Assembly (NCBI GenBank): GCA_035947355.1
Contig: DASZKF010000293.1
Location: 2,697-66,696, forward strand
Source: Pyrinomonadaceae bacterium
GTDB taxonomy: Bacteria; Acidobacteriota; Blastocatellia; Pyrinomonadales; Pyrinomonadaceae
Direction of reading: 5' to 3'
Length of the DNA stretch: 64,000 bases
Shown here: positions 1 through 64,000 of the stretch, in pieces
How positions within the stretch are numbered: position 1 is the stretch's first letter
How the letters are laid out: every line of letters begins with the position of its first letter
Translations under genes and position numbers: made by a program
The notes under the pieces: generated by a model
The model's database searches: none
Seen by the model: only the letters and a program-made list of their open reading frames with translations
What the model was told of the DNA's origin: nothing

Positions 1-35
1 AGAATGCTCCGGTCGGGCGACGGTAGAAACAATAT

Positions 36-425
36 TCAACGCGCGCCCCTAGACTTTAGTCCGAGCACGCTCAGCACGGCAAAGAATACCGCGAGGACGG
101 CCGAGAGGAACTGCCCGGCCAGAGCCAGCAACGGCCCGCGGACGTGAACGTCGCCGAAAGTCTGATCCCTCGACCAGAAGAAGCCGCCGGCGATCAGGGC
201 GGCGATGAGCAGGGAGCGGATCAGACGGTCGAGGTGTGTTAACTCCCACCTCCGGAAACTGATTGTCAGCGAGCTGTAGATTACGCCGACGACGACCGCG
301 CGCAGCAGGTAGCCGCCCGACAGCGGCCCCTCCGAGGCAGAGATTAGCAGCGCCGCGGTAGCGCCGGCGAAGAAGAGCGGCGACCATCTGAGAAGTATCC
401 CCGCGCGCGCGTCGGTGTTGTCCAT
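36..425 (-). CDS. hypothetical small integral membrane protein
   Basis: ORF 36..458 trimmed to the ATG at 425 (MDNTDARAG...). About four hydrophobic segments (LFFAGATAALLISA, VVVGVIYSSL, LLIAALIAGGFFW, FLSAVLAVFFAVLSVL). No family recognised. Confidence 0.4.
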   Translation of the reverse strand: MDNTDARAGILLRWSPLFFAGATAALLISASEGPLSGGYLLRAVVVGVIYSSLTISFRRWELTHLDRLIRSLLIAALIAGGFFWSRDQTFGDVHVRGPLLALAGQFLSAVLAVFFAVLSVLGLKSRGAR

Positions 426-468
426 TTCGTTCACTCCGCGGGCGCGGCCCGCCGGCACGCGGGCCGCC

Positions 469-1758
469 CTACTTGTAGCAGAAGGTCGCGGCAGTTCGGA
501 GCCTTCGGGCCTCGGCCTCGTCCCAGACGAGCGTGCCGGGCGGCCTCCCCAGCGCCACCTCCACCGCCGCCTCCGCGATGATCGGGGGGCGGGGGAAGCA
601 GCGCACGTAGATCGGGCCTTCGACGCTCCGGGCCAGGGCGATGAGCTGCTCGGTCGGCTCGGCCCGTTTCAGGAAGAGCCCGTGTTTGCGCGTCCAAAGG
701 TGGCTGACGTTCTGGAGGAGCATGACGCCCAGCAACGCCGTCAGGAGCCAGGCGCGCGACGGCCTGACCCGCTCCTTCAGGACGACGACGGCCGCGCCGA
801 CGATCAGCGCGAGGCCGGCGCTCGCGAGGTAAGTCTGGCGGCTCGGGACGCGGTGGACGTAAGCGACGAACATGTAAGGCACGAAGCTGACCGAGACCCA
901 GAAGACGCCGAGCCGCAGCAAGCCCCCGAACCGCCGCCCGGCGGCGAGCGTCATCGCCGCGAGCCAGCCCCACGGCCAGAAGAGCGCGAAGAAGCTTTTC
1001 GCCCACGTCTCCCAGAACGGCGCGCCGAGATCGAAACTCCCGTCGGAGAAGCGGAAAGACTCGCCGCGGGTCTGAAATATCGAGACGGCGTAGACGGCCG
1101 CGAGCACGGCGAAAGGCGAAAGAGCCGGCAGGCGGCGCGCCCTCGGCTCAGGCCCCAGCAGCAGGGGCAGGGAGAGGACGGCGACGAGGACGACGGACGA
1201 CTCCTTCGACAGCAGCGCGAGCACGAAGGAGAGTAAAGAAGCGGCGTACCACAGCCGGCGACCGCGACCGCCTTCGAGGAAGAGCAGCCAGCCGAGGAGC
1301 GAGAGCGACCCGAAGAAGAACAGGAGGAGTTCGTTACAGGCCGAGTACCACATGACGGCCTCCTGGTGCCCCTCGTGCACGGCGAAGAAGGCCGCGGCCC
1401 AGCCGCTCACACGGAACCCGACCGGCGGCCAGCGGCCGAGCGCGTAGATCAGCAGGCAGTTTGAGACGTGCAGAAGGATGCTGAGCGAGTAGAAGGCGGC
1501 CGGGCGGAGGCCGAACGCGCGCTCGACCCAGTGCGTGACGACGAAGGTGGTGGCGCGCACGCGGTTCACGCGGTCGCGGGCCATCCCGGCCCAGCCGCCG
1601 ACGGGGCCGTGTTCGCGGGCCAGGGCGATGTTCGGGTAGTCGTCTTCGATCAGCGGCTGGCCGAGCGTGGGCAGGTAGGAGACCAGCGCGAGTAAAGAGA
1701 CCGAGAGGGGTATTAATACGCCCGGGGGCCTGACCTTATGCCGCATACGCTCGCACAC
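469..1758 (-). CDS. polytopic membrane protein, possibly a GT-C (PMT/ArnT-like) glycosyltransferase
   Basis: 429 aa with many hydrophobic helices. The first loop 'GQPLIEDDYPNIALA' resembles the acidic first-loop motif of GT-C glycosyltransferases. Family assignment is tentative. Confidence 0.45.
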   Translation of the reverse strand: MCERMRHKVRPPGVLIPLSVSLLALVSYLPTLGQPLIEDDYPNIALAREHGPVGGWAGMARDRVNRVRATTFVVTHWVERAFGLRPAAFYSLSILLHVSNCLLIYALGRWPPVGFRVSGWAAAFFAVHEGHQEAVMWYSACNELLLFFFGSLSLLGWLLFLEGGRGRRLWYAASLLSFVLALLSKESSVVLVAVLSLPLLLGPEPRARRLPALSPFAVLAAVYAVSIFQTRGESFRFSDGSFDLGAPFWETWAKSFFALFWPWGWLAAMTLAAGRRFGGLLRLGVFWVSVSFVPYMFVAYVHRVPSRQTYLASAGLALIVGAAVVVLKERVRPSRAWLLTALLGVMLLQNVSHLWTRKHGLFLKRAEPTEQLIALARSVEGPIYVRCFPRPPIIAEAAVEVALGRPPGTLVWDEAEARRLRTAATFCYK

Positions 1759-1820
1759 TCTCGAAGGATGTCCGAGCGTAACACAAAACGACCCGCACTT
1801 CCCCCCCGGACGCCTGGCGC

Positions 1821-4532
1821 CTATTCGTACCGGAGCGCGACCATCGGGTCAACGCGCGACGCGCGGCGCGCCGGGACGTAGCCCGCCGCCAGGGCGACGC
1901 CGACCAGCGAGAGCGCGGCCAGGCCGAGCGAGACGGGGTCGCCCGGCGTCAGGCCGTAGAGGAGGGCCGAGACGAGGCGCGTGGCGGCGAGCGTGGCGGG
2001 CAGGCCGACGGCGACGCCGACGAGGACGAGCACCAGCGACTCGCGCAGGATCATCCGCCGCACCTCGCGCGGCAGCGCCCCGAGCGCCATCCGGATTCCG
2101 ATCTCCTGGGTGCGGCTGGCGACGCCGTAGGACATGATGCCGTAGAGGCCGACGCAGGCCAGCGCGAGCGCGAGCAGCCCGAAGAAGCCGGAGAGCATCG
2201 CCATCAGGCGGTCGCGCATGAGCGAGTTCTGAATCTGCTCGCGGAGCACCTTGAAGTTGATCGTGCTCTGCGGGCTGAGTTCGCCGACCGCGCGCTTGAC
2301 GCCGGCCGTCAGCTCGGCGGGCGGGACGCCGGCTTTGATCAGGAACTGGTTGAAGAGGCCGGCGGTGGCGGCCTGCGTGGCCGGGAAGTAGGCGACGGGC
2401 CGGAACTCTTCGCGGAGGTCGTAGTACTTCGTGCTCTTGACGAGGCCGACGATCTCGTAGCGCGTCTGCGGGGTGTTGGGCGTGGTCTCCACCCAGAAGC
2501 TCCGGCCGACGGGGTTGGCGCCGTTCGCGAGCTGGCGCGCGAACTCTTCGTTGACGACGGCGACCTTCGCCGAGGAAGTCGCGTCGTGGTCGCCGAAATC
2601 GCGCCCGGCGAGCAGCGGGATGCCGAGCGTCTGGAAGTAGCCGGCGCTCACGCGGTGGAAGCTGACGCCCTTCTTCCCCGCCGGGTCTTCGCCGTCCATC
2701 CAGACGCTGTTGCCCCAGCCGCTGCCGCTCAGCGGGACGACGTTGACGGTGGCGGCCGAGCTGACGCCGGGGACGGCCCTGATCCGTTCGAGCAGCTCGC
2801 GCCTGAAGGCCGCCCGCCTCTCTCCGGGGAGGTTCAGGCGCGACGAGTTGACCTGCGCGATCAGAATCCCTTCCTGCTCGAAGCCCACGTCGGTGGCGAG
2901 CAGCTTGCCGAGGCTGCGCGAGAACAGTACCGCGCCGGCGACGAGGACGAGCGAGAGCGCGACCTGCACGACGACGAGCGAGCGCCGCAGGCTGAAGCGC
3001 TCGCGCCCCGCCGTCAGCCCCCGCCCGCCCGCCTTCATCGCCGCGCCCGGCGCGACCCGCGACGCGCGCAGCGCCGGGGCCACCCCGAACAGGACGCAGG
3101 TCAGCACCGCCGCCCCGGCCGCGAAGCCGAGCACCATCCAGTCGGCGCGCAGGTCAACGAAGAGTTGGTTATCCTCCGTGCTGAGGAACGAGACAAGGAA
3201 TTCGCTCAGGAACCCGGCGAAGACCGCGCCGAGGAGCGAGCCGGCCGCGGCGAGGAGCAGGCTCTCCGTGAGCAGTTGCCGTATGAGGCGGCCGCGCGAA
3301 GCGCCCAGGGCGAGGCGCATGGCGAGCTCGCGCTCGCGGGTGCTCGCGCGCGCCAGCATCAGGTTGGCGAGGTTGGCGCAGGCGACGAGCAGGACGAGGC
3401 CCGCGATCCCCAGCAGCATCCAGAGCGGCTTCTCGTACGTCTCGCGCACCTGCGAGATGCCGCTCGCGGCCGGGTACGCCGCCAGCTTGAAGTCTAGGTA
3501 GCCTTGCACGCTCTCGGGCGGGTACTTGGGCGACAGGGTCGTCTCGAATACCCCCGGCGAAATGGAGCTGAAGTGCGCCGTGGCCTGCTCAACCGTCCAA
3601 CCGGGTTTGAGCCGGCCGACTACGATGAGCCACCAAGTGGTGCCCGACTCAAGCCGGCCGTCTTCGCTGCGGAGCGTCGCCGCCGAGCAGACGGGGACGG
3701 CCACGTCGAAGGCGCGCCCCACCTCCGGCCCGTAGAAGCTGGCGGGCGTGACGCCGACGATCTCGACCGGGTGATCGTCGAGCGAGAGCCGACGGCCGAC
3801 GACCGACTTGTCGCCGCCAAACTCGCGCTGCCAGAACTGGTGGCTGATGACGGCGGCCGGCCCGCACCCCGGCCGGTCGTCCGAGGCGTCGAAGACGCGG
3901 CCCAGCTCGGGGCCGACGCCGAGCACGTTGAAGAAGTCGCCGCTGACCCACAGCCCGCGCGCGAGCCGCACGTCGGCGCCCGTCCCCGTGTTGAAGTCGT
4001 CGGCGCCCCACGCGAAGACGCCGGAGAAGGCCTGCTGGCGCTCCCGTATCTGCTCCCAGATGGGGTTCGTCAGCGAGGGGTGCCAGCTCGCGAACATGCC
4101 GCGGGCGGCGCTCATGTCCTCGATGCGCACCTCGGCGAGCTGCTGCGGCTCGGGCACCGGGAGGGCGCGCAGGCGCACGGCGCTGATCAGGTGGAAGATC
4201 GCCGTGTTCGCGCCGACGCCGAGCGCCAGCGTCAGCAGCGCCACGCCGGTGAACCCGGGGTTCTTCCTCCACAGCCGCAGGCCGTAGCGCACGTCCTGCC
4301 AAAGCTCTTCGAGCGGCCGCACCCCGCGCACGTCGCGGCACTCCTCTTTCACCTTCTCCACCCCGCCGAACTTGAGGAGGGCGGCGCGGCGCGCCTCGGC
4401 GGCGCTCATCCCGCGGGCCATGTTCTGCTCGGCCTCCCGCTCCAGGTGGAAGCGCAGTTCCTCGTCCAGCTCGCGCTCCACCTCCGGCTTGCGCACGAGC
4501 GCCCTCAGACGCCTCGAAAACTTATCGAACAT
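1821..4532 (-). CDS. duplicated MacB/FtsX-type ABC permease (acidobacterial duplicated orphan permease, ADOP family)
   Basis: 903 aa. N-terminus 'RRLRALVRKPEVERELDEELRFHLEREAEQNMARGMSAAEARRAAL' is followed by two permease halves, each with a 4-TM FtsX-like module. It lies immediately downstream of PadR, the arrangement typical of Acidobacteria. Confidence 0.9.
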   Translation of the reverse strand: MFDKFSRRLRALVRKPEVERELDEELRFHLEREAEQNMARGMSAAEARRAALLKFGGVEKVKEECRDVRGVRPLEELWQDVRYGLRLWRKNPGFTGVALLTLALGVGANTAIFHLISAVRLRALPVPEPQQLAEVRIEDMSAARGMFASWHPSLTNPIWEQIRERQQAFSGVFAWGADDFNTGTGADVRLARGLWVSGDFFNVLGVGPELGRVFDASDDRPGCGPAAVISHQFWQREFGGDKSVVGRRLSLDDHPVEIVGVTPASFYGPEVGRAFDVAVPVCSAATLRSEDGRLESGTTWWLIVVGRLKPGWTVEQATAHFSSISPGVFETTLSPKYPPESVQGYLDFKLAAYPAASGISQVRETYEKPLWMLLGIAGLVLLVACANLANLMLARASTRERELAMRLALGASRGRLIRQLLTESLLLAAAGSLLGAVFAGFLSEFLVSFLSTEDNQLFVDLRADWMVLGFAAGAAVLTCVLFGVAPALRASRVAPGAAMKAGGRGLTAGRERFSLRRSLVVVQVALSLVLVAGAVLFSRSLGKLLATDVGFEQEGILIAQVNSSRLNLPGERRAAFRRELLERIRAVPGVSSAATVNVVPLSGSGWGNSVWMDGEDPAGKKGVSFHRVSAGYFQTLGIPLLAGRDFGDHDATSSAKVAVVNEEFARQLANGANPVGRSFWVETTPNTPQTRYEIVGLVKSTKYYDLREEFRPVAYFPATQAATAGLFNQFLIKAGVPPAELTAGVKRAVGELSPQSTINFKVLREQIQNSLMRDRLMAMLSGFFGLLALALACVGLYGIMSYGVASRTQEIGIRMALGALPREVRRMILRESLVLVLVGVAVGLPATLAATRLVSALLYGLTPGDPVSLGLAALSLVGVALAAGYVPARRASRVDPMVALRYE

Positions 4533-4550
4533 GCCCGCCCTCCGCCGCGC

Positions 4551-4883
4551 CTAACTCGTCTGGAGGATGCGCGAGACCGCCAGGGAGAACCGCTCCCACG
4601 TCTCCGCCTCCGTCTGCAACTGCTTCCGCCCGGCCGCCGTCAGCCGGTAGAACTTGGCGCGCCGGTTGTTCTCCGAAGCGCCCCACTCCGAGGTGATCCA
4701 CCCCTGCTCTTCGAGGCGGTGCAGCGCCGGGTAGAGCGAGCCCTGGTTGACCTGGAGCACGTCCTCGGAGACCTGCTGGATGCGCTGGGCGATGTCCCAC
4801 CCGTGGGTCGGGCCGGACTGGAGCGTCTTGAGCACGAGCAGGTCGAGCGTCCCCTGCAGCAGATCCGTTTTTTGCCTCGCCAT
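4551..4883 (-). CDS. PadR-family winged-helix transcriptional regulator
   Basis: 110 aa with '[26 protein letters not shown]...[20 protein letters not shown]...[12 protein letters not shown]', the classic PadR signature. The gap to the permease gene is 18 nt. Confidence 0.9.
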
Positions 4884-5573
4884 ACTTTCCCCCTAGACAA
4901 TCTACAAGTAAGGTACGCCTCTTCCTGTAGATTGTCAACAGGAAAAGGCCGGCCGGGCCTGGCTGTGCGTATCTCCGACGGAGGTGCCGGGGGCGCGGCC
5001 GCGCGTGCGGCGCCGTGAGGAGGTAACACGAATCCGGGGCGCGCGGGCGATGGTGGGGCGGGCCGCCCGGCGCCTAAACGGAAGGTCGAGACGATTTCAA
5101 GAAGAGGGTTTTAAGAACCGCCCGCCCTGGCGTTGATCCCGTTCCGCTTCAATTCGGCCAGCGCGGCCTCCAGCGAAGCCGACGAGTCTCCCGCCGTCCT
5201 TCTAGACGCGCACGTCGTTCCGCGGGCTGAGCGAAGGGTCGCTCAGCTTCAGTTGGAGGTCGCCGGCGTGGAGCGTCGTCTCGCCCGACGACAGCACCAA
5301 CTCGCACAGCCGCCGCAAATCACGCCTCGCGTCGTAGCCCCGCGCCGAAAGCATAAATGACTCGCAAAAAAATTTTCCGCCCGTGTCGGATTCCGAGCGG
5401 GTTTGTCGCATTTATCAGGTGAGGGCGGAAGGCTTGGCCGCACGGGCACGGGAGCCCCGCCGGTCAAAGCCTAGCCCCCAGTCTCAGGGATTGCAATCGT
5501 ACCGGCGGGGCCGGTTCGGCGAACGACAAGGCACTTGAGGTTTTACTCGCGACCGAAGAAAGGAGAAAGAAGG

Positions 5574-5762
5574 ATGATCCAAATAATGTCTATCATGATC
5601 GCGCTGGCGGCCGCCGTCACTTTAGGCACGCCGGGCGGCAACAAGCTGTTCGACAACACCGGCGGCGGCCCGCTCGCCGCACAGACTGATTACAACAACA
5701 ACAACTCCGCGCCCCGCGCCGAGACCCAAAGCGGCATCAACCCCGTCCAGCACAGCGAGTGA
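5574..5762 (+). CDS. small hypothetical secreted/membrane peptide
   Basis: ATG at 5574 preceded by AGGAGAAAGAAGG. Hydrophobic N-terminus MIQIMSIMIALAAAVTLG followed by a Gly/Asn-rich tail. No family recognised. Confidence 0.3.
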   Translation: MIQIMSIMIALAAAVTLGTPGGNKLFDNTGGGPLAAQTDYNNNNSAPRAETQSGINPVQHSE

Positions 5763-5861
5763 GCGCGGGCGCCGGGGCCGCGGCGTTGATTACGTCTCAC
5801 GCCGCCGACTCACACCCCGGACAGACCCGCCAACGCTGCCCCTCTGAAAAAGGAGCTGTCA

Positions 5862-6407
5862 ATGAAGAAGCAGGCCATCGGCACACTGCTGAGCCTTTTA
5901 CTCATGGCGTCTGCGGCGTTCGCCCAGGACGGGTCGCCGCCCGCCGGGCCTCACGCCGGCCGGTCGAAAAGGGCGAGGAGATTCGTCGTGCCGCTCATCC
6001 TTTCGGCGGGCGCCGCGCAGTTCACCTTCGACACCACGATCTTTATGACCTACACGCCGGGCCTCGCCGGCTTGGGCGCGGGGCCGGGCGCGTCGGTCGA
6101 CTTGTTCCTGTTCGACGACACGGCGGGCAGCCCGTTGCGTTCGGCCGCGGGTCAGGACGTTTGTAACCCGTGCACGTTCCCGCTCGGCGGGGCCGGCGGC
6201 AGGCAGAGCGTGCGGGTAGACGAACTGCTGGCGGCCGGCGGCTCTTTCGACGCGGCGGTGAAACTGGGGTTCGCCGTGCTCGTCGTCGGGGGAGCCGACC
6301 CCGACGGCGTGAACATACAGGGCCGCGTCGTCTCCTCCCGCGCAGGCTCGTCCGACCTGTCCGTCCTGACCTTCGAGCCCCAGCCCGCCGCGGCGGAGGC
6401 GCAGTAG
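5862..6407 (+). CDS. hypothetical secreted protein
   Basis: RBS AAAGGAG upstream. Signal-peptide-like N-terminus MKKQAIGTLLSLLLMASAAFAQ. High GC3 in this frame. No family recognised. Confidence 0.5.
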   Translation: MKKQAIGTLLSLLLMASAAFAQDGSPPAGPHAGRSKRARRFVVPLILSAGAAQFTFDTTIFMTYTPGLAGLGAGPGASVDLFLFDDTAGSPLRSAAGQDVCNPCTFPLGGAGGRQSVRVDELLAAGGSFDAAVKLGFAVLVVGGADPDGVNIQGRVVSSRAGSSDLSVLTFEPQPAAAEAQ

Positions 6408-6425
6408 CCGCCCGGCCTCGCCCCT

Positions 6426-6545
6426 TTGAAAGGAACGGTCGAGGTGCCGCTCGGCTTCAGCTTCCCCTTCCTCGGCAAAAACTATTCGAGCATCTTCGTC
6501 AACTCGGACGGCAACATCGCCTTCGGCGCCGGCGACAGCGCCGCG
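6426..6545 (+). pseudogene. orphan fragment resembling the start of a NIDO-like secreted-protein domain
   Basis: 'VEVPLGFSFPFLGKNYSSIFVNSDGNIAFGAGDS' matches the FPF(F/Y)G..y..(I/V)fVNsNGnisF pattern. The frame then degenerates into an Arg/Pro-rich tail. It starts on TTG and has no signal peptide. Confidence 0.3.
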
Positions 6546-6906
6546 CTGCCGCGCGGCGCCGCACGGACTCGCCGGGAGGCGAGCCAAGTGCGACCTCATA
6601 GCCGCCCCGCCGGCGGGCCGTCAAAGGAGACTGCTCCGCGGGAGTGATGGCCGTTCGGGCTCCAAGAATCTTGACTTTTCTCCGGACACGATTTACGTTT
6701 CTCCGGAATCCGACTTTCGAAGGGCTGCCACTAAACCGACCCTCGTAAGTGACCAGCGCGCACTTGCCGGCCGGGCCACCTCTAACAACCGCTACCAGAA
6801 ACTCCCCGTGCTATGTTCTAACTTGCGCGGAGCCGCACGAGGGATCGCAGCCTCGCCCAGAGCGGGCGTCGGCCGGTGCGGCTTCGACGAGCGGAGGTGA
6901 ACACTC

Positions 6907-9900
6907 GTGCGGCGGAAAGTTCTCTACGCGCTTCCCCTTTACCTGGCAACCGGCATCGCTATTCTCTTCGCGACGCGCCCCGGCGACACTGCGTCAGTGA
7001 CGGCGACGGCGGCCGCCCCCGGCACGCGTGCGGCGTCGGAGTTTGCAGTGCCGCCGCTCGACTTCGTTGAGAACCTGGGGCAATGGGATCAGTCGGCGGC
7101 CTTCGTGGCGCGCGGCGGCCCGCTGACCGCGCGCCTCGGGCGCGACCGCATCGAGCTCCGGCACGCGAAGGGGCCGCAGGCTCCGCTCGCCCTGGCCTTC
7201 GAGGGGGCCTCGCCGGGCACGACCCTCGTGGGGGAGGGCCGGCGCCGCGGCTACTACAATTTCTTCGTGGGGGCAGACCCCCGCGGGTGGCGGCCGAGGG
7301 TCGCGGCCTACGCCGGCGTGCTGTACCGCGGGCTCTACAACGGCGTGGACATGCGCCTGCGCGAGGCGGGCGGGCGGCTCGAGTACGACCTGCTCGTCGC
7401 CGCCGGGGCGGACGTGGCGAAGATAGTCGTCCGCGCCGACGGGGCTTCGGGGCTTGAGGTCGCGGCCGACGGGTCGCTGCTTATCCAGACCGGGGCGGGC
7501 GCGCTCCGCCAGTCGCGGCCGGTGACGTGGGAAGAGCTGCCGGGCGGCGAGAGGCGCATGGTCGAGTGCCGGTTCCGCAAGATAGACTCGCGCCGCTACG
7601 GCTTCGAGGTGGTCGGGCGCGGGCGGGGCCTGCCGCTCGTCATAGACCCCGGGCTCGAATGGGCGACGTACCTGGGCGGCGGGAACTGGGACGAGATTCA
7701 CGACATCGCCGCGGCGGGCGACGGCACGGGCGACGTGATCGCGGTCGGGGCGACCCTGTCGCAAGACTTCACGGGTCGCCCTAACGCGGTGGCCGGGTTC
7801 GTCACGCGCTTCAGCGCGACCGGCGCGCTCGTCTACAAAACGATTCTAGTCGGCTCGGACCGGGAGTGGGTTCGCGGCGTCGCCGTCGCGGCCGGCGGCG
7901 AGCCCGTGGTCGTGGGCGAGAGCTACTCCCCTGATTACCCAACGACGCCCGGCGCCTACGACACGACGCACGGCGTCAGGTTCGACGCCCTCGGCCCCAT
8001 CTACGGGGCGGACGCGTTCGTCACGCGCCTAAGCGCGGGCGGCGACCGGCTCGTCTACTCGACCTTCGTCGGCACGGACGACTACGAACAGGCCGTCGCC
8101 GTCGCCCTCGCGCCCGGCGGGACGGCGGTCGTCGTCGGCGAGACGACCTCGGCCGCGTGGCCGACGACCGAAGGGGCCTTCGACCGGACGCACAACTGCT
8201 GCACCCCGTACTTCGAGGGCGTCTTCTCGGCGCGCGACGCCTTCGTGGCCCGCCTGAGCGCCGACGGCTCCGCGCTCGAATACTCCACATACCTCGGCGG
8301 CTTCGGCGACGAGCTGCCCAAGAGCGTCGTCGTGGACGCCGCCGGCTTCGTCACCCTCACCGGCGACATCTACTCCTCGCCCGACGCGTCCGCCCCGAAC
8401 TTTCCGACCACGTCGGACGCCCTCGCCCGCACCCCGCACGACCGCGAGGGCATCAACGACACCTTCCTCACGCGCATGCGCCTCGACGGCGCCGGCGCGG
8501 CCGACCTCAAGTATTCGACCTTCATCGGCGGCAACAGCAACGAGCACGCGCTCGCCGTCGCCCTCGACCCCTTCAACCCGCAGGACGTGCTCGTCGGCGG
8601 CGTCACCTACTCGACCGCCGGCGTCCCCGCTATCTTCCCGACCACCGCCGGCACGCTCAAGCCGAGTTCCACGAGCATTGACGGCTTCGTCATGCGCTGG
8701 CGCTTCCCCGCGGCCGGCGGCGGCAGCCTCGTCTGGTCAACGCTCTTCGGCGGCCTCGACTACGAGGAGGTCGCAGACCTCGCCGTGGACAGCGACGGGA
8801 GCATCGTCCTCTCCGGCGAGACGCGCTCGTTCGACTTCCCGACCACGCAGGGTGCCTTCGACAGGTCTGTCGCCATCTCGTCCGGCGTGCTCTGGTTCGA
8901 CGCCTACGCCGCGCGCATCAGCGCCGACGGCGCGCGGGTGCTTTACGGGACGTACCTGGGCGGGGCCTTCAACGACCGCCACGTGAAGGTCGCGCTCGTC
9001 GCCCCGAACACCACCGTCCTTGCCGGCTGGACTCTTTCTGGCGACTTCCCCGTGACCCCAGGCGCGCACGACGGGGTTCTTAACAACGACGGCGTCGGCG
9101 GCGCGGCCGGCGGCCCCGGAGGCACGCAGTTCGACGGCTTCCTCGCCCGGCTCACGCTCCTGCCCGACGGCGACGGCGACGACGCGGTCGCCGCGCCGAC
9201 ACTGCTCGGCCCCGCCGATGGTTCTTTTCAGCCGACCCTCACGACCATCAATTTCGACTGGAGCGACGTGGCCGACCCGTCGGGCCTCGACGGCTACAAC
9301 ATCCAGCTCAACCAGAGGTCGGATTTCGTCTGCTGCAATGACTGGCAGGAGGTCTGGACGAAGAACTCGGACTGGAGAGCCAGTGTGCGCTTCGAGGGGC
9401 CTTACTACTGGCGCGTACGGACGGCTGACCGGTCGGGCAACCTGAGCGAGTGGTCGGAGGTGCGCAGCTTCAACTCCGGGGCGGGCGTCTCGACGCTCAT
9501 GGTCAACCCGCCGAGCGTCTCAGGCGGCAACCCGTCGCAAGGGGAGGTCACGCTCACGTCCACGGCCACGCCCGGCGGCGCCGTCGTTTCGCTCAGGAGC
9601 AGTAACACCGCGGTCGCGACCGTGCCCGCGAGCGTCACAATCCCGTCAGGCAGCAACCTGGCGAGATTCACGGTCTCGACCAGGGCCGTTTCAGCCACAA
9701 CCAACGTGGCGATCACTGCCACCTACGGCTCCACCAGCAAAAGCGTGACGCTGACGGTGACGCCCTCCACGGCGCCGCCGGCCGCGCCCACCCTCGTCAG
9801 CCCCGCGAACAACGTGCAACTGCCTCCCGGCCAGAGCATCACCTTCTCGTGGAACGCGGTGGCGGGCGCGGCGACTTACGAGTTCCAGGTTGACGATTCG

Positions 9901-10677
9901 AGTTCGTTCAGCGCCCCGCTGGTGGTGTCGCGGCCCGGACTCGCGCAGACGCAGACCGCGCAGACCTTCACCAGCGAGCGGCGCTACTGGTGGCGCGTGC
10001 GCGGCCGCACCGCCGGCGGCACGAACGGCGCGTGGTCTTCCGCCCGCTCGTTCGAAATCAAGAGAGGGGCCGCGCCCGCGCCCGCTCCGGGGCCGGCGAC
10101 TCTCTCCGCGCTGTCGCTCAACCCGACCGGCGTGACGGGCGGTAACTCTTCGCAGGGCACCGTCACGCTGACGGGCGCGGCCCCGTCGGGGGGCGCGGTC
10201 GTCACGCTCACGAGCAGCAACACGGCCGCCGCGACCGTCCCTGCCAGCGTCACGGTCGCCGCCGGCTCGACCGCGGCGACTTTCACGGTGACGACTAAAT
10301 CGGTGTCCGCGTCAACGTCCGTCACCATCTCCGCGGCTTACGGCGGCGTCACGCGGTCGGCGACGCTGAGCGTCGCGGCGGCGCCCGCACCGACGCCAAC
10401 GCCGACGCCGACGCCAACGCCCTCGACCGACACGGTAGCCGTTCAGGTCGCCGAATACTCTTCCGGCAACCAGCAGTTGCGCGTCGAGGCGACGAGCACG
10501 AATTCGAGCGCCACGCTGCGGGCCTACGTCACCTCGACGAACGCCTTGATCGGGACGCTGCGCAACGAAGGCGGCGGCAGATATCGCGGCGACTTCTCAT
10601 GGCCTTCGAACCCGCAGAGCGTCACGGTGCGGAGCAGTCTGGGCGGTTCTGCCACGCGGGCGGTGACGGTCAAGTAG
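6907..10677 (+). CDS. large secreted SBBP beta-propeller-repeat protein with Ig/FN3-like C-terminal domains
   Basis: GTG start after GGAGGTGA. Hydrophobic N-terminus. Repeated 'DAFV(T/A)RLSA(D/G)G..L.YSTY(L/V)GG' units (SBBP-type repeats), then repeated 'GG(N)(P/S)SQG.VTLT..AP.GGAVV.L.S.N.A.ATVPASVT' Big-like units, and a (TP)n linker near 10390-10420. Confidence 0.85.
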   Translation: MRRKVLYALPLYLATGIAILFATRPGDTASVTATAAAPGTRAASEFAVPPLDFVENLGQWDQSAAFVARGGPLTARLGRDRIELRHAKGPQAPLALAFEGASPGTTLVGEGRRRGYYNFFVGADPRGWRPRVAAYAGVLYRGLYNGVDMRLREAGGRLEYDLLVAAGADVAKIVVRADGASGLEVAADGSLLIQTGAGALRQSRPVTWEELPGGERRMVECRFRKIDSRRYGFEVVGRGRGLPLVIDPGLEWATYLGGGNWDEIHDIAAAGDGTGDVIAVGATLSQDFTGRPNAVAGFVTRFSATGALVYKTILVGSDREWVRGVAVAAGGEPVVVGESYSPDYPTTPGAYDTTHGVRFDALGPIYGADAFVTRLSAGGDRLVYSTFVGTDDYEQAVAVALAPGGTAVVVGETTSAAWPTTEGAFDRTHNCCTPYFEGVFSARDAFVARLSADGSALEYSTYLGGFGDELPKSVVVDAAGFVTLTGDIYSSPDASAPNFPTTSDALARTPHDREGINDTFLTRMRLDGAGAADLKYSTFIGGNSNEHALAVALDPFNPQDVLVGGVTYSTAGVPAIFPTTAGTLKPSSTSIDGFVMRWRFPAAGGGSLVWSTLFGGLDYEEVADLAVDSDGSIVLSGETRSFDFPTTQGAFDRSVAISSGVLWFDAYAARISADGARVLYGTYLGGAFNDRHVKVALVAPNTTVLAGWTLSGDFPVTPGAHDGVLNNDGVGGAAGGPGGTQFDGFLARLTLLPDGDGDDAVAAPTLLGPADGSFQPTLTTINFDWSDVADPSGLDGYNIQLNQRSDFVCCNDWQEVWTKNSDWRASVRFEGPYYWRVRTADRSGNLSEWSEVRSFNSGAGVSTLMVNPPSVSGGNPSQGEVTLTSTATPGGAVVSLRSSNTAVATVPASVTIPSGSNLARFTVSTRAVSATTNVAITATYGSTSKSVTLTVTPSTAPPAAPTLVSPANNVQLPPGQSITFSWNAVAGAATYEFQVDDSSSFSAPLVVSRPGLAQTQTAQTFTSERRYWWRVRGRTAGGTNGAWSSARSFEIKRGAAPAPAPGPATLSALSLNPTGVTGGNSSQGTVTLTGAAPSGGAVVTLTSSNTAAATVPASVTVAAGSTAATFTVTTKSVSASTSVTISAAYGGVTRSATLSVAAAPAPTPTPTPTPTPSTDTVAVQVAEYSSGNQQLRVEATSTNSSATLRAYVTSTNALIGTLRNEGGGRYRGDFSWPSNPQSVTVRSSLGGSATRAVTVK

Positions 10678-10715
10678 CCGCCGAATCGAACGTCAACATC
10701 ACGGAGGCCGACGCG

Positions 10716-11660
10716 ATGGCGCGAGTACGCATAGCCGGGAGGCTCGGAGCGTTAATTCTCGTGTGCTTATTGCCCTTCCCGCCGCCCGCGTCCGCCCAGG
10801 GCAGGCCCCGGCTCGATGCCGCCCGCCTGGAAGACAAAGTTCAAAAGATAATCGGCGCGAGCGGGGCCGAGCGGGTGGCCGTCGCCTTCCAGGACCTCGA
10901 GACCGGCGAGGAGGTCTTGGTCAACGCGGGCGAGAGTTTCCACGCCGCCAGCATGATGAAGGTGCCGGTGATGATGGAGGTCTACCGCCAGGCCGCCGCC
11001 GGCGAACTCCCCCTCGGCGGACGCCTGCCCGTCCGCAACGACTTCGAGAGCATCGCCGACGGCAGCCGCTTCTCGGTCGCGGCCGAAGACGACTCCGAGA
11101 GGACGCTCTACGAAAGGGTCGGCGGGACGGAGACCGTCCGCGAGCTGGTGCGCCTGATGATCACCGAGAGCAGCAACCTGGCGACGAACATCGTCATCGC
11201 CCGGGTCACGCCCGAGCGGGTGATGGCGCTCATGCGGGAGCTGGGGGCGCGCGACATCCGCGTGCTGCGCGGCGTCGAGGACGGGAAAGCCTACGAGCGG
11301 GGGCTGAACAACACCACCACGGCGCGCGACCTTTTGATCGTCCTGCGCGCCATCGCCGAGGGCCGGGTCGTCTCGGGGGAAGCTTCCGAAGAGATGGTGA
11401 AGATACTGCTGGGGCAGAAGTTCAACGAGGGCATCCCGGCCGGCGTGCCGCAGGGGGTGCGGGTGGCGCACAAGACCGGCTCCATCACGAAGGTCAACCA
11501 CGACGCGGGCATCGTCTACGTGCCGGGCCGCAAGCCCTACGTGCTGGCCGTCCTGACGCGCGGAATAGAGGATGAGCGGCGGGCGCACCGGCTCATCGCC
11601 GACATCTCGCGGGCCGTCTACGAAAGCGTCGTCGAAGGGCAGAACCCCCGCGAACGATAA
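10716..11660 (+). CDS. class-A beta-lactamase-like serine hydrolase (secreted)
   Basis: ATG at 10716 after ACGGAGG. Signal peptide ...LLPFPPPASAQ. SxxK 'AASMMK', SxN 'ESSNLA' and KTG 'HKTGS' motifs occur in the canonical order. Confidence 0.8.
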   Translation: MARVRIAGRLGALILVCLLPFPPPASAQGRPRLDAARLEDKVQKIIGASGAERVAVAFQDLETGEEVLVNAGESFHAASMMKVPVMMEVYRQAAAGELPLGGRLPVRNDFESIADGSRFSVAAEDDSERTLYERVGGTETVRELVRLMITESSNLATNIVIARVTPERVMALMRELGARDIRVLRGVEDGKAYERGLNNTTTARDLLIVLRAIAEGRVVSGEASEEMVKILLGQKFNEGIPAGVPQGVRVAHKTGSITKVNHDAGIVYVPGRKPYVLAVLTRGIEDERRAHRLIADISRAVYESVVEGQNPRER

Positions 11661-11699
11661 CGGCACGCGCCCGGCCGCGAGCCGGCCTCCCCTCGGCGG

Positions 11700-13169
11700 C
11701 TAGCGGTTCGCCGGCTGATGGTGCCCTCGCGTCGGCCGCGGCCCCTCCGGCTGGAAGGCGGCGTGGAAGCCGAAGTGGACCGGCGCGTCGAGCCGGAGCG
11801 TGGCGAGCGGGCCGGCCGAGACGTGGCCGGCGTCGAAGACCGCGAAGGCGCAGGAGGCGCGCGCCGCGTCGAAGACCTGGCAGATGACGGCCCCGCCCCT
11901 TTCGCGCCCGGGGTCGGGGACGAAGACCGGCTCGCCGCAGAGGTAGTGCAGGGGCGGGGCCTGGTAGATGTCGCGGGGCCGCCCCTCCGCCCAGTCTGCG
12001 TGCACGAGCTGGTCGAAGAACTTGCGCCCGCGCCGGCCGGCCGAAGAGATGCCGAGCATCCAGAACTCCTCGCAGGGCGCGCCGGCGCGGCGCGGGTCAA
12101 CGGAAGGCAGGTCGGGGTAAGCCGGGTAGTCGAGGGGCTGGCGCGCGACGACCTCACGCCCGCCCGCGCCCAGCGCGTAGCGGACGGGGCGGCCCTCACA
12201 CACGTCCGTGAAAAGGTCCGGGACGTTGCGGTACTGGTCGTAGACGGGGCGGTCGAGTTCGAGCACGTCCGCGTAGAGCAGCCCGCCCCGCTCGAAGCAG
12301 TTGACGAGGTGGAGGCAGTAGCGCGCGCCGACGGGGACCGAGGCCACGGGCTCGCCCGTCTCGCGCGAGACGACGAGGAGGCGGCTGCCGCGGCGCGGCT
12401 CCCAGCGCAGCGAGTCCATCAGCGAGAGCCCGCCGGCGACGAACGACTCCACGTCGAGCAGGTAGGGGCTGAGGTAGAAGACGGCGTAGGAACGGCTCAG
12501 GCCGAAGTCGTGAACCGTGCAGGGGTGTTCGAGCGGCAGCCGCCGCCGCAGCGCGAGCGCGCCCCCGGCGTCGAAGCGGTAGAAGCTCAGCGCGGGCTCC
12601 GAGGCCGAGAAGGCGACGCCGAAGTTGAACACCTCGCCCGTCTCGCGGTCGAACTTCGGGTGTGCGGCGAACGGGCTGACTTCGTTGAGCGCCCCGCCAA
12701 AGCCGAAGGCCCCCCGCGTCTCAAGCGTCAAAGGGTCGAGCTCCGCCGGCAACCCCTGCTCGCCGAACGCCAGCAGTGCGTCGCGGTAAGGGTAGACGCT
12801 GATGTTGGCGGGCGACTCCAGCGCGCCCCCGCGCCTCAGCCGGTCAGACTCGAAGGCCGTGCCGAAGGCGCGGAAGAGTGGGCGGCCCGCCTCACCCTCC
12901 TCCACGAACTTCCTCGTCCTGACGAAGCGGCTGGTGAACCGCACGCCCCCTCCGCCGAACCGCAGGGAGCAGACCATACCGTCGCCGTCGAGCCAGTGGC
13001 GGTAGCGGAACCCGCCGCGCGAGAAGCGCGCCGGGCCGTTCAGGTAGTAGGTGCCGCGCACGAACTCCGGCACGCGCCCCTCGACGCGGGTCACCTCGTA
13101 AGACCCTTCGCGCGGCTCGACGCCGAAGGCCCTCTCGAGCAAAGGCGCGTAGTCCCTCACGGCGCGCAC
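11700..13169 (-). CDS. carotenoid cleavage oxygenase (RPE65/CCD family)
   Basis: 'GTYYLNGPARF..GFRYRHWLDGDGMV', 'CTVHDFGLS', 'CLHLVNCFE' and 'HFGFHAAF' match the four-His CCD framework. Start set to the GTG at 13169, which overlaps the upstream stop; the ORF is open to 13319. Confidence 0.8.
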   Translation of the reverse strand: MRAVRDYAPLLERAFGVEPREGSYEVTRVEGRVPEFVRGTYYLNGPARFSRGGFRYRHWLDGDGMVCSLRFGGGGVRFTSRFVRTRKFVEEGEAGRPLFRAFGTAFESDRLRRGGALESPANISVYPYRDALLAFGEQGLPAELDPLTLETRGAFGFGGALNEVSPFAAHPKFDRETGEVFNFGVAFSASEPALSFYRFDAGGALALRRRLPLEHPCTVHDFGLSRSYAVFYLSPYLLDVESFVAGGLSLMDSLRWEPRRGSRLLVVSRETGEPVASVPVGARYCLHLVNCFERGGLLYADVLELDRPVYDQYRNVPDLFTDVCEGRPVRYALGAGGREVVARQPLDYPAYPDLPSVDPRRAGAPCEEFWMLGISSAGRRGRKFFDQLVHADWAEGRPRDIYQAPPLHYLCGEPVFVPDPGRERGGAVICQVFDAARASCAFAVFDAGHVSAGPLATLRLDAPVHFGFHAAFQPEGPRPTRGHHQPANR

Positions 13170-15007
13170 CCCCGCCCTCCGCTCACGACCGCGCCCCCGT
13201 CCTCTTCGGGCACGCTCGGCTCCCGCGGGCGCGCCGCGCAGCCCCCCGTCCCGCGCCCGCCGCCCTCCGGCCGCCCGGCCGCGCGGAAGCGCGCGAGGGC
13301 GGTCGGGGCGAACGGCCATTCGTACGGCCGCGCGCAGTGCCGGTGAGCCGCGTGGCGCGCGCGCATCTCTTCGGGGTCGAAGCGGAAGTCTTGTAAGTCA
13401 ATGCTCTCGACGAGGGCGCGGTTCGTGACGGCGCGCTCGTCCTCGCACACCACGGCGTGGGCGTGCGCGACGACGAAGCGCGCCAGCTCCAGGAGGTTCG
13501 CGAGCTGCGCGTCGAGGACGCCGCGCGCCTCCGCGGCCGACACGCCGACGCGGTAGATGGCGCCCTCGGCCGCGCGCAGCGCGCCGTGCTCCGTGAAGTC
13601 GTTGAAGACGGGCGCCGCGGGGCGCGGGCGGTGGCGCTTCTTCCAGTGGTAGAAGTCGCGGAGGAACTTTTGCAGGCCACGGTTGACCGGGCCGAGGCGC
13701 GAGAAGCGGTTGAGGTACGAGACGGCGAAGAGGCGGTCGGTGAAGAGGTCGTTGATGAACGGGAAGACGTAGAAGGAGAAGTAGACCGCCAGCTCCCACG
13801 TGTACTTGAGCGTCATCGCCTCCTGGTCGCCGAGCACGTCGTAGCTCGTCCCGTAGCTCGGGACGTACGCCTCGTAGAGCGCCTTCATCAGCCGCTCGTA
13901 GAGCGCCGCCTTCGCCGACAGCTCGGCGTCGCCCTCGGTCAGGACGGCGTCGGTGATGAGCGTGTTGTAGAGCGCGATGAGGTCGCCGCCGGGGCTGTAG
14001 AGCGGGTCGGTGAAGCGGCCCGCCTCGCCGGCCAGGGCCCAGCGGGCGGGGCTGATCGTGCGCTCGCAGTCGTAGGAGAAGTCCCTGAGCGACCCGCGCG
14101 CGAGGATTTTGCGGCGCGCCAGGTCGCGCGCGAAGAGCGGGAACTCGCGGCAGACCCACTCGACGAGCTTCTCGGTCGTCTCGACGCGCTCGCGCGGGAA
14201 CGTCCGGTTGTCGTAGACGAGGCCGAGGCTCGTCTTGCCCTGGAGCGGGATGACCCAGAACCAGAAGCCCTCGCCGCAGAAGTGGTTCGTCGCCAGCCAC
14301 ACGGGCAGGTGCCCCATCTCGCGGCGCGCGGGGTTGAGCCTCACGTCGCGCGGCGCGGCGTCCGTCAGCTTCTCGACGTTGACGAGGCCCTCGACCCAGA
14401 AGAAGGCCGCGCCGTGGCGGATGACGTTCTCGCGCTCGAGCCCGAGGCGGCGCGCGAGGAACTTGCACCGCCCCGAAGTGTCCACCACCCAGCGGACCGT
14501 CGCCGAGACCTCGCGGCCCGCTTGGCGGAAGCGGAGCCGGTGCGCGCCCTCGCCCGAGAGCGAGACTTCGAGCTCCGCGGCCGGCGCGCGGAACTCGAAA
14601 TTCTCGTGCAGGAGGTTGAGCCGCAGCATCTCGGCCTCCAGCTTGTTGCGGTCGAGCTGGTAGGTGGCGATGTTCGACATCGAGCGGATGTAGGACTGCG
14701 AGTAGTCCTCGTAGCGGTCGCCCGCGCGCCCCCCCGCCTTCCAGAAGAAGCGCAGGTTGTACTTCATGAAGTGCTCGCGCAGCAGGTGCTCTTCGAGGTC
14801 GAGGACTTTGGAGAAGTAGTAGGCGCTCATCTGCACCGTGGCCTCGCCCACCTTCTGGCGCGCGGGCGGGACTTCGGCGCGGCGCTCGACGAGCAGCACG
14901 GTCTTGCCCGTGTAGAGCAGGAGTTGGCGCGCGAGTGCCAGCCCCGCCAGCCCGGCGCCGATGATCGCCACGTCGTAGTGCTTCACCGTCTCGGCCATCT
15001 GTCTCAC
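13157..15007 (-). CDS. FAD-dependent halogenase-like oxidoreductase
   Basis: N-terminal 'YDVAIIGAGLAGLALA' (GxGxxG), 'GEGFWFWVIPL' (the WxWxIP motif of flavin-dependent halogenases) and 'FTDPLYSPGGD'. A halogenating versus monooxygenase function cannot be decided from sequence. Confidence 0.7.
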   Translation of the reverse strand: MRQMAETVKHYDVAIIGAGLAGLALARQLLLYTGKTVLLVERRAEVPPARQKVGEATVQMSAYYFSKVLDLEEHLLREHFMKYNLRFFWKAGGRAGDRYEDYSQSYIRSMSNIATYQLDRNKLEAEMLRLNLLHENFEFRAPAAELEVSLSGEGAHRLRFRQAGREVSATVRWVVDTSGRCKFLARRLGLERENVIRHGAAFFWVEGLVNVEKLTDAAPRDVRLNPARREMGHLPVWLATNHFCGEGFWFWVIPLQGKTSLGLVYDNRTFPRERVETTEKLVEWVCREFPLFARDLARRKILARGSLRDFSYDCERTISPARWALAGEAGRFTDPLYSPGGDLIALYNTLITDAVLTEGDAELSAKAALYERLMKALYEAYVPSYGTSYDVLGDQEAMTLKYTWELAVYFSFYVFPFINDLFTDRLFAVSYLNRFSRLGPVNRGLQKFLRDFYHWKKRHRPRPAAPVFNDFTEHGALRAAEGAIYRVGVSAAEARGVLDAQLANLLELARFVVAHAHAVVCEDERAVTNRALVESIDLQDFRFDPEEMRARHAAHRHCARPYEWPFAPTALARFRAAGRPEGGGRGTGGCAARPREPSVPEEDGGAVVSGGRGCAP

Positions 15008-15018
15008 GCCGCCGCGCC

Positions 15019-15519
15019 TCAGTCGCCCCGCCCCGCCGCCTTCAGGTCACGTTCGAGCGCCTCGCGCGTCGTCGTGCCGCGGTAGATTTTGACGACGCGC
15101 TGCGACGAGTCGAGCAGCAGCGTGTAGGGGATTCCGACGCCGTCGAAGCGCGTGAAGGTCTCCTCGTCGCCGAGGAGCACCGTGTAGTTGATGCCGTGCT
15201 GCTCGACGAAGCGCCTGACCGCGTCGGGGCCGCCCTCGTCGAGCGCGACGCCGACGACCTGCGCCGACCCGCCCGCCGCCAGCCCCTTCAGCTCGGGTAT
15301 CTCCTGCAAGCACGGCGCGCACCACGTCGCCCAGAAGTTCAGCACGACGGGCCGCCCCTTGAGCGAGCCGCTCTCGACCGTCCGCCCGTCGAGCGCCCTG
15401 AGCCTGAACCTCGGGGCCGGGCTTCCGACCGCGACCACCGCGGGCTCGCCCGCGTCGGCGCAGCCGACGAACGTCAGGACGACGAGAGTCAGGGTCAACC
15501 TTGTCAGCAGTCTCGGCAT
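15019..15519 (-). CDS. TlpA/ResA-like thiol:disulfide oxidoreductase, probable lipoprotein
   Basis: Lipobox-like 'LTFVGC' and thioredoxin fold motif 'NFWATWCAPCLQEIPEL' (CxxC). Confidence 0.8.
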   Translation of the reverse strand: MPRLLTRLTLTLVVLTFVGCADAGEPAVVAVGSPAPRFRLRALDGRTVESGSLKGRPVVLNFWATWCAPCLQEIPELKGLAAGGSAQVVGVALDEGGPDAVRRFVEQHGINYTVLLGDEETFTRFDGVGIPYTLLLDSSQRVVKIYRGTTTREALERDLKAAGRGD

Positions 15520-15561
15520 AAGCCCTCTGAAGTTAACGTCGCGGATTCCCGCGGGCGGCCC

Positions 15562-17340
15562 CTACAGCTTATGCGGACGCCCGTTGCCGCCGGGGATGGC
15601 GGTCGCCTCTTCGCGCCGCGCCCGGTCCTCGAAGACCGAGCCCCAGAAGATGTGTTTGCGGCGGCTGAGCATCTCCGCGATGGCCGTCTCCATCATCCCC
15701 CTGACCTCAAGGCTCACGGCGCGGACGGCCGCCGGGTCTTCGGCCGCCTCGGGCGGGTGGCGCTGCTCGACGTGGAGCGCGGGCAGGAAGCGCACGTGCC
15801 ACTTCGAGGGGAGCGGCAGCGGCCCGAAGAGCGGCCACGTCGGCGTGATCGGGAAGCAGGGCCATTCGGTGTTCCGCTTCCACCAGCGCCAGTCGAGCTT
15901 GGCGATGATCGGGAAGATCTCGGCGCTCCCGACGTTGACGAACGGGATGATGGGCGCGCGGTTCCTGATGGCCGCCCGCACGAACTCGTCGCGCCCGAAC
16001 TTGCCCAGGCGGTACGCGTCGCGGTAGAGCGAGAACGCGCCGCGTATCCCCTCGGGGTAGATGCCCAGCAGCTCGCCGCGCGCGAGCAGGCGGTCGGCGT
16101 TCTCCTGGCAGGCGACGACGCCGCCGAGCTTCGTGTGGAAGTTGAAGAGGAACGGAAACTTGATGAGGCCGGGGTGGATCAGGAAGCGCGGGTAGCGCCC
16201 GGCGTGCCGCCCGACGAGGTTGAGCGCGATGACCGCGTCGAAGGGCATGAAGCCGCGGTGCGTCCCCGCCAGCACGGCCCGCCCCTCGGCCGGCACGTGC
16301 TCCAACCCCTCGACCTCGACGCGCCAGTAGACGCGTTCGAGGAAGCCGAACAGCGTCCGGCCGTAGGCCGCGGCGTAACGCTCGTCCATTCCGAAGTCGT
16401 CGAACTCCGCCCGCCCGCCCGGCGCGGCCCCGCCCGCCTGCCCCGCGAAGCGGGCCGCCGCCTCCGCGCTCGAACGGCGCGGGGCGAAGCCCGTCTCGGC
16501 CTTCAGCCTCTCGTTGGAGACCGTCCACGGGTAGCGTATGAAGTCGAGCTGCCCGGCGGGCGAGGCGTGGCCGCGCGGCGCGAGCGCGGCCCGCGTCGCG
16601 CGCTGCAGGAGGCGGGGGACGGGGACGCGCCGCGCGCCCGCGAGGCGCAGCGCCGCGCGCAGGGGCACGACGCCGTCGGGGGCGACGTTGTAGACGCCCG
16701 GCCGCGCCTTCTCGAACGCGAGGCCGACCGCCTCCGCGAGGTCTTCGGGGTCGAGCAGTTGGAGCGAGGGGTCGTGGCCGGGGAGCGCGAAGGCCACGCG
16801 CCGCCCGAGCAGCCGGCTGAAGTAGTCGCGGCCGTCGCGCGCGGGGGCGGGCGCGTGCCGGAGGACGACGAGGTCGCCGCCCGTCTGCGCCCCGAAGTGC
16901 CCGGCGGCGAGGGCTTCGAGCCTCGCCCACGCCCCGCAGACCGTCGCGGCCTCTGCGCGCGGAACCGGGGTGGTCTCCGGGAGCAGGCCGATGTTGTGCG
17001 GGTTCGCGCCGTAGACGGCGGCGCTCGTGACGAGCAGGAGTCTCCTGACGCCGGCGGCCGCCGACTCGCGGAAGGCTGCTTCGGCGTCGGCGAGGTCGGG
17101 GAAGACCCCGTCGCGCGAGCGCGCGAGGGCGAGGTAGACGGCGGCGCCGGCGCCGCCTTCGAAGGCGGGCGTGTCCTGCCGCCCGCCGCCGAGCCGAGAC
17201 CCGCCACGCGCTTCCCGCGTAACCACGCCGCACGACTCCGCGGCGGCCGAGGCGCGCAGGCGCTCGGCCACGAGCCGCGTGAGCCGGCCTTCCGCGCCGA
17301 AGATAATCACCCTCGTCAACTTCAACCCTCCGCCCTTCAC
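15562..17340 (-). CDS. fusion of NAD(P)-binding Rossmann (epimerase/reductase-like) domain and lysophospholipid (PlsC-type) acyltransferase domain
   Basis: N-terminal 'VIIFGAEGRLT' Rossmann motif and SDR-like body. C-terminal half carries 'GTHRGFMPFD' (His..Asp block) and 'IYPEGIRG' (PEGxR block). ATGA overlap with the upstream ORF at 17337-17340. Confidence 0.7.
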   Translation of the reverse strand: MKGGGLKLTRVIIFGAEGRLTRLVAERLRASAAAESCGVVTREARGGSRLGGGRQDTPAFEGGAGAAVYLALARSRDGVFPDLADAEAAFRESAAAGVRRLLLVTSAAVYGANPHNIGLLPETTPVPRAEAATVCGAWARLEALAAGHFGAQTGGDLVVLRHAPAPARDGRDYFSRLLGRRVAFALPGHDPSLQLLDPEDLAEAVGLAFEKARPGVYNVAPDGVVPLRAALRLAGARRVPVPRLLQRATRAALAPRGHASPAGQLDFIRYPWTVSNERLKAETGFAPRRSSAEAAARFAGQAGGAAPGGRAEFDDFGMDERYAAAYGRTLFGFLERVYWRVEVEGLEHVPAEGRAVLAGTHRGFMPFDAVIALNLVGRHAGRYPRFLIHPGLIKFPFLFNFHTKLGGVVACQENADRLLARGELLGIYPEGIRGAFSLYRDAYRLGKFGRDEFVRAAIRNRAPIIPFVNVGSAEIFPIIAKLDWRWWKRNTEWPCFPITPTWPLFGPLPLPSKWHVRFLPALHVEQRHPPEAAEDPAAVRAVSLEVRGMMETAIAEMLSRRKHIFWGSVFEDRARREEATAIPGGNGRPHKL

Positions 17341-17867
17341 CTGACCGCCGCGCGTGCCACTTCGCCCCCGGCCCCGGCGAGCGCGAGCGTCTCGGCGCCG
17401 CGCCCCTCGGTGACGCGCACCAACTGCCGCGCCTGGAAGCTCCCGAAGCGCTCGACCCTCCCGCCCGGCCAGCGCACCGTCAGCGAGTTGACCTGCGCCT
17501 GCTCGCCGAGCCCGAAGTAGAGGCGCGCGCTGTGCTGCGAGGCGTAGCCGGAGCCCGCGGTGACGAGCCGCAACTGGCGGACGCCGCCGGCCTCGGCCGT
17601 CACGGCGGCGCCCACGGCGTCGGGGTTGCTTTCGGTGCCACGCAGCTCGACGGCCAGCCAGTTGCGGCGCGCGCCCGTGTCGTTGCGGAGCAGGACGGCG
17701 CGCGCCAGCTCCTCGCGCCCGCTGTCGCCGACATTGTTGTTGACGACGATGTCGAGGTCGCCGTCGTTGTCGAAGTCGGCCGTCGCCATGCCGCGCCCGT
17801 CGCGGATGTCGTCGGCGCCCACGGCCATCGCCACGTCGCTGTAGCGGGGCGCGCCGTCCGCGCCCAC
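17337..17867 (-). CDS. ASPIC/UnbV-like C-terminal segment of a CRTAC1-family protein (continuation of 17997..19823)
   Basis: 'FDNDGDLDIVVNN' FG-GAP unit, then 'GAAVTAEAGGVRQLRLVTAGSGYASQHSARLYFGLG...LTVRWPGG'. It lies in the same reading frame as 17997..19823, separated only by a TGA and 43 open codons. Confidence 0.6.
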   Translation of the reverse strand: MGADGAPRYSDVAMAVGADDIRDGRGMATADFDNDGDLDIVVNNNVGDSGREELARAVLLRNDTGARRNWLAVELRGTESNPDAVGAAVTAEAGGVRQLRLVTAGSGYASQHSARLYFGLGEQAQVNSLTVRWPGGRVERFGSFQARQLVRVTEGRGAETLALAGAGGEVARAAVR

Positions 17868-17996
17868 GCCGTCGTTCCTCAGCAGGACGTTGTGCTCGAA
17901 GCCGTTCCAGGAAGAGTCGCCGCGGAACTCGTCGCGGAAGAACTTACCCGTCTTGTACTCTTTTATGTGCGCGACCGCGCTCAGGATGTAGGGCAG

Positions 17997-19823
17997 TCAA
18001 AGGTCTGCCGTCGTCTTCGACGTGATCCAGCCGTTGACGGCGTAGATGTCCTGCCGCCCGTCGTTGTCGTAGTCGAAGACGGTCGAAGACCAGTACCACC
18101 CGAACGGGTTGGCGCGCGCCGACTCGGCCACGTCGCGGAAGCGGCCCGCGCCGTCGTTGATGAGCAGCGAGTTGCCCTTCACCATCCGGTCGCCGTAGCC
18201 GCGGTAGTCGGCCCCGACGAACGCGTAAATCTCGCGGTAGGTCGGGAAGTCCTCGAAGAACGTCCCCTGCCTCAGGCTGTTGAGCATGTACTTGTGGAGC
18301 GTGACGGCCTGCGCGTACCAGCGCTGGCCCGAGTGGACGTTCGAGACGTAGATGTCGAGGTCGCCATCGTTGTCCACGTCGGCGAAGGTCGAGCTCATGC
18401 CGTAGCCGAAGTCGAGCGTGCCGGTCTCGTAGGACACGTCGGCGAAGGTGCCGTCGCCCCGGTTGCGCAGCAGCGCGTTGCGCCCGAAGTCGTTGGTGGC
18501 GTAGATGTCCTGGCGGCCGTCGCCGTCGTAGTCGCCCCAGGCCACGCCGAGCGCGAGACCGCCCTCGCGCACGCCCGCCTGCTCGGTCACGTCCGTGAAG
18601 CGGAGACGGCCGTCGTTGCGGAGCAGCGAGTTACCCGCCCCGTTGCGCGCGTAGAAGAGGGTCGTCGGGACGTCTTTGCGCGGGTCGAGGTAGCGGCCGG
18701 CGTAGATGTCGAGGTCGCCGTCGTTGTCGTAGTCGGCGACCGCGGCGACCGTCACCAGGTGGCCGCCGAGCCCCGCGCCCTCGGTCACGTCCTCGAACCG
18801 GCCGTCGCCGCGGTTGCGGAAGAGGCGGTTGCGGTCGGTGGTGAAGCCGACGAAGAGGTCTTTGTGACCGTCGTTGTCGAAGTCGGCGAAGACGCCGACG
18901 TGCGCGCCGGGCATGACCTCGGGGAGGCCGGCGCTCGCGGTCGCGTCCTCGAACCGGCCGCCGCCGCGGTTGCGGTAGAGCCGGGGCCGCTCGCCGTCGG
19001 CGAAGAAGATGTCGTACCAGCCGTCGGCGTCGTAGTCGGCGGCGGCCACGCCGCCCGAGCCGTACTTGACGAACTCGGTCTTCGCCGGCCTCCACTCGGG
19101 CGTTGACCACATCGGGTTCTGGCGGGCGGCGAAAGCGATGCCGGCGTCGGCGGTGATGTCCGTGAACCCGCGCCTGTCGCCCGTGACCGTCGTGCCGTGA
19201 ATCAACTCCTGCCTCGTGATCTTCCAACCGCCCCCGCGCTCGCACAGCCTCATGCGGAAGAGTACCTGCGTCTCGAAGGCTTCAGCGCCGGCGTCCGGCC
19301 CGCCGCCCTGCGCCGGCTCCGCGCCCGCGACGGCCGCTACGCCTCCGCCCCGCGCCGGGCGCGTCCCGCGCAGCCAGAGGAAGGAGCGGATGACGAAATG
19401 CTTCGCGTCGTCGATGCGCTCGACCGAGTCGAGCTTGAACTTGCTCTCCTCTATCTGGCCCAGGCCGCGCAGGTAGCGCGCGACCTGCTCGCCCACCTCC
19501 CGCTTGCCGAAGGGGCGCACGCCCGTCTGCTCCCACTCGTAGACGCGCACGCCGTCGCGCTCCGACTGAAGCTCCTCGGCCCAGTCGCCCTCGGCCTCGT
19601 TGGCGTAAGAGTCGTCGTAGACGGCGGCGACCCGCCCGGCGTCGAACTTCTCGACGCCGGACTTGTACTCGCCCAAGACCTTCTGCGCGGCCTGCCCCGA
19701 CTGCGCGAGCTGCCGCGCCCCCGCCTCGAGCCGGTCCACCTTGACCTTGACGACCACGGCGAGCGCCAGCAGCGCCGCGACCGGCGCGGCGATGAAGATC
19801 AGTCGTTTCCGCCTCTTCGACAT
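17997..19823 (-). CDS. FG-GAP/VCBS-repeat protein (CRTAC1-like), N-terminal part
   Basis: N-terminal TM/signal anchor (LIFIAAPVAALLALAVVV). At least seven 'D(Y/F)D(N/G)DG..D(I/L)(Y/F)' FG-GAP/VCBS units. Ends at TGA 17997-17999 without the expected UnbV/ASPIC domain. Confidence 0.75.
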   Translation of the reverse strand: MSKRRKRLIFIAAPVAALLALAVVVKVKVDRLEAGARQLAQSGQAAQKVLGEYKSGVEKFDAGRVAAVYDDSYANEAEGDWAEELQSERDGVRVYEWEQTGVRPFGKREVGEQVARYLRGLGQIEESKFKLDSVERIDDAKHFVIRSFLWLRGTRPARGGGVAAVAGAEPAQGGGPDAGAEAFETQVLFRMRLCERGGGWKITRQELIHGTTVTGDRRGFTDITADAGIAFAARQNPMWSTPEWRPAKTEFVKYGSGGVAAADYDADGWYDIFFADGERPRLYRNRGGGRFEDATASAGLPEVMPGAHVGVFADFDNDGHKDLFVGFTTDRNRLFRNRGDGRFEDVTEGAGLGGHLVTVAAVADYDNDGDLDIYAGRYLDPRKDVPTTLFYARNGAGNSLLRNDGRLRFTDVTEQAGVREGGLALGVAWGDYDGDGRQDIYATNDFGRNALLRNRGDGTFADVSYETGTLDFGYGMSSTFADVDNDGDLDIYVSNVHSGQRWYAQAVTLHKYMLNSLRQGTFFEDFPTYREIYAFVGADYRGYGDRMVKGNSLLINDGAGRFRDVAESARANPFGWYWSSTVFDYDNDGRQDIYAVNGWITSKTTADL

Positions 19824-19856
19824 AAACTCGGACCTCCGGACTTTTAAGACGAAAGC

Positions 19857-21368
19857 TCAGCGCGCCGAGCCGGCCGCCGCCGCCTCCGGCGTGCCGCCCG
19901 CGATTAGCTCGGCCACCCGCATGGCCGAGACGATGACCGGGGTGACGCCGCCGCCGGGCTGGGTCCAGTGGCCGACGAAGTGCAGGTTTCCGACCGGCCC
20001 TTCGGGCGCGGGGCGGCCCGCGCCGAGCTGCCCCGGCGACATCTCCCAGCCGAGCATCGCGCCGCGGTGGTTGAGCGTGAAGCGGTGCGAGGTCTGCGCC
20101 GTCGCGCTCAGGCGGACGACCGTCTTCCCCTTGATGCCGGGCGCGACCCTTTCCAGGCGGCGCACGACGTAGGACTCGACCTCGCGCTTGTGCCCGGCCC
20201 AGTCGGTGACGGCCTCGTAGTCCACCTCCGTCAGCTTCTGCACGATGACGACGTGACAGCCGGGCGGCGCCATCTCGGGCTCGTACAACGTCGGCACGAA
20301 AATCTTGAAGGCGCTCTCCGCGACGCGCTCGGCGTCCCAGGAGTCCCAGTGGTAGCCCGCGGCCTCCCGCAAGGCTTCCGTCGGCACGCCGCTCAGGCCC
20401 AGGTGCGTGAGGAAGCAGGGGTGCGTCGGGCGCATCGCGCGCGCGCGCGCCAGAAGCTCCGCGCCGGCGTGCTCCTCGCCCAAAAGGCGTTCGAGCGTCA
20501 GGAGCAGGTCGGCGTTCGAGACGACGACGCCGGCGCGCACGGCCAGGCTCCGGCGCCCGCGCGGGGGGCCGGTCTCGATCTCGACGCCGCAGGCGGCCCC
20601 GCCGCGGACGACGATTCGCCTGGCGAGCGCGCGCAGCAAGACGTGGCCGCCCCGCGCCTCGAAGCTCCGCGCCAGCCCGTCGGCGAAGCTCTGCGAGCCG
20701 CCGCGCGGGTAGTAGTTGCCGAGGAAGTAGGAGAGCCTGAGCATCGAGTCGAAGACGAAGGAGGTGCGCGAGGGCGGCGAGCCCCAGTGCCCGCAGTCGG
20801 CCGCGAGCAGGAGCTTCAGCTTCCGGTCGCGGAAGTGGCGTTCGAGAGCCTCCCTGACGGTCAGCCCGGCGTAACCTCCGAGGTGGGCGGTCTCGCGCCC
20901 CCGGAAGTAGCGCAGCAGCCCGTGCAGGTACGCCTCGCGCACGGCGGCGAAAAACCGGTCGAGCGCGGCCGCCTCACCGGGGAACTCGGCCTTCAGCTTC
21001 GAGAGGTAGGCGTCGAAGTCCGCGGGGACGGAGAAGTCGGAGCCGTCGGGGAAGTGAAACCGATCCACCGGGTCCATCTTCACCCACTCCTGCCCGACGC
21101 CCATCTCGGCGAGGAGCCGGCCCGTGATCGTCGAAGGGTTTCCCAGCAGCGGGTAGAAGTGCGTGGCGGCGTCGAACGTGAACCCGCGCCGCCGGAAGGT
21201 GCTGCAGTAGCCGCCCACGACGTAGTGCTGCTCGACGACGAGCGTGCGCAGGCCCGCCCGCGCCAGGAGGTTCGCGCACACCAGCCCCCCGACGCCCGCG
21301 CCGATGACGACGGCGTCGTACGACTCGCGCGGCGCTTCGCCCCGCAGTCCTCGGAAGGGACTCTTCAT
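19857..21368 (-). CDS. phytoene-desaturase-family (CrtI-like) NAD(P)/FAD-dependent oxidoreductase
   Basis: ATG at 21368. 'YDAVVIGAGVGGLVCANLLARAGLRTLVVEQHYVVGGYCSTF' dinucleotide-binding motif. C-terminal 'LHFVGHWTQPGGGV'. Confidence 0.8.
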   Translation of the reverse strand: MKSPFRGLRGEAPRESYDAVVIGAGVGGLVCANLLARAGLRTLVVEQHYVVGGYCSTFRRRGFTFDAATHFYPLLGNPSTITGRLLAEMGVGQEWVKMDPVDRFHFPDGSDFSVPADFDAYLSKLKAEFPGEAAALDRFFAAVREAYLHGLLRYFRGRETAHLGGYAGLTVREALERHFRDRKLKLLLAADCGHWGSPPSRTSFVFDSMLRLSYFLGNYYPRGGSQSFADGLARSFEARGGHVLLRALARRIVVRGGAACGVEIETGPPRGRRSLAVRAGVVVSNADLLLTLERLLGEEHAGAELLARARAMRPTHPCFLTHLGLSGVPTEALREAAGYHWDSWDAERVAESAFKIFVPTLYEPEMAPPGCHVVIVQKLTEVDYEAVTDWAGHKREVESYVVRRLERVAPGIKGKTVVRLSATAQTSHRFTLNHRGAMLGWEMSPGQLGAGRPAPEGPVGNLHFVGHWTQPGGGVTPVIVSAMRVAELIAGGTPEAAAAGSAR

Positions 21369-21470
21369 AAATGATGAATGATGAATGCGGAATGATGAAT
21401 TAAAGACAGCTTGCATGACGCGGGTCAAGATGTGACACATTCATCATTCATCATTCCGCATTCATCATTT
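21369..21470. repeat. AT-rich imperfect inverted repeat of ATGATGA/ATGAATG heptads flanking a 38-bp spacer
   Basis: Left arm 21369-21400 is AAATGATGAATGATGAATGCGGAATGATGAAT. Right arm 21439-21470 is ATTCATCATTCATCATTCCGCATTCATCATTT. The arms pair over 12 + 13 bp with a 7-nt register slip. The right arm overlaps the last codons and stop of the HMG-CoA reductase gene. Confidence 0.8.
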
Positions 21471-22680
21471 CCTCCGGCCTGTTCCGCCCGTAGGTCTCGT
21501 GCGCGGCGACGAACTCGCCGCTGGCGATGGCCGCGCCCATCGAGAGTTCGCCGGCGAGGAGCGTGGCGGCGACGATCTCGGCGAACTTCGGGGCGTGCCC
21601 CGCGCCCGCGCAGCCGAGCATCCTGAGGCACTCGCGCGCGGTGCCCTGCCCCGTCCCCCCGCCGACGGTCGCCACCGTCAGCGCGGACAGCGTGACGCTC
21701 GCGTAGAGGTCGCCCCCCTCCGTGACCTCGAAGTTCGTGACGCCGACCGAAGAGTTGACGACGTTGGCCGCGTCCTGCCCGCACGCGATGAAAATGGCGG
21801 CGAGCCCGTTCGCGTAGTGGCCGTTGTAGCCGACGGCGTTGGCCTGCAAGTGCCCGAGCACCGTGTGGCGCCACAAGTCCGCGAGTTGCGCGGGGCTGGT
21901 GTGGAGGTACGACTCGACCACCCTCGCCGGCAGGAGCGCGCCGGCCAGGACCTTCTTGCCCTTGCCACCCGCGAGGAGCGCGCCCGAGGCGCGCTTCTCC
22001 GAGCTGTGGCCGCTGAAGAGGAGGTAGCGGGGCGCGCGCCCGCGCTCCACGACCCAGCGGCAGGCGGCCTCGGTCGCGCGCACGATCATGTTCATGCCCT
22101 GCGCGTCGGCCGTGTGGTAGCAGAAGTCCGCGATCACCTCGCGCCCGACCGCGTGCGGCTCGACGCGCAGGAGTCTGCCGTGCCGCGTCGTCGCCTCGGC
22201 GGCGGCGCGCAGCAACTCGAAGTCGGACGGCAGCGAGCGCGCGAACTCGTGCGCCTCCGCCACCCCGTCGAAGAGGAAGACGGGCGAGACGCGGTTCTCG
22301 TCCAGAAGGACGCGCGCCTCCGCGCCGCCCGCCCGCGCCACGGCCGCCATCCCGCGCTCGTACGAGCGGACGAGCGCCCCCTCGGTCGTCGCCAGCGGCA
22401 CGTAGAACGTGCCGCGCGCGTGCTCGCCCCGGACGACGAGCGGCCCGGCGACGCCCAGCGGCACCTGCGCCGCGCCCACGGGGTTCTCGACGTTGCCGCG
22501 CATCTCCTCCGACGGTATCGAGTGGGAGCCGACGTGCGCCAGCCTGCAACCGACCCTCCCCTCGACCCAGGCGCGGCGCCGCTCCACGTCCGCGCGCCCG
22601 TAGCCCTGCCCCTTAAGCCTCGGCACGAGTTCGAGCGGCGCGTCCGGTTCGGCGTTCATGTGGGTAGTCGCGTCTTCCAT
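21451..22680 (-). CDS. HMG-CoA reductase catalytic-domain protein
   Basis: 'ENPVGAAQVPLGVAGPL', 'YVPLATTEGALV', 'DAQGMNMI', 'GQDAANVVNSS' and 'TVATVGGGT' are the conserved HMGR blocks. There is no membrane domain. Confidence 0.85.
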   Translation of the reverse strand: MEDATTHMNAEPDAPLELVPRLKGQGYGRADVERRRAWVEGRVGCRLAHVGSHSIPSEEMRGNVENPVGAAQVPLGVAGPLVVRGEHARGTFYVPLATTEGALVRSYERGMAAVARAGGAEARVLLDENRVSPVFLFDGVAEAHEFARSLPSDFELLRAAAEATTRHGRLLRVEPHAVGREVIADFCYHTADAQGMNMIVRATEAACRWVVERGRAPRYLLFSGHSSEKRASGALLAGGKGKKVLAGALLPARVVESYLHTSPAQLADLWRHTVLGHLQANAVGYNGHYANGLAAIFIACGQDAANVVNSSVGVTNFEVTEGGDLYASVTLSALTVATVGGGTGQGTARECLRMLGCAGAGHAPKFAEIVAATLLAGELSMGAAIASGEFVAAHETYGRNRPEEMMNAE

Positions 22681-22689
22681 CCGTCACCC

Positions 22690-23934
22690 CTACTGTGAGG
22701 CGGGGCGCGCGAGCAGGAGCGCGCAGCAGTGGCCGTCGAAGCCGACCGAGCTGATGACGGCGCGGCGCACCTCGACTCGCCGGCCGGCCGGGCTGACCGA
22801 GGCGAGCGGGAAGCCGTCGTCCCCGCGCTCGAAGTTGCGCACGCCGGGGAGCACGCCGTCGCGCATCGTCCCGAGCATCGCGACCGCCTGCAAGGCGCCC
22901 GACGCGCCGAGCGCCTCGCCGAGCGCGGACTTGACGGCCGTCACGGGCAGTTCCCGCGCGCGGCCGCCGAAGACCGAGGCGACCGCGCGCGCCTCCCGCC
23001 GGTCGCCGCTCACGCCCCCGTTGGCCGAGGCGCTGAGGCAGTCAACCTCTTCGGGTCGCACCGAAGCATCTTCCAGCGCCGAGCCGATGGCGCGCGCGAT
23101 TGCCCCCACGGCACTCTCCTCATTCTCTCCGAGCGAGGCGTCGAACGCGCAGCCGTAACCTTCGACTTCGGCGAGCACACGCGCGCCGCGCCCGCGCGCC
23201 GACTCCGACTCCTCCAGCACCAGCAGCGCCGCGCCCTCGGCCTGCGCGAAGCCGTTGCGCCGCGCGTCGAAGGGGACCGGGTATTCGCCTTCGCCGTCGC
23301 CCCCGGAGCCGCAGAGCACGCGCGCCCGGTCGAAGCCGTAGAAGGACTCGAAGCACAGTTCCTCGGCGCCGCCCGCCACGAGCGACCGCGCGCGGCCCCG
23401 GCGGATGAGGTCGGCGGCGTAGGCGACGGCCTGGAGCCCCGAGGCCGCGCCGGCCGAGACGGTCGAGTTCACGCCGCGCAGGCCGTGGATGATGGCCGCC
23501 TGGCCGGCGGCGGCGTTGATGACCGTGTTGGCGAAGTCCATCGGGCTGGCGTAGGCCGGGCCGGCCTCGACGGCGCGGCGGTCGAACTCGGAGATGGTGT
23601 GGAGGCCGCCGAACATCGTCCCCAGCACGAGGCCGACCTCGCGCGAGCCGCGAAGCTCCGGCGTCCACCCCGCGTCGTCCAGGGCGAGTTGCGCCGCCGA
23701 CGCGGCCAGCCGCCCCGTCCGGTCGAGCGGGCGGAGATTTCTTCGGCCGAGGTACTTCTGCGCGTCGAACCCGGAGACCTCGCCGGCGAGCGTGCAGCGC
23801 GCGCCTCCCGCGCCGAAGAGTTCGAGCGGCTTGACGCCGCCGCGCCCCTCGCAGAGCGCGGCGTGGAGCGCCGCGGGCGAGTCGCCGAGCGGCGAGACCA
23901 GGCCCGCCCCAGTGACGACGACGCGGCGCGTCAC
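22690..23934 (-). CDS. ketosynthase-fold protein lacking the catalytic triad (chain-length-factor-like partner)
   Basis: Thiolase/KS fold aligned by eye to the adjacent KS. The active-site Cys position reads 'VSAGAASG' (Ala), 'HGTGT' is 'ANGGVSG', and 'GH' is 'GEALGASG'. ATGA-type 4-nt overlap with the upstream KS. Confidence 0.8.
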   Translation of the reverse strand: MTRRVVVTGAGLVSPLGDSPAALHAALCEGRGGVKPLELFGAGGARCTLAGEVSGFDAQKYLGRRNLRPLDRTGRLAASAAQLALDDAGWTPELRGSREVGLVLGTMFGGLHTISEFDRRAVEAGPAYASPMDFANTVINAAAGQAAIIHGLRGVNSTVSAGAASGLQAVAYAADLIRRGRARSLVAGGAEELCFESFYGFDRARVLCGSGGDGEGEYPVPFDARRNGFAQAEGAALLVLEESESARGRGARVLAEVEGYGCAFDASLGENEESAVGAIARAIGSALEDASVRPEEVDCLSASANGGVSGDRREARAVASVFGGRARELPVTAVKSALGEALGASGALQAVAMLGTMRDGVLPGVRNFERGDDGFPLASVSPAGRRVEVRRAVISSVGFDGHCCALLLARPASQ

Positions 23935-25157
23935 GCCGTCACCTCGCAGCGGCGCAGGACGAGTGAAGAGTTGTTGCCGCCGAAGGCGTAGGCGTTGTTC
24001 ATCGCCACGTCAACCCTCAGTTCGCGGGCGCGGCCCGGCACGTAGTCGAGGTCGCACTCGGGGTCGGGCTCTTCGAGGTTGACGGTCGGCGGCACGCGCC
24101 CCTCGCGGACGGCGAGCGCACACACGGCGGCCTCGACGGCCGAGGCGGCGCCCATCGTGTGGCCGATCATGGACTTGATGGAGCTCATCGGCACGCGGTA
24201 GGCGTGCTCTTTGAAGAGGCGCTTGACGGCGACGGTCTCCAGCCGGTCGTTAGTCGGCGTGCCCGTGCCGTGCGCGCTGATGTAGTCAACGTCCTCGGGG
24301 CGCAGGCCCGCGTCCGCGAGCGCCGCGGCCATCACGCGCGCGGCGCCGTCGCCCTCGGGGTGGGCCGCCGTCATGTGGTGCGCGTCGCAGGTCAGCCCGT
24401 AGCCCGCGACCTCCGCGTAGGCGCGCGCCCCGCGCCGCGCGGCGCGCCGCAGAGTTTCGAGCACGAGCACGCACGCGCCCTCGCCCGGGATCATCCCGCG
24501 TCGGTTGCGGTCGAAGGGCTGGCACCTCTCGGGCGCGATGGCGCCGAGGCGCGCGAAGCCCGCGTAGGTGATGCGCGAGAACGAGTCGGAGCCGCCGGCC
24601 AGCATCAGGTCGGCGCGGCCCGCGGCGAGCGCGTCCGCCGCGTATGCGATGGCGTAGTTACCGGCGGCGCACGCGGCGGGCGTCATCAGGTTGACGCCCG
24701 AGAGCCCCAGTGCCCCGGCCACGTTCGCGGGGATGCGGTGGCACGGGTAGCGCGCCGCGAACTCTGCCCCCAGCCGCCCCTCTTCGCCGGCCAGGCGCAG
24801 GTCGTCGAAGCGCTCGACCTCGCGCGGCTCGCCGGAAGTGGTTCCCATCGAGACGCCGGCCCTGCCCGGCTCGAGGTCTCCGGGCGCCACTCCGGCGTCC
24901 GCGAGCGCCATCCGCGCGGCGGCGACGGCGAACTGGGAGGCGCGCCCCATTGAAGAGGCGTCCGTGTCCGGCAGGTAGTCTCCGGGGCGGAAGTCTTTCA
25001 CCTCGGCCCCGAAGCGGACTCCGTAGCGGGCCGCATCGAAGGACTCGACGGGCGTGACGCCGGAGCGGCCGGCGAGCAGGTTGTCCCAGACGCGCTCGCG
25101 CCCCGCGCCGACGGGCGTGACCAGGCCGATGCCTGTGATGACTACTCGGGGGCGCAT
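23931..25157 (-). CDS. beta-ketoacyl-ACP synthase (FabF/KS-alpha-like), catalytically intact
   Basis: 'TPAACAAGNYAI' (Cys), 'ISAHGTGTP' (His) and 'SIKSMIGHTMGAAS' (His). Confidence 0.9.
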   Translation of the reverse strand: MRPRVVITGIGLVTPVGAGRERVWDNLLAGRSGVTPVESFDAARYGVRFGAEVKDFRPGDYLPDTDASSMGRASQFAVAAARMALADAGVAPGDLEPGRAGVSMGTTSGEPREVERFDDLRLAGEEGRLGAEFAARYPCHRIPANVAGALGLSGVNLMTPAACAAGNYAIAYAADALAAGRADLMLAGGSDSFSRITYAGFARLGAIAPERCQPFDRNRRGMIPGEGACVLVLETLRRAARRGARAYAEVAGYGLTCDAHHMTAAHPEGDGAARVMAAALADAGLRPEDVDYISAHGTGTPTNDRLETVAVKRLFKEHAYRVPMSSIKSMIGHTMGAASAVEAAVCALAVREGRVPPTVNLEEPDPECDLDYVPGRARELRVDVAMNNAYAFGGNNSSLVLRRCEVTA

Positions 25158-25408
25158 GCCTCTGGGGTCTTAGCGTAACGCCGGATGAGGCCGACCGTGT
25201 CGCCTATCGTGCGGACGGCGGTAAGCTCTTCGTCGGGGATGTCAAGCCGGAACTGGTATTCGAGGCTGACCGCGATTTCGAGGATCGTCAGCGAGTCGAG
25301 CTGCAAATCCTCCCGGTAGTCGGCGTCGTCCGGGATGTCGCCGGCGTCGAGGCCGGCGGTCGAGGAGATGGCGCTTTTGACTTTCGCCCTGATCTCGTCG
25401 GCCGTCAT
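25142..25408 (-). CDS. acyl carrier protein
   Basis: ATG at 25408 with GGAG upstream. 'DLQLDSLTILEIAVSLE' carries the DSL phosphopantetheine-attachment motif. The 3' end overlaps the KS start by 16 nt. Confidence 0.85.
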   Translation of the reverse strand: MTADEIRAKVKSAISSTAGLDAGDIPDDADYREDLQLDSLTILEIAVSLEYQFRLDIPDEELTAVRTIGDTVGLIRRYAKTPEACAPE

Positions 25409-25651
25409 AGGCAAATTGCTCCGGCGCGCGAAGACGTCGAGGCCCGGCGGGCGCGCGCGGGGAGATAAGCGCCGAGGTTCGTGCGGTCTGGTTCGGCAGG
25501 TGATGCCGACGGCGTAGCCGTTACCGCGGGCACCGCCGCCCGCATTTCTGAGAGGAGAGTGTGTGTGGGCTCAGGCTCCCGTGTCGGGGGGGCGCGCGGC
25601 GGGCGGCGGCCCGCGCGTTGCGGGCGCGCCCGCGGGGCCTCGCGCGCGTGA

Positions 25652-26185
25652 CTACTTCTTGATCAGCTTCGCGTGGGAGGTGACGGCGCGCCAGGTGCCG
25701 TCCCTCTGCCGGACGAACCTGTCCGTCCACTCGTACTCGCCGCTGTAGTCGGTGCCCATGAAGACGGCGTTCGTCAGCGTGCTCTTGCCGGTCACCACCG
25801 CGGTGTTCCCGGTAATCTTCACGTCCATGTCCTCGACAGTCCAGGCGGCGACCTTCAGGGCGCCTGACCTCAGGGCTTCGCGCAGCATCCGCTTGTCAAA
25901 GTCCTTCCCCGCGGCCGAGCCCTGGAAGTTATCGGCCTGGATTCTGTCGAGCTTCGCGAGGTCGGCGTGCACGGCGGCGTCGGCCCACTCGCGCACCAGG
26001 TTCTTCAGCGCCTCTTCTTCGCGCTCATTGTCCGGTTTGTTCTGACCGTTTATTTTGCCGCGCACCGCCCCGGCGCGGGCGACGCGCCGTTTATTCGTCC
26101 CGGTCTGCCCGCGGCAGATGACCGCGGCGCCAAGAATAGGGAGGAGTAGCGCCGCCGCCAGGGCGGCGGGGGTAAGTCTTTTCAT
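25652..26185 (-). CDS. secreted NTF2-fold (SnoaL/DUF4440-like) protein
   Basis: ATG at 26185 after GGAGGG. Signal peptide MKRLTPAALAAALLLPILGAA. C-terminal 'EYEWTDRFVRQRDGTWRAVTSHAK' is typical of DUF4440/SnoaL-like cones. Confidence 0.6.
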   Translation of the reverse strand: MKRLTPAALAAALLLPILGAAVICRGQTGTNKRRVARAGAVRGKINGQNKPDNEREEEALKNLVREWADAAVHADLAKLDRIQADNFQGSAAGKDFDKRMLREALRSGALKVAAWTVEDMDVKITGNTAVVTGKSTLTNAVFMGTDYSGEYEWTDRFVRQRDGTWRAVTSHAKLIKK

Positions 26186-26481
26186 CTGAATCCCTCCACT
26201 CAAAGTTCCGGCAGGAGCGGCAGATTATTCATTCAACTCCCGAAGGAAGTCAATAGTTACACCCGAACGGTCTGGCAGATGGAACAACCACGGCCCCCGC
26301 GCCGGCCTCGACACTTGGGTCAAAGTCGCCGGACAGGTTCCCGAGGCTCATGCGCGTCTTCTCTCCCATCGTCAGTAGCATCGCTCCCTTCTGCCACAAG
26401 GCAGGTAGGAGCTACTGACGGAATCGCGGTGGAGTTAACGCTGACACAGTCGCGGTGGATAGACAACGGCACTAAAAAAAC

Positions 26482-26510
26482 TTGACAGCGTTAGGTTTTA
26501 TAAATAGAGT
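26482..26510 (+). promoter_or_regulatory. candidate sigma-70 promoter (TTGACA-N17-TAGAGT) with upstream A-tract
   Basis: TTGACA at 26482-26487, a 17-nt spacer, and TAGAGT at 26505-26510. Preceded by ACTAAAAAAA. It points towards the sigma-54 activator gene about 540 nt downstream. Confidence 0.3.
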
Positions 26511-27053
26511 AAGCGCCGCTCATCGTTCCCTGGTCGCGTCACCTTGCTGCATTTACTCGCTCTGCCGTAGCCCCAGTCGTTGCTCACTCGCGACCTTTCG
26601 GACTCGCCTTCTTGAAAACTTGATGCGGCCCTAGCCTTAAGCAAGAGGCGCATCCCAGCAATCAGTATCCCGACCGCAGGTGCTTACCGCGGCGCTTCCC
26701 CAGCCGCACACCGCGCATCCCTCGCCTAGCCCTCCATGCCCCCTGCCCGGCCGAGAGCCGTCCCGCGATTCTTTCGTCCGCGGGAGACGAAGGCGCCGTG
26801 GACGCCGCACCTCTCGCTGCCGGCCGTGAAGTTTTCCTCGCAGTCTCTCGGCCATTCGGTCATTAACGAACCAGCGGGGACGTGCCGAATTAACGTGCCC
26901 TTTTAAGTTGGCTCGACACGCCAGACAAGTCAGCCCCGTGTCGCCGATAAGCGTCACCTCGGAAGTCAGGGGGCTCTCACGACCACCGCAGAAACATGAG
27001 GCGAGAAAGGAGGCGGTCTGCACCTCCGTCCCCGAAGGCCGGAGGCACCGCGC

Positions 27054-28469
27054 GTGAGTCCAATGAGGCCGTTGGAACTTTTGCTGCTCGACTTTAACAC
27101 CGCGGGCGAACTCGGAGATCGGTTGAACGCAATCCTTGAGACCTCCCTGGATCAGAACTTTCACCTCCGGCGGGAGACCTTCGACGGCCCCCAGGGCGCG
27201 GGCGGGGCCGGCCTCCCGGCGGCGGTCTCACTCTCCCGCCCCGACCTCATCTTCCTCGTCCTGCCGCCCGCGCCGCTCGCGGGGCAGGGCTCGCTCATCT
27301 CGTCGGTCGTGAAGGCGGCGCCCGACGCGCCGCTGGTTACCGTCATGGAGGCGGGCGAGCCGGACGAGATGTTCAACCTCCTCGAACTCGGGGCCGCCGA
27401 TTTCGTGACGCCCCCGCTGAAGGCCGGCGACATCGTGCCGCGCGTCTGGCGGGTCTTGAACTACTCGCGCCGGGAGGGGGCGCCGGTGCACGCGCTCAAG
27501 GAGCGGCTGGGGGTCCAGCAACTCATCGGCCGCGACGAGGCGTTCCTCAACGAGGTGAAGAAGATTCCCCTGATCGCGAAGTGCGACGCGAGCATCCTGA
27601 TCTCGGGGGAGACCGGCACGGGCAAGGAGGTCTGCGCGAGGGCCATCCACTACCTGAGCCCGCGGGCCAACAAGCCGTTCGTCCCCGTCAACTGCGGCGC
27701 GATCCCGCTGGAGCTGGTCGAGAACGAGTTGTTCGGGCACGAGAAGGGGGCCTTCACCGGCGCCTCCACCTCCGAACTCGGGTTGATCACGGAGGCCGAG
27801 GGCGGCACGCTCTTCCTCGACGAGGTCGATTGCCTGCCCCTGCTCGCGCAGGTCAAGCTCCTGCGCTTCCTCCAGGAGAAGGAGTACCGGCCGCTCGGCT
27901 CCAGGAAGACGTATAAGGCGAACGTGCGGATCATGGCGGCGACGAACACCAACCTCGAGGAGGCGGTCGGGAAGGGGCGGCTGCGCCAAGACCTCTACTA
28001 CCGCCTGAGCATCTTCCCGCTGACGCTGCCGCCGCTGCGCGAGCGGGCCGGCGACATCATGCTCCTGGCGAACCACTACCTGCTGAAGTACGCGGCCGAG
28101 TTCGGCAAGGAGGCGGCGTACTTCTCCCCGGCCGCCGTGCAGGAGCTGATGCTCTACGACTGGCCGGGCAACGTGCGGGAGTTGGAGCATGTGATCGAGC
28201 GCGCCGTCATCACCTGCGAAGGCGACGTGATCGAGAACGTCGAGATCGGCCTGCGCGCGCGAAAGCCCCCCGGGCAGTGCGAGCCCTTGCAGATGATGAA
28301 GACGAGGGTGGTCGAGCAGTTCGAGAGGGACTACATCCAGAAGCTCCTGCTCATCTGCCAGGGCAACATCACGAAGGCGGCGCAGGTCGCCCGCAAAAAC
28401 CGGCGCGCGTTCTGGGAGCTAATCCGCAAGTACCGCATCGACGTCCGGCCCTTCAAGCCCAACACCTGA
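27054..28469 (+). CDS. sigma-54-dependent transcriptional activator (bEBP) with degenerate receiver domain
   Basis: GTG at 27054, 8 nt after GGAGG. AAA+ Walker A 'GETGTGKE', sigma-54 contact loop 'EKGAFTGA', and C-terminal Fis-type HTH 'GNITKAAQVARKNRRAFWELIRK'. In the N-terminal receiver-like fold, the phospho-acceptor position reads 'PDLIFLVLPP' (Val, not Asp). Confidence 0.9.
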   Translation: MSPMRPLELLLLDFNTAGELGDRLNAILETSLDQNFHLRRETFDGPQGAGGAGLPAAVSLSRPDLIFLVLPPAPLAGQGSLISSVVKAAPDAPLVTVMEAGEPDEMFNLLELGAADFVTPPLKAGDIVPRVWRVLNYSRREGAPVHALKERLGVQQLIGRDEAFLNEVKKIPLIAKCDASILISGETGTGKEVCARAIHYLSPRANKPFVPVNCGAIPLELVENELFGHEKGAFTGASTSELGLITEAEGGTLFLDEVDCLPLLAQVKLLRFLQEKEYRPLGSRKTYKANVRIMAATNTNLEEAVGKGRLRQDLYYRLSIFPLTLPPLRERAGDIMLLANHYLLKYAAEFGKEAAYFSPAAVQELMLYDWPGNVRELEHVIERAVITCEGDVIENVEIGLRARKPPGQCEPLQMMKTRVVEQFERDYIQKLLLICQGNITKAAQVARKNRRAFWELIRKYRIDVRPFKPNT

Positions 28470-28597
28470 GCCGCCAGACCTCCGCGCGAACCCCTCGCCC
28501 TTCCCGCCGACGCCCGCCGCGCCGCGCCCGCATCTCAGCGACGGCACGCGGGCGCTCGTCGCCCCCGCCTCCGACCCGGACATTAACCCGCGGGCGT

Positions 28598-28638
28598 AGG
28601 GCAAATTTGTCCTGCCGCTATCCCCCTCAGGCTGAGGG
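28598..28638. promoter_or_regulatory. two palindromes upstream of the sigma-54 promoter (candidate activator binding sites)
   Basis: AGGGCAAATTTGTCCT at 28598-28613 (one mismatch) and CCCTCAG-G-CTGAGGG at 28624-28638 (perfect 7-bp arms). They lie about 90-125 bp upstream of the -24/-12 element. Confidence 0.3.
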
Positions 28639-28723
28639 CCATAACCCCTCTGCGCGCCGCGCCGCCGGACAAGAAGCGCCTGCCCGCCGGCCCCCGGCCG
28701 CCGAGAATCGGGCGCTCGGCCGT

Positions 28724-28738
28724 TGGCGCGGCGCTTGC
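28724..28738 (+). promoter_or_regulatory. candidate sigma-54 (-24/-12) promoter
   Basis: TGGCGC-GGCGC-TTGC matches TGGCAC-N5-TTGC, including the GG/GC spacing. It lies 63 nt upstream of the first ORF of the tail-like locus and downstream of the bEBP gene. Confidence 0.5.
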
Positions 28739-28800
28739 GTTGACGCGCGCGTGCGTTCTCGGTGCTTGGCGTCGGCGTTTCTCGAAGGCGTTTATCGAAT

Positions 28801-29073
28801 ATGTGCGCAATCAGTGAGGAGCAATCCGCCCGCGAGATCCTGTCATACCTGGCCGAACACGAAGAGGCGCAGGACACGGTCGAAGGCATCGTGGAATGGT
28901 GGCTGTTGGAGCAGAGAATCAAGCAGCAGACGGTCGGGGTCAAAAGGGCGCTCGCCGCCCTGGTGGGGACGGGACTGGTTCTCGAGCGCAAGGGCCGGGA
29001 CGCGAGGCTCCACTACCGCATCAACCGCCACCGGATGCAGGAGATACGTGCGCTGCTCAGTCAGGCGTCGTGA
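28801..29073 (+). CDS. small hypothetical protein, possibly winged-helix-like
   Basis: ATG at 28801 (MCAISEEQSAREILSYLAEHEE...). 'ALAALVGTGLVLERKGRDARLHYRIN' looks like a recognition helix plus wing. First ORF after the sigma-54 promoter. Confidence 0.4.
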   Translation: MCAISEEQSAREILSYLAEHEEAQDTVEGIVEWWLLEQRIKQQTVGVKRALAALVGTGLVLERKGRDARLHYRINRHRMQEIRALLSQAS

Positions 29074-29118
29074 GGCGAGGGCGGGGCCTCGCCGGCCTCG
29101 CGCGTGAGGTGGAGCGGG

Positions 29119-30015
29119 ATGGCTAGCCCCAGTTTAGACCAGGTCGTCGCGGCCATGATGGACACGCTCGACGATTTCTTCCCGCCGGCCCCGGCCGGGC
29201 CGCCGCCGCCCGGCGTCTCGCTCGTCAGCGTCACGGAGAAGCAGGTCGGGCTGGGCGGCCTCCGCGGCCTGGAGACGCGCAGCCCCTTCTCGACCTCGCT
29301 CCTCCGAGGGGTCAGGCTCGACGCGGTCGTCCGCTTCCAGGTCTGGGGCGACACGCCGGCCGCGGCCGACGACCTGATGACGCAGCAGCACGCGCTGCTG
29401 CTCGCCGCCAAGGAGCAGCTCAAGGTCGCGGGCTTCCTCACCGTCGCCGCGCAGTCCACCTCGCTCGTGAACTTCGTCGGCGCCCTCAACTTCTGGCGGA
29501 AGTTCGCCGACTACCACGTGCTCTACGAGTTCGCCTTTCAGGACAGCGGAGACGCCGGCGGGCTCATCGCGCGCATACCCGTCGGGATCGACAGCGTCTA
29601 CAACGAGCAAACCGTCGTCACGGACGAGACGGTGCGCTGGGGCGACGTGGAGGCGCCCGACCTGGAGGTGCGCGCCGGGGTCGCGAGGCCGTTCCGCGTC
29701 AGGGCGCTGTACGTCCTGGCCTCCCTGCCCGCGGGCTGGGACGGCGACGGGGTCACGGTCTCGTCCTCGGTCGGCGGCGTGCCGCAGCAGCGGGGCTTCG
29801 CCAGCGTCCGGGATTTTTTCAACGCTCTTACGCCGGAGCCGGGGACGGTCGAACTCGGGGGTGCAGTCTTCAGCGCCGGGCGTCTCGCCTTTCCGAACGC
29901 GGACTTCCCGGCCCCCATCCTGCTCGCCCGCGGGGGGGATCTCTTTCGCGTGGTGTACGCCGCGCCCCCCCTGAATCACGCCGACGCCGTCGTGTACCTG
30001 CGCGCGCTGGGTTGA
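29119..30015 (+). CDS. hypothetical protein, possible DUF4255/Afp16-like tail cap (terminator)
   Basis: ATG at 29119 after GAGGTGGAG. N-terminal 'LDQVVAAMMDTLDDFF' and 'LDAVVRFQVWGDTPAAADDLMTQQHALLL' loosely resemble the DUF4255 N-terminal pattern. Its position directly before the sheath gene fits. The assignment is weak. Confidence 0.35.
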   Translation: MASPSLDQVVAAMMDTLDDFFPPAPAGPPPPGVSLVSVTEKQVGLGGLRGLETRSPFSTSLLRGVRLDAVVRFQVWGDTPAAADDLMTQQHALLLAAKEQLKVAGFLTVAAQSTSLVNFVGALNFWRKFADYHVLYEFAFQDSGDAGGLIARIPVGIDSVYNEQTVVTDETVRWGDVEAPDLEVRAGVARPFRVRALYVLASLPAGWDGDGVTVSSSVGGVPQQRGFASVRDFFNALTPEPGTVELGGAVFSAGRLAFPNADFPAPILLARGGDLFRVVYAAPPLNHADAVVYLRALG

Positions 30016-30108
30016 GGCGCGCCGGGCGGGGAGCCGAAGCAGCGTGCGCGCGGTCGCCGCGGGGCGCCCACGGGACCCCCGCGACATAAAAGTTAAGGAG
30101 GAATCGAG

Positions 30109-31818
30109 ATGGCAGAGATGATCCTGCCGGGAGTCTACATCGAGGTGCGGGCCGAGGGGCTCATCGTCCCCGGCCGCGTGACGGTAGGCAACCTGGGCGT
30201 GTTAGGCACGGCGAGCAACGGGCCGGTCGGGGTGCCGGTCATCGTAGGCAGCTACACCGAGGCCCGCGAGCGCTTCGGCGACTTCGACGCCTGGGGCGGC
30301 GGGACGAACAACGAGCTGACGCTGGTGCGCGCCCTCGAACTCGCCTTCGGCCACGGCGCGACGACCGTCTTCGCGCTGCGCGTCAGCTCGCTGGCGGCGA
30401 ACCAGGGGGCGGCGACTTACCTCCTCAGCTCGCCGGGCGGCGACAACGTCACGCTGACGGCGAAGAACCCTGGCACCTGGGGCAACGACCTCCAGGTCAA
30501 CGTCACGGCCGCCGACCAGGACGCCTTCGTCGAAAACGAGACGATTACGGATGACGGGCCTTTCAAATTGGCCTTCCCGCCGGTCGTCGCGAGCGCCCGC
30601 AACCGCGTCCGCCGCCGCATCGCCGCCACCGGCGAGACGCGCTCGCTCGGCATCATCTACGACGACGACCCGGCCGCGCCGGGCCCGAACCAGGTGAAGA
30701 TCAACCGCGCGGACGGGGTCATCACTTTCGGCACGCCCCTGGATGACGACGACATCCTCACCGTCTCCTACGTCGTAGACCGCGCCAGCGCGCGCAAGGT
30801 GACGCTGCGCTACAGGCAGTCGCAGGAGGTCTACACCATCGTGAGCGGCGACGACCTGGTGAGCGAGATCAACCGCAGCCCCGGCGGCTCGGCCCTCGTC
30901 ACGGCCGTGGCCGAGACCAACGCGGGCCAACTGCCCGACTCGTCGGCCGGCCCGAACGCCTTCTCGAACTTCGGCACCGGCACCAACACGCCCGGCGCCA
31001 ACGGCGAGGACGCCGACGCGGGCGACTACCAGGTCGCCCTCAACCTGCTGCTCAACGAGCCGGTGCACATCGTCGTCGCCGCCGGGCAGGACGACAGCTT
31101 CGGCGACGAGCTGAACGCGCACGTCCAGTCGGCCTCGACCGACACGATCAAGGGCGACCGCATCGCGGTGGTCGGCAGCCGCCTCGGCGCGACCGTGGAC
31201 GACCTGCGCGGCCACACGCTCGACAGCGACCGCCTCATCTTCGTCGCGCCCGGCGTGAAGGTGACCGACACCGGCCTCAGGCCGGACGGCACCATCAGCG
31301 GCGACGAGGTGACGCTGCCCGGCGCGTACGCGGCGGCGGCCGTGGCCGGGCTGCTGGCCGGGCTCTCGCCGCACGTCAGCCTGACGAACAAGGTCGTCTC
31401 GATCGGCGGCCTGGAGCGGCGCTTCACGGCGGCCGAGCTGACCCAGCTCGTGCAGAGCCGCGTCTTCGCCCTCGAACAGCGCCAGGGCTTCCGCGTCGTG
31501 AAGGGCATCACGACCTCGACCAACTCGGCCTTCGCGCAGATCACCACCCGGCGCATCGTGGACTTCGCCAAGTACGGCGTGCGCTCGGCGGCCACCCCCT
31601 TCATCGGCCGGCTCAACAACGAGCGGGTGCGCACGGCGCTGCACGGCACGGTCAACCTCTTCCTCGGCGAGATGGTCAACGACGAGATGCTCGTCAGCTA
31701 CGAGCTGGAGGTCACGGCCACGCGCGAGGAGGAGCGGCAGGGCATCGTCCGGGTGAACATGGTGCTCCGTCCCGTGTTCAGCATCGACTTCATCAAGGTC
31801 ACCATGTTCCTCGAATAA
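30109..31818 (+). CDS. contractile tail sheath protein
   Basis: RBS AAGGAGG. N-terminus 'ILPGVYIEV', and C-terminal 'FAL.QRQGFRVVKGITT...RRIVDFAKYGVR' is typical of the phage tail sheath family. 569 aa as a single polypeptide. Confidence 0.9.
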   Translation: MAEMILPGVYIEVRAEGLIVPGRVTVGNLGVLGTASNGPVGVPVIVGSYTEARERFGDFDAWGGGTNNELTLVRALELAFGHGATTVFALRVSSLAANQGAATYLLSSPGGDNVTLTAKNPGTWGNDLQVNVTAADQDAFVENETITDDGPFKLAFPPVVASARNRVRRRIAATGETRSLGIIYDDDPAAPGPNQVKINRADGVITFGTPLDDDDILTVSYVVDRASARKVTLRYRQSQEVYTIVSGDDLVSEINRSPGGSALVTAVAETNAGQLPDSSAGPNAFSNFGTGTNTPGANGEDADAGDYQVALNLLLNEPVHIVVAAGQDDSFGDELNAHVQSASTDTIKGDRIAVVGSRLGATVDDLRGHTLDSDRLIFVAPGVKVTDTGLRPDGTISGDEVTLPGAYAAAAVAGLLAGLSPHVSLTNKVVSIGGLERRFTAAELTQLVQSRVFALEQRQGFRVVKGITTSTNSAFAQITTRRIVDFAKYGVRSAATPFIGRLNNERVRTALHGTVNLFLGEMVNDEMLVSYELEVTATREEERQGIVRVNMVLRPVFSIDFIKVTMFLE

Positions 31819-31831
31819 GGAGAGTACGAGT

Positions 31832-32395
31832 ATGGCAATGACCAACGTCTACACCGGGGCGAACGGGATCCTCGTGTTCATGGCGGCCGGCACCGCCACG
31901 GAGACCGCCGACGCCGACGCCCTGCTCGGAGACCAGATGTACAACCTCTTCGACGTCGGGCGCGTCACCGACGTCGAGGTCTGCGTCAAGACCGAGCTGT
32001 CGGAGTACCACGAGATCGGCCGGCGGCACGCCACTTCGCTCCACCCCGGCAACATCCACGTCAGCGGCAAGGTGGGCCGCGCCTACATCAACGGCGCGCT
32101 CCTCTTCCTGCTGCTCGGGCGCGGCGCGAACCCGAACAACATCGACGAGCCCTACGTCCAGCCGACGCTCCAGATGCAGGTCGTCCTCCAGGACCCGGCC
32201 GTCCCCGAAACGCGCTCGGTGGTGACGATCGAGAACGTGAAGTTCGAGAACTGGTCCTTCGCGCTGCCGGAAGACGACTTCGTGATGGAGAACGTCACGT
32301 TCAAGGCGTTGCGCATCCGCGTGCAGGACGAGGAGGCGCCGTCGCCCGGCGGCGAGCGCGCCGTGAAGACGCCGCAGTTCCCGGAGGCCGGATGA
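31832..32395 (+). CDS. tail tube protein
   Basis: Starts 14 nt after the sheath gene. 187 aa and beta-rich. 'VTDVEVCVKTELSEYHEIGRRH...GNIHVSGKVGRAYINGALL' resembles the tube (gp19/FII-like) pattern. Call based on position and size. Confidence 0.7.
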   Translation: MAMTNVYTGANGILVFMAAGTATETADADALLGDQMYNLFDVGRVTDVEVCVKTELSEYHEIGRRHATSLHPGNIHVSGKVGRAYINGALLFLLLGRGANPNNIDEPYVQPTLQMQVVLQDPAVPETRSVVTIENVKFENWSFALPEDDFVMENVTFKALRIRVQDEEAPSPGGERAVKTPQFPEAG

Positions 32396-32409
32396 CGGAG
32401 GCTTAGCAG

Positions 32410-32877
32410 ATGACGCTGACCGCTGAAGAACTGCTGGCCGGCGGTGCCCTGACCCACGAGGTGGAGGTCCCGCCCGACCTGCTCGGGGCGAACGGCGGCG
32501 GACAGGCCGGCGCGCGGCTGACGCTGCGGCCGCTCACCGTGCGCGACCTCCAGCGCATCGGCCGCGCCGCCCGCGACGACGACGGCCTCTCGGCGGCGCT
32601 GATGATCCAGCAGGCGCTCGTCGAGCCGCCGCTCAAGATGGAGCAGGTCTCGCAACTGCCGGCCGGCCTCGCCCGCTTCCTCGTCGAGCGCATCAACGCC
32701 ATCAGCGGCGTGAGCACGCCGCGCGGCGAGCTGGAGGAACTCGTCCAGGCGCCGCTCGCCAAAGCCTGCTTCGTCCTCGCGAAGGAGTTCGGCTGGACGC
32801 CCGAGCAGGTCAGCGGGATGACCATCGGTCAGATCCTGCTCTACCTGCAAATGGCCGACGGGGGGGATGGCGCATGA
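32410..32877 (+). CDS. tail assembly chaperone-like protein (gpE/gpG analogue)
   Basis: 'ARLTLRPLTVRDLQRI' resembles the conserved chaperone motif. Its position between the tube gene and the tape-measure slot fits. A G7 run lies just before the stop. Confidence 0.5.
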   Translation: MTLTAEELLAGGALTHEVEVPPDLLGANGGGQAGARLTLRPLTVRDLQRIGRAARDDDGLSAALMIQQALVEPPLKMEQVSQLPAGLARFLVERINAISGVSTPRGELEELVQAPLAKACFVLAKEFGWTPEQVSGMTIGQILLYLQMADGGDGA

Positions 32878-34214
32878 GTGCGCGCGCGCTCAACGCGCTC
32901 GCCGCGGGCCGGGCCCCGGCCTGCTGGCGGCGGGAGACGGCGCGGGAGGCCGCGAGGCCGGGCGCGCTGCGGCGCGCCTGCGCCTGGGTCGCGGAGTCGG
33001 CCCCGCCCGTCAGGCTGCGCGCGGAGCCACTCTTCGGCTCCTGCCTGTCTTCATTCGCGAGCGGCGACGGCCGCGCGGCCGACCCGCCGCAGGCCGTCCC
33101 CTGCTCGCCCCGGCCCGCGGGCGCGACTCCCGACGACCCGCCTCAGCGGCCCGCACCTTTCTCGTGCGCGCACGGCGACGCGAAGCCGGCGCCGCCCGAG
33201 TTGCCCGAGCGGGCAGACCGCGAACTGCTCTGCCGGCTGGCGGGCGAGGAGACACGACCGGCCGACTCCGCGAAATCCACGCGGCGCGAGTCGGAAGTTT
33301 GCCACCCTGAGCCGCGCCCGCGCGCGCGCCGCGCCGCCGCGCCCGAGTGCGGGGCCTCGGGACCCAGACCTTCGCCTCCGCCCGAGCCGCCACGGCCCGC
33401 GCGGGACGTGCGTCCGCAGTCCCGCCCGGCCGACCTGTGTGACGCGACACGTTCGGCCTCGGCGCAGAGCCGCTGGCGGGACGAATTGAGCGGGCGCACG
33501 CGCCGCGTACTGGCGCGCGCGGGGTCGCCGCCGGCGGCGGCCGACGCGCGCGAGGAGAAGCCCTTCGACGGACTCTGGGCTCAGCCGGTCGCGGCAGGGC
33601 CGGAGGCCCCGCCCGGGCTGTTGAGCAACCTGGTCAACCCTCCGCGCTCGACCGAACCGGCCGCCCGCGACGAACGCGTCCCGGCCGGTAGAAGGAAGCC
33701 TGTCAACCCGGCGGACTCCGAGCCCCCCGCACGACGCACCAGGCCGCCCCTGACCCAAGAGGGGGCGGGTCTCGCCTCGTCCGAACGGTTCGCCGCCCCG
33801 GGCGTCGGAAGTGCGAACGGCGCACCGGCACCGCGCAGGCATTCGCACGCGTCGGCCGCGGCCGGAGCGGCGCGTGCGCCCGCTCAAGCAGACGGCCCGC
33901 CGCACGGGCACCGGCGGGCCGTCACTCCGGAGGGGGAGTATCTGGGGCCGCTGCGTGGCGTCTTAGACACGCAGGCGGCGGACGACGACGCCGAAGGTTT
34001 GTGGGCCAGAGGCGGCGACCCGCCCGCGCTCGCCGCGCAGTTGCCGCCGCTGATCCCGGCCCCGGCCGGCTGGCCCGCGCCCGGCGTCGCCTCGGCGGCG
34101 GCCCGGCAGGGCGCGCGCGACGAGGCCGCCGCCGACGAAGACCTTGAGGCGCTGGCGGCGAAGATCAGACGCATCCTCGAAGAGGACGCGCGCCGCCACG
34201 GGATTGACGTTTAG
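32874..34214 (+). CDS. Pro/Ala/Arg-rich low-complexity protein occupying the tape-measure slot
   Basis: ATGA overlap with the chaperone gene. 446 aa, the only ORF spanning the interval with consistently GC-rich third positions. Ends in the amphipathic 'DEDLEALAAKIRRILEEDARRHGIDV'. Confidence 0.45.
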   Translation: MSARALNALAAGRAPACWRRETAREAARPGALRRACAWVAESAPPVRLRAEPLFGSCLSSFASGDGRAADPPQAVPCSPRPAGATPDDPPQRPAPFSCAHGDAKPAPPELPERADRELLCRLAGEETRPADSAKSTRRESEVCHPEPRPRARRAAAPECGASGPRPSPPPEPPRPARDVRPQSRPADLCDATRSASAQSRWRDELSGRTRRVLARAGSPPAAADAREEKPFDGLWAQPVAAGPEAPPGLLSNLVNPPRSTEPAARDERVPAGRRKPVNPADSEPPARRTRPPLTQEGAGLASSERFAAPGVGSANGAPAPRRHSHASAAAGAARAPAQADGPPHGHRRAVTPEGEYLGPLRGVLDTQAADDDAEGLWARGGDPPALAAQLPPLIPAPAGWPAPGVASAAARQGARDEAAADEDLEALAAKIRRILEEDARRHGIDV

Positions 34215-34262
34215 GGCGCGCGGGGTTGACGTTCAGGACGCCCGCGGGAGGTGAGGGGCCTT

Positions 34263-34787
34263 ATGCGACCGATGCTCGACGACATCGAGCTGCCGCAGGT
34301 GCAGGAGATCGCCACGCTTGAGCGCCGCGTCCTCGCCGAGCACAAGCCGCCCGGCATGTCCGGCAGCCTCTTGCAGGACATGGGGCGGCGCCCCGCGCGT
34401 CTCACCCTGTGGGGCGTCGCCACCGGCCCCGAGGCGCGCGCCTTCGTCGAGAAGCTCGACGAGAAGTTCCGGGCCGCGGCGCCCGTCCCCTTCGTCGGCG
34501 ACATCGTGGCCGACGCCGACATCGAGCGGGTGGTGATCGAGAACCTGCGCGTGCAGGACCTCGCGGGCAAGCCCGAGCGCTTCGCCTACGTGCTCACCCT
34601 GCGCGAGTTCGTCGAGCCGGTCGCGGCGGAAGACCTCTCGCCGCTCGACGAGAGCATCGCCGGCGACGCGCTGGGCCTGATGGACAACCTCGTCAACGGC
34701 TTCGAGATCGTCGAGCGGCTCTCGGCCTTCGTGGGGCGCTTGACCGAACTGAATGAGGCCCTGCGGCGCCTGGCGAACCAGCCGTAG
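34263..34787 (+). CDS. hub/tube-initiator-like protein (Mu gp43 / Afp7 N-domain-like), short paralog
   Basis: ATG at 34263 after GGGAGGTGAGG. 'MLDDIELPQVQEI...LAEHKPPGMSGSLLQDMGRRPARLTLWGV...PVPFVGDIV...LAGKPERFAYVLTLREF' is clearly paralogous to the N-terminus of 35249..37120. Confidence 0.5.
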   Translation: MRPMLDDIELPQVQEIATLERRVLAEHKPPGMSGSLLQDMGRRPARLTLWGVATGPEARAFVEKLDEKFRAAAPVPFVGDIVADADIERVVIENLRVQDLAGKPERFAYVLTLREFVEPVAAEDLSPLDESIAGDALGLMDNLVNGFEIVERLSAFVGRLTELNEALRRLANQP

Positions 34788-34812
34788 CGGCCGCCCGATG
34801 AGGGGGAGGACG

Positions 34813-35202
34813 ATGGAAGAGAACGTTCTGGAGAAACTCAAAGAGGCGCTGCAAGAGCTTTCCACCCTGCTCGACGACCCGGCGGTGCAGACGGCCATCC
34901 GGGCCGTCCCCGACGCGATCATGGACCCCGTCGTCGGGGGGCTCAAGACCGTGCTCAACGTCATCAAGGACGCGCTCAAAGAGTTGAAGAACAGCCTCGG
35001 CAGCGTCACGGCGCTCGAAGACCTCCTCAAGACGGTCAACGACCTGCTGGCGGCGGCCGAGGGGCTGGCGCCGGGGCAGAAGGGCACGCTCAACACGGTC
35101 AAGACCATCGTCAAGACGCTTCAGGACCTGCCCGGCATCGCCGACATCGAGGAGATATTGACCCTCATCGGCCAACTCGTCGCCAAGCTGGAGGCGCTCT
35201 GA
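34813..35202 (+). CDS. small all-helical Leu/Lys/Asp-rich hypothetical protein
   Basis: ATG at 34813 after AGGGGGAGGA. 129 aa with heptad-like 'LKEALQELSTLL...LKTVLNVIKDALKELKNSL...VKTIVKTLQDL'. Confidence 0.45.
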   Translation: MEENVLEKLKEALQELSTLLDDPAVQTAIRAVPDAIMDPVVGGLKTVLNVIKDALKELKNSLGSVTALEDLLKTVNDLLAAAEGLAPGQKGTLNTVKTIVKTLQDLPGIADIEEILTLIGQLVAKLEAL

Positions 35203-35248
35203 AGCCGGGCGGCCCGCGCCGGCGACGCGCGGGCGGAGAACGAGTCGT

Positions 35249-37120
35249 ATGGCGCGTCCCATACTCGACGACATCGAGCTGGAGCAGGCGCAGGAGATCG
35301 AGGTCGAGGAGGAGCACGTCCTGGCGCAGCACTCGATTCCCGCGCTGGCGACCGACTTCCTCCAGCGCCTCGACCGCCGCGCGCTGCGCGTCACCCTCCA
35401 GGGCGTCCTGACGGGCGAGGGGGTGCGCGAGCGGCTCGAGCGGCTGCGCGAGAAGTACCGCGCCACCCAGCCCGTCCCCTTCGTCTCGGACGTGACGACG
35501 GCGACGAAGGTCGAGAAGGTCTTGATCGAGGAGCTGGGCGTCCGCGAGCTGGCCGGGAAGCCCGCGCGCTTCGAGTACGCCTTCACCCTGCGCGAGTTCA
35601 TCCCGCCGCCCGAGCCCGTGGTCGTGCCGCCGCCGCCCGTCCCGCCCAGGCCGCCCGTCGAGACGGGCACGCTCGTCGTCGAGGTGACGGTCGAGGGCGA
35701 GCCGGACTTCGACTTCGGCACGGTGACGGTGACGGCCGAGGGGCGGCAGGACGACGGCACGCAGCTCTCGCGCGAGCTGCGCAACCGCGCCGGGAACGTC
35801 TGGACGGAGGAGGTGATGCCGCCGGGGCAGTACACGGCGACGGCGGTCGTCACCGACCCCGAGGAGATGTCGGGGTCGGCCGCGGGCGGGGTGCGCGCGG
35901 CCGAGACGACCGTGCTGCAAATCACGCTGCGGCGCGGGACGGGCATCGCCAAGGCGTTCATCATCCACTTCCGCTTCGACAGCGCCTTCCTCGAGCCGTG
36001 CATGAGCGAGGTGCTGGGGCGCGTCTTCACCTACGCGCAGTCGCACCCGAACGAGAAGGTCGTCGTCGTCGGCCACACCGACCTGACCGGCTCGGACAAC
36101 TACAACCAGGCGCTCTCGGAGCGGCGCGCGCGCTCCGTCTTCGCCTGCCTCACCTTCGGCTCCAACGACGCGCTGCGCGCCTCGGCCCTCGCGGACTGGA
36201 ACGAGCTGCGGAAGAAGAGGGTGGCCCCCCCGAACGCGCCCACCATCAACGACACCTGGGCGACGCGCGAGTACCAGTACATGCTCCAGGAGCTGGAGTA
36301 CTACTCGGGCAACATAGACGAGAAGCACGGGCCGAAGACCGACGACGCCGTGCGCAGATTCCAGTCTGACAACGGCCTGCAGCAGACCGGCCAGGTGAAC
36401 GAAGACACCTGGCCCAAACTCATCGAGGCGTACCTCGGGGCCGTCGCGCTGGCCTTCCCTGAAGACCGCTTCCTGCGCAACGCGAAGGGCGGCTGCGACG
36501 GCGGCACCCTGAAGTGGCTCGGCTGCGGCGAGAAGGACCCGGTGAGGAATACGGAGGACGCCTGGCGGCCCAACCGCCGCACCGAAATCCTCTTCGTCCG
36601 CGTCGCCGAGCTGCCCTGCGAGGTGCCGCAGCCCTTCACCTTCGACCTGCCGGGGCCGGGGGCGGTGGCGGGCAGTTGGTGTCTGGGGCCAGGCGACCCC
36701 AACCAACGCTGCTGCTTCCTCACGCGCCAGAGCGAGCAGCCGAACAAGCTGCTGGTCAGGCCGGCCGAGCCGAACAAGGCGGTCGTCAGCGGCGTCGTGA
36801 CCTTCGACGACGGGTCGCCCGTCGCCAACCAGAAGTACGCGCTCATCGCGCCCGACGGCGAGTTCCTGCACACCGACGCGAACGGCAAACCGGACCTCGG
36901 CGAAAGGCCCTCGGGGCCGCAGAGGGGCCGCCCCATCCCGCAGCGCACGGACGAGGCCGGGCGCTTCAGCCACCCGCGCCAGACGCCGGTCGGCGTCTAC
37001 ATCCTGGAGCTGCTCGAACTGGGCGAGGCGACGGGCGAGACGACGCTGGTCGCGCGCGCCTCCGAGGAGCCGCCGCAGGAGGCGATAGGCAACGTGGTCT
37101 GCTTCACACTGGACGGTTGA
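35249..37120 (+). CDS. hub/tube-initiator-like protein fused to OmpA-like, PG_binding_1 and CarboxypepD_reg-like domains
   Basis: N-terminal ~125 aa are paralogous to 34263..34787. OmpA_C-like block 'FRFDSAFLEP...VVVVGHTDLTGSDNYNQALSERRARSV'. PG_binding_1 block 'YQYMLQELEYYSGNIDEKHGPKTDDAVRRFQSDNGLQQTGQVNEDTW'. C-terminal 'VSGVVTFDDGSPVANQKYALIAPDG...TDEAGRFS'. Confidence 0.7.
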   Translation: MARPILDDIELEQAQEIEVEEEHVLAQHSIPALATDFLQRLDRRALRVTLQGVLTGEGVRERLERLREKYRATQPVPFVSDVTTATKVEKVLIEELGVRELAGKPARFEYAFTLREFIPPPEPVVVPPPPVPPRPPVETGTLVVEVTVEGEPDFDFGTVTVTAEGRQDDGTQLSRELRNRAGNVWTEEVMPPGQYTATAVVTDPEEMSGSAAGGVRAAETTVLQITLRRGTGIAKAFIIHFRFDSAFLEPCMSEVLGRVFTYAQSHPNEKVVVVGHTDLTGSDNYNQALSERRARSVFACLTFGSNDALRASALADWNELRKKRVAPPNAPTINDTWATREYQYMLQELEYYSGNIDEKHGPKTDDAVRRFQSDNGLQQTGQVNEDTWPKLIEAYLGAVALAFPEDRFLRNAKGGCDGGTLKWLGCGEKDPVRNTEDAWRPNRRTEILFVRVAELPCEVPQPFTFDLPGPGAVAGSWCLGPGDPNQRCCFLTRQSEQPNKLLVRPAEPNKAVVSGVVTFDDGSPVANQKYALIAPDGEFLHTDANGKPDLGERPSGPQRGRPIPQRTDEAGRFSHPRQTPVGVYILELLELGEATGETTLVARASEEPPQEAIGNVVCFTLDG

Positions 37121-37158
37121 GGCCCGGGGTCGGGCACGACGGGCGAGGGCCGAGCGAC

Positions 37159-40100
37159 ATGAGCGGCACGAACGCGAACATCGGCGGGGCCGGATTCGAC
37201 TCAGTGGCGGGGGGGCTGCTGGCCGAAGGGCTGCTGGCGAAGGGCCAGCCGGCCGGCGCCGTCGTGCACCGCCAGCGCGCCGCGCCCGTCGCCGTCAACC
37301 CGACCATCACGGCGGCGCGCACCGTCGTCCTCGTCAAGCACACGCACACGACCCCCGCGAGGGTGAAGATCACGCTCAAGACGAGCCGACACTTCACCAG
37401 GGCCGGCACGCTCAGCCGCGTCGTCACGCCCACGAGCGGGGAGATTAAACTGTTCGACAAGGGCGGCGCCGAGATCGTCTTCACCAACTCGGAGCGCACC
37501 TTCACGGCCAAAGAGCTGTCCGTCGGCTTCGACCTGTTCGCCGAGGGCGTGAAGGCCAGCGGGAACCTCGACGACTTCACCCTCCGCCTGACTCTGGCGC
37601 CGGGGCCGACGCCCGTCGGCCCGCCGGCCGAGGTGAAGCTGACGGCCGTCGAACTGACGCTCGACGTCAGCCCGCCGCGCACCCCGCCCGCGCCCTTCGC
37701 CCCGCTGCCGCAGCCCCCGGCGGCCAAGCCCCCGGCGAACCCGCCGCCCAAAGACAAGTGGTTCGGCGGCGCCGTCGTCAGCGTCCAGGACGCCGGCAAC
37801 AACCAGCCGCGCGCGCAGCTCGTCGTCCGGCAGGTAAAGCCGAGCGGGTTCGCCGGGAAGCTCGTGCTGCGCCAGGCGGGCGTCGTCAACGACAAAGTCA
37901 CCAGCGCGGTGAACAGGGCGAAGCTCTTCGCGGACGAGGTGCCCGGCCCGAAGCGTAAGCCGCCCGCGAAGGAGTCGCCGCAACCGAACCCGTTCGTCTT
38001 CGACGCCGCCTCGGCCAACTCCCCGGCCGGGCGACAGTTCTTCGTCGAGGGCGCGTCGGCCAGTTCCGCACTGCGCGACGTGGCCTTCCAACTCGGCATC
38101 CAGAACGTCGAGAACGACGGCGACCGCGTCGCCCTGACGGTCGTCGCGGCCCCCGTGCTCGCCGCCGACTCGCCGGTCGTGGTGGTGAAGAAGGCGCACC
38201 TCAAGCTGAAGCGGCGCCTGATTACGGCCCGCGCGAGCGGCGCCTTCGGCGGGACGGGGAAGCTCACGCGCTCGGGCGCCGGCCCCATCCGGCTCTTCGA
38301 TAAGGCCGACGGGGGCAAGGAGGTAGACCTCTCGGGGGCGGGGCGGACGCTGACGGCCAACGAGCTGTCGAACGGCCTCCAACTCTTCGCCGAGAGCGTC
38401 CTGCCGAGCGGGAAGTCCGAAGACTACCAGCTCACGCTGACCCTCGTGCCGAAGCCGACCGGCGGCCTGCCCGTCGGGGCGCCGGCCACCCTCAAGATGA
38501 CGGCGGTCGAGGTGGCGCTCGACGTGGCCCAGAAGCGCACCGCGCCCGGCGTAGACCCGCCCCTGCTCTCGGCCGAAGACAAGATCAAGAAGGGGCGCTT
38601 CCTGCGCGTGCAGGACGCCAAGTTCAACTCGGCGCGCGCGATGCTCATCGTCCGCAAGCCGAAGCCCGGCGACTTCAAGGGCGAACTCGAGGTCGCGCGG
38701 CTCAAGAGCGACACGAAGAAGCAGGTCAGACTCTTCAAGGGCACGGAGGAGATCGCGGCCGCCGGCCAGACGCCCCTCACCGAGCCGGTCACGCTCAAGC
38801 CCGCCGACTTCGCCGCGGGCGACGTGAAGCTGTTCGCCGAGGGCGCGGTCAAGAGCAGCACGGAGCGCGAGACCGGCTTCACCCTCGCCGTCAAGGATGT
38901 CGAGCCCGAGGCCGACAAGGTGCTGATGACCGTGCGGGCGAACGTCAAGGCCAAGGGCAAGCTCTTCTGGAACCGGACGTGGGAATACAACACCGCGCCG
39001 AAGCTCCCCGCGACGGCCTCCATCCCCGCCGTCAAAGAGTTCCTGCCGGGGGCGAAGGTCGAGGTGCGCATCCAGCGGCCGGGGGCGGCCGACCTCACCG
39101 TCTTCCAGACCATCACGACCAAGGACGGCGCGAAGGTGACCGACCCGCACGGCGCCTTCGAGATTGTCGACCTGCCGGAGACGCCGAAGGCGGCGCTGCG
39201 CGTCCTGCTCGAATACCGCGACGCCAAGGTGGTCAACGTCCAGGGCGAGTCGGACCACATCGCCCAAGCCGACTTCGAGGTCAAGAAGGACAAGGTCGTC
39301 TTCCACCAGTTCGACCTCGACCTCTCGAAGCTGAACGAGAAGACGGTCGAGCTCGACTTCGGCGAGGTCGAAATCAAGAAGGCCAAGTTCGCGGAGATGT
39401 GCGACGCCTACAAGAGCATCTGGTTCGGGCACCACAAGCTCAAGGAGCTGACCGGCTTCGACGCCGACCTCTGCACCATCAGGTTCCCGGCCACCGGCGC
39501 GGTGTCGTTCCAGCGCGGCGCCGCGGTCGTCATCCTCGACGGCGACCTGAAAGACCGCGACGTGCTCCTGCACGAGTACGGGCACTTCGTCGCCGCGAAA
39601 ATCGGCAACATACCCAACCACCCCGAATACCTCTACAACGACACGCCGAAGCACGGCAGGGACACCAAAGAGCACTACGAGGCGGCGTGGCTCGAAGGGC
39701 CGGCGACCTTCCTCGCCTGCGCGCTCCAGAACGACGCGATCTACCACGACGGGTACGACGCGAACGTGACCTTCAACCTCGGCACGGATAACACGACCGT
39801 CGGCCCGCACGCCGAGGGGAGCATCCAGGAAGCCTTTTGGCGGATGCTCAAGGTTCACAAGCTCGACTTCAAGACCGGCTACTGGAAGGCGTTCACCGAC
39901 AAGTCCAAGCGCGCGAAGATCAACAACGTCTTCGAGTTCTTCGACAACTGGAAAGACCTGAAGCTCGCGGGCCTCAACCTCGTGCTCGAATCCTTCAAGC
40001 GGTTCAACATGGAGTTCGGCTACAAGTACCTTTCGGGCGCGGACAGGTTCAAGGCCGTCGCCCCGCCGAAGACGTTCAGCGAGGCCGCCAAGGAGTTCCG

Positions 40101-40296
40101 GACGATTGACGAGTTGTTCAACCACTTCGGGACGCTCGGCGGCGGGACGCTGGCCGACTACAAGGAGGAGTTCTACAACCGCAACAAGTTCTTCGCGGGC
40201 GGGGGCGCGATGGACACGGGTTCGAGCCACACCAACCCCAAAGTCGTGGTCAACAACTTCTACATCATCCCCCAACGCTTCCAGGTCAAGGTGTGA
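37159..40296 (+). CDS. large modular protein with C-terminal HExxH (HEYGH) putative zinc-peptidase domain; candidate cargo/toxin
   Basis: ATG at 37159. The N-terminal ~600 aa consist of two alternating module types, paralogous to 40802..43585. The unique Lys/Asn/Phe-rich C-terminal ~440 aa carries 'VLLHEYGHFV' at nt 39571-39585 and a downstream 'AAWLEGPATF'. Confidence 0.6.
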   Translation: MSGTNANIGGAGFDSVAGGLLAEGLLAKGQPAGAVVHRQRAAPVAVNPTITAARTVVLVKHTHTTPARVKITLKTSRHFTRAGTLSRVVTPTSGEIKLFDKGGAEIVFTNSERTFTAKELSVGFDLFAEGVKASGNLDDFTLRLTLAPGPTPVGPPAEVKLTAVELTLDVSPPRTPPAPFAPLPQPPAAKPPANPPPKDKWFGGAVVSVQDAGNNQPRAQLVVRQVKPSGFAGKLVLRQAGVVNDKVTSAVNRAKLFADEVPGPKRKPPAKESPQPNPFVFDAASANSPAGRQFFVEGASASSALRDVAFQLGIQNVENDGDRVALTVVAAPVLAADSPVVVVKKAHLKLKRRLITARASGAFGGTGKLTRSGAGPIRLFDKADGGKEVDLSGAGRTLTANELSNGLQLFAESVLPSGKSEDYQLTLTLVPKPTGGLPVGAPATLKMTAVEVALDVAQKRTAPGVDPPLLSAEDKIKKGRFLRVQDAKFNSARAMLIVRKPKPGDFKGELEVARLKSDTKKQVRLFKGTEEIAAAGQTPLTEPVTLKPADFAAGDVKLFAEGAVKSSTERETGFTLAVKDVEPEADKVLMTVRANVKAKGKLFWNRTWEYNTAPKLPATASIPAVKEFLPGAKVEVRIQRPGAADLTVFQTITTKDGAKVTDPHGAFEIVDLPETPKAALRVLLEYRDAKVVNVQGESDHIAQADFEVKKDKVVFHQFDLDLSKLNEKTVELDFGEVEIKKAKFAEMCDAYKSIWFGHHKLKELTGFDADLCTIRFPATGAVSFQRGAAVVILDGDLKDRDVLLHEYGHFVAAKIGNIPNHPEYLYNDTPKHGRDTKEHYEAAWLEGPATFLACALQNDAIYHDGYDANVTFNLGTDNTTVGPHAEGSIQEAFWRMLKVHKLDFKTGYWKAFTDKSKRAKINNVFEFFDNWKDLKLAGLNLVLESFKRFNMEFGYKYLSGADRFKAVAPPKTFSEAAKEFRTIDELFNHFGTLGGGTLADYKEEFYNRNKFFAGGGAMDTGSSHTNPKVVVNNFYIIPQRFQVKV

Positions 40297-40319
40297 GCCG
40301 CGCGAGGGAGGAGCATCGC

Positions 40320-40775
40320 ATGGACGAGGTCGGCCCTTTACCGTTCGGACTGAGCAGCGAGGAGCTGGGGCAGGTGCGGATCACCTACACCTCCCACTCC
40401 GCGAAGACCGGGGTCGGGAAGTCCCAGGTCGTCATCACGGGCGCGGGTCAAGTGCGGCTGCTCGAAGAGGCGTTCCTCGACGACCCGAACCCGCAGACGG
40501 CCGAGGGCGAAGTGCCGCCGCCGGTGGTGGCGCGGCTCCTCGACCTGATGCAGGAGGTTGACTTCTTCGCCCTGGAGGAGCTTTACCGCGGCGAGGGCGA
40601 GGCCCCCGGCGCCGTACACGTCATCGAACTCACGCTGCCCGGGAGGAGCAAGAAGGTGATGGTCTCACAGCCGACGACCGTCGTCCCTTTCGAGCGCGTC
40701 GCGGGCGCCATCAAGTTGAGCGCCGGGCTCGGCCTGCCGGCGGCGCTCCAGCAGCGTTTCTTCCAGAGGTTCTAA
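40320..40775 (+). CDS. small hypothetical protein following the first HExxH protein (possible immunity/chaperone)
   Basis: ATG at 40320 after GAGGGAGGAG. 151 aa with no signal peptide. No family recognised. Confidence 0.5.
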   Translation: MDEVGPLPFGLSSEELGQVRITYTSHSAKTGVGKSQVVITGAGQVRLLEEAFLDDPNPQTAEGEVPPPVVARLLDLMQEVDFFALEELYRGEGEAPGAVHVIELTLPGRSKKVMVSQPTTVVPFERVAGAIKLSAGLGLPAALQQRFFQRF

Positions 40776-40801
40776 ACGCCCGCGCGGCGCGGACGAGCGA
40801 G

Positions 40802-43585
40802 ATGAGCAGCACGCACATCGAAAAGTCGGGACTCGGCTCGGTGCCGGACGGGCTCCTGGCGCAGACCCCCGCCGGGCAGGCCGACGCGGTCGTGCATCGC
40901 CAGCGCCCTGCCCCGACGCCCATCGACCCGACGATCAAGGCCGACCAGACGCTCGTCGTCGTCAAGCGCCCGCACACGAGCCCCAAGAGGGTGAAGATCA
41001 CGGTCAAAACGAGCCGGCGCTTCACCAGGGACGGCACGCTCACGCTCGTCACCACGCCCACCAGCGGGGAGATCGCTTTCTTCACGACCGAGAAGGGCCA
41101 GAAGCAGTTCGTCTTCACCAACTCGCAGCGCACCTTCACCGCCACCGAGCTGTCCAAAGGCGTAGACATGTTCGCGGAGGGCGTGAGCCCGAGCAGCAAC
41201 CTCGGCGAGTTCCGCCTCGTCCTGACGCTCGCGCCGGGGCCGACGCCCGTCGGCCCGGACGCCGAGGTGGCGCTGACGGCCGTCCGGCTGTCCCTCAGCC
41301 TGAGCCCGCCGCGGGCCGGCTCCGGCGCGCCGTTCACGCCGCTGCCGGAGCCTCCACCCCCGCCCCCGCCCGCGGGCTCCAACGACAAGTGGTTCGGCGG
41401 GGCCGTCGTCAACGCCCAGGACACGGGCAACAGCCAGCCGCGCGCTCTGCTCGTGGTCGGCCAGGTGATCCCGACGGCCTTCGCCGGCGACCTCGTCCTG
41501 CGGCAGGTGAGCGTCGCGAACAACATCATCACCGGCCGCGCCGACCGCGTCCGACTCTTCGACGACGAGACGCCCGGCCCCCGGCAGACGCCGCCCGTCA
41601 ACGAGGCGCCGCACCCCACCCTGCTCGTCTTCAACGCCACCGACGCCGACTCCGCCGTCGGCCGGCGGTTCTTCGTCGAGGGCGTCACGCCCAGCGCCGC
41701 CCTGCGCGACACGGGGTTCCAGCTCGGCATCAACGGCGTGGAGGACGACGGCGACCGCGTCGCCCTCGCCGTCGCGGTCGCGCCGGTGGTCTCCGTGGAC
41801 TCGCCCATCGTCGTCGTCAGGAAGGCCCACACGACGCCCGCGCGCCGGGTGGTGACGCTGCGCACGAGCGGCGCCTTCAGCGGGACGGGCACGCTCACGC
41901 GCTCGACGACCGGCCCCGTCCGCATCTTCGACAGCGCGAGCGGCACGACCGAAGTTGACCTCTCCGGCGCGGGCCGCACCTTCGCCGGCGATCAGTTGAG
42001 TTCGACCGAAGGGGTGCGGGTCTTCGCCGAGAGCGTGCTCGCGAGCGGCAGCCTGAACGACTACACGCTCACCTTGACATTGACGGGCGGCCAAGCCCCG
42101 GTCGGCTCGCCGGCCACACTCTCCCTGACCGCCGTCGAATTCACACTGGACATATTTCATCCGCGCGCCGTGCCGGGCGCGAATCCGCCCGCGCTCGCGG
42201 GCACCGACAAGATAGACCCGGGGCGGTTTCTACAACTCCGAAACCCGGCGAACAGTCACACCCGGGCGAAGATCGTCGTTCGCCGCCCGAACCCGCTCGT
42301 CAGCGTCACGCTGGAGCTGTCGCCGGTCAACAATCAGGTGCGCGCGTTCACGTCCGAGGTGCCCGGCGCGGGGCAGACCCAACTCTCCAACCCCCATACG
42401 ATCCTTACCAGCCTCATCCCGCCGGGCGGGGCGGAGTTCTTCGTCGAGGGGATCTCGTTCAGCGGCGCGGCCCGCGATACGGGGTATCGGCTCGGCATTC
42501 AGGGCCTGGAGAATGAGGCTGACCGGGTCGTCGTCACGGTCTTCAATTTGGACGTGGTGAGTAACGTTTTCCCGTTCGGGACGGCCGTCGAGCCCGTGCA
42601 GATCGAGGGCATTTTGAACGCCTCCCTCTCCGGCTTCAGAATCAGCAACCTCATCGGGACCCAGTCGAACTCCCTCTTCAGGGCGCGCGTCGAGATGCCC
42701 GGCTTCCCCGGCAACTCTATCCAGGCCATGCTGGTCAGCACGGCGACGCCGGCCGAACTGCCACAGCCCATTAATCTGTTCCGCAACAGCGGCGATAGAT
42801 TCCTGTCGCGCCCCATCCTGGCGATCCCCGAAGCCATACTTCGTGCCGGCATCACGTTCGGAGCCCCACAGGAGCTCGACGTGGTTCGCGCCCGGGCCGG
42901 CGGCACGTTCCGGCTGGACTTGGCCGGGTCCTTCTCCGGCGCGGGCGTCAGGCTCGTCCGGGTGCGCGGTCGCGTAGTCAACATTGCCGCGCAGGCTTTC
43001 ATCAACACGAACATTGACCTCGCGGCCATCCGGCGACACATCCGGCGCGCCAACCAACTGTGGGCGCAGGCCGGCATCGAGGTGAAAGAGCGCAGCGCCG
43101 CCGCCCCCGTGGCCCACCCCTCGGGACTCAACGACATAGATTTCACCCTCCCCTTCGCCAGCACGCTCACCACCAAGGAGCGGCGGCTGCTGGGTCTGCT
43201 CCCTAACGGCCCGTCCCGGAGTGCCGTGTTGAGGGACATGAACGTCTACTACGTGCGCCGGATTAACGGGCCGCCCGCCGGCGTCGCCTACAGCGGGGAG
43301 AGCTACCCCGGACTGATCGCCGACCCCAACAACACGGCGATTGCGATTGAAGGGCCGGTCATCTCAGACCTGGGCCTGGCCCACGAACTCGGACACCACT
43401 TCCTGCGCGCCTGGGGCGACGAACACAAGGATCAGACGGCGACGCCCCCGACCGACTGGCCGGCGGCCAACATCATGCACCCGGCCGATACGGGCACCGC
43501 GACGACGATAGACAGAACGCAGGTGCTCAACATCCTGAACGGGACGAGCGGCGGCAACCACCCCTGCATCGTCTTTGAGCCTTGA
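40802..43585 (+). CDS. large modular protein with a different C-terminal HExxH (HELGH) domain; candidate cargo/toxin
   Basis: The N-terminal ~600 aa are collinear with 37159..40296 (for example 'AVVHRQR.AP....PTI.A..T.V.VK..HT.P.RVKIT.KTSR.FTR.GTL', 'DKWFGGAVV..QD.GN.QPRA.LVV.QV', 'FFVEG...S.ALRD..FQLGI..VE.DGDRVAL.V'). The unique C-terminus carries 'ANQLWAQAGIEV' and 'LGLAHELGHHFLRAWGDEH' (nt 43382-43396). Confidence 0.6.
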   Translation: MSSTHIEKSGLGSVPDGLLAQTPAGQADAVVHRQRPAPTPIDPTIKADQTLVVVKRPHTSPKRVKITVKTSRRFTRDGTLTLVTTPTSGEIAFFTTEKGQKQFVFTNSQRTFTATELSKGVDMFAEGVSPSSNLGEFRLVLTLAPGPTPVGPDAEVALTAVRLSLSLSPPRAGSGAPFTPLPEPPPPPPPAGSNDKWFGGAVVNAQDTGNSQPRALLVVGQVIPTAFAGDLVLRQVSVANNIITGRADRVRLFDDETPGPRQTPPVNEAPHPTLLVFNATDADSAVGRRFFVEGVTPSAALRDTGFQLGINGVEDDGDRVALAVAVAPVVSVDSPIVVVRKAHTTPARRVVTLRTSGAFSGTGTLTRSTTGPVRIFDSASGTTEVDLSGAGRTFAGDQLSSTEGVRVFAESVLASGSLNDYTLTLTLTGGQAPVGSPATLSLTAVEFTLDIFHPRAVPGANPPALAGTDKIDPGRFLQLRNPANSHTRAKIVVRRPNPLVSVTLELSPVNNQVRAFTSEVPGAGQTQLSNPHTILTSLIPPGGAEFFVEGISFSGAARDTGYRLGIQGLENEADRVVVTVFNLDVVSNVFPFGTAVEPVQIEGILNASLSGFRISNLIGTQSNSLFRARVEMPGFPGNSIQAMLVSTATPAELPQPINLFRNSGDRFLSRPILAIPEAILRAGITFGAPQELDVVRARAGGTFRLDLAGSFSGAGVRLVRVRGRVVNIAAQAFINTNIDLAAIRRHIRRANQLWAQAGIEVKERSAAAPVAHPSGLNDIDFTLPFASTLTTKERRLLGLLPNGPSRSAVLRDMNVYYVRRINGPPAGVAYSGESYPGLIADPNNTAIAIEGPVISDLGLAHELGHHFLRAWGDEHKDQTATPPTDWPAANIMHPADTGTATTIDRTQVLNILNGTSGGNHPCIVFEP

Positions 43586-43596
43586 TCGGGGAAGAC

Positions 43597-44085
43597 ATGT
43601 CTGAAGAGACGGCACGAGAGGTGCGACGACTTTTGACGCCTACCGACGACGTGAACGGCTGGCTGCGGAGAGTCAGGGCGTTGGACGCGGACGAGGCGCT
43701 CCCTTTGCTCTTAGCAATCCTGGGCGGCGCGCAGGAGTCGCCGGGGGATCGTTTACAGGCCGCTTTAGTCCTGGGGTATCTACGCGACCCGCGCGCCGTC
43801 GGCACCCTCGTCGAAGCGATGCAAGCGGCCGACCCCGTCATGCGCGCCCAGGCCGCCGAGTCGCTGGGGCTGATCGGGGCCGCGGAAGAGAGGGTGCTCC
43901 GGCAGTTGATCCAAGGGCTTAACGACGAAGACTACTTCGTCCGGGAGTGCAGCGCGAAGGCGCTGGGACGTTTGGGGAGTCCCGAAGCCGCCCCCCACCT
44001 GGAACGGATGAGTGCCGCCGATCCGGTCGCGAGCAACCGTGAGGCGGCGCAAAGGGCCGTCGAGTCGTTGCGGGGGAGCGCTTAG
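43597..44085 (+). CDS. HEAT/PBS-lyase-type repeat protein following the second HExxH protein (possible immunity protein)
   Basis: Three or four 'D(P/E)..VR..AA.(S/A)LG.(L/I)G' units (DPRAVGTLVEAM, DPVMRAQAAESLGLIG, DEDYFVRECSAKALGRLG). Nearly abuts the preceding stop. Confidence 0.7.
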   Translation: MSEETAREVRRLLTPTDDVNGWLRRVRALDADEALPLLLAILGGAQESPGDRLQAALVLGYLRDPRAVGTLVEAMQAADPVMRAQAAESLGLIGAAEERVLRQLIQGLNDEDYFVRECSAKALGRLGSPEAAPHLERMSAADPVASNREAAQRAVESLRGSA

Positions 44086-44089
44086 ACTT

Positions 44090-45112
44090 ATGCTCAGTCC
44101 GGCCTACAAACTGACCGTCGGGCGCAAGGTCGTTGACACCACGGACGAGCCGCGCGCGAGCACCGTCGTCGAGCTGTCGGTGCGCCTCGACCTCGACACG
44201 CCTCTGGACGACTGCAAGCTCGTCCTCGGCAACGTCGGCGGCGTCAGGCCGGCCGTCGGCGACGAGGCGAAGGTCGAGCTGGGCTACGCGGACGACGACG
44301 GCGGGCTGACGCAGGTCATGGAGGGGACGGTCGTCTCGTCCGAGCCCGGCCTGACGACCACGCGCGTCCTCGTGGACGGCGGGGCGGCGGCGCTTTTGCG
44401 CACCTTCGTCGAGCAGACCTACGAGGGCAAGACCGCGGGCGCCATCGTCCGCGACCTGGCCGGCAAGGCGGGCGTGCGCGTGGCGGCCGCCGGCGACGGC
44501 ATCAAGTTCCCGGCCTACGTCGTCGACGGCCGGCGCAGCGTCTACCGGCACATGCGCGACCTGGCCGACCTCAGCGGCTTCGACCTCTACGTCAACGCCG
44601 ACGGCGAACTCGCGTTCGAAGAGTTCGTCGGCGGGAAGGCCGTGCACGTCTTCGAGTTCGCCAAGCACGTCGTGGCCCTCGAAGTGACGCGGGCCGAGCC
44701 GCTGGCCGGGCGGGTCGAGGCGTGGGGCGAGAGCCCGACGGGGAGCGAGGGCGACGACGCGTGGGCGTGGCTGACCAAGGACTTCACGCGCTCGCGCGGG
44801 AAGGCCGGCGACGGCCCACTCCTGCTGCTGGAGCGGCCGGCGCTGCGCACGACCGAGGCGGCGCGCACGGCCGCGCAGGCGGCGCTGACGGCCATCCGGC
44901 GGCGGACGCTGCGCGGGCGCGTGCTGACCATCGGGCGGCCGCAGGTCAAGCTCGGCGACGCCATCCGCCTGCGCGGGATGGCCGACGAGTCGCTGAACAC
45001 GAACTTCCAGGTGCGGAGCGTCGAGCACCGCATCACCAAGCGCGGGGGCTTCACGACGGCCGTCGGCTTCCGCGCCATCGAGGCCCCGGCCGCGGCCGGG
45101 CTCGGCGCGTAA
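44090..45112 (+). CDS. baseplate hub protein, phage late control gpD / gp27-like
   Basis: 'AYKLTVGRKVVD...', 'DEAKVELGYADDDGGLTQVMEGTV', and C-terminal 'NFQVRSVEHRITKRGGFTTAV' are typical of the gpD family. Located directly upstream of gpV. Confidence 0.8.
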   Translation: MLSPAYKLTVGRKVVDTTDEPRASTVVELSVRLDLDTPLDDCKLVLGNVGGVRPAVGDEAKVELGYADDDGGLTQVMEGTVVSSEPGLTTTRVLVDGGAAALLRTFVEQTYEGKTAGAIVRDLAGKAGVRVAAAGDGIKFPAYVVDGRRSVYRHMRDLADLSGFDLYVNADGELAFEEFVGGKAVHVFEFAKHVVALEVTRAEPLAGRVEAWGESPTGSEGDDAWAWLTKDFTRSRGKAGDGPLLLLERPALRTTEAARTAAQAALTAIRRRTLRGRVLTIGRPQVKLGDAIRLRGMADESLNTNFQVRSVEHRITKRGGFTTAVGFRAIEAPAAAGLGA

Positions 45113-45137
45113 ACGGCCGCGGGGGCGAAGGGCGAAC

Positions 45138-45938
45138 GTGAGCATCGTCAACACCATTCAGCAGATCGTGCGGCAGGAGCTGGGCCGCGTCCGCGTCGCG
45201 GAGCTGGGGCTGGTCGAGGAGGTCTACCCGCACAAGGCCGACGGCGACTCGGACAACTACGCCTGCGACGTGCGCCTGAAGAACAGCGGCCTGCTGCTCA
45301 AGCGCGTGCCCGTCGCGACCGGACACATCGGCACGGTCGCCATCCCGAACAAGGGCGACCTGGTGCTGCTCGCCTTCGACAAGGGGGACGTCAACCAGCC
45401 GATCGTCATCGGGCGCCTCTACAACGAGAAGGACCGCCCGCCGCTCAACGAGCCCGACGAGGTCATCTTCCGCCTGCCGCTCGCCGAGGCCGACGAGAAG
45501 ACGATCAAGGCCGCCATCCGCAACCACCAGTCCGACTCGCCGCCGCGCGAACTCGTCTTCGAGATGCCGCCCAAGATCACCGTGCGCGTCACCGACGGCA
45601 CCGTGCGCGCGACGGCCGGGAGGACCGAGATGAAGCTCGACCAGCCGGACGGGAGCGGCGGGACGGTCACCATCCTGGCCGGGCGGACGAAGATCACGAT
45701 GAACCAGGACGGCGACCTGACGGTCGAGGCGGCCGGCGCGATGACGCTCAAGGCGACACGCGACCTGACGCTCGAAGGCTTGAACGTCACCGTCAAGGGG
45801 CAGATGAAAACCTCGATCGAGGCCGGGACGGAGGCGGCCCTTAAGGGCAACGTCGGCGCGACCGTCCAAGGCGGCGTCTCCTCGACCGTGCAGGGGGCGA
45901 CCCTCAGCCTCAAGGGGCTCACCTCGTTCTCGCCTTGA
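45138..45938 (+). CDS. baseplate spike, gpV/gp5 OB-fold family
   Basis: GTG start. 'GLVEEVYPH...YACDVRLKNSGLLLKRVPVATGHIG..AIPNKGDLVLLAFDKGDVNQPIVIGRLYN' is the gpV OB fold. C-terminal beta-helix-like repeats follow. Confidence 0.85.
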   Translation: MSIVNTIQQIVRQELGRVRVAELGLVEEVYPHKADGDSDNYACDVRLKNSGLLLKRVPVATGHIGTVAIPNKGDLVLLAFDKGDVNQPIVIGRLYNEKDRPPLNEPDEVIFRLPLAEADEKTIKAAIRNHQSDSPPRELVFEMPPKITVRVTDGTVRATAGRTEMKLDQPDGSGGTVTILAGRTKITMNQDGDLTVEAAGAMTLKATRDLTLEGLNVTVKGQMKTSIEAGTEAALKGNVGATVQGGVSSTVQGATLSLKGLTSFSP

Positions 45939-45951
45939 AAGGAGTTGAGCG

Positions 45952-46284
45952 ATGCCCGGCCCGCCAGTTTCAATCGGCTGCCTAGTGACGGTCTCGCCAG
46001 GGGCCGCGGGGCCGCCCGACACGGGGACGATAATCGCCGTCTTCCCGCCGCTCATCACGGCCGGCGGGATGCCTCTGGCGACCGCGGGGTCGCTGTGCAT
46101 GATGGTCAACTCGCTGTCGGGCATCCCCTACCCGCTCGTCATCGGCCCGCTGGCGAGCACGGGCGTCAACGTCGGCGGGCGCGGGCTCGTGCGGATGGGC
46201 GACAACATCCCTTCGCCGCCGGGGATTCTGACGATCCTCGGCCCGCCCGCCGCGACGTTCGTCATCGACCAGTGGGCGCCGTAA
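45952..46284 (+). CDS. PAAR-like / DUF4280-like spike-tip protein
   Basis: RBS AAAGGAG. 110 aa and Gly/Pro-rich, directly after the spike gene. 'GGMPLATAGS...GVNVGGRGLVRMGDNI' resembles PAAR-like repeats, but no literal PAAR motif was seen. Confidence 0.5.
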   Translation: MPGPPVSIGCLVTVSPGAAGPPDTGTIIAVFPPLITAGGMPLATAGSLCMMVNSLSGIPYPLVIGPLASTGVNVGGRGLVRMGDNIPSPPGILTILGPPAATFVIDQWAP

Positions 46285-46309
46285 GCGGCCCCGCCGAGGA
46301 GGGACCGGG

Positions 46310-46783
46310 ATGCCAGTCTCACACGCGAGGTTCGGCACTGACCTGCGGCTGCTGCGCGAACTCGACCGCCAGAAGAGCAGCCGCGACCCCGGCCACGACC
46401 TCTCCGTCGCGCGCCGCCCCGAGACGGGGCAGCTCGACCTGGAGACGTTGGCCGGCGCCGACAACCTCGCCCAGGCCCTGCTGCTGCGCTTCCTGACGCC
46501 CGCGGGCGCGCTGGCGCCGCTCGGCCACCCCGACTACGGCTCGCGGCTCGCCGAGCTGATCGGCGAGCTGAACAACGAGACGAACCGCAACCGCGCCAAG
46601 CTGTACGTCCTTCAGGCGCTCGCGCTGGAGCCGCGCGTCAGGCAGGTGCTCTCGGTGAGCGTGACCCAGGACCGCAGGAGGCCGACCGTGATGGACATCG
46701 CCGTCTCGCTGCTGGCCGTCGACAGCGACACGCCGCTCAACCTGGTCTTCCCCTTTTTCCTTGAGGGAGGCGTGACCCCGTGA
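46310..46783 (+). CDS. GPW/gp25-family baseplate wedge protein
   Basis: 'GADNLAQALLLRFLTPAGALAPLGHPDYGSRLAELIG...NRNRAKLYVLQALALEPRV' is the gp25/gpW signature. Confidence 0.85.
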   Translation: MPVSHARFGTDLRLLRELDRQKSSRDPGHDLSVARRPETGQLDLETLAGADNLAQALLLRFLTPAGALAPLGHPDYGSRLAELIGELNNETNRNRAKLYVLQALALEPRVRQVLSVSVTQDRRRPTVMDIAVSLLAVDSDTPLNLVFPFFLEGGVTP

Positions 46784-48420
46784 ACGCTGACACCGTGAAT
46801 CTCATCGAGCGCCCGTACCGCGAGGTCGTGGACGACATCCTGACGGCCATCGTCGGCGGCGTCGTCAACGAGCCGATCATCTTCGACGTGAAGGAGGACC
46901 GCTACCCGCTGGCCGAGCCGGCGGGCGACGTGCGCGGCATCACCGGCGTGCTCTCCGTGAGGGACGCCGCGGGCGAGCTGCGGCCGACGCACCACACCTT
47001 CCGGAAGTCGGTCGACTTCGAGTTCAGCGAGGGCGAGAACGCCGTCGTCTGGCTGGAGGGCGGGACGCCGCCCGACGACGAGACCGTCTTCTACGTGGAC
47101 TACTTCCGCCGCGACAGCCGCTCGCCGCTCACCGACATCAACGTCGGGAGCGTCACGCGCACGCTCTCCGAGGCCGTCGGCCGCGAGATCGCCACCGTCT
47201 ACCAGCAGATCAACGAGGCGTACCTCGCGGGCTTCATCGACACGGCCAAGGGGCAGTCGCTCGACCTGGTCGTCTCCATCCTCGGCGTCAAGCGCAAGAC
47301 CAAGGAGTTCGCGCTCGGGCTCGTCACCTTCTTCCGCGACCCGGCGGCCGGCGACGGCAACATCACCATCCCCGAGGGCGTGCTGCTGACGACGGAGAAG
47401 GCCGAGGCGAGCTTCGTCACGGCCGAGCTGCGCACGCTCCAGCGCGGGCAGGTGCGCATCGACGTGCCGGTGCGCGCCACGGCCGCGTCGCGGGGCGAGG
47501 CCGGCGTCGTCAAGGCCGGCGCCATCACCACGCTGGCGCAGCCCATCACGGGCATCGCCCGCGTCACCAACTTCGAGGCCACCGTGCTCGGCGCCGAGGG
47601 CGAGACCGACGAGCAGCTGCGCGCCCGCGCCCGCGCCCGCCTGCGGGGGCTCGGCTACGCGACCGTCGCCGCGCTCATCAACGCCGTCGCCGAGGGGCGC
47701 GGCACGCTCGCCGAGGTCTTCGACCCCAACAGCGCGCCGGTCAAGCGCACCCGGCCCGGCACCGTCGCCCTGCTCATCGAGGCCGAGCCCGAGCGGTTCC
47801 TCAGCCTGCGCGCCGCCGTCGAGCAGACGCGCGCCGCCGGGGTGCTCACGACGCTCGTCGCCCGCTACGTCTTCTTCAAGCCGCGCCTCGTCGTGCGCGT
47901 CGCCGCGGGCGCGATCCAGACGCCCGCGGGCAAGGAGAAGCTGGTCGCCCAGCTCATCGAGGCGATGCAGAAGTACGTCGACAAGCTCAGCACGGGCGAG
48001 TCGGCCTCGGGCAAGGAGTTGCTCAAGGCCGTCACAGAGGTCAAGGAGGTCAAGGAGGCTTTAGCCGTAGACGTGATGGCGTGGAGGTCGGACATCGGGC
48101 TGCCCGGCCCCGAGTCGCTGGTCAAGCTGCTGGTCGAGGCCGTCAACACGGCGCGGCGCAACGAGGCGGAGGGCGGCGAGCAGGCGGCGCGCGACGCGGC
48201 CCTCTCCGTCGCCCTCGCCAACGTCCTCGAAGGCGTCATGCTCGCGCCGACGGGTCAGCGCGTCCCCGACCGCGGCCTGGTCAAAGGGCCGACGGGGCAG
48301 CGCGCCACCGACGCCGAGCTCGAGGCCGGCGACTTCGAGGTCTCGGCGGTGGCCGACGGCCAGAAGTGGTGGGTCGTGCTCGACGTGGAGCCGGCCGACA
48401 TCGTGCTGGCGGAGGGTTGA
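46780..48420 (+). CDS. baseplate J / gp6-like wedge protein
   Basis: GTGA overlap with gp25. 'TRTLSEAVGREIATVYQQINEAYLAGFIDTAKGQSLDLVVSILGVKRK' is the Baseplate_J core motif. Confidence 0.85.
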   Translation: MNADTVNLIERPYREVVDDILTAIVGGVVNEPIIFDVKEDRYPLAEPAGDVRGITGVLSVRDAAGELRPTHHTFRKSVDFEFSEGENAVVWLEGGTPPDDETVFYVDYFRRDSRSPLTDINVGSVTRTLSEAVGREIATVYQQINEAYLAGFIDTAKGQSLDLVVSILGVKRKTKEFALGLVTFFRDPAAGDGNITIPEGVLLTTEKAEASFVTAELRTLQRGQVRIDVPVRATAASRGEAGVVKAGAITTLAQPITGIARVTNFEATVLGAEGETDEQLRARARARLRGLGYATVAALINAVAEGRGTLAEVFDPNSAPVKRTRPGTVALLIEAEPERFLSLRAAVEQTRAAGVLTTLVARYVFFKPRLVVRVAAGAIQTPAGKEKLVAQLIEAMQKYVDKLSTGESASGKELLKAVTEVKEVKEALAVDVMAWRSDIGLPGPESLVKLLVEAVNTARRNEAEGGEQAARDAALSVALANVLEGVMLAPTGQRVPDRGLVKGPTGQRATDAELEAGDFEVSAVADGQKWWVVLDVEPADIVLAEG

Positions 48421-48421
48421 G

Positions 48422-51400
48422 ATGCCGCTCAAGACCGACCGCATCCTGAATTACCTGCCGGGCACGTTCCGCGCGCTGCCGAAGCCGACGGCGCTGCACT
48501 CGGTGGCCGACGCCTTCGGCCACGAGCTGCTGCTGGCCGAGAACAGCCTGGCCGCGGTCATGCTGTCCCACTGGGTCGACCACGCCGACCGCGGGGCGGA
48601 GTTCATTGACGACCTCGCGCGCATCGCCGCGCTCTACGGGCTGTCGCCCAGGCCCGAGGAGGATGTCGAGGAGTTCCGCGAACACCTCAAGCGCTACGTG
48701 CGCACCCTGCTCGAAGGGACGATGACGGTGCAGGGCATCCTCCGCATCACCGCCGAAGCGCTCGGCCTGCACATCGCCGACGACTACGCCGCACTCGACG
48801 CGTGGTGGACGCGCGCGGACGACGCGCTGACGCGGGTCGAGCCGCGCGGCGACGACGCGGCCGCCCTGCTCTTCGGCGCGCCCGCCGCCGAGGCCGGCGG
48901 GGAGGCCGCGCGCCCGGCCGCGTTCACGGGGCTCGTCGACCTGCGCGGCGGGGTTGACCTGCGCCCCACGCCGAACCTGAGCGTCGCGGTGGACGGCGCG
49001 CCGGCCGTCAACGTTGACTTCGCCGCGCGGCTCGGCGACCTCTCGTCGGCGAAGCTGCCCGACATCGTGAAGGCCATCAACGACGCGCTCGGCGCGCGCG
49101 TCGCCAGCGCGGGGGGCGGACGCCTGCGCCTCGCCTCGACGACGCTCGGCCCGGCCAGCCGCCTGGAGGTCGGCGAGGCCGAGGGCGACGCGGCCCCGCG
49201 CCTGCTCGGCCTCCTCCCGAAAGCCTACCGCGGCGCGGACGCGACCCCGGCGTCCGTCACCGGCCTCGCCGATTTGAGCGGCGGCGCAGACCTGACCGAG
49301 GCCCGCTACCTGCGGCTGCTCGTTGACGGGAAACTCCTCGCCGAGGTTGATTGCGCCGCCGGCAGCCCCGGCGTCAAGACGCTCGCGCAGGTCGCCGCGG
49401 CCATCAACGCGCAGTTCCCCGCGGCCATCGCCTCGCACGACGGCCGCTTCCTGCGGCTCACCTCGCCGACCACCGGCCAGGCCAGCTCCATCGTCTTCGA
49501 GCGCCCGGCCGCGCAGGACGCGAAGGAGAAGTTGTTCGGCCCCGTCGAGAACTTTCACCTCGGCCGCGACGCGCGCCCGGCCGAGGTCGTCGGCGCCAAC
49601 GACCTCGGCTTCGGCGTCGACCTGAGCGGCCGCTCGCTGGTGCGCGTGCAGGTCGACAACCAGCCGGCCTACACGGTCGACTGCGCGGGCGAGGACCCGG
49701 CGCGCACGCGCCCGGCCGAGATCGCGGCCGCGCTCAACAACCGGCTCGGCGCGGGCGTCGCCTCTCACGACGCGCGCTTCGTCCGCCTGACCTCGCCGAC
49801 GAGGGGCGCGGCCGGCTCGATCAGGTTCGAGCCTTTGCCGCCGGGCGAGGACGCCACGGAACTCATCTTCGGCGTCCGCCCCAGGAGTTTTCAGGGCGCG
49901 CCGCCCCGCCGCGCGCGGCTCGTCGGCCGCGCCGTCACGGCCTCCGGCCCCGCGGGGCCGCGCGTCAACCTGAGCGCCGTCCACTTGCTCCGCGTCTCGA
50001 TTGACGGCGGGCCGCCGGTCGAGATTGACCTGCGCGAGGGCGTCGAGGACGTGCGCGGCGCGACGCTCGACGAGTTGAGGGATGCGATCAACCGCGCCCT
50101 CGGGGCGGAGGTCGCCTCGCACGACGACGAGCGCCTGACGCTGGCCTCGCCGACGGTGGGCGGGGCCAGCCGCGTCAGCGTCGAGCCGTTGACCGTGACG
50201 CGCCGCCGTCGCTTCGTCACCCGCGCCTTCATCATGGACGAGGCGGCGCTGCCCGTCTTCGGCTTCTTCGAGCGGAGGGCGCGGGGCGAGGGCGCGACGC
50301 GCGCGCGGCTCGTCGGGACGGCCGACCTGAGCCGCGGCGTAGACCTCGGCCAGGCGCGCTTCATCCGGCTCGCCGTTGACGGGGCGGAGGGCGTGGATGT
50401 GGACTGCGCCGGCACGCGGCCGCGCGCGACCCTCATCGGCGAGGTCGTCCGCGCCGTCAACGACAAGTTCGGCTTCGAACTCGCGGCCGCCACGCCCGAC
50501 AATAAGTTCGTCGTCCTCACTTCGCCGACCGCGGGCGCGGGCAGCCGCCTCGCCTTCGAGCCGCCCCGCGCCGCCGACGCCTCGGACGCGCTGCTCGGGC
50601 GCGGCCCGGGCGTCTTCCGCGGCCGCGACGCGGCGGGCATCAAGTTCGTCGGGACGGTTGACCTGAGCGGCGGCGTTGACCTCAGCGCGGCCGACAAGGT
50701 CGTCGTCGCCGTTGACGGCCAGACCCGCGAAGTCTCCTGCGCCGGCGCCGACCCGGCGCAGACATCGCTCAACGAGATCGTGATGGCGATTAACGTCGCC
50801 TTCAACGCCGTGGTCGCCTCGCGCGAGGGGGCACGCGTCGCGCTGACTTCGCCCACGGCCGGCGCGGGCAGCCGCGTCGAGTTCCCGGCGCAGGCCGAGC
50901 CGAACGCCGTGGCCGCCATCTTCGGCGTCCGGCCGCCGCGCGCCTACCGCGGCGCGAACGCCCTCCCGGCGCGGGTCGCCGGGCTGAAGAGCCTGCAAGA
51001 CGGCGCCGACCTACGCGTCGCGCGCTTCCTGCGGCTCGCCGTCAACGGCGCGACGCCGCTCGACATAGACTGCGCGTCGCGCGTCGGCGCGGGCGGGGAC
51101 AGGTCGCAGGTCGGGCTCGACGACATCGTGGGCGCCGTCAACGACGCGCTCTCCGGCGCGGGCGCCCCGGCCGCCGCCTCGCACGACGGGGCGCGGCTCA
51201 GCATCACGACGAACGCCGCGGGCGGGGACGAGCGAATCGAACTGCTCTCGCACACGGCGGGCGACGCGCGCGAGAAGCTGTTCGGCCGCGCCGAGGCGAC
51301 GCAGGGGAGCGACCCCGCGCCGGCCTCGGTCAAGGGCGAGTCCGACCTGCTCACGCCCGTCAACCTGTCGGAGCGGCGCACGCTGCGCATCGCCGTCGAC

Positions 51401-53695
51401 GGCGGCCGGCCGACCGACGTTGAGGTTGTCGGCGCGGCCCCGGCCACGACCTTCCTCGACGAGATCGTCGCCGGCATCAACGCGGTCTTCCCCGGCCTCG
51501 CGTCGGCGACCGGCGACGACCGTTTGCTTCTGACTTCGCCGACGCGTGGCGAGGGGAGTAGCGTCGAGGTGCTGCCGCTGCGCGTGCTTGAGGTGATCGA
51601 GTACCCGCCGGAGGAGGCGGCCGACCCGACCGCCGCCATGCCGCCGCGCGCCGTGAGGCACGGCGACCGCTGGTTCGTCGCCAACGAAGGCGCGGCCGAC
51701 GCCGACCTGAGGGTCGAGCTGAGCGCGCCGCACGGCGCGGTCGGGCCGGGGCTGATTAACATGACGACGGGCGCGCGCCTGCGCCTGACCGGGATCGTCC
51801 ACCCCGGCGAGCGGGCCGAGTTGTGGCGCGACGAAGCGGGCGGCCTGCGCGCGGAGATCGTCGCCGCCGACGGGAGCCGGCGGCGCGTGCACCCTTCGGG
51901 CGTGCTCGCAGGCTCGGCCGGCCCGCAGGTCTCGGTGCCGTTTGAAGGCGAGTGGGAACTGAGCGAAGGTGAGGCCGGCCCGCCCGCGACCCTTGAACTG
52001 AACGACCCGACGTCACACTCGGTCGTCATCCTTCGGGCGCGTGACGCGGGCGGCGCGCCGGGCCGCGTCGGGGTGCGCGTGACCGAGGCGCAGACGTTCG
52101 GCGACGAGTCACCGCACGGCACACCCGAGGGCAGCTTCGAGAAGTTGACCGGGCGCGTGCGCGCCGTCGCGGACGGACTCCGTCTGACGGACGCCTCAGG
52201 GGCCGAGACGGCGCGGCTGCGGGCGGGCGCGGGCGTCGCGCTCGAAGACTACCGCGACCGCGTGGTCGTCGTCGCCGGGCTTCTGTACGGCGGCGAGGGC
52301 GAGCCGCCGCCGACGCTGGTCGTCGAAAAGATCGCCGCGCTCTTCGACGTGACGCTGAGGCGCGAGCCGGGCGACGCCCCGGACGAGCCTCACCGGGGCG
52401 TGACAGTCGGGCCGGGCGTGGACGCGCGCGACGAGTTGACGCGCCGCATCAACGCCGGCCCGCAGCCTTCGCGCTTCGTGCGCGCCTCCGAGGCCGCGAA
52501 GGCCGACACGCTCGCGCTGCCGCGCGGGCGCACGCAGTGGGCCTACCTCGACTGCTTCGGCACGCGCTTCAACAGCGCGCGCTTCGACGAGTCGTATTTC
52601 CCGGGCGGGGTGTGCGCCGAACGCGCCATCTTCAACGTCAGCCGCTTCACGCGCCACCCGCCGCGCCACGAGGTGACGGTCTTCGCCGCCGGCTCCCCGC
52701 TGTTTGACGCGGGCGACATCGCCGACCCGCCCAACCTGCTGTTCAAGCTGCGCGGCAGCCGGGACGCCGTCTCCAGCCACCTCCGGGAGCGATTCTCCCC
52801 CCGTTTACAACAACTGGTGAAAGATTATGACATCTCCGGCCCGCCGTCGGCGGAGCTGCTACAAACCTTGACGGGCGAGCTTAATAAACTGCTCGGCGGC
52901 CCCTCGCTGTTCAACGAGCCGCGCTTCGCGGGGGTCATCCTGAGGCCGGAGACCCGGAGCCTGATCGGCCAAAGACCGGCGGGCGAAGACCTCCTTCGCC
53001 TCAACAGGTTGCTGATCGAAGACGCTTACCCGAAGGAGATAGCGAAGAGCCTCGCCGCCGCCGCCGGCGTCATCGAACCGCCCACCCACGTCCGCTTCCG
53101 CTGGCCGCAGCACCGGCCCGGCGCTTTCGTCGTCAACCTGCCGGCCGACCTGCCCCCGCGCTTCGGCGGGCGGTTCAACGACACATACTTCTCGCGGCCG
53201 GGCGACGCGCCCGAGGAGTTCCAGGACGTGGTGACGGAGCCGGCCGCGGACCCCGACTTCATCGTCAAGCGGCTCGCGCAGTCGGCGCTCGTCACGGCCG
53301 CCCCGGTCGCGAGCGTGCCCATCGGCTTCGAGGCCGTGACCATGCCCTTCCGCCGGCCGCGCCGCCTGACCGGCGGCAACGACGCGCGGCCGGCGCGGAT
53401 GTACATCGCGGAGAAGGACGTGCCGGGCTTCATCATGGTCGAGGCGCGTTGGCCCGGCGCGCGGGGCAACGCCGTCGCGCTGGCCGCGCGCAAGTCCGGC
53501 CCGGCGCGCTTCGACGTGACGGTCAGTTTCGAGGGGGCGCGTTTCGAGAGCGCCCGCCGCGTCGTGCTCGGCGGCGAGCAGTTGCCCGCCCTCGCAGATG
53601 ACATCCTCCGCCCCAGCCCGGTCGGCCTGCTCCAGGCCAAGGCCGCCGGCGTTCACGTCAGGGTGACGCGCGACCGCGCCCTGCCCGACGACTGA
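48422..53695 (+). CDS. giant gpI-like baseplate protein (tail-protein TIGR02242-like N-domain) with eight internal tandem repeats
   Basis: N-terminus 'ILNYLPGTFRA...LSHWVDHAD...IAALYGL.P...LKRYVRTLLEGTMTVQGI' resembles the P2 gpI/TIGR02242 pattern. A repeat array follows, then a conserved-looking C-terminal body. Starts 1 nt after the baseplate J stop. Confidence 0.7.
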   Translation: MPLKTDRILNYLPGTFRALPKPTALHSVADAFGHELLLAENSLAAVMLSHWVDHADRGAEFIDDLARIAALYGLSPRPEEDVEEFREHLKRYVRTLLEGTMTVQGILRITAEALGLHIADDYAALDAWWTRADDALTRVEPRGDDAAALLFGAPAAEAGGEAARPAAFTGLVDLRGGVDLRPTPNLSVAVDGAPAVNVDFAARLGDLSSAKLPDIVKAINDALGARVASAGGGRLRLASTTLGPASRLEVGEAEGDAAPRLLGLLPKAYRGADATPASVTGLADLSGGADLTEARYLRLLVDGKLLAEVDCAAGSPGVKTLAQVAAAINAQFPAAIASHDGRFLRLTSPTTGQASSIVFERPAAQDAKEKLFGPVENFHLGRDARPAEVVGANDLGFGVDLSGRSLVRVQVDNQPAYTVDCAGEDPARTRPAEIAAALNNRLGAGVASHDARFVRLTSPTRGAAGSIRFEPLPPGEDATELIFGVRPRSFQGAPPRRARLVGRAVTASGPAGPRVNLSAVHLLRVSIDGGPPVEIDLREGVEDVRGATLDELRDAINRALGAEVASHDDERLTLASPTVGGASRVSVEPLTVTRRRRFVTRAFIMDEAALPVFGFFERRARGEGATRARLVGTADLSRGVDLGQARFIRLAVDGAEGVDVDCAGTRPRATLIGEVVRAVNDKFGFELAAATPDNKFVVLTSPTAGAGSRLAFEPPRAADASDALLGRGPGVFRGRDAAGIKFVGTVDLSGGVDLSAADKVVVAVDGQTREVSCAGADPAQTSLNEIVMAINVAFNAVVASREGARVALTSPTAGAGSRVEFPAQAEPNAVAAIFGVRPPRAYRGANALPARVAGLKSLQDGADLRVARFLRLAVNGATPLDIDCASRVGAGGDRSQVGLDDIVGAVNDALSGAGAPAAASHDGARLSITTNAAGGDERIELLSHTAGDAREKLFGRAEATQGSDPAPASVKGESDLLTPVNLSERRTLRIAVDGGRPTDVEVVGAAPATTFLDEIVAGINAVFPGLASATGDDRLLLTSPTRGEGSSVEVLPLRVLEVIEYPPEEAADPTAAMPPRAVRHGDRWFVANEGAADADLRVELSAPHGAVGPGLINMTTGARLRLTGIVHPGERAELWRDEAGGLRAEIVAADGSRRRVHPSGVLAGSAGPQVSVPFEGEWELSEGEAGPPATLELNDPTSHSVVILRARDAGGAPGRVGVRVTEAQTFGDESPHGTPEGSFEKLTGRVRAVADGLRLTDASGAETARLRAGAGVALEDYRDRVVVVAGLLYGGEGEPPPTLVVEKIAALFDVTLRREPGDAPDEPHRGVTVGPGVDARDELTRRINAGPQPSRFVRASEAAKADTLALPRGRTQWAYLDCFGTRFNSARFDESYFPGGVCAERAIFNVSRFTRHPPRHEVTVFAAGSPLFDAGDIADPPNLLFKLRGSRDAVSSHLRERFSPRLQQLVKDYDISGPPSAELLQTLTGELNKLLGGPSLFNEPRFAGVILRPETRSLIGQRPAGEDLLRLNRLLIEDAYPKEIAKSLAAAAGVIEPPTHVRFRWPQHRPGAFVVNLPADLPPRFGGRFNDTYFSRPGDAPEEFQDVVTEPAADPDFIVKRLAQSALVTAAPVASVPIGFEAVTMPFRRPRRLTGGNDARPARMYIAEKDVPGFIMVEARWPGARGNAVALAARKSGPARFDVTVSFEGARFESARRVVLGGEQLPALADDILRPSPVGLLQAKAAGVHVRVTRDRALPDD
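48915..51570 (+). repeat. eight tandem ~95-110-aa coding repeats inside the gpI-like gene
   Basis: Each unit reads 'G..DLS.G(V/A)DL....(L/V)...VDG.....(V/I)DCAG......L.(E/D)(I/V)(V/A).AIN..(F/L)...(V/I)ASHDG..L.LTSPT.G..S.(I/V).FE......A...LFG'. I counted eight '...(A/T)S(P/T)T.G..S' cores. Confidence 0.7.
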
Positions 53696-53719
53696 CCCAG
53701 GGAACCAACCGAAAGGAGA

Positions 53720-54652
53720 ATGAAGATGGCTAACGACGTAGAGCCTTACAGGGCCAGCAAACCCGGCGACCTGTGGACCGCCGAACTGTGGAACGAGACG
53801 CAGCAGGATATCAGGGCTGACATCGGCAAGCGCATCGACGCCGCCATCAAAGCCATCGAAAGAGTCGGGCAGGCCGGCAACTCCGACAAGCTGGAGAACC
53901 AGACGGCCGACGAGCTGACGGCCAGCATCCTCCAGAAGGTTCGCCAGGAACTGCCGACGCTCACCGGCTACCGCAAGCTCTTCAAGCGGCTGGAGCCGGG
54001 CAAGGAGACCCTCATCGAGCACAAGCTCGGCACCTTCCCGCTCGTCGACCTCTACCGCCTGCGGAAGTTCCGCGCCGTCTGCTCCGAGGACGACCAGCGG
54101 ACGGCCGAGGACGTCTACTTCTACATCTACCACAGCAGCGAGCGGAGGATGCGCTTCACGCCCGAAGGCGGCGGCGCCACCGAGACGATAGACATCGAGA
54201 TGACCGACCCCTCGTTCGAGGCCCCGTTCCGCATCCCGTTCGCCGACCTGCTCTCGCAGTACCGCGTCCAGTACACCGACACCTCGACGCTCGAAGACCT
54301 TGAGACCGAGTTCTGGGACGCCTTCTTCGCCGACCCCAACGACAGGTTCGACGACGCGGACGCCTGCCACTCGCCGTGGGTCGACCGGTGCTGCGGCGAG
54401 CGCCGCACCGTCCGTGACCTGAAGCAGCGGGGCGACTGGGACGAGATTTGGCTCAAGCTGCTCCCGGAGAAGACCGTCAACCTCTTCCGGCAGGCCAACC
54501 TCGTCGAGGCGGGCGGCGGGGCCAAGCCGGCCGACATCACGGTCTACCAGCACAGCTTCAACGTGCTCGGCCTGACCTACACGCCGCAGCCCCGCAACGA
54601 CGTAGTACAACCGTCCGAGGACGAGAGGCTGTTGGTGCTCCTGAAGGTCTAA
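53720..54652 (+). CDS. hypothetical protein, possible fibre-associated/adaptor protein
   Basis: RBS AAAGGAGA. 'LWTAELWNETQQDI' and 'AGNSDKLENQTADELTASI' resemble motifs common in tail-fibre N-termini. Located between the baseplate and the fibre-like gene. Confidence 0.4.
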   Translation: MKMANDVEPYRASKPGDLWTAELWNETQQDIRADIGKRIDAAIKAIERVGQAGNSDKLENQTADELTASILQKVRQELPTLTGYRKLFKRLEPGKETLIEHKLGTFPLVDLYRLRKFRAVCSEDDQRTAEDVYFYIYHSSERRMRFTPEGGGATETIDIEMTDPSFEAPFRIPFADLLSQYRVQYTDTSTLEDLETEFWDAFFADPNDRFDDADACHSPWVDRCCGERRTVRDLKQRGDWDEIWLKLLPEKTVNLFRQANLVEAGGGAKPADITVYQHSFNVLGLTYTPQPRNDVVQPSEDERLLVLLKV

Positions 54653-54689
54653 CGCGTGCGGCTCTGGCCGCAGGCCGTGGGCTTGACGT

Positions 54690-57600
54690 ATGAAACTGAG
54701 TGACCGCTTCGACGGCAGCGGCGCGCCCTTCGAGGGCGACCGCACGGCCCTCCTGCGCGGCCTGCCCGCGGGCGCGCAAATCCGGCGCGCGGCGGCGGTC
54801 GTCTCCCCGTTCGACGCCACGCGCGGGCTCGACCCGTTCGCCGAGACGATCACCTTCGACCGCGCCTCCGGCGGCTGGGGGGCGACGAAGCGGAGGAACG
54901 TGGCGGCGGCGGGCGGGCCGACGACGGACAACTGGGTGGAGGTGGACTTCCACCGCCGCCGGACGCTCGCCGGCCTCCGGGGCACGAACCTCAACCCCTC
55001 GACGCTTCAGGTCGACTTCGGCGGCGCCTACGTCGAGATCAACGCCAGCGGGGGCGTCCTCTCACCCCCGCAAACCAACGCCTTCCGCGTGACGGCCGAC
55101 AGCGCGACGCTGCCCGGCCTGACCGTGACCAAGCTCAAACTGACGGCCCAGCCCACGTCGCCGTCGCCCGCGGGCACTCCCGACCTGTCGGAGGTGACCG
55201 TCCGCAGCGCCCCCTCCAACCTCACGCTCCGGCTCGGGCAGGGGCCGGCCGTCTGGACTCACGCCGGCGAGATGACGCGGGCCGAGGAGACGCCCGACTT
55301 CGCGCTGGCGCTCCAGTCCTTCCTGACCGGGGCGGAGGTCGAGAACGGCTTCTACGTCGTCCCGCTGGTGCTGCACTCCGACACCATCGCGCGGCTGACG
55401 GTCGAGCTGGAGATCGACTACCTTTTGCAGGAGAGCGTCCTGCCCGAGGGGCTGACCGACGTGGTCTTGCCCTTCGACTTCGGCGGCGCGCCCAAGTCCG
55501 GGGCCGAGGCGCTGCTCGTCAAAGTCCCGGCCAACTCCCGCGTCGCGCCGCGCGGGGTCAAGGCGAGGGTGGCCGGGGCCTTCCAGGAGACGCGTATCGT
55601 CTACGCCCCGACCGAAGGGCTCGCGCCGGGCGGGGCCGCCGACGTGTCGCCCGCCACGTCGCAGGCCCAACCCGTCACGCCGCCGGCCGACCTGAAGGCG
55701 ACGGCGCTCGACCTCCTGCTCAACGTCGAGCGCCCCGCGCGTCTGCAACTCGACGTGCGCGACGACCTCGACGGCAAGCCCGGCAGCGCCTCGCTGCTGC
55801 CCGCGCCCGTCGCCTTCGACGTGCCCGGCCCCGTCGGGCAGCGCCCGTCGCCGCAGGAGGCGCAGCGGTTCAACTGGGTCAGCGTCCCGCTGCCGGCCGA
55901 GCTGCAATTCCGCGGAGGCAAGACCCACTGGCTCATCTTGCAGAGCGTTGACGGCGCGGCGAAGTGGCGCGCCGCCCCGGCGGCCGCGGCGGCGCTCGGG
56001 TTGCAGAACACGCGGGACGGCGGGCTCTCCTGGAGGGCGACGGCCGTGGCCGGCGTGCCCGGCGCGGCGGCCTCCTTCTACCGCCTGCGCCGCAAGCCGG
56101 AGCAGTTCGAGATGCCCGTCGCGCTGCGGGTGGGGGCGGGCGAGCGGGCCGTCGTCGTCAGCCTGGACCGCTTCAAGCCTTCGGGCCGGGTCGACTTCAC
56201 ACTCGACATTGACGAAGTATCGCAGGCGTTCAACCAGTACCTCGACGGGAGCGGGGCCGACGCCTGCGTCGGGAGCAAGCACCTGGCGAACGGCGACTTC
56301 GAGAGGTGGCAGGCCGTCGGCGACCGGTTCGGGACGCCGGCCGCCATCGGCGCCGCGGAGGAATTGGACGCGCAGGTCATCGCCTTCACGCCGGACGGAC
56401 GGACGGCCTACGTCGGCGGCGACGACGTGATCGCGTTCGCGGACGCGCAGTGCGACGAGCTGCTGCCCGAGCGGCTGGAGGTCAGCGGCACGCCGCGCTC
56501 CATCGTCTTCCACCCGGACGGCACGCGCGCCTACGTCGTCGCGGGCCAGAGGGTGTTGGTGCTCGACACCGCCACGCGGAAGGCGCTGAGCGGGTTCGCC
56601 AGCCGCGACGAGACGGTCGTCGCGCTGGGCGTGAGCCCCGACGGCCGCACGCTCTTCGTCGCGGAGGAGCAGGCCGCCTGGGCCATCTCGACGGTCGCGC
56701 TGGAGGGGGAGGTGCTGACCGGCAAGGCGACGGTGCAGCAGAGGACGCAGGCCGCGCTCCAGTTGGGGTCGAATCAATTCATCACCGACATGGCGCCCGC
56801 GCCCGACGGGCGGCGGCTCTACCTGCTGGTGAGGAACTCCGGTGACGGCCCGGAGTCGGAGGGCGAGGTTCAGGTGTACGAGGCCGCCACGCTGCGGGCC
56901 GCGGCCGCGCCCATCACGGTCGGCCGCTTCCCGACCGACATCGCGCTCTCGCCGGATGGCAGGAGGGCCGTGGTCGTCAACGACAGCGACATCAGCGTCA
57001 CCATCGTCAACCTCGAACGCGGCGCCGTCGTGTCCACCATCGCGCTCGACGACACGCCCGACCGCGCGGCGTTTCTGCCCGACGGGCGGCGGGCCCTGGT
57101 CACCAAGCAGGAGAGCCTGACGGTAGATGTCGTAGACCTCGAACGCCGCGCGCTGGCCCAGCCCATCACGCTGCCGGACGGGCCGCCCGACTCGCTCGCC
57201 GTCAGCACGCAGGGCGACCGCGTCTACTTCGGGGTGGGGGGGATTCGGCCCTTGATCTCCGTCCCGCTGGGCGTGCGGCTGCCGGTCGAGTGGAACCTGA
57301 CGGCGGGGCGCGTGAGGCCGGTCTGCCTGCCCGCGCCCGCGCACCTCGCGGCGCTGCTCGGCAGCCTCGGGCAAGAGACTCCGGCGGCGGCGAGCATCTC
57401 CCAGGTCGTGCCGGTCGCGGCATCGTGCGTCTACGAGTTCAGCTTCTGGGGCCTCGCCACAGAGCCGGACGCGACGGCCGAGGTCTTCTGGCTGGCCGGC
57501 GGCTGCGGCCTCTCGCGCACCGACCGCGTCCCCATCGAAGCGTCGCCGCAGGCGCCCGCGCCGCCGCCCACGACGCCCGTCCCGCTCACCACCCTGGCGC

Positions 57601-59084
57601 TCGCCTTCGCCGCGCCGCAAAGACCGGAGCTGGTGCTGCACCGCGTGACGCTCACGTCGCCGCCCGGGGCCGAGCAGGCGGAGGTGCGCTTCAGCGCGCC
57701 CGAGGGCGTGGCGGCCGTCGTCGACCGCGCCTCGCTGACGGCCACGAACGAAGCCGTCGCCAACTCCGACTTCAAACTCGTCGAGCAGGGGCAGCTCTCC
57801 GGCTGGGCGCTCAGGCCCGCGGGCGCCGTCGGCGCCTCCATGCTCGCGGCCGAGGGCGCGCTCCGGCTGCGCAACGCGGGCGCCGACGAGGTCGCTCTGA
57901 CGCAGGAGTTCGAGGTCGAGGGCGGCCAGCCTTTCGAGCTTGAGTTTCAAGGGGGCGCGCAGCCGCCAGCGAACGCGCGCGCCACTTCCCGCGTAGAGGT
58001 GCGCTGGCTCGCGGCCGACGGGTCGCAGGCGGGCGAGCCCGCGGTCCTGAAGATCGGCGCTTCGGGCTTCGGCTCCTCGCTGGCGAAGGGCGTGAGCCCT
58101 GACGCGGCGACGCGCGGCGAGGTCAGCCTCTTCGTGCCGCCCGGGGCGTCGCTGGAAGCCAAACGCGTCTCGCTCAGATTCCCCAAGCCGTCGCTCGTCC
58201 CGCTCACCTTCGTGTCGGAGGCGCCGGGAGAGCTGACGGTGACGGGCTTGCAGGTGGCCTTCGAGCAGGCCGAGCCGAAGCCGCCGCCGATCCCGCCGAG
58301 GGGGCTGTGCGCGTCTACGCCGGCCGGCATGTCGCCGGGCGACGAGTGCGCGGAAGAGGAGGGCTTCTGCCCCTGCTGCGGGTGCGCCTCGGAGATGAGG
58401 GAAGTGCGGCCGGCCGTGACGCCTGCCGGCCGGCCGGCGCGGGTCGTACGTTGCGCCGAATGCGGGACCGAGTTGGTGCGCGTCGGCGGGCCGCTCGTCG
58501 CCGGGGCGAAACCGGTCGTGTCCACGCGCCTTGAGGTGCGGCGACCCGTCATCGAATCACGCCAGCGCGTCGAGACGCACCACCATCACGAGGTGGCAGG
58601 CACGCCGCCCCACGGCCCCGCGGATAAGCACTCAGAGGCCGCACCCGCGGAAGGGCTGACGGAAGAATTGACGGACGCCGCGCCCGCAGGAGAAGTCACT
58701 GAGACTCCCCCCGCGGAAGAGGTCACGGAAACTGCCCCCGCGGAAGGGACGACGGAAGCCGCGCCGGCGGCAGAGGCGGCGGAAACTTCACCGGCTGAAG
58801 AAGCAACCGGAGTTGCTCGCGCGGAAGAGGGGACTGAGGCCGCGCCGGCAGGGGAACGGACGGAAGCCGCGCCGAAGGCCGCCGAGCCTTCGCTGACCGA
58901 CATCTCTGGCATCGGCAAAGTGCGGGCGCGGCAGTTAAAGGAAATGGGCATCGGCTCCGTGGCGGAACTCGCCGCCGCGAACCCGGAGGACTTAACCCGG
59001 CTGCCGCTCGTGTCGTTGAAGTTGGCCGAACAATTCGTCGAGAAGGCGAAGGAGCTGACGAAGGGGGAGAGCGGCGACTCCTAA
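54690..59084 (+). CDS. 1464-aa fibre-slot protein with YVTN-type beta-propeller, jelly-roll-like domains, zinc ribbon, acidic repeats and C-terminal helix-hairpin-helix
   Basis: Propeller blades at about nt 56390-57240 ('SIVFHPDGTRAYVV', 'LGVSPDGRTLFVA', 'MAPAPDGRRLYLL', 'IALSPDGRRAVVVN', 'AAFLPDGRRALVT', 'LAVSTQGDRVYF'). 'NGDFERW' and 'NSDFKLVEQGQLSGW' are CBM-like starts. 'CPCCGC...CAECG' is a zinc ribbon. 'LTDISGIGKVRARQLKEMGIGSVAELAAANPEDL' is an HhH motif. Confidence 0.6.
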   Translation: MKLSDRFDGSGAPFEGDRTALLRGLPAGAQIRRAAAVVSPFDATRGLDPFAETITFDRASGGWGATKRRNVAAAGGPTTDNWVEVDFHRRRTLAGLRGTNLNPSTLQVDFGGAYVEINASGGVLSPPQTNAFRVTADSATLPGLTVTKLKLTAQPTSPSPAGTPDLSEVTVRSAPSNLTLRLGQGPAVWTHAGEMTRAEETPDFALALQSFLTGAEVENGFYVVPLVLHSDTIARLTVELEIDYLLQESVLPEGLTDVVLPFDFGGAPKSGAEALLVKVPANSRVAPRGVKARVAGAFQETRIVYAPTEGLAPGGAADVSPATSQAQPVTPPADLKATALDLLLNVERPARLQLDVRDDLDGKPGSASLLPAPVAFDVPGPVGQRPSPQEAQRFNWVSVPLPAELQFRGGKTHWLILQSVDGAAKWRAAPAAAAALGLQNTRDGGLSWRATAVAGVPGAAASFYRLRRKPEQFEMPVALRVGAGERAVVVSLDRFKPSGRVDFTLDIDEVSQAFNQYLDGSGADACVGSKHLANGDFERWQAVGDRFGTPAAIGAAEELDAQVIAFTPDGRTAYVGGDDVIAFADAQCDELLPERLEVSGTPRSIVFHPDGTRAYVVAGQRVLVLDTATRKALSGFASRDETVVALGVSPDGRTLFVAEEQAAWAISTVALEGEVLTGKATVQQRTQAALQLGSNQFITDMAPAPDGRRLYLLVRNSGDGPESEGEVQVYEAATLRAAAAPITVGRFPTDIALSPDGRRAVVVNDSDISVTIVNLERGAVVSTIALDDTPDRAAFLPDGRRALVTKQESLTVDVVDLERRALAQPITLPDGPPDSLAVSTQGDRVYFGVGGIRPLISVPLGVRLPVEWNLTAGRVRPVCLPAPAHLAALLGSLGQETPAAASISQVVPVAASCVYEFSFWGLATEPDATAEVFWLAGGCGLSRTDRVPIEASPQAPAPPPTTPVPLTTLALAFAAPQRPELVLHRVTLTSPPGAEQAEVRFSAPEGVAAVVDRASLTATNEAVANSDFKLVEQGQLSGWALRPAGAVGASMLAAEGALRLRNAGADEVALTQEFEVEGGQPFELEFQGGAQPPANARATSRVEVRWLAADGSQAGEPAVLKIGASGFGSSLAKGVSPDAATRGEVSLFVPPGASLEAKRVSLRFPKPSLVPLTFVSEAPGELTVTGLQVAFEQAEPKPPPIPPRGLCASTPAGMSPGDECAEEEGFCPCCGCASEMREVRPAVTPAGRPARVVRCAECGTELVRVGGPLVAGAKPVVSTRLEVRRPVIESRQRVETHHHHEVAGTPPHGPADKHSEAAPAEGLTEELTDAAPAGEVTETPPAEEVTETAPAEGTTEAAPAAEAAETSPAEEATGVARAEEGTEAAPAGERTEAAPKAAEPSLTDISGIGKVRARQLKEMGIGSVAELAAANPEDLTRLPLVSLKLAEQFVEKAKELTKGESGDS
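58630..58880 (+). repeat. imperfect tandem Glu/Thr/Ala/Pro-rich coding repeats
   Basis: Repeated '(A/P)PA(E/G)E(V/G)TE(T/A)' units: AAPAEGLTEE, AAPAGEVTET, PPAEEVTET, APAEGTTEA, SPAEEATG, AAPAGERTEA. Confidence 0.6.
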
Positions 59085-59090
59085 ATACCC

Positions 59091-59441
59091 TTGAGCGACC
59101 GCTCGCACCTTACACTTAACGCCCGCCTGATACCCATTCCAAGTGAGTGTCGCCCCGGACGTAACGCGTCCGGTAAGAGGCGTGCTCGGAGGTGGGCTGA
59201 CGTCGACGAGTCCGACCGACTCGTCTTCGTCATGAAGGCCAAGAACGGCAGGTCACGCACGAGCCCCTTAACCGAGCGGGCGCTCGGCATACTCCGCCGC
59301 CTGCGGCAGGACGCGCCCGAAGACGAGTTGATCTTTGATCCCGTCCCGCAGAGGCTGAGGGACGCCGCGGACAGTCGGGAGGAGGGGAAGCGCCCGATTT
59401 CGGCTACGCCGACTCTACGCCAAGTGGCGAAAAGGGCCTGA
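59091..59441 (+). pseudogene. truncated tyrosine-recombinase (phage integrase) remnant
   Basis: 'RRWADVDESDRLVFVMKAKNGRSRTSPLTERALGILRRL....DELIF' matches the start of the integrase catalytic domain (W.DvD....i.i...K.gk.R..Pl). The N-terminal SAM-like domain and the C-terminal His/Tyr catalytic region are both absent. Confidence 0.5.
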
Positions 59442-59501
59442 GCCGGGAGGCGAAAGCCGCCCCGTTCAGACCCTTCTCAGTGGCCGAGCGTGAAAGAGAA
59501 A

Positions 59502-59591
<90 letters not shown>

Positions 59592-59750
59592 GCGAGACTC
59601 GTATAGTAGCAAACCCTAACATTTTCTGGCAAATCTAGCAGGTTGCAGCCGCTCGGACAACGCAAAGAGTTACATGATTTTTCATGCCCTGTCAGAAATT
59701 CTGGTCACATTTTGGTCACAATCCGCGCCCACCCGAATCAACCCTCATAC

Positions 59751-59779
59751 TTGCCTTCATGTCAAATTCGACATATAGT
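59751..59779 (+). promoter_or_regulatory. candidate sigma-70 promoter with embedded palindrome upstream of the TA pair
   Basis: TTGCCT (59751-59756), N17, TATAGT (59774-59779). ATGTC-AAATTC-GACAT (59759-59774) overlaps the spacer and the first base of the -10 box. The -10 ends 7 nt before the ATG at 59787, so the transcript may be leaderless. Confidence 0.45.
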
Positions 59780-59786
59780 TTAGATC

Positions 59787-60119
59787 ATGAACGGCGCCGA
59801 TAAGCCACTCGTTTGGCTGCGTGGTGAAATTAAGACTCCTCCGTTCACGTCAGAGGCGCGGCTGGAAGCGGGCCTGCTGTTACGGCGCTTGCAACGAGGC
59901 GAAAATCTCGGGCTGCCGCAATCGAGGCCGATGCCCGGCATCGGCGCGCATTGCCATGAGTTGCGGGTGCGCGACAGAAACAAGAATTGGCGCATTATTT
60001 ACCGGATTGATGAGGACGCAATTGTCATTGTCGAGGTCTTCAATAAGACCACTCGAACCACGCCCCAAGAGGTAATCGCAAACTGCCAAAGGCGTTTGCG
60101 AATGTACGACGAGAGCTAG
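59787..60119 (+). CDS. higB: type II toxin, RelE/HigB superfamily (Gp49-like)
   Basis: 110 aa. 'GIGAHCHELRVRDRNKNWRIIYRIDEDAIVIVEVFNKTTRTTPQ' is the Gp49/HigB-type pattern. Toxin-first order with an XRE partner. Confidence 0.7.
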   Translation: MNGADKPLVWLRGEIKTPPFTSEARLEAGLLLRRLQRGENLGLPQSRPMPGIGAHCHELRVRDRNKNWRIIYRIDEDAIVIVEVFNKTTRTTPQEVIANCQRRLRMYDES

Positions 60120-60133
60120 TGAGGAGTACGAGA

Positions 60134-60451
60134 ATGAGGAAGGCAAAGCGCGCGCGGTTAGAGGCGAAAGGATGGAAGGTCGGCACGGTAGCTGAATTCT
60201 TGGAGCTGACGCCGGAAGAATCCGCTCTCATCGAGATTAAGCTGGCGCTCTCGCGCCGCCTGCGCGAGCGCCGGCAGAAGCGGATGACGCAGGCCCAGCT
60301 TGCGGAAAAGATTCAATCGAGTCAATCACGCATCGCCAAAGCTGAAACGGGGCATAGTTCGGTCTCGTTGGAATTGCTCGTGCGCGCCATGCTCGCTACC
60401 GGCGCAAGCCCAAAAGAGATCGGCAAAGCGATTGCGGGCGATCAGAAATAG
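60134..60451 (+). CDS. higA: XRE-family HTH antitoxin (HigA-like)
   Basis: ATG at 60134 after GAGGAG. 'MTQAQLAEKIQSSQSRIAKAETGHSSVSLELLVRAM' is the Cro/C1 HTH. Confidence 0.75.
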   Translation: MRKAKRARLEAKGWKVGTVAEFLELTPEESALIEIKLALSRRLRERRQKRMTQAQLAEKIQSSQSRIAKAETGHSSVSLELLVRAMLATGASPKEIGKAIAGDQK

Positions 60452-61038
60452 CAGAGTTCTGACTCTGAAACGTCAAGACCGAAGCTAGCAAGAACCGTGC
60501 GCAGGCAAGCGGGCACACAGGAGTGTGGCGTCTCCTGCTTATGGGAGGGAGGTTTCGATCTCGACACGGTGCTCTTCGTAAAGGGAATGGGCGCGGGCGT
60601 TCATCTCTTCAAACGAGGTCACTGAGGTGACCTCTTCCGACGTGGTACTGATCAACGCCTCCCCCACTTCGTCGATGGAACCGACTCTACAATGTCTTCT
60701 AAAGCAATATACCCATCTTACCGACTCATAAACGCATACCAGCCCTCACGACTCTGTTTCCTACTTTTGCAGCTTCGGACCCGGTGAAATTTGGATATAG
60801 TTGCGCTGCTTCCGTCGCAAGGTGCCGTAAGTCTAATCAATCGAAACATCTAGCCCGAAAATTCTATTGCACCAGTTGTTGCAGCGGCGTAATCTCGCCC
60901 CGTTCGCGCCACTGCGCCGGGCCTCCTTGCACTTCACGGCTTCCGGCGAGGTCATAAGCTCGCACAGGCATACGGATACTAAGCTGCCGATAGTTCATAC
61001 ACGCGGCAGCTAAAGACACGCAGGACTGCGCGGGCTGC

Positions 61039-61284
61039 TTAGAACAGCGACAGCACGCTCTGGAGCAGGTTCAGCACGGCATCCGTGACTGAATCGGCGG
61101 CGGTAGCCTCACTGCTATCCGCCTCTTCTTGCCCTACAACGGTCGTATGAATCTCACCGTTCGCCGTGATCCCCTGAGGGTGCTGCGGCGACGTGATGCC
61201 AGTGTGTATCTCGCCCGCGAGGGTGGAGACAGTCAGCGCAAGCGTTAACACCGACGCAACGCAAAGTTGGCGTAGGGTTTTCAT
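61039..61284 (-). CDS. small secreted peptide with duplicated GEIHT motif
   Basis: ATG at 61284 after CCAGGAGAA. Signal peptide MKTLRQLCVASVLTLALTVSTLA. The mature part contains 'GEIHTGITSPQHPQGITANGEIHTTV' and an acidic tail ending LLQSVLSLF. Confidence 0.5.
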   Translation of the reverse strand: MKTLRQLCVASVLTLALTVSTLAGEIHTGITSPQHPQGITANGEIHTTVVGQEEADSSEATAADSVTDAVLNLLQSVLSLF

Positions 61285-61455
61285 GTTGTTCTCCTGGAAA
61301 GGGTCTGACCTGCTGTGAGAGTGGGCGGCGAGAGTGAAGTCTTGGCCTGCCCGCCCGTGACCAGTTGCGACGGCGCATCTTAGCACCCCGCCACGTTGGG
61401 ATGCGCCTTCCCACGCCGGAACTCACCCTTCCGGCGCGTAGAGGGGTGGCCTCAC

Positions 61456-62481
61456 ATGAGCATTTCTAGCGAACTGCTTCACCGGATAGCTGATCCGTCA
61501 CTCGATCATAACGAGCGGGCCCGGCTTCGATGCCAACTGGCTAAGGAGCTGGAGGACGTAGGGAATTATGAGGCCGCGCGCGAAGTAATGGGAGAGTTGT
61601 GGTCGCGCGTCGGCGAGCGCCCCGTCTTAGAAGGGCTCGACGAGGCGACGGCAGCGGAGGTGCTGTTTAGGGCCGGGGTGCTCACGGGCTGGATCGGCAG
61701 CGTGAGGCAGATCGAGGGGGCGCAGGAAACGGCTAAGGACTTGATTAGCGAGAGTATCACAAGGTTCGAGGCATTACGGGCCACAAGTAAGATAGCAGAG
61801 GCGCAAACCGAACTCGGCTATTGCTACTGGCGACAGGGCGCATTAGATGAGGCTCGTACTGTGTTGCAAACGGCACTAGACCGGCTACGTACCGATGGAG
61901 ACAGCGAAGTTAAGGCAATAGCTTTCCTCCGGCTCGCCATCGTCGAGAGTTCGGCAAAGAGACTCCACGATGCCCTGAGTATAGACACCGAGGCAGCACC
62001 CTTATTCGAGAAAAGCTCTAACCACACCCTCAAGGGGAAATTTCATAACGAATTCGGGTTCGTGCTCAGAAATCTCGGCGCGGCAGAACACCGCCCTGAT
62101 TACATAGACCGCGCGCTCATCGAATATGCCGCCGCCAGCTACCACTTCGAGCAGGCGGGGCACACGCGCTACCAAGCCTGCGTCGAAAACAATCTCGGAT
62201 ACTTGTTCTTCACCATCAAGAGGTTCGCCGAGGCCCACCGGCACCTCGACCGAGCCCAAGCGCTCTTCACCAGCATGAAGGACAGCGTTCACACCGCTCA
62301 GGTGGACGACACCCGCGCTAGGGTCTTACTCGCAGAGGGTCGCATCGCCGAGGCCGAAAGACTCGTCAGGTCGGCTGTGCAAATTCTCGAACGTGGCGGC
62401 GAACAATCGCTTTTAGCCGAAGCCTTGACCACCACGGAATCGCCCTCGCGCGGATGGGCAGCCACAGGGTGGCGCGCCTAA
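61456..62481 (+). CDS. TPR-like helical-repeat protein (probably the N-terminal part of a frameshifted regulator)
   Basis: ATG at 61456. Repeated 'A...L..A......G....(A/K)' helical hairpins (for example 'LGYCYWRQGALDEARTVLQTAL', 'NLGYLFFTIKRFAEAHRHLDRAQALF'). The 3' end overlaps the next ORF by 28 nt in another frame. Confidence 0.5.
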   Translation: MSISSELLHRIADPSLDHNERARLRCQLAKELEDVGNYEAAREVMGELWSRVGERPVLEGLDEATAAEVLFRAGVLTGWIGSVRQIEGAQETAKDLISESITRFEALRATSKIAEAQTELGYCYWRQGALDEARTVLQTALDRLRTDGDSEVKAIAFLRLAIVESSAKRLHDALSIDTEAAPLFEKSSNHTLKGKFHNEFGFVLRNLGAAEHRPDYIDRALIEYAAASYHFEQAGHTRYQACVENNLGYLFFTIKRFAEAHRHLDRAQALFTSMKDSVHTAQVDDTRARVLLAEGRIAEAERLVRSAVQILERGGEQSLLAEALTTTESPSRGWAATGWRA

Positions 62482-63350
62482 CTCTACAACGCGCCATCGA
62501 GGTAGCGCAGAACGCGGGCGACTCGGAAAGTGCTGGCATGGCAGCACTGACTATCCTCGAAGAACTGGCCGAGCATCTGCCCACACGCGATCTGAGCGCG
62601 ACCTACGTCCGTGCGGCGGAGTTGCTCTCCAGCTCCGAGAATCGAGACGCTAAAGACCGCCTACTGACCGCCTCCCGCCGCGTGCTGCACCTAGTCGGCG
62701 CTCACCCGGAGCCCCCGACGTGGAAGGGCTTCAACCTGTACGACGCGGTGCTTCGCTTCGAGGCACGCTTAATCGAACGGGCACTGCGGGAGGCCGGCGG
62801 CATCGTGGCCCGGGCGGCGCAACTGCTCGGCATAGAGCGCCGGAGTCTTGACGCCATGCTGCACAAGGGGCGGCACAAGGCCCTCGCGCACCTGCGGGCG
62901 CCGGTCGAGCCGCGCCGCCGCAGCCTGATGTTCCGCGATGAGTTGGACTGCCCCGACACGCGAGCCGTCTCTATCTTGCACGTCGAAGACGACGCGACAG
63001 TGGCCGATTCGGTTCAAGTGGCTCTGGGCGACGAAGGCTGGTCGGTCGTGACGTGCCGCGAAGGGGCGGAGGCGCTGGAGAGGCTCGAAAGCGGCTCACG
63101 CTACGACGTGCTGATTTTCGATAACAGATTATCGCCGGGTGACATGGACGGCGTGGAACTGATACGGCGGACGCGCGCTCTGCCGCACAGGCAGCAGACG
63201 CCGATCATCATGCTCTCCGGTAACGCCGACGTGGAGATGTCGGCGCGGCGGGCCGGCGCCAACGCCTTCCTACGGAAGCCGGCCGACATGCCGCGCATCG
63301 CGGAGACGGTCGCGCGCCTGCTCGCCCGAAAGAAGGGAAAGGAAACATGA
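62454..63350 (+). CDS. Fis-type HTH plus C-terminal response-regulator receiver domain
   Basis: 'FEARLIERALREAGGIVARAAQLLGIERRSLDAMLHK' is a Fis HTH. Receiver features are 'ILHVEDDATV', 'YDVLIFDNRLSPGDMDGVELI', 'PIIMLSG' and 'GANAFLRKP'. The N-terminus continues a TPR-like pattern. Confidence 0.7.
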   Translation: MGSHRVARLTLQRAIEVAQNAGDSESAGMAALTILEELAEHLPTRDLSATYVRAAELLSSSENRDAKDRLLTASRRVLHLVGAHPEPPTWKGFNLYDAVLRFEARLIERALREAGGIVARAAQLLGIERRSLDAMLHKGRHKALAHLRAPVEPRRRSLMFRDELDCPDTRAVSILHVEDDATVADSVQVALGDEGWSVVTCREGAEALERLESGSRYDVLIFDNRLSPGDMDGVELIRRTRALPHRQQTPIIMLSGNADVEMSARRAGANAFLRKPADMPRIAETVARLLARKKGKET

Positions 63351-63925
63351 GAGTCTTTGCCGTCGTCCTTCTGGTCGGCCTTCTGCTCTGCGCTCCTGGT
63401 GCCGGGGCTACTGAGTCCTGCGACTGCTCCGGCCGTGCCCTCTGCGTCAAAGGGGAAGCTACCGAGGGCGTAGGCGCGGCGCTCAAGCTGCCCGTCACGC
63501 TGGAACTACGCGGCGGCACCAATCAGCAGCTCTCGGATGAACTCTCGCGCATCGCGGGCAAGCGGATCGTTGTCTCCCCGGCGAAACCCGACGAGCCTAT
63601 CAACCTCGACGTGAAAAGCGCCCCGCTGTGGGACGTGCTCGAAGCCCTCTCCCTGAGCTCGACCGTCCAGGTCGAGGGGGAGGATTTCTCGAAGCTGCAA
63701 ACAGTCCGTAAGGCTCTCGCCAGCGGTGAAAAAATCTCAGTCTGCATTAACGCCGCTCCGCTGGCGCGGGTGATACGTGAACTGTCCGGCCTGAGCGGTA
63801 AGGCCCTGCGTGTCACATCCGGAGACGAGAAGGCTTTGGTGACGCTCTCGGCCGAAGAGATTACGCTAGACGGCATCCTAACGCGCGTGTTGGAGCAGAC
63901 CGGCGCGCGAATCGCCGTGAAGTGA
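63347..63925 (+). CDS. hypothetical secreted protein with two short STN-like units
   Basis: ATGA overlap with the upstream gene. Signal peptide MRVFAVVLLVGLLLCAPGAGA. 'LDVKSAPLWDVLEALS' and 'INAAPLARVIRELSGLSG' resemble secretin/TonB short N-terminal units. Confidence 0.45.
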   Translation: MRVFAVVLLVGLLLCAPGAGATESCDCSGRALCVKGEATEGVGAALKLPVTLELRGGTNQQLSDELSRIAGKRIVVSPAKPDEPINLDVKSAPLWDVLEALSLSSTVQVEGEDFSKLQTVRKALASGEKISVCINAAPLARVIRELSGLSGKALRVTSGDEKALVTLSAEEITLDGILTRVLEQTGARIAVK

Positions 63926-64000
63926 TTGACTGGGGGCGGGTGGGCGCACCTCCCTAGGCGCCCATCCGGCGGCACGTCCAGCGCGGTGGGCGTGGGCTGT

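Follow-up and report, generated by a model that had tools for sequence, protein, structure and literature searches.

Candidate toxins linked to the tube initiator in a cross-phylum family of headless, phage-tail-like gene clusters

What does a run of contractile-tail genes without phage head genes do in a soil Acidobacterium: is it the residue of a prophage, or a machine that its host has taken over? The question is raised by a metagenome-assembled genome (MAG) of the Pyrinomonadaceae (Acidobacteriota), in which a window of 64 kb (the whole stretch of DNA analysed, from a 67-kb source contig of which about 3 kb lie beyond it) carries a cluster of 21 genes, all on the plus strand, between positions 28801 and 59084. 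A sequence-only reading had counted 22 co-directional open reading frames (ORFs), a number that holds when the gene of a sigma-54 enhancer-binding protein (bEBP, 27054 to 28469) is included, but is 21 for the cluster proper. The close spacing with overlapping stops and starts described there was recovered, with gaps of -4 to 93 nt between cluster genes and 4-nt overlaps of the ATGA/GTGA type at four junctions, and so were the gene starts, both from the sheath to the gp43-like modules (30109, 31832, 32410, 32874, 34263 and 35249) and from the hub to the fibre slots (44090, 45138, 45952, 46310, 46780, 48422, 53720 and 54690). All 21 ORFs are intact with coding-type third-position GC (0.86-0.98; 22 genes on the bEBP-inclusive count), and the GC content of the cluster equals that of its flanks. 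The upstream 28 kb hold genes for lipid, isoprenoid and transport functions.

Profile searches of the window (17 ORFs upstream of the cluster, 21 within it and 6 downstream) did not retrieve any family of head, portal, terminase, holin or endolysin proteins, which agrees with the initial impression that portal, capsid, terminase and lysis genes are missing. Neither was an AAA+ assembly ATPase found in the window, where the sole AAA+ protein is the sigma-54 activator, so that the absence of an Afp15-type ATPase had been recognised correctly. A lysis cassette, a secretion signal or a transmembrane segment was not detected in any of the 21 cluster proteins. The borders, proposed as a sigma-54 activator on one side and an integrase remnant plus tRNA on the other, are likewise as described: the last gene is followed by a tyrosine-integrase fragment (59091 to 59441, plus strand; an ORF of 116 aa matching PF00589 at 22 bits, under the family cut-off) and by tRNA-Ser(CGA) (59502 to 59591, minus strand, found by ARAGORN, its 3' end toward the cluster), and a toxin-antitoxin pair is also located at this 3' border.

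The bEBP (plus strand; Sigma54_activat E 3e-65, AAA_lid_14, HTH_8) is likely the dedicated activator of the cluster, and a bEBP is encoded at the equivalent place in loci of Acidobacteriota and unclassified MAGs (L004, L041, L054, L055, L067, L074, L075 and L090). As upstream neighbours across related loci, SARP/BTAD regulators occur in 19, a bEBP in 7 and an RpoN paralogue in 4. Downstream of the activator gene, the near-palindrome GGGCAAATTTGTCC (28599 to 28612) is a candidate bEBP binding site (UAS), with the counterpart GGACAAATTTATCC in L004 within an otherwise divergent intergenic region in which further blocks are conserved too. A pattern scan located a candidate sigma-54 promoter, TGGCGCGGCGCTTGCG (28724 to 28739, plus strand, -24 GG/-12 GC), and L004 shows TGGCCCACAGGTTGCA at the equivalent place with the same spacing. 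The earlier claim of one candidate promoter stands as far as this motif shared with L004 is concerned, but the motif alone is not above chance (8 pattern matches vs 15.7 expected). No sigma-70-like site was seen in the interval from the bEBP gene to the sheath gene. The first cluster gene, g01 (28801 to 29073; 90 aa), without a family match in profile searches, has homologues of 40-60% identity in L004, L041, L054, L055 and L075, and these are confined to loci with the bEBP.

Directly upstream of the sheath gene, g02 (29119 to 30015) encodes a family-specific protein of 298 aa that may be the tail terminator or cap and has homologues in nearly every family locus (28-58% identity); it matches the tail terminator family phrog_123 weakly (E 0.003) and gave no match in the PDB or to Mu gp37. 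The contractile sheath g03 (30109 to 31818; PF04984, PF17482, phrog_279 E 9e-52) is 45-78% identical across phyla, and the nearest solved sheaths are remote (phi812, 5e-12; H. borinquense Cis2, 1e-9). A sheath of exactly this sequence is on record at NCBI for a Pyrinomonadaceae MAG. The inner tube protein g04 (31832 to 32395) was assigned by position, as it always follows the sheath gene, with 42-74% identity within the family and no match to Pfam, PHROG, NCBIfam, PDB, hhalign or Mu gp40. The tail assembly chaperone g05 (32410 to 32877; weak Phage_TAC_7, E 2e-4) is conserved at 62-87% across the family, and in most loci its stop overlaps the start of the next gene (ATGA or GTGA). This next gene, g06 (32874 to 34214), occupies the tape-measure slot; its Ala/Pro/Arg-rich product has no significant profile, PDB or hhalign match, and slot proteins have about 400-480 aa family-wide with conservation limited to the C-terminal 35-65 aa.

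On the distal side, g14 (44090 to 45112) is a baseplate hub of the P2 gpD/Mu gp44/gp27 type (phrog_52 E 5e-13, phrog_196 E 3e-10, VgrG_rel; a faint E217_GP41 match was recorded for the L004 homologue), and g15 (45138 to 45938) a central spike with a gpV/VgrG-like OB fold and beta-helix (Phage_base_V E 1e-6, VgrG_rel E 1.5e-10, TIGR03361). They are followed by the Pro/Gly-rich spike-tip slot protein g16 (45952 to 46284; 110 aa, 68-80% identity across phyla, no PAAR, DUF4280 or PDB match), the gp25-type sheath initiator or wedge g17 (46310 to 46783; phrog_975 E 3e-21, GPW_gp25 and Sheath_initiator under family cut-offs) and the baseplate J/gp6-type wedge g18 (46780 to 48420; PF04865 E 1e-15, phrog_6 E 1e-33; 58-77% identity across phyla). 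The third wedge slot, at the Mu gp48/P2 gpI position after J, is held by g19 (48422 to 53695), a protein of 1757 aa with eight tandem repeats of about 110 aa at residues 165-1048 by self-BLAST; homologues of 1419-1687 aa follow J in every locus examined, and Pfam, NCBIfam and hhalign gave no support for gpI or gp48. The conserved distal or fibre-slot protein g20 (53720 to 54652; 310 aa), without a family match, corresponds to slot proteins of 292-341 aa in L030, L031, L113 and L114. The candidate receptor-binding protein g21 (54690 to 59084; 1464 aa) in the fibre slot is composed of a conserved N-terminus, a 7-bladed beta-propeller (Lactonase/YncE-type), a Cys cluster, an acidic repeat linker and a C-terminal helix-hairpin-helix (HHH_5 E 1.5e-11), and its counterparts in relatives have 1178-1407 aa, with HHH_5 retained in L031. 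Of the core parts named initially, the sheath, the chaperone (weakly), hub, spike, gp25 and J thereby gain support from profile searches, whereas tube, tape measure, PAAR-like tip, gpI-like and fibre-slot proteins have position and conservation in their favour, but no significant match; the labels 'gpI-like' (g19) and 'PAAR-like' (g16) are positional.

The genes g07 to g13 lie between the tape-measure slot and the hub. While g07 (34263 to 34787) is a first tube-initiator-type module, paralogous to residues 1-120 of g09 and weakly matching DUF6046, and g08 (34813 to 35202) is a small, poorly conserved all-helical baseplate-slot protein (weak PHROG tail/hub families, E ~2e-3), g09 (35249 to 37120) is the Mu gp43-type tube initiator itself, with a transthyretin-like domain, an OmpA-like domain (E 9e-11) into which PG_binding_1 (E 3e-15) is inserted, and a C-terminal beta domain. 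Its full length is conserved in all phyla (42-72%). Of the Mu-gp43-like modules suspected at 34263 and 35249, the second is borne out by PF07157 DNA_circ_N, which scores above the family cut-off at residues 10-79 of the g09 homologues P0301 and P0314, and by Foldseek, which matched the g09 model (pLDDT 83.7) to Pal, OprF, PorE, the Mu baseplate chain 9ki1_0 and to phage DNA-circularisation, Dit and DUF6046 proteins. The OmpA-like domain with inserted PG_binding_1 on a gp43-type tube initiator is the hallmark of the family. In phage Mu, the tube is initiated by a hexamer of gp43, whose LysM module binds peptidoglycan and is described as purely structural (PMC11915804); by analogy, the OmpA-like and PG_binding_1 domains of g09 may be structural only.

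Two candidate effector genes follow. Both g10 (37159 to 40296) and g12 (40802 to 43585), paralogous over their first ~600 residues, combine two Ig-like modules with a C-terminal HExxH domain, HEYGH in g10 and HELGH in g12, and in the g12 model residues 40-580 form beta-sandwich arrays with pLDDT >90, the C-terminal part being of low confidence. Few proteins carry the g10-type domain (24 cluster representatives among 1.84 billion with E<=1e-30). It is invariably C-terminal, with H205, E206 and H209 (numbering of the 445-aa query) invariant, has no PDB match, and in P0362, P0366 and P0381 forms a direct fusion with an OmpA/PG_binding hub protein. The g12-type domain is also found in L004, L032, L040, L100 and L103, and P0241 (1536 aa) aligns over 99% of its length with concatenated g09 and g12 at 47% identity. 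In most relatives, the tube initiator carries Ig-like modules plus a variable C-terminal enzyme on the same polypeptide, alternatives being an arginine deiminase (E 2e-96), a phospholipase D, a PETase-like alpha/beta hydrolase or an HExxH domain, while cargo slots of other loci hold a GH5 glycosidase or an S8 peptidase. As judged from these homologues, g10 and g12 represent C-terminal parts of the tube initiator that are split off here but fused to it in most relatives. The observation of payload genes inside the baseplate block was therefore correct as to position, but this is not an odd insertion; internal payload is a family-wide loading mode. The HExxH domains, for which no characterised relative was found, are candidate enzymatic cargo or toxins. 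The small gene g11 (40293 to 40775; 160 aa), overlapping g10 by 4 nt, has no family match and no homologue among the related loci analysed, and is by its position a candidate partner (immunity protein or chaperone) of g10; g13 (43582 to 44085), a small HEAT-repeat protein (HEAT_2 E 2e-21), is the corresponding candidate for g12, as a small HEAT protein is encoded directly 3' of the g12-type C-terminal domain in L004/L031, L103 and L040.

With respect to distribution, 327 species-level genomes of about 10 phyla carry the syntenic cluster, the best 80 loci belonging to Acidobacteriota, Chloroflexota, Actinomycetota, Cyanobacteriota, Pseudomonadota, Desulfuromonadota, Bacteroidota, Gemmatimonadota, Vulcanimicrobiota and one archaeal MAG. 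By homology and synteny, the cluster is thus assigned to a widespread cross-phylum lineage that is seemingly not described before; the Acidobacterial setting stressed at the outset is right for the host, but not peculiar to it. GenBank phages match sheath and J only partially (24-34%) and gave no match to the hub, and relatives with head or neck genes have sheath identities of <=36% only. Among 435 upstream ORFs from related loci no shared head family was found, and in the complete chromosome of Geoalkalibacter halelectricus the cluster is located between mla/ppk genes and lon. Synteny in 327 genomes, housekeeping flanks in a complete genome and host-type regulators alongside make the proposed domestication into a stand-alone contractile tail-like machine much better supported.

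Which known system does it resemble? The suggested Mu gene order agrees gene for gene with the annotated Mu record for the tail and simple baseplate (gp39-gp49): sheath, tube, chaperone, tape measure, gp43-type protein, hub, spike, gp25, J, BW3-slot and fibre slots. As in Mu, the initiator is of the gp43 (DNA_circ_N) type and bears a peptidoglycan-binding module, and assembly, as read from the genes, involves a chaperone and tape measure and no ATPase. Unlike Mu, the cluster lacks head, transposition and lysis genes, its peptidoglycan-binding module is OmpA-like with inserted PG_binding_1 instead of LysM, the family initiator continues into Ig-like modules and enzymes, and the distal proteins, of 1757 and 1464 aa, are giant. 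No sequence similarity to Mu was detectable in the sheath, the tube, the cap or the third wedge, so that the likeness, on present comparisons, consists of gene order and the gp43-type module and excludes sheath and tube sequence. R-type tailocins (R2 pyocin, carotovoricin) are, like the cluster by its gene content, headless, chromosomal, phage-tail-derived and contractile; they too have a tape measure and a chaperone and lack an ATPase of the Afp15 type. They differ in their holin/endolysin cassette, absent here, in control, which is SOS-type for R-pyocins and by sigma-54, SARP or an RpoN paralogue in this family, and in mode of action, as R-tailocins are thought to kill via membrane depolarisation alone while the tube initiator here bears enzyme domains; in addition, they are genus-restricted and not spread over about 10 phyla. 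The R2 sheath matches g03 marginally (E 1e-3).

Afp/PVC-type extracellular contractile injection systems (eCIS), a group which includes AlgoCIS, the cyanobacterial thylakoid-anchored CIS, the Streptomyces CIS and the haloarchaeal T6SS, are likewise stand-alone, host-controlled injectors with associated toxins and environmentally widespread, a likeness seen here in the genes. In contrast to them, the cluster lacks an AAA+ assembly ATPase and a DUF4255 cap, gave no gp19-type tube match and has a different gene order. In eCIS, the cargo genes stand at the 3' end of the locus and their products are packed into the tube lumen, whereas this family has its cargo either joined to the tube initiator or encoded beside it. 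Among Afp-type sheaths, even the nearest (H. borinquense Cis2, 9ezm) aligns with the N-terminal 134 residues only (E 1e-9). The missing ATPase, put forward as a separating feature, together with chaperone and tape measure gives the look of a phage tail or R-tailocin and therefore separates the cluster from Afp/PVC eCIS, but not from phage tails or R-type tailocins. The cluster is neither a classical R-tailocin nor an Afp/PVC-type eCIS. With the evolved VgrG, PAAR and Hcp effectors of type VI secretion systems (T6SS) it appears to share a logic, by analogy: a polymorphic toxin domain is covalently placed on a structural tip or tube component, is sometimes split off into a gene of its own, and has a small partner gene after it. 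The carrier here, however, is a phage-type tube initiator and not VgrG, PAAR or Hcp, and a membrane complex and recycling ATPase are absent.

The genes are most readily explained by a headless but complete contractile tail-like particle under host control, which most probably serves to bring enzymes into another cell's envelope. The bEBP would activate the sigma-54 promoter, and the 21 genes would be transcribed as one operon. Homology and gene order suggest a phage-like, ATPase-free assembly in which spike g15, tip g16 and hub g14 would nucleate the baseplate, the initiator modules g07 and g09 would sit on the hub, and g17, g18 and g19 would form the wedges; chaperone g05 and g06 would set the length, tube g04 and sheath g03 would polymerise, and g02 would cap the particle. 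In most relatives the initiator is a single polypeptide that runs from a tube-like domain through the OmpA-like domain with PG_binding_1 and the Ig-like modules to a variable enzyme. The cargo would ride on the initiator, with g10 and g12 and their putative partners g11 and g13 associating with it here. Upon target binding by g19-g21, sheath contraction would push the spike, with the hub and the tip of the initiator, into the envelope of the target, where the OmpA-like/PG_binding_1 modules would meet peptidoglycan and the enzymes could act.

The chief competitor, which we consider rather improbable though far from negligible, is a cytoplasmic contractile system fired inside the producer for regulated cell death or developmental lysis. 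It would fit the absence of lysis genes, signal peptides and membrane anchors from the 21 proteins, the adjoining developmental-type regulators (SARP, sigma-54) and the many filamentous or multicellular carriers among Chloroflexota, cyanobacteria and actinomycetes, and has precedents in Streptomyces (PMC10066040) and in Chloroflexota (PMC12998442). These examples are, however, of the Afp-type lineage with an ATPase; moreover, a peptidoglycan-binding module at the tube tip would have no substrate in the cytoplasm, the substrates of phospholipase D, GH5 and S8 peptidase are envelope or extracellular, and large distal proteins with propeller domains resemble receptor binders. Firing outward across the producer's own envelope by a membrane-anchored, T6SS-like apparatus is very unlikely: TssJLM-like and transmembrane proteins, ClpV and TssA-like genes are all absent from the cluster, the OmpA-like domain resides on a cytoplasmic tube initiator without a signal peptide, and tape measure and chaperone indicate particles of fixed length, even if this domain recalls TssL/TagL extensions (weak TIGR03350), sigma-54/bEBP control has T6SS precedent (for example PMC3439928) and an archaeal Afp-type CIS acts membrane-anchored across its own envelope (PMC11566945).

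Two prophage readings are also very unlikely. The integrase fragment, tRNA-Ser and toxin-antitoxin pair at the 3' border and the Mu-like tail order might point to a cryptic, decaying prophage, a functionless tail module after loss of head and replication genes, but with 21 of 21 ORFs intact with coding-type GC3, the headless cluster syntenic in 327 species-level genomes at 45-78% sheath identity, host-type regulators linked and a GC content equal to the flanks, this reading is strongly disfavoured and has little chance of being right. Least probable is an intact prophage that has its tail genes here and its head genes elsewhere in the genome, for which the limited view of 64 kb of a 67-kb contig leaves some room; it is disfavoured by the metabolic genes across the upstream 28 kb, the tRNA gene downstream, the housekeeping genes on both sides in G. 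halelectricus and the lack of a common head family in the 435 upstream ORFs of related loci.

Cumulatively, the favoured reading as a host-controlled delivery particle suggests that the family consists of phage-tail-like injectors whose candidate toxins are joined to the protein that initiates the inner tube.

The locus comprises 21 co-directional genes on the + strand (g01-g21; 28801-59084), just 5' of which lies the gene of a sigma-54 enhancer-binding protein (bEBP; 27054-28469). With GC3 values of 0.86-0.98 in a genome of 70% GC, g01-g21 show the distribution of GC over codon positions expected of real genes, and the intergenic gaps among them range from -4 to 93 nt, with four junctions being 4-nt overlaps. 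All gene starts of a previous, sequence-only reading of this DNA were reproduced and its guess of an Acidobacterium as host was correct, the sheath being 100% identical to a protein from an NCBI metagenome-assembled genome of the Pyrinomonadaceae; the finding is real and its interpretation is supported overall. Profile matches identify the sheath (g03; PF04984, PF17482; phrog_279, E 9e-52), the gpD/gp27-type hub (g14; phrog_52, phrog_196, VgrG_rel), the gp25-type wedge (g17; phrog_975, E 3e-21) and baseplate J (g18; PF04865; phrog_6, E 1e-33), with profile support also for the gpV/VgrG-type spike (g15) and a weak Phage_TAC_7 match for the assembly chaperone (g05). The tube (g04), the tape-measure slot (g06), the spike tip (g16), the giant protein following J (g19), g20 and g21 are candidates for their roles by position, size and conservation only; for these six, searches with Pfam, PHROG, NCBIfam, PDB profiles and hhalign were all without a significant match. 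Two earlier labels remain positional, 'PAAR-like' for g16, which matches neither PAAR nor DUF4280 models, and 'gpI-like' for g19, which matches neither TIGR02242 nor P2 gpI models. The product of g02, directly 5' of the sheath gene, has a single weak tail-terminator match (phrog_123, E 0.003) and is a candidate cap. PDB profile searches with the tube, g02, the tube-initiator module, g16 and the C-terminal domain of g10 returned zero matches.

The distal proteins possess features of their own. Residues 165-1048 of g19 (48422-53695) consist of eight tandem repeats of ~110 aa with a mutual identity of 35-47%, which have no family assignment; in homologues, the only precomputed Pfam annotation is a faint match to FlaEY_3rd. 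In g21 (54690-59084), residues ~1200-1464 contain a cysteine cluster (CPCCGC...CAECG), an acidic T/E/A/P-rich repeat linker and a helix-hairpin-helix domain of the RadA/helicase type, usually a DNA binder, which is retained in a Pyrinomonadaceae relative (L031). At the chaperone/tape-measure junction, a run of seven G (32859-32865) just 5' of the chaperone stop resembles a slippery site, the -1 (tape-measure) frame being open for 451 nt upstream. A programmed -1 frameshift fusing the chaperone to the tape-measure slot was rejected as a family feature, as the G run is missing from nearly all relatives and the -1 frame shuts within 7-19 nt in low-GC relatives; the ATGA/GTGA overlap is the sole conserved feature of this junction.

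No match to capsid, portal, terminase, holin or endolysin families was found among 17 ORFs upstream, the 21 of the cluster and 6 downstream, and these profile scans bear out the claim that the window is devoid of head and lysis genes. Within the cluster no lytic enzyme family was found, PHROG endolysin matches to g09 being restricted to its PG_binding_1 domain (residues 338-394), and none of the 21 proteins has a transmembrane segment or signal peptide. The absence of an Afp15/Pvc15-type AAA+ ATPase was confirmed with Pfam and NCBIfam for all 21 proteins, the sole AAA+ protein of the window being the sigma-54 activator; an assembly ATPase was likewise not seen in those clusters of relatives that were examined. 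The borders are as previously described, with the sigma-54 activator on one side and an integrase fragment (59091-59441) plus a tRNA-Ser(CGA), the 3' end of which points towards the cluster, on the other.

Past the tRNA-Ser, Gp49/HigB-type toxin and HTH (XRE) antitoxin genes overlap by 1 base (59787-60451) in a stretch of lower GC content (0.58 at 60-62 kb vs 0.70 elsewhere), followed at 61396-63350 by a TPR protein and an odd regulator in which a Fis-type HTH_8 domain precedes the receiver domain, without a sigma-54 AAA+ module. The 28 kb upstream encode ketoacyl synthases, acyl carrier protein, HMG-CoA reductase, flavoenzymes, a MacB-type transporter and a beta-lactamase. Part of this region is a long co-directional biosynthetic cluster (11700-25414, - strand) with two ketoacyl synthases, the acyl carrier protein and the HMG-CoA reductase, besides amine-oxidase-type and halogenase-type flavoenzymes, an RPE65-family carotenoid oxygenase, an acyltransferase, a redoxin and FG-GAP/ASPIC proteins, the product of which may be a lipid, polyene or isoprenoid. 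A 1256-aa protein with a DUF7948 domain, SBBP beta-propeller repeats and an Ig-like domain (6907-10677) is encoded by a lone + strand gene among - strand genes.

The locus is more than an odd Acidobacterial one and is not isolated; it belongs to a cross-phylum family with relatives in 327 genomes when one genome per species was scanned. Homologues of sheath and J with 58-78% identity come from many phyla, and the best 80 loci of the scan (45-65% identity) include ~19 from Acidobacteriota, ~18 from Actinomycetota (Nocardioides, Cellulomonas, Streptomyces, Amycolatopsis and others), ~14 from Pseudomonadota (roseobacters, Chromatiales and others), ~12 from Chloroflexota, a few each from Cyanobacteriota, Desulfuromonadota, Vulcanimicrobiota, Bacteroidota and Gemmatimonadota, and one from an archaeal metagenome-assembled genome (MAG) of the Methanotrichaceae. 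By tblastn, the order g02, sheath, tube, chaperone, g07, g09, hub, spike, g16, gp25 and J is kept in essentially all. A distal triad after J of ~1650 aa, ~330 aa and 1200-1460 aa is conserved too. In the complete chromosome of Geoalkalibacter halelectricus the cluster is flanked by mla/ppk genes and lon. The Methanotrichaceae locus (L077; 879,906-bp contig) is a full family cluster with two OmpA/PG_binding tube-initiator genes (14274-18983; from 19579) and represents either a real inter-domain transfer or a binning error; we know of no peptidoglycan in Methanothrix. A sister group with 41-51% sheath identity from Bacteroidota (L104, L105, L108), Chloroflexia (L107) and IMG/VR (L006-L009) is without a g02-type gene, possesses 1350-aa and 940-1070-aa proteins after the tape-measure slot and appears headless in the stretches seen. 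The locus thus is one representative of a large and seemingly unstudied family with cultivable members, among them G. halelectricus, G. ferrihydriticus, Nocardioides soli DSM 105498, Cellulomonas massiliensis JC225, Yoonia sediminilitoris DSM 29955, Phormidesmis priestleyi ULC007 and Amycolatopsis minnesotensis JCM 14545; no published description was found in the literature searched, the coverage of which is incomplete, so that an earlier survey may have catalogued it.

The locus is not a prophage. Capsid, portal and terminase genes are absent from the window and none is common to the related loci upstream. In tblastn searches of 50,697 GenBank phage genomes, the sheath found four partial matches (24-30%), all in Bacillus/Lysinibacillus phages, J found partial matches (23-35%) mainly in Bacillus phages and haloarchaeal viruses, and the hub found zero. 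Among IMG/VR relatives a major head or neck protein occurs only at 30-36% sheath identity. The closest solved sheaths are remote (phi812, 5e-12; haloarchaeal Cis2, 1e-9 over 134 residues; R2 pyocin, 1e-3). The haloarchaeal 'T6SS' sheath 9ezm was rejected as a close relative, being of Afp-type clade IIa with an ATPase and matching over 134 residues only.

Among headless systems, Afp/PVC-type eCIS typically possess an AAA+ assembly ATPase, which was not found here, as well as a DUF4255 cap (Afp16-type) and gp19-type (PF06841) tubes, of which none was detected in any cluster protein at E<=0.01. A core of sheath, gp25, baseplate J and a VgrG-like spike is present, but uninformative for eCIS membership because all contractile systems have it; the locus lacks what defines an Afp/PVC-type eCIS. 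A tail-like cluster of Geobacter sulfurreducens (GSU0972-0992), derepressed in a gsu1771 mutant, was considered as a family member and rejected, since an AAA ATPase and gp19-type tubes mark it as Afp-type. With R-type tailocins the locus shares a headless phage-type tail module of sheath, tube, chaperone, tape measure and baseplate, found equally in the complete G. halelectricus genome, but not the holin and endolysin release cassette. Of the T6SS, neither TssJLM membrane complex, ClpV and TssA families nor transmembrane proteins are present in the cluster. As the sequence-only reading had claimed, the order follows that of phage Mu; compared with annotated NC_000929, each gene from the sheath to the fibre slot has its counterpart in the same place (sheath, tube, chaperone, tape measure, gp43, hub, spike, gp25, J, third wedge protein, fibre), and a gp43-type (DNA_circ_N) tube initiator is a further likeness. 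On the other hand, tblastn and hhalign detected no sequence relatedness of sheath or tube to Mu or Mu-like phages, with single-sequence templates giving hhalign probabilities of 0.2 for the tube profile against Mu gp40 and of <1 each for g07/g09N against gp43, g19N against gp48 and g02 against gp37; these hhalign runs were uninformative. We class the locus as a putative phage-type lineage, distinct and widespread, of contractile injectors in which an effector is borne by the tube initiator.

The predicted tube initiator g09 is the hallmark protein of the family. Its residues 1-120 and g07 are paralogous modules. The link to Mu gp43 is based on Pfam matches in homologues and a fold search; PF07157, the N-terminal domain of Mu gp43, is found in the g09 homologues P0301 and P0314 at residues 10-79 (28.8 and 28.0 bits against a cut-off of 21), no such Pfam match is obtained directly with g09, and the g09 model (pLDDT 83.7) matches the Mu baseplate chain 9ki1_0 over 122 columns (probability 1.0, E 1e-2) and phage DNA-circularisation, Dit-like and DUF6046 proteins. 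Family profiles and the structural model together indicate that g09 is a tube initiator of the gp43 type that carries peptidoglycan-binding domains. Mu gp43 is a hexameric tube initiator carrying a LysM peptidoglycan-binding module (PMC11915804), the place of which in g09 is occupied by transthyretin-like and OmpA-like domains. The full 623-aa architecture of g09 is found at 42-72% identity in every phylum, monoderms included. PG_binding_1 lies inserted in the OmpA-like domain, because the NRRTE motif, which we take to characterise OmpA-like domains, continues beyond the insert.

The candidate effectors g10 and g12 share ~560 residues, two repeated modules modelled confidently as Ig-like beta-sandwich arrays, and end in different HExxH domains. 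In most relatives such modules are not encoded by separate genes but continue the g09 polypeptide; for example, P0241 (1536 aa) matches concatenated g09 and g12 over 99% of its length, and the rare g10-type C-terminal domain is elsewhere fused directly to OmpA/PG_binding hub proteins. We read g10 and g12 as extensions that have become detached from g09. The payload genes were thus correctly located in the baseplate block, but their position is not the oddity it had seemed, their counterparts being fused to the initiator in most relatives. Alternative C-termini in the family are a protein-arginine deiminase (E 2e-96), a phospholipase D and a PETase-like hydrolase, and in other members the neighbouring slots are taken by a GH5 glycosidase or an S8 peptidase. 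Here g13, directly 3' of g12, encodes a small HEAT-repeat protein, and such a protein likewise directly follows g12-type domains in L004/L031, L103 and L040, three contexts besides the present one. For the C-terminal domain of g12 the model has low confidence (pLDDT 40-77), with Foldseek matches dominated by Ig-like arrays. By analogy, an initiator with a variable C-terminus would follow the pattern of a polymorphic effector on a structural carrier, as in evolved VgrG/PAAR proteins of the T6SS, except that the carrier here is the tube initiator.

Regulation appears to be host-type. The previously assigned left edge of the cluster, 28724, is the first base of the sigma-54-type motif TGGCGCGGCGCTTGCG. 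The bEBP-g01 intergenic region aligns with that of a second Pyrinomonadaceae contig (L004) despite a strongly different base composition, the conserved islands being the near-palindrome GGnCAAATTTnTCC, several GGACA-containing blocks and a TGGC-N8-TTGC motif ~45-60 nt 5' of the first start codon. The sigma-54 motif by itself is not above chance and is taken as the promoter because of its position and conservation; no sigma-70-like site was found between the bEBP gene and g01. When 435 ORFs located 5' of the cluster in related loci were grouped into families, the only ones common to more than four loci were regulators, namely SARP/BTAD activators (19) and bEBPs (7), plus one unassigned Actinomycetota family (7). 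In four loci of Yoonia, Shimia and Roseobacter (L082, L092, L094, L099; ~7300-8750) a complete rpoN (sigma-54) paralogue is situated directly upstream. As a SARP or an rpoN paralogue occupies the equivalent place in other lineages, control is always host-type, with the regulator being interchangeable.

In the mechanism we propose, the genes would be transcribed as one sigma-54-dependent operon and the particle would assemble in the phage-type manner on hub, spike and initiator, with g05 and g06 setting its length. The putative enzymes g10 and g12 may dock to g09 via the shared modules, g19-g21 would bind the target, and contraction would deliver the tip complex into the target envelope, where the OmpA-like and PG_binding_1 domains could meet peptidoglycan and the putative enzymes act. 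The main rival explanation, less probable in our view, is that the particle acts in the cytoplasm of the producer, as in Streptomyces, a mode of action which fits poorly with a peptidoglycan-binding tip and envelope-directed enzymes. To a more far-reaching reading we grant slightly less than an even chance, namely that the locus represents an undescribed major lineage of contractile injection systems with phage-type assembly and no ATPase, spread horizontally through at least ten phyla including monoderm Actinomycetota and possibly archaea, with a new mode of cargo loading in which polymorphic enzymes such as peptidases, phospholipase D, arginine deiminase and hydrolases are fused to or split from a peptidoglycan-binding initiator and carried by the tip into the target envelope.

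Contractile injection systems are being mined for programmable protein delivery and for their part in driving microbial warfare in soil. To our knowledge, nearly all characterised systems other than the T6SS are Afp/PVC-type eCIS or narrow-range R-tailocins. The locus would add a third, widely distributed injector design, compact and ATPase-free, in which the cargo domain is apparently exchanged simply via the C-terminus of one structural protein. Since regulator types (sigma-54, SARP, RpoN paralogue) swap at one position, the family additionally lends itself as a natural experiment on the wiring of domesticated phage parts into host control. Family members occur in abundant, poorly understood soil phyla such as Acidobacteriota, Chloroflexota and Vulcanimicrobiota, and also in cultivable carriers among Actinomycetota, roseobacters, cyanobacteria and Geoalkalibacter, which makes the questions of how slow-growing soil Acidobacteria compete and whether a tube initiator serves as effector carrier directly testable.

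Follow-up and report, generated by a model that had tools for sequence, protein, structure and literature searches.

An OmpA-like domain with a nested PG_binding_1 module on a candidate tube-initiator paralog of a predicted headless injection system

The window, i.e., the whole stretch of 64,000 nucleotides of Pyrinomonadaceae DNA analyzed here, holds a gene cluster in the order sheath, tube, chaperone, tape-measure slot, short paralog, helical protein, long paralog, (cargo), hub, spike, W, J, and I, which is identical to that of Mu gp39-gp48 in the annotated Mu record. The relevant features are the following.

32874..34214, + strand: tape-measure-slot protein, 446 aa, rich in P, A, and R, with N and C termini conserved (tblastn against the slot proteins of loci L001-L004)
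34263..34787, + strand: short paralog, 174 aa, with a tube-like N-domain (aa 1-116) and then a single long C-terminal helix (aa 126-171) (AF2, Foldseek)
34813..35202, + strand: small all-helical protein, 129 aa, between both paralogs, its position conserved in the loci examined
35249..37120, + strand: long paralog, 623 aa, with, from the N terminus, a tube-like domain, a linker rich in Pro, a beta-sandwich, an OmpA-like domain enclosing PG_binding_1, and a last beta-sandwich at the C terminus
35249..35602, + strand: tube-like N-domain of the long paralog (DNA_circ_N/tube-initiator class), aa 1-118 (Foldseek; PF07157 in orthologs)
35660..35938, + strand: first beta-sandwich (CarboxypepD_reg-like), aa ~138-230 (AF2 strands at 140-229; PF13620 matches at the equivalent position of orthologs)
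35945..36160, + strand: OmpA-like domain, part 1, aa ~233-304, with the peptidoglycan-binding motif (Pfam OmpA)
36161..36484, + strand: insertion inside the OmpA-like domain, aa ~305-412, holding PG_binding_1 (Pfam, excision test, Foldseek)
36485..36604, + strand: OmpA-like domain, part 2, aa ~413-452, LKWLGCGE...PNRRTEILF (OmpA profile after excision)
36731..37117, + strand: C-terminal beta-rich domain, aa ~495-623, the attachment point of the extensions found in relatives (AF2; PF13620 on orthologs)
37159..40296, + strand: putative cargo 1, 1045 aa, with a HEYGH motif and homology over the N-terminal ~575 aa to extensions fused to the long paralog in relatives
40802..43585, + strand: putative cargo 2, 927 aa, HELGHH motif, with an N-domain of the cargo 1 type (54% identity)
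44090..45112, + strand: gpD/Mu gp44-like baseplate hub (PHROG baseplate hub and tail matches; NCBIfam VgrG_rel; faint Phage_GPD on an ortholog)
45138..45938, + strand: gpV/VgrG-like spike (Pfam Phage_base_V; NCBIfam VgrG families)

Judged by its gene content, the cluster in which the two paralogous ORFs sit is a predicted headless injection system of Mu/P2 order. Both paralogs follow the tape-measure slot and precede the gpD/gp44 hub, the placement of a tube initiator, and this order is kept in 16 loci. Head genes, which would mark a prophage or a complete myophage tail, were not found in these clusters, and the flanking genes encode chromosomal functions in the window and in L002-L004. The N-domain had no tblastn match among 50,697 phage records, and no relative was found among 2.9 million IMG/VR contigs. 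The hallmarks of Afp/PVC-type eCIS (an Afp15-like AAA+ ATPase, an Afp16-like DUF4255 cap, and a gp19-family tube) did not turn up when window proteins were scanned against Pfam, PHROGs, and NCBIfam; the only AAA+ protein detected in the window is a sigma-54 activator.

A preliminary description of this locus proposed that the N-terminal parts of 34263..34787 and 35249..37120 are paralogous and belong to a hub/tube-initiator class, and both proposals hold. The two proteins align by BLASTP without gaps over their common 116-aa N-domain (61/116 identities, 53%; E = 3e-36), and AF2 models (pLDDT 80.8 for the short and 85.7 for the long paralog) give each a tail-tube-like N-terminal fold. For the short paralog, the best Foldseek matches in the PDB are baseplate tube initiators (phiCD508, Mu gp43, diffocin, 7-7-1, phi812, PVC, E217, and Pam3), with modest E values of 2e-3 and weaker. 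The long-paralog N-domain matches, all with a probability of 1.0, the Mu baseplate (9ki1 chains 0 and u, which from chain length appear to be gp43), A-1(L) initiators, diffocin, PVC (6j0n_b), and pyocin (6u5b_g). Across both N-domains the best structural matches include Mu gp43, PVC, pyocin R2, diffocin, and E217, and both models also match BFVD proteins of the Dit-like, DUF6046, phage LysM-tail, and DNA-circularization types. Mu gp43 is protein N, the "DNA circularization protein" of Pfam DNA_circ_N. This profile (PF07157) is found at E ≤ 0.01 in 36 of 46 long-paralog orthologs, four of which, scanned individually, exceed the 21-bit cut-off (L005, 22.9 bits; P0294, 23.5; P0300, 28.0; P0344, 25.5). 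The window's own two N-domains fall below the Pfam thresholds and give no DNA_circ_N match at E ≤ 0.01. Alignment by hhalign of either family profile with the Mu gp43 sequence was not significant. The fold matches, together with DNA_circ_N in orthologs, support the view that both N-domains are tube-initiator-class modules.

The short paralog, with its tube-like domain and C-terminal helix, resembles P2 gpU in layout, and its model suggests that it is probably a conventional initiator ring. It occurs as a single copy in each of the 16 loci and belongs to a family with a mean column identity of 70%; a word-indexed search retrieved 965 clusters at E ≤ 1e-5, and lengths are 165-184 aa among the best 120 of these 965. 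Matches to DUF6046 are weak throughout (20.6 bits against a cut-off of 27.4 in the window, and weak matches only in 16 of 39 family members).

In the long paralog, Pfam OmpA (PF00691) matches aa 241-302 (nt 35969-36154; 42.4 bits, cut-off 27.2) and PG_binding_1 (PF01471) matches aa 340-390 (nt 36266-36418; 56.5 bits, cut-off 23), so that both domains exceed the Pfam cut-offs where they had previously been located. PG_binding_1 is present in 46/46 long-paralog orthologs. The two had been read as successive blocks; they are instead one within the other, PG_binding_1 being nested in the OmpA-like domain rather than in tandem with it. The OmpA match ends at profile position 65 of 98 in the protein as encoded and spans positions 2-89 of 98, with a score of 51.8 bits, once aa 305-412 are excised in silico. 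In Foldseek, complete OmpA-like domains (5u1h and 4g4v; TMt 0.70-0.77) align over ~215 query columns, and the structural matches are the C-domains of OprF, Pal, and PorE. The nested arrangement was not seen in any of the 68 generic OmpA loci retrieved.

Peptidoglycan contact in OmpA and Pal involves the Asp of an (H/N)TD motif and the Arg of NxxLSxxRAxxVxxxL. The window copy reads GHTD (D278) followed by N286-QA-L-S-ER-R293-A-RS-V-FAC-L. Degeneration of these residues would have spoken against wall binding; instead, D278, N286, L289, and R293 do not vary among 46 sequences, and S290 and A294 are at least 90% conserved. In part 2 of the domain, R440, R443, and R444 are invariant and N442 is at least 90% conserved in the same 46 sequences. 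The predicted peptidoglycan-binding site therefore appears intact.

The CarboxypepD_reg-like sandwich described after PG_binding_1 is present, and a second one precedes OmpA: PF13620 is detected at E ≤ 0.01 in 25/46 orthologs, at both positions, and the AF2 model has beta-rich domains at both, the window's own protein giving no PF13620 match at E ≤ 0.01. The acidic N terminus without a signal peptide was likewise confirmed, with a net charge of -8 over the first 25 residues. No signal peptide, transmembrane segment, or lipobox was found in the long paralog, in which the highest 19-residue Kyte-Doolittle mean is 0.97; it has no hydrophobic segment such as would be expected of a T6SS membrane anchor (TssL long form or TagL). 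A weak, partial match to TIGR03350 (25.3 bits against 139.8) is due to the OmpA motif.

LysM, the domain that the preliminary description expected at this position, has no Pfam match in any cluster protein scanned and is not annotated in the precomputed Pfam tables of L001-L004; on this basis, the cluster proteins scanned fall outside the LysM-bearing initiator/glue class (Mu gp43, Pvc7/Afp7, and P2 gpX), and the presence of OmpA-like and PG_binding_1 domains in its stead is borne out. The small ORF 45952-46284, scanned as 110 aa, has no Pfam match. Nor is LysM, which had been taken as usual for this component, universal: in Pam3, XM1, and E217 its place is filled by BH1a, a small protein (PMC11915804). 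The slot itself had been equated with that of Mu gp43 and of P2 gpX. The former comparison agrees with the Mu record, and the latter does not hold, P2 gpX being a separate LysM "glue" protein and gpU the P2 tube initiator (preprint 10.64898/2026.09.14.750843).

Short paralog, helical protein, and long paralog stand together in this order in 16/16 loci examined, which come from eight or more phylum-level groups (Acidobacteriota, Chloroflexota, Cyanobacteria, Actinomycetota, Gemmatimonadota, Desulfuromonadales, Chromatiales, and Vulcanimicrobiota). The family spans diderm and monoderm lineages, the latter including Blastococcus and other Actinomycetota. Some loci have two or three long copies with differing tails, yet a single short copy.

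The 623-aa protein of the window is the bare trunk of a family whose members usually reach 1,000-2,000 aa. Across loci, the shortest long-paralog ORF has 624 aa and the longest 2089 aa, and the reading frame continues past the C-terminal beta domain in L005, L008-L010, and L012-L014. The domains fused to the trunk in relatives include PAD (protein-arginine deiminase; E = 5.8e-97), PLD (phospholipase D), PETase-like (alpha/beta-hydrolase), Metallophos (phosphoesterase), and Reprolysin-like (zincin-like); those of PLD, lipase-like, protease, and PAD type resemble effectors used for attack. Among the best 150 representatives at 50% identity, 76 contain the trunk and 67 of these 76 carry an extension of at least 300 aa; such clustering favors the variable long forms over those that consist of the trunk alone, so that a majority of extended relatives holds for representatives and not necessarily for genomes. 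The last 350 aa of the extended representatives fall into 16 clusters. The cargo N-domain of the window occurs in 36/67 extended representatives and the C-domain of cargo 2 in 13/67, and in L001 a homolog of the C-terminal module of cargo 2 (29% identity, E = 5e-24) forms part of the OmpA/PG_binding protein. Putative cargo 1 (37159..40296) has no Pfam match. The two downstream HExxH proteins of the window are detached counterparts of the extensions that are fused in relatives. Nesting, conservation of the trio, and the relationship between trunk and effector fusions had not been covered by the preliminary description.

The explanation that we favor, by a modest degree of belief and as a whole, is that the short and long ORFs are ancient paralogs of a contractile-tail tube-initiator (BH1) protein and that the long one is an effector-carrying or effector-docking paralog. 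The short paralog would form the conventional ring, and the long paralog would join the hub/initiator stack through its tube-like domain, bearing the conserved trunk (beta-sandwich, OmpA-like with nested PG_binding_1, and second beta-sandwich) to which enzyme domains are covalently added in most relatives. Since the extensions are encoded as separate downstream proteins in the window while its trunk is bare, the proteins 37159-40296 and 40802-43585 would probably dock onto this trunk. The OmpA/PG_binding sites would hold the position taken by LysM in other systems. If the trunk is ejected with the tube, their likeliest role would be to grip peptidoglycan when the tip of the tube enters a cell envelope, holding tip and cargo at the wall. 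The same sites may also serve as hub-wedge "glue" before firing. We found no description of this long paralog in the literature searched; if our explanation is true, trunk fusion would be a mode of cargo mounting not described before for headless phage-tail-like injection machines. Against this explanation, a protein of 600-2000 aa present six times around the hub would be a large load to pass through an envelope, and an OmpA/PG_binding module folded on a particle assembled in the cytoplasm might have a structural role alone, without ever encountering peptidoglycan.

LysM in such particles is usually assumed to be purely structural. Reuse of the trunk in the same spirit, as a hub-to-wedge filler like LysM in Mu gp43 and Pvc7 or BH1a in Pam3 and E217, never binding peptidoglycan and giving the enzyme fusions a convenient scaffold, is a doubtful but serious alternative. 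LysM domains and BH1a proteins do glue the hub to the wedges in solved baseplates (PMC11915804; preprint 10.64898/2026.09.14.750843), the trunk follows the tube-like domain as LysM-bearing domains do, and, because there is no export signal, assembly of the particle is presumed to be cytoplasmic. A mere filler fits poorly with D278, R293, and the NxxLSxxRA motif, which are invariant across phyla in a protein with much variation elsewhere (mean column identity of 46% in an alignment of 46 sequences), and the occurrence of three unrelated peptidoglycan-binding folds (LysM, OmpA-like, and PG_binding_1) at one position would argue for selection on wall binding.

The placement of the two paralogs in separate rings can also be questioned. 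They might alternate in a 3+3 hetero-hexamer adapting a trimeric hub to a six-fold tube, or the long paralog might replace some short subunits to give one to three cargo-bearing subunits per particle. P2 gpU takes two conformations that bridge C3 and C6 symmetry (preprint 10.64898/2026.09.14.750843), the ring-forming domains are still 53% identical, the several long copies beside a single short copy recall the interchangeable VgrG or PAAR subunits of T6SS, and extensions of 1000-2000 aa would be sterically easier to accommodate if mounting were substoichiometric. We nevertheless regard a mixed ring as improbable, given that both paralog families, taken separately, show strong conservation, which is compatible with distinct rings, and that the known precedent is a stack of homo-hexameric initiator rings made from paralogs, as in T4 gp48/gp54 and Pvc7/Pvc5. 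These stacked, tube-like rings lie between hub and tube and share with the present system the duplication of a tube-like module for the hub-to-tube adaptor; to our knowledge, they have no OmpA, no PG_binding_1, and no enzyme fusions.

Anchoring to the producer's wall, either T6SS-like before firing or by firing outward or into its own envelope (which has been proposed for the cytoplasmic CIS of Streptomyces) with the trunk then gripping the producer's peptidoglycan, is unlikely, and in its pre-firing form it is the least likely of the three options first put forward. In its favor are the anchoring of T6SS membrane complexes by OmpA-like domains (PMC13584744), as in TssL/TagL, and the occurrence of the family in Actinomycetota, where cytoplasmic self-directed CIS are known (PMC12237407). 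Against it stand the lack of a signal peptide, lipobox, or TM helix in the long paralog, the non-detection of membrane-complex genes in the cluster, the offensive appearance of the fused domains, and the fusion of the peptidoglycan modules right behind a core baseplate domain, which should keep them cytoplasmic before firing.

Among known systems, one of the closest to the carrier paralog that we propose is Mu gp43. This hexameric tube initiator has LysM in a C-terminal domain that touches the wedges, and it enters the host along with the DNA (PMC11915804). Both share the slot between tape-measure protein and hub, the tube-like N-domain fold, a C-terminal module of peptidoglycan-binding type and, by our reading of the long paralog, a further function of the initiator's C-terminal part inside the target cell (for Mu, PMC11915804). 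Mu differs in having one copy instead of two paralogs and a small helical protein, a helix-rich C-terminal domain with LysM instead of two beta-sandwiches flanking OmpA-like with nested PG_binding_1, and head genes; sequence similarity to gp43 is not significant. Afp7/Pvc7 of eCIS, pyocin R2, and P2 (gpU with gpX) likewise combine a tube-like initiator with a peptidoglycan-binding-type module at the hub-wedge interface, but theirs is LysM, fused or as a separate 67-aa protein. We know of no C-terminal effector fusion to these initiators, and none was found in the literature searched.

"Evolved" VgrG, Hcp, and PAAR of T6SS offer a parallel of another kind, with a conserved structural N-terminal module, polymorphic C-terminal enzymes, several differently tipped copies per locus, and cargo either fused or separately encoded. 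Here, by contrast, the carrier would be the tube initiator and not the spike, spike tip, or tube, an obligatory peptidoglycan-binding trunk lies between carrier and toxin, and the machine is not a T6SS. TssL/TagL, Pal, the OmpA C-domain, and MotB share the OmpA-like fold with its canonical binding motif intact, but they are exported or membrane anchored, unlike the long paralog, which lacks an export signal and has this fold behind a baseplate module.

The small all-helical protein wedged between the paralogs is real. It was found by tblastn in 5 loci, and ORFs of 138-142 aa fill its slot in other loci. Its only matches in PHROGs are weak and sub-threshold, to tail, tape-measure, and hub families. 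It could be a BH1a-like filler or a detached counterpart of the helix-rich domain of Mu gp43.

The N-termini of the 34263-34787 product (174 aa, the short paralog) and of the 35249-37120 product (623 aa, the long paralog), which the preliminary description had taken for paralogs, are identical at 61 of 116 positions in an ungapped alignment (E=3e-36). The window's own N-domains miss the Pfam thresholds, their sole match being a weak one of the short paralog to DUF6046. Among orthologs of the long paralog, DNA_circ_N, a profile of the N-terminus of Mu gp43, matches 36 of 46 at E<=0.01, four individually scanned orthologs exceed its 21-bit cut-off, and Phage_P2_GpU weakly matches one. The AF2 model of the long paralog has Foldseek matches across ~120 N-terminal columns to two chains of the Mu baseplate (9ki1; 446 and 419 residues), to the "baseplate initiators" of cyanophage A-1(L), and to diffocin, phiCD508, PVC (6j0n_b), pyocin R2 (6u5b_g), and SPP1 Dit. 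The short paralog, modeled as a tube-like domain followed by one 45-residue helix (pLDDT 80.8), matches the same structures as well as the initiators of E217, Pam3, phi812, and Pa193, and the matches in a viral structure library were to LysM-tail, Dit-like, DUF6046, and DNA-circularization proteins. Alignment of the family profiles A1 and A2 to the Mu gp43 sequence with hhalign was not significant (Prob 0.1); the link of the N-domain to DNA_circ_N comes from the Pfam matches of the orthologs and from the fold, not from that alignment. WD40 matches, the only ones returned when the short-family profile was searched against PDB sequences, were discarded as spurious.

Mu gp43 is a hexameric tube initiator, whose tube-like domain nucleates the tube and whose helix-rich C-terminal domain, with a LysM inside, clamps the wedges; Pam3, XM1, and E217 use a small "BH1a" protein instead (PMC11915804). 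In P2, gpU with its C-terminal helix is the initiator, and the LysM "glue" is a protein of its own, gpX (preprint 10.64898/2026.09.14.750843). Given these roles, the initial placement of both paralogs in the slot of Mu gp43, P2 gpX, or Afp7 is correct where Mu gp43 and Afp7 are concerned and imprecise with respect to gpX. Our analysis, computational throughout, shows both paralogs to be ancient proteins of the tube-initiator class.

The two genes lie in a contractile-tail gene cluster, identified from gene calls and from Pfam, PHROG, and NCBIfam matches, whose gene order is that of gp39-gp48 in the annotated Mu record.

Features of the contractile-tail gene cluster, in window coordinates
~29.1-53.7 kb, + strand: contractile-tail gene cluster
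start of the cluster, + strand: 303-aa protein with a weak tail-terminator PHROG match
30109-31818, + strand: sheath
31832-32395, + strand: tube
32410-32877, + strand: tail assembly chaperone
32874-34214, + strand: tape-measure-slot protein, P/A/R-rich
after the tape-measure slot, + strand: short paralog, small helical protein (34813-35202), long paralog
after the long paralog and before the hub, + strand: two large HExxH proteins (putative cargo), a 160-aa protein, a HEAT-repeat protein
37159-40296, + strand: the first of these HExxH proteins, cargo 1 (in-frame ATG at 37159; HEYGH motif)
40802-43585, + strand: the second, cargo 2 (HELGHH motif)
after the HExxH block, + strand: gpD-like hub, gpV/VgrG-like spike, 110-aa conserved protein
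3' part of the cluster, + strand: gp25/W, J, 1757-aa I-like protein

Both flanks are chromosomal: one has genes for a MacB/FtsX transporter, a beta-lactamase, ketoacyl synthases, and HMG-CoA reductase, the other for a sigma-54 activator, a response regulator, a TPR protein, and a toxin with its antitoxin, and the window holds no head, portal, or terminase gene around the cluster. No relative was found in 50,697 phage genomes (INPHARED; tblastn with the N-domain) or among 2.9 million IMG/VR contigs, and hallmarks of Afp/PVC-type extracellular injection systems are absent from the cluster proteins scanned. The cluster encodes a tail that has been domesticated and has no head.

Full-length relatives of the long paralog number more than 200, at 48-77% identity, and a word-indexed search with the short paralog returned 965 clusters at E<=1e-5, the best 120 of which measure 165-184 aa. 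Any names given to these proteins are "hypothetical", "OmpA family", or "peptidoglycan-binding protein". Since the patterns of our genome scan were drawn from the OmpA motif, most of the 80 loci retrieved were generic OmpA loci, and only L005-L016 were informative. The 16 loci examined represent Acidobacteriota, Thermoanaerobaculia, Anaerolineae/Chloroflexia, Oscillatoria, Blastococcus and other Actinomycetota, Longimicrobium, Desulfuromonadales, Chromatiales, and Vulcanimicrobiota. All 16 share one succession, chaperone, tape-measure slot, short paralog, small helical ORF, long paralog, and the hub, spike, 110-aa protein, W, J, and I come next wherever the contig reaches that far. Identities between short paralogs (~46-69%) and between long paralogs (~49-67%) mostly exceed those across the two (~39-54%), and the duplication is therefore older than the spread of the cluster. 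The cluster type, an unstudied lineage, is present in Acidobacteriota, Chloroflexota, Cyanobacteria, Actinomycetota, Gemmatimonadota, and Proteobacteria of soils and waters.

Pfam places an OmpA domain at aa 241-302 of the long paralog (42.4 bits) and PG_binding_1 at aa 340-390 (56.5 bits), with scores that exceed the curated cut-offs and at the places where the preliminary description had located them; NCBIfam and PDB sequence searches agree, the long-family profile retrieving OmpA and PG_binding chains only from the PDB sequences. The OmpA match stops at position 65 of the 98 in the profile, and the remaining end (LKWLGCGE...PNRRTEILF) is located beyond PG_binding_1; when aa 305-412 are excised, the match spans positions 2-89 and its score rises to 51.8 bits. 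In Foldseek, whole OmpA-like domains (OprF, Pal) align across ~215 query columns with TMt 0.70-0.77. From the excision and the structural span, it follows that PG_binding_1 is nested within the OmpA-like domain, an arrangement found nowhere outside the family in the 68 generic OmpA loci searched; in L059 alone did the match seem to run on into the insertion, and this locus encodes an OmpA lipoprotein of the usual kind (245 aa). The CarboxypepD_reg-like sandwich described as following OmpA is present (aa ~495-623), and a second one, overlooked at first, precedes it (aa ~138-230); both are seen in the AF2 model (pLDDT 85.7), and CarboxypepD_reg matches both in orthologs (25 of 46 members overall). 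We refer to the first sandwich, the OmpA-like domain with its insertion, and the second sandwich as the trunk. LysM is annotated in none of the four loci with Pfam tables (L001-L004). Cysteines C251, C416, C478, C489, and C618 are at least 90% conserved, though there is no export signal, and C251 and C416 stand on either side of the base of the PG_binding_1 insertion; disulfide formation after release and metal binding are possible roles of the five.

At 623 aa, the window's long paralog is the family's minimal, toxin-less form. Orthologous ORFs, translated to the stop, encode 624-2089 aa, and an exhaustive phmmer search with the N-domain returned 459 representatives at E<=1e-3 (73 at E<=1e-30), the best of them mostly 1,000-2,000 aa long. 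Among the best 150 of the 459, the OmpA trunk is present in 76, 67 of which continue for at least 300 further residues, and the last 350 residues of the extended representatives form 16 sequence clusters. Extensions of long-paralog relatives include complete protein-arginine deiminases (E=5.8e-97 and 3.3e-91), whose activity, as that of a candidate effector, is unusual for bacterial injection systems, as well as phospholipase D, a PETase-like alpha/beta-hydrolase, a calcineurin-like phosphoesterase, and Reprolysin-like zincins. In L005 (9992-13846) and in the representative P0295, PAD_M and PAD are fused to the tube-initiator/OmpA trunk. Some loci have two or three long paralogs with differing tails and a single short paralog.

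In the window, cargo 1 and cargo 2 have no Pfam match; they share an N-terminal region of ~575 aa at 54% identity and differ in their C-termini. This N-region is homologous to the post-trunk fusion in 36 of the 67 extended representatives (from the best 150 of 459) and in L008, L010, L012, and L014, and the C-terminal HELGH module of cargo 2 is homologous to the one that the OmpA/PG_binding protein carries as a fusion in L001 (29% identity, E=5e-24). Such fusions in relatives provide Rosetta-stone evidence that the window's trunk would cooperate physically with both HExxH proteins. The cargo genes are flanked by those for the 160-aa protein (40293-40775) and the HEAT-repeat protein (43582-44085), which might be chaperone or immunity partners.

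The reverse split occurs in L001 (5397-9517), L003 (10001-14462), and L004 (10001-14289), where the long paralog is broken inside the first beta-sandwich: a 209-214-aa protein carries the tube-like domain and most of the sandwich, and a second protein of 1162-1279 aa carries its last strands, then OmpA/PG_binding and a zincin-like end. The ORFs overlap by 4 nt in L001 and by 8 nt in L003, and a gap of ~150 nt separates them in L004, which suggests reassembly by strand complementation. L004 also encodes, between hub and spike (16215-17327), a stand-alone 370-aa OmpA/PG_binding_1 protein, a homolog of the trunk module at 52% identity that lacks the tube-like domain.

We tentatively propose, as a reading that is possible rather than probable, that these clusters form a phylum-spanning class of headless contractile injection systems (CIS), in which an initiator-ring paralog with an obligatory peptidoglycan-gripping trunk and swappable toxins carries the cargo and tethers enzymes at the target's wall or in its periplasm; wall binding would then be a selected step, general to penetration by contractile tails.

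In the mechanism that we favor, as slightly more likely than not, the short paralog would make the conventional initiator ring, and the long paralog would enter the same hub/initiator stack via its tube-like domain, placing trunk and cargo around the hub, where other systems have LysM or BH1a. Contraction would drive the hub-initiator-tube assembly into an envelope, and the OmpA/PG_binding module would then grip peptidoglycan and keep the cargo at the wall. A precedent for such a post-ejection task of an initiator is Mu gp43, a protein that goes into the host and has a function inside it (PMC11915804), and evolved VgrG, Hcp, and PAAR proteins are functional analogs of a cargo-bearing long paralog.

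That the trunk is instead purely structural glue is a rather unlikely alternative. The LysM so frequent in contractile-tail baseplates may be glue or a wall binder, and the trunk brings two unrelated peptidoglycan-binding folds to the same position. The peptidoglycan-contact residues, whose degeneration had been considered at the outset, form an intact OmpA-type motif with D278, N286, L289, and R293 invariant; by likeness to OmpA and Pal structures, we presume that the D278/R293 motif contacts the peptidoglycan ligand. With this architecture, the old question of why baseplates contain LysM becomes a testable one. That the machine is anchored to the wall of its producer, whether before firing or after it, is highly improbable, because the long paralog has no signal peptide or transmembrane segment, its N-terminus being acidic as first described (net charge -8 over 25 residues, with no hydrophobic segment anywhere in the protein), and because no membrane-complex genes were seen in the cluster. 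A mixed 3+3 or sub-stoichiometric ring, an architectural variant and not a functional alternative, has very little likelihood.

If the wall-gripping carrier is real, the initiator ring would serve as the vehicle instead of the spike, its tip, or the lumen of the tube, and the convergence of LysM, OmpA-like, and PG_binding_1 domains at one position would reflect a real penetration step and not structural decoration. A tube-initiator paralog to which cargo is fused or docked is a candidate new site for mounting CIS cargo and is of interest for the engineering of CIS for protein delivery; protein-arginine deiminase and phospholipase D are among the natural payloads. Tube initiators, peptidoglycan-binding domains, and toxin-tailed structural proteins are known kinds; their combination and the carrier are new. 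In the CIS literature searched, we found no description of a tube initiator with OmpA/PG_binding_1 modules or enzyme fusions, and two papers that matched in wording were set aside, since they deal with accessory genes of the T6SS and with an eCIS of Geobacter that is not this one.

Several further features of the cluster and its surroundings deserve mention. The tape-measure-slot protein (446 aa) is of low complexity and is not a long helical tape measure; across phyla, it is conserved only in an N-terminal segment (...LRRACAWV...PLFGSCL) and at its C-terminus, EDLEALAAKIRRILEEDARRHGIDV. The Gly/Pro-rich 110-aa protein between spike and gp25 (45952-46284) has no Pfam match and 65-79% identity across phyla, and, judging by where it lies, it is a candidate PAAR-like spike tip. 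We recognized no separate gene for a tail fibre in the cluster, and the gpI-like wedge protein (48422-53695), which has many internal repeats (multiple offset tblastn matches in every locus), may double as a fibre or receptor-binding array. Directly upstream of the tail genes lies the gene for the sigma-54 enhancer-binding activator (27054-28469), and the only sequence of the window within one mismatch of TGGCAC-N5-TTGC, TGGCGCGGCGCTTGC (28724-28738, + strand), sits in the gap between this gene and the first tail gene. The position of TGGCGCGGCGCTTGC is suggestive of sigma-54 control, the motif count itself not being significant window-wide (1 found versus 2.67 expected). Just downstream of the cluster are a gene for a 1464-aa beta-propeller/HhH protein (54690-59084) and then a pair of genes for a Gp49/HigB-like toxin and an HTH antitoxin (59787-60451), around which the GC content, ~70% for the window, falls to ~58% (at ~60-62 kb).

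Follow-up and report, generated by a model that had tools for sequence, protein, structure and literature searches.

Two long genes lie between two baseplate hub genes of a phage-tail-like cluster in a soil Acidobacterium, and each encodes a protein that carries an HExxH motif in its C-terminal part. What such proteins do at this place is the question raised by the window analyzed here (64,000 nucleotides of contig DASZKF010000293.1). The two proteins, A and B, probably serve a headless, Mu-like contractile tail machine as exchangeable effector (toxin) arms, each encoded next to a putative cognate immunity or inhibitor partner (Table 1). This headless injection machine looks like it mounts exchangeable toxins on its central hub in a manner that has not been described before.

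Table 1. Features of the arm locus (nucleotide positions refer to the window, aa positions to the respective protein)
Feature	Position	Strand	Remarks
Paralogue of hub N-terminal domain (context)	34251..34787	+	178 aa
Hub/carrier protein	35249..37120	+	623 aa; Mu gp43-like N-domain, OmpA, PG_binding_1
Arm A	37159..40296	+	1045 aa; predicted ORF
A leader	aa 1-44		probably disordered, by analogy with arm B
A stalk modules	aa 45-172, 198-331, 329-458, 473-594
A C-terminal part	aa 593-738; aa ~739-1045		beta-sandwich; predicted thermolysin-like metallopeptidase
HEYGH of A (H805, E806, H809)	39571..39585	+	predicted zinc-binding/catalytic motif
EHYEAAWLE of A (aa 838-846)	39670..39696	+	candidate third-zinc-ligand (Glu) helix
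Putative immunity/inhibitor partner of A-type head	40320..40775	+	151 aa; no signal peptide
Arm B	40802..43585	+	927 aa; predicted ORF
B leader	aa 1-34		disordered
B stalk modules	aa 40-169, 194-324, 325-453, 468-587
B C-terminal part	aa ~590-735; aa ~736-927		beta-rich region; metzincin-like catalytic domain (putative)
HELGH of B (H861, E862, H865)	43382..43396	+	invariant in all aligned family members
Third His (H875) and putative Met-turn (M892, ...ANIMHP...) of B	43424..43477	+
Putative immunity/inhibitor partner of B-type head	43597..44085	+	162 aa; HEAT repeats, HEAT_2 E 1.6e-21
gpD-like baseplate hub (context)	44012..45112	+	overlaps HEAT gene by 74 nt

Both arm ORFs had been proposed by an earlier sequence-only reading of this DNA; they are present as described, and their products are sequence-identical to the NCBI proteins VG148_10440 (A) and VG148_10450 (B) of a Pyrinomonadaceae MAG. 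The same reading had described a common, collinear N-terminal region of ~600 aa followed by complete divergence, and pairwise BLASTP bore this out: A aa 4-592 and B aa 2-580 have 316/594 identities (53%), and no similarity is left beyond the ~590 N-terminal residues. It had also distinguished two module types in this region. Their alternation stands, as does the internal duplication (B 321-587 is matched by A 41-335 with 38.7% identity, E 9e-47), but the two types are not unrelated: when odd-module and even-module profiles were compared, they matched over 111 columns with an hhalign probability of 96.8% (E 3e-10), as distant homologues do. On account of this alignment, the stalk is read as four copies of one ~125-aa all-beta (beta-sandwich) domain, in which a and b subtypes alternate. 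No model in Pfam or NCBIfam covers this domain, and among 1.84 billion representatives its members make up only ~427 clusters when grouped at 50% identity. The full-length model of B (pLDDT 86, pTM 0.65) matched only generic tandem beta-sandwich arrays in Foldseek. Each arm is read as a short flexible leader, the four-module beta-sandwich stalk and an enzymatic head.

The model of the A C-terminal part (pLDDT 94.1, pTM 0.92) has vibriolysin (3nqx, E 1.5e-6) and aureolysin (7skm_C, E 1.2e-5) as its top Foldseek matches, followed by M1 peptidases; the A head is confidently predicted to adopt a zinc protease fold, that of a thermolysin-like gluzincin. The HEYGH motif, which sits in a model helix (positions 208-223), is invariant across 37 aligned family members and kept in all 51. 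The segment with the candidate third ligand is found within another model helix (positions 248-265), and in the family alignment its E246 and E254 are invariant and H247, Y248, E249, A251 and W252 at least 90% conserved; the motif EHYExAWxEG is invariant in the A-type family. Both the HExxH of A and its gluzincin-like layout, as first read from the sequence, are thus supported by motif conservation and fold.

The HExxH attributed to B was likewise found in its place and is invariant in the C-terminal family. H109 and M126 of the B family alignment (A4), which stand for H875 and M892 of B, are also invariant, and when the family profile was compared with the PDB, the HExxH, the following His and the Met-turn aligned to those of adamalysins, fragilysin and MMP-8, at the sub-significant E values of 0.02-2. 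All but a few of these PDB matches, 42 in number, are metzincins. The B head therefore appears to be a metzincin-like zinc protease, as judged from profile matches below significance, and its zinc motif differs from the canonical metzincin HExxHxxGxxH. Conservation of the HExxH in orthologues had been named as a check on the enzymatic character of the heads; the motif is invariant in both families, and the heads resemble protease folds, not fibre tips.

As had been noted, a small ORF whose product has no signal-peptide-like N-terminus (read by eye) follows each arm gene, and the second of them encodes a HEAT-repeat protein, as its HEAT_2 match confirms. The first is preceded by a GGGAGGAG ribosome-binding site ahead of its ATG, and its product has no match in Pfam or NCBIfam. 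Homologues of this 151-aa protein (36-41% identity, E 1e-27 to 1e-34) are encoded directly 3' of A-type domains at the loci L007, L008, L009 and L011, and the ~150-aa family directly follows A-type heads in 5/5 loci, some with VgrG, DUF4123 or PAAR neighbors. Homologues of the HEAT protein are found directly 3' of B-type heads at L001, L002 (34.6%, E 1e-27), L013 (E 7e-71) and L023 (E 4e-15); the HEAT gene follows B-type heads in 5/5 loci and other heads in 0/9. A third head type has its own partner of ~325 aa, which is conserved between tail-like clusters and one T6SS locus. Head type and downstream gene co-vary, as expected for cognate partners. Furthermore, the GC3 of the HEAT gene (0.785) and of the B head (0.86) is lower than that of the cluster (0.95-0.98), as expected of a recently acquired cassette.

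The origin of the arms is suggested by their relatives. In ~38 proteins, the first ~600-630 residues are collinear with aa 3-622 of the hub protein (46-63% identity) and are followed by 2-4 modules and a head; examples are a 1652-aa protein of Geoalkalibacter halelectricus and P0063. Another relative, P0066, is a genuine T6SS VgrG that carries modules and a head, and its locus contains VipB, TssE/F/G, ClpV and Hcp, as well as a second VgrG followed by an OmpA-PGB-modules-head protein. Because relatives fuse stalk and head to a hub homologue or to VgrG, the window appears to contain a split and duplicated hub-borne effector arm.

The heads themselves are diverse. The C-termini of 104 stalk-bearing proteins fall into 11 similarity groups, comprising 40 HExxH/metzincin-like heads, 31 of unknown type, 21 PETase/chlorophyllase-like, 5 with other HExxH motifs and 7 singletons, which include A, plus a PLD. 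A protein-arginine deiminase (PAD) head was found separately from this grouping. The number of large head families is thus four or more, with singletons besides. PETase/chlorophyllase-like hydrolase, PAD and PLD are among the payloads recognizable by Pfam, and different heads occur on the same cluster backbone (L001 and L003). The suggestion that the two proteins follow the logic of polymorphic toxins is supported by these groups and by the head-specific downstream genes.

The hub protein encoded just upstream contains OmpA (aa 241-302, E 9e-11) and PG_binding_1 (aa 340-390, E 3e-15) domains, and its C-terminal region ends ...GNVVCFTLDG. The Pfam family DNA_circ_N (PF07157, the Mu gp43 N-terminus) is matched by 16/29 hub homologues (best E 3e-6); the hub protein of the window itself has no match at E<=0.01. 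The 178-aa protein encoded before it is 52% identical to hub protein aa 1-118 (E 2e-36) and has a weak DUF6046 match, and this gene pair also occurs at 9 related genome loci. On the other side, the gpD-like ORF matches phrog_196 (baseplate hub, 3e-10), phrog_52 (tail protein, 5e-13) and NCBIfam VgrG_rel (6e-7). Because it overlaps the HEAT gene, the gene itself probably starts beyond 44012; its homologue alignments begin at aa 9-27. The cluster does not appear to be a prophage, since no head or terminase genes were found upstream of it and a search of IMG/VR viral contigs, of limited sensitivity, returned no relative. The position of the arm genes between the gp43-like and gpD genes was confirmed, but it had been called unusual and is instead the rule in this lineage of tail-like clusters. 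It would be explained by the arm being the detached C-terminal extension of the hub protein.

The ancestral and still commonest form would be one in which stalk and head extend the C-terminus of the gp43-like/OmpA/PG_binding_1 hub protein. In the window, the hub-arm gene may have been split just behind a conserved ...GNVVCxxL motif, after which the free arm would have been duplicated and one copy would have gained another head together with the partner gene of that head. For the steps from physical loading and delivery to toxicity, with its target compartment, and neutralization, we infer the following course. The arms would join the hub/spike complex, covalently in the fused relatives and presumably via the leader in the window, and contraction of the sheath would drive them through the outer layers of the target. 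There, the peptidoglycan-binding domains of the hub may anchor the whole assembly in wall or periplasm, and substrates in the envelope or periplasm may be cleaved by the proteases. The 151-aa protein would bind and neutralize the A head and the HEAT protein the B head, in this organism within the cytoplasm of the producer. As to the target compartment, the peptidoglycan-binding domains suggest the periplasm, whereas the signal-peptide-free partners of the window count against it, as do three A-type partners of the T6SS-associated loci L007-L009, which likewise have no signal peptide.

A possible but rather doubtful alternative keeps the arms as effectors and makes their partners loading chaperones, adaptors or transient intracellular inhibitors (prodomain substitutes), which would hold the protease inactive but ready for assembly inside the producer cytoplasm and would give no shield against incoming attack. 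Both window partners lack signal peptides, HEAT repeats are typical protein-binding scaffolds, and since particles of this kind form in the cytoplasm, a protease active there would have to be masked. However, the partner genes occupy the usual immunity position downstream of the effector, and a known T6SS adaptor family, DUF4123, stands upstream in L009. Moreover, partners from two families have signal-peptide-like N-termini in T6SS contexts (L011_188 and L006_349), which puts them where a toxin arriving from outside would be active and agrees better with immunity than with chaperoning. L011 retains two copies of the 151-aa family, one with a Sec-type signal peptide and one cytoplasmic.

It is quite unlikely that the arms are instead tail-associated penetration enzymes (virion-associated lysins), that is, proteases which the stalk holds at the hub tip and OmpA/PG_binding_1 guide, and which locally cut peptidoglycan cross-links or envelope proteins for passage of the tube. 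Such a role, that of the lysin domains on phage hub or tail-tip proteins, would suit metalloproteases on a tail hub just as well, and it would agree with the fusion of arms to a hub protein bearing two peptidoglycan-binding domains, with the endolysins that are the phrog matches of its PG_binding_1 segment, and with the A-type head family, about half of which either bears OmpA/PG_binding_1 in the same protein or has a LysM annotation. Yet penetration enzymes need no cognate partners, and every head type here has its own; the same head-partner cassettes occur in T6SS effector islands beside VgrG, DUF4123 and PAAR; arginine deiminase, PETase-like hydrolase and PLD payloads are not wall-lytic; and the lack of viral-contig relatives points the same way, within the limited sensitivity of that search. 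Structural fibres or receptor-binding proteins, with a beta-sandwich stalk, binding tips and a vestigial HExxH, are hardly credible, even if phage tail and fibre proteins often contain Ig/FN3-like domains in tandem and the arm genes sit among baseplate genes. In both head families, the HExxH, the further ligand residues and the Met-turn show no variation, the thermolysin-like fold of A is confidently predicted, unrelated enzymes replace heads at the same locus, and a 1464-aa beta-propeller protein, encoded apart from the arms at the cluster end, is a better fibre candidate.

Effector arms of this kind resemble several known systems. The C-terminal metallopeptidase of VgrG2b shows HExxH-dependent periplasmic toxicity, and its immunity protein PA0261 needs a signal peptide (Tpe-Tpi family; PMC6899460). 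As in this evolved VgrG of a T6SS, an HExxH metallopeptidase forms a C-terminal extension of the tip/hub component of a contractile machine, and a putative neutralizing protein is encoded immediately downstream; among the relatives of the stalk, P0066 even belongs to this class, as an evolved VgrG encoded within a complete T6SS locus. In the window, however, the Mu gp43-like hub protein with its OmpA and PG_binding_1 domains takes the place of VgrG as carrier, the arm is a separate protein and occurs in two copies, a novel four-module stalk intervenes between carrier and head, the partners lack the signal peptide, and the heads are not detectably related, as VgrG2b is absent from the top 50 Foldseek hits of the A head.

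Afp/PVC payloads are separate proteins encoded downstream of the structural genes and loaded into the tube lumen in dependence on an Afp15-like AAA+ ATPase. Here too, the putative toxins come from the operon of a headless phage-tail-like particle, but the payload genes are flanked by hub genes on both sides, and the payload is, or would descend from, a hub-protein extension. A scan of cluster genes revealed no Afp15-like ATPase; the sole AAA+ protein among those scanned is a sigma-54 activator (27054-28469). T4 gp5 lysozyme and the C-terminal peptidase domains of siphophage Tal are lysins on phage hub/tip proteins. They share with the arms an enzymatic domain appended to a central hub/tip protein and accompanied by peptidoglycan-binding elements, whereas the heads described here are polymorphic and in part non-lytic, each has a cognate partner gene, their cassettes are shared with T6SS effector islands, and the viral-contig search, of limited sensitivity, gave no relative. 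In polymorphic toxins (Rhs/PAAR, CDI and MIX/FIX T6SS effectors), a conserved N-terminal delivery region precedes a highly variable C-terminal toxin, and the immunity gene directly downstream co-varies with the toxin. The arms agree with this in their conserved N-terminal region, variable heads, co-varying downstream genes and exchange of cassettes between systems, but their conserved region is a new domain, common to a tailocin-like machine and the T6SS.

The arm proteins A and B belong to a phage-tail-like gene cluster that runs in one direction from about 29.1 to 59.1 kb of the window, which has a GC content of about 70%. The genes for sheath, chaperone, gpD, spike, gp25/W and J occur in phage order, as in a Mu-like or P2-like contractile tail module. 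A scan of the upstream genes revealed no head, portal or terminase genes, 0.5-25 kb of the window being taken up by housekeeping or secondary metabolism genes, and downstream there are only a tRNA and a toxin-antitoxin-like pair. A prophage was therefore rejected, and the cluster is regarded as a headless (tailocin- or CIS-like) tail module. No relatives were found in viral contigs, which is a weak negative because the scan rests on two short peptide patterns.

Positions in the window of the tail-like cluster and its flanking features
Feature	Position (nt)	Remark
Sigma-54 enhancer-binding protein (activator) gene	27054-28469	directly 5' of the cluster
-24/-12-like site TGGCGCGGCGCTTGC	28724-28738	one mismatch to TGGCAC-N5-TTGC
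First cluster gene	29104	
Sheath	30109	
Tube (presumed)	31832	assigned from position only
Tail-assembly-chaperone-like gene	32410	
446-aa gene	32874	
178-aa protein	34251-34787	
149-aa protein	34753	
623-aa OmpA + PG_binding_1 (hub) protein	35249-37120	
Arm A (1045 aa)	37159-40296	A and the next three genes lie between the 623-aa protein and the gpD-like hub
151-aa partner of A	40320-40775	
Arm B (927 aa)	40802-43585	
HEAT-repeat partner of B	43597-44085	
gpD/VgrG-related hub	about 44012-45112	
gpV-type spike	45138	
110-aa gene		between spike and gp25/W
gp25/W	46310	
Baseplate_J	46780	
1757-aa protein, then 310-aa protein		after Baseplate_J
1464-aa beta-propeller + helix-hairpin-helix protein	54690-59084	last cluster gene
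Short ORF	59091-59441	just 3' of the cluster
tRNA-Ser(CGA)	59502-59591	minus strand, 3' of the cluster
Two 110-aa ORFs	59787-60119, 60119-60451	HigB/RelE-type toxin + HTH antitoxin look

A and B are identical to the hypothetical proteins VG148_10440 and VG148_10450 of a Pyrinomonadaceae (Acidobacteriota) MAG. The sequence-only reading had proposed that they share about 600 N-terminal aa and then diverge, and pairwise alignment bore this out, with 53% identity over 594 aa (A 4-592, B 2-580) and nothing in common afterwards. The shared region is itself internally duplicated (A 41-335 against B 321-587, 38.7% identity, E 9e-47). Of the two alternating module types that had been described, each present twice, the count of four modules per protein stood, but both types belong to one domain family, as a and b subtypes: HMMs of the two types detect each other, and profiles of the odd and even modules, built separately from 45 four-module proteins, align over 111 columns with an hhalign probability of 96.8% (E 3e-10). 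The stalk thus consists of four copies of a single domain of about 125 aa in which the a and b subtypes alternate.

In the AlphaFold model of full-length B (pLDDT 86), residues 1-34 are disordered and are followed by all-beta modules. Foldseek searches of this model against the PDB and BFVD had no matches other than generic tandem beta-sandwich arrays (alpha-2-macroglobulin/complement, PAD N-domains and FN3/Ig phage proteins), which say nothing specific on the stalk or the B head. The module has no covering model in Pfam or NCBIfam; A, B and the 151-aa partner gave no match in Pfam (E<=1), PHROGs or NCBIfam, and no description of the stalk domain was found in the literature. In a library of 1.84 billion representatives the module pair matches only 427 clusters at E<=1e-3, and a search with A yielded 106 cluster representatives. 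The general architecture of these stalk proteins is a carrier or nothing, then two, three or four modules, then a variable C-terminus of 300-600 aa.

The head of A (aa 593-1045) is well conserved in a family of 50 further cluster representatives. The HExxH motif that had been pointed out in this head lies exactly where it was placed, and HEYGHF and EHYExAWxEGxATF are invariant or nearly so in the family. In the model of the head (pLDDT 94.1, pTM 0.92), an N-terminal beta-sandwich precedes a two-lobed helical catalytic domain. H213 (numbered within the modelled part and equal to H805 of A), E214 and H217 are invariant and lie inside helix 208-223, and the candidate Glu zinc ligands are found in or beside helix 248-265, where two of them (E246 and E254) never vary and a third (E249) reaches at least 90% conservation. 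Foldseek placed vibriolysin first (3nqx, E 1.5e-6, prob 1.0, TM-target 0.54), followed by aureolysin (7skm_C, E 1.2e-5) and then M1 peptidases; vibriolysin and aureolysin are M4 enzymes. All the gluzincin features are present, namely HExxH on a helix, a candidate Glu on the following helix and a thermolysin-type two-lobed fold, and on its model the A head is predicted to be a thermolysin-like gluzincin (clan MA(E)).

Membership in peptidase family M4 proper was rejected for the A head. It has no Pfam match at E<=1, including the Peptidase_M4 and M4_C models, and no match to M4 in the PDB by sequence or profile, the family profile having matched only the OmpA parts of fused members; it is therefore filed as a thermolysin-like fold only. 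Single-sequence PDB searches with either head gave chance matches only. No description of the A-type head or of its partner family was found in the literature.

The head of B (aa 581-927) has fewer relatives than the A head. A first full-length alignment of B was dropped, as 46 unrelated heads had been forced onto the B head at about 14% identity, and it was replaced by one with trimmed stalks. The HExxH proposed for B is likewise exactly located and is invariant in all relatives, as are a third His and a downstream Met. The third His of B lies 10 residues past the second (HELGHHFLRAWGDEH), an insertion relative to the short members of the family, which have the metzincin spacing HExxHxxxxxH (HEIGHVLTLPH) but lack the Gly of HExxHxxGxxH/D. 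The Met, M892 of B, occurs in N-[ILV]-M, 17 residues past the third His, as expected of a Met-turn. The family profile gave 42 PDB matches with E-values of only 0.02-2.8, nearly all of them metzincins (atragin, BaP1, adamalysin II, fragilysin, MMP-8 and karilysin) and aligned across the motif and the Met-turn. Together these motifs make the B head, with medium confidence, a probable metzincin-like protease. One B-type relative, P0158 (607 aa), has an extra metzincin-like motif near its N-terminus (HELGHFLNLEH...LMFG) besides the C-terminal B-type domain, and thus two protease domains.

The proposed scheme of a conserved region with a variable tip extends well beyond A and B: among 104 stalk proteins, 11 similarity groups of C-termini can be told apart. 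The most numerous heads are HExxH, metzincin-like ones, a heterogeneous set that includes B (40 members), then heads of unknown fold (31), PETase/chlorophyllase-like hydrolases (21) and another HExxH type that includes a VgrG fusion (5), with 7 singletons, among them A and a PLD. A further relative, the 1911-aa hub-stalk fusion P0183, carries a complete protein-arginine deiminase head (PAD_M + PAD, E 5e-90). The stalk itself also drew Foldseek matches to eukaryotic PADs, on account of the Ig-like domains at their N-termini. Two related loci, L001 and L003, have a nearly identical backbone with different heads and different downstream genes.

That the small gene behind each arm might be its partner was also part of the initial reading, and the downstream gene indeed co-varies with the head type. 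A HEAT protein lies directly 3' of B-type heads in 5/5 loci (the window, L001, L002, L013 and L023) and in 0/9 after other heads; the heads of these five loci can be aligned to B over its length, and the HEAT proteins of L013 and L023 match that of the window with E 7e-71 and 4e-15. A protein of about 150 aa directly follows A-type heads in 5/5 loci, the 151-aa window partner being 36-41% identical to the gene directly after the A-type domain in four unrelated loci. These four are not tail clusters and display T6SS hallmarks instead, such as VgrG (Archangium violaceum), an upstream DUF4123 gene (L009) and a gene for a PAAR-OmpA-peptidase protein (L011). A third head type is accompanied by a partner of about 325 aa in 3/3 loci (Geoalkalibacter, L010 and the T6SS locus L006). 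The partners in two T6SS contexts (L011_188 and L006_349) have a signal-peptide-like N-terminus, whereas the tail-cluster versions do not. GC3 is 0.859 in the B head and 0.785 in the HEAT gene (42542-44085) against 0.93-0.98 in the other cluster genes, which suggests that this cassette is a more recent import; GC3 of the A head is 0.947.

In L011 (JGI Ga0265324_10000086; 8001-11175 and 14037-16940), two paralogous genes for partners lie behind an A-type head that is fused to OmpA/PG_binding_1, and only one of the two partners carries a Sec signal peptide. The neighbourhood also encodes an M14 peptidase and a PAAR-OmpA-Peptidase_C2 protein, and the locus looks like an effector island around peptidoglycan-anchored proteases.

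The commonest carrier of the stalk (about 38 proteins) corresponds collinearly to the 623-aa window protein over its full length (aa 3-622, 46-63% identity), and the stalk joins it directly after a conserved ...GNVVCxRL motif, which is where the window hub protein ends. DNA_circ_N (PF07157, the N-terminus of Mu gp43) is matched by 16 of 29 carriers that are 47-65% identical to the window protein (best E 3.1e-6), and P0183 scores 22.2 bits against a cut-off of 21; the window protein itself has no match to PF07157 at E<=0.01. In P0066, from the full T6SS locus L006, the carrier is a complete VgrG (Phage_GPD, Phage_base_V, Gp5_trimer_C), and a second VgrG in this locus is followed by an OmpA-PGB-modules-head protein. 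A few stalk proteins have a subtilase ahead of the modules. The A frame is open back to 36514, which raised the idea that the hub gene and A might be joined by a programmed frameshift. This seems unlikely: hub stop, 38-nt spacer and A ATG have the look of ordinary gene boundaries, and long alternative-frame ORFs are expected at 70% GC.

The same backbone was found in 5 looked-up contigs and 9 of 12 genome matches, in the order sheath, tube, bare hub-N-domain paralogue, hub protein, stalk and head (fused or separate), small gene, gpD, spike, gp25, J and a protein of about 1650 aa. These loci belong to Acidobacteriota, Cyanobacteria (Heteroscytonema, Aulosira), Chloroflexota (Promineifilum), Desulfuromonadota (Geoalkalibacter halelectricus) and proteobacterial MAGs. 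The placement of the arms between the gp43-like and gpD genes, at first called unusual for CIS payloads, is thus the norm in this lineage of clusters, because the arm is a C-terminal extension of the hub protein. What is unusual in the window is the presence of two detached arms in tandem, an arrangement that, judged from the fused relatives, would go back to a hub-effector fusion that has split.

Over the first 118 residues of the 623-aa hub (35249-35602), the 178-aa protein shows 52% identity (E 2e-36), so that the window has a gp43-like/DUF6046-like domain twice, once bare and once extended. This pair is conserved in 9 related loci and hints at a hetero-oligomeric ring in the hub. In L004 (Geoalkalibacter halelectricus, CP092109), the spike gene and the 110-aa PAAR-position gene are separated by an inserted gene for an 810-aa subtilase (17902-20334; Peptidase_S8, fervidolysin-like propeptide, P-domain), a possible second payload slot in the same machine.

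The evidence fits a reading in which A and B are putative effector arms that follow the same logic as polymorphic toxins and evolved VgrGs; the comparative evidence supports the polymorphic-toxin interpretation put forward at the outset. In relatives, gene fusions show that the conserved mounting region is tied to the puncturing complex, and the same presumably holds for the split form of the window; the region would present exchangeable enzyme heads with intact active-site residues, each with its own putative neutralising partner. The OmpA and PG_binding_1 domains of the hub, and the fact that A-type heads are often fused to domains of this kind, make the wall or periplasm of the attacked bacterium the candidate site of action, though the cytoplasmic nature of the window partners speaks against a firm assignment. 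The main rival, in which the arms are penetration lysins, is disfavoured by the partner genes, by the same cassettes in T6SS and by the non-lytic payloads. A role as fibre or receptor-binding proteins is likewise disfavoured, in this case by the invariant catalytic residues. The partners may be immunity proteins in the strict sense, or else inhibitors or chaperones; those of the window, cytoplasmic in nature, may mainly protect the producer during particle assembly.

Afp/PVC-type eCISs possess an AAA+ ATPase of the Afp15 type, and their payload genes come after the structural genes. The window departs from this pattern, since no such ATPase was found among the genes scanned from 27054 to 59084, where the sigma-54 activator was the sole AAA+ protein found, and the payloads lie between the hub genes rather than 3' of the structural genes. 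It is not a T6SS specialised effector (evolved VgrG) either, as there are no T6SS genes in the window and the arms are separate proteins; an effector fused to VgrG in a T6SS locus occurs only in the relative P0066. The closest functional analogue of the effector arms is VgrG2b of Pseudomonas aeruginosa, whose HExxH metallopeptidase, at the C-terminus, acts as a toxin in the periplasm and is neutralised by PA0261, encoded downstream of it (PMC6899460). The window differs from it in having a gp43-like hub as carrier, a new stalk domain, arms that are detached and duplicated, unrelated heads and cytoplasmic partners. The Geobacter GSU0972-0992 cluster has an AAA ATPase and may belong to another lineage than the window cluster. 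Literature searches found no description of hub-fused effectors in tailocin-like clusters, of this cluster type or of gp43 in injection systems.

The head-partner cassettes are shared with T6SS. It is possible, if still short of probable, that the module of about 125 aa, in a/b pairs, is a new portable tip-mounting domain that tethers toxins to contractile machines, on a gp43-like hub, on VgrG or free, and that the sigma-54-controlled Mu-like cluster of Acidobacteriota, Cyanobacteria, Chloroflexota and Proteobacteria is a distinct class of injection system that loads its effectors via the central hub and not via the tube lumen or the spike. If the reading of A and B as effector arms is correct, it would define a new way to arm phage-tail-like nanomachines, with swappable enzyme heads on a modular stalk that grows from or docks onto the central hub protein, and common effector cassettes and a common carrier domain would link tailocin-like particles with T6SS. 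The module would also serve as a new genomic marker with which effectors or toxins and their immunity proteins could be mined in phyla that have had little study; several of the families of heads and partners found lack any annotation. The natural fused and split forms hint at grafting points for foreign cargo, and the role of a gp43-like hub with peptidoglycan-binding domains in headless tails becomes testable.

Some further observations concern the ends of the cluster. The -24/-12-like site lies between the sigma-54 activator gene and the first cluster gene, and sites with up to two mismatches to the same consensus are not enriched over the window as a whole; the same activator gene also precedes the homologous clusters in L001 and L003. 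At the other end, the 1464-aa protein combines a beta-propeller with Lactonase/WD40-like matches, a Cys-rich stretch (CPCCGC...CAECG), acidic TEAAPA-like repeats and a C-terminal helix-hairpin-helix (HHH_5, 1.5e-11), and could be a fibre or receptor-binding protein, though the domain combination is odd. Beyond it, GC falls to 0.58 at 60-62 kb, and this region may be a mobile-element edge or an old integration site.
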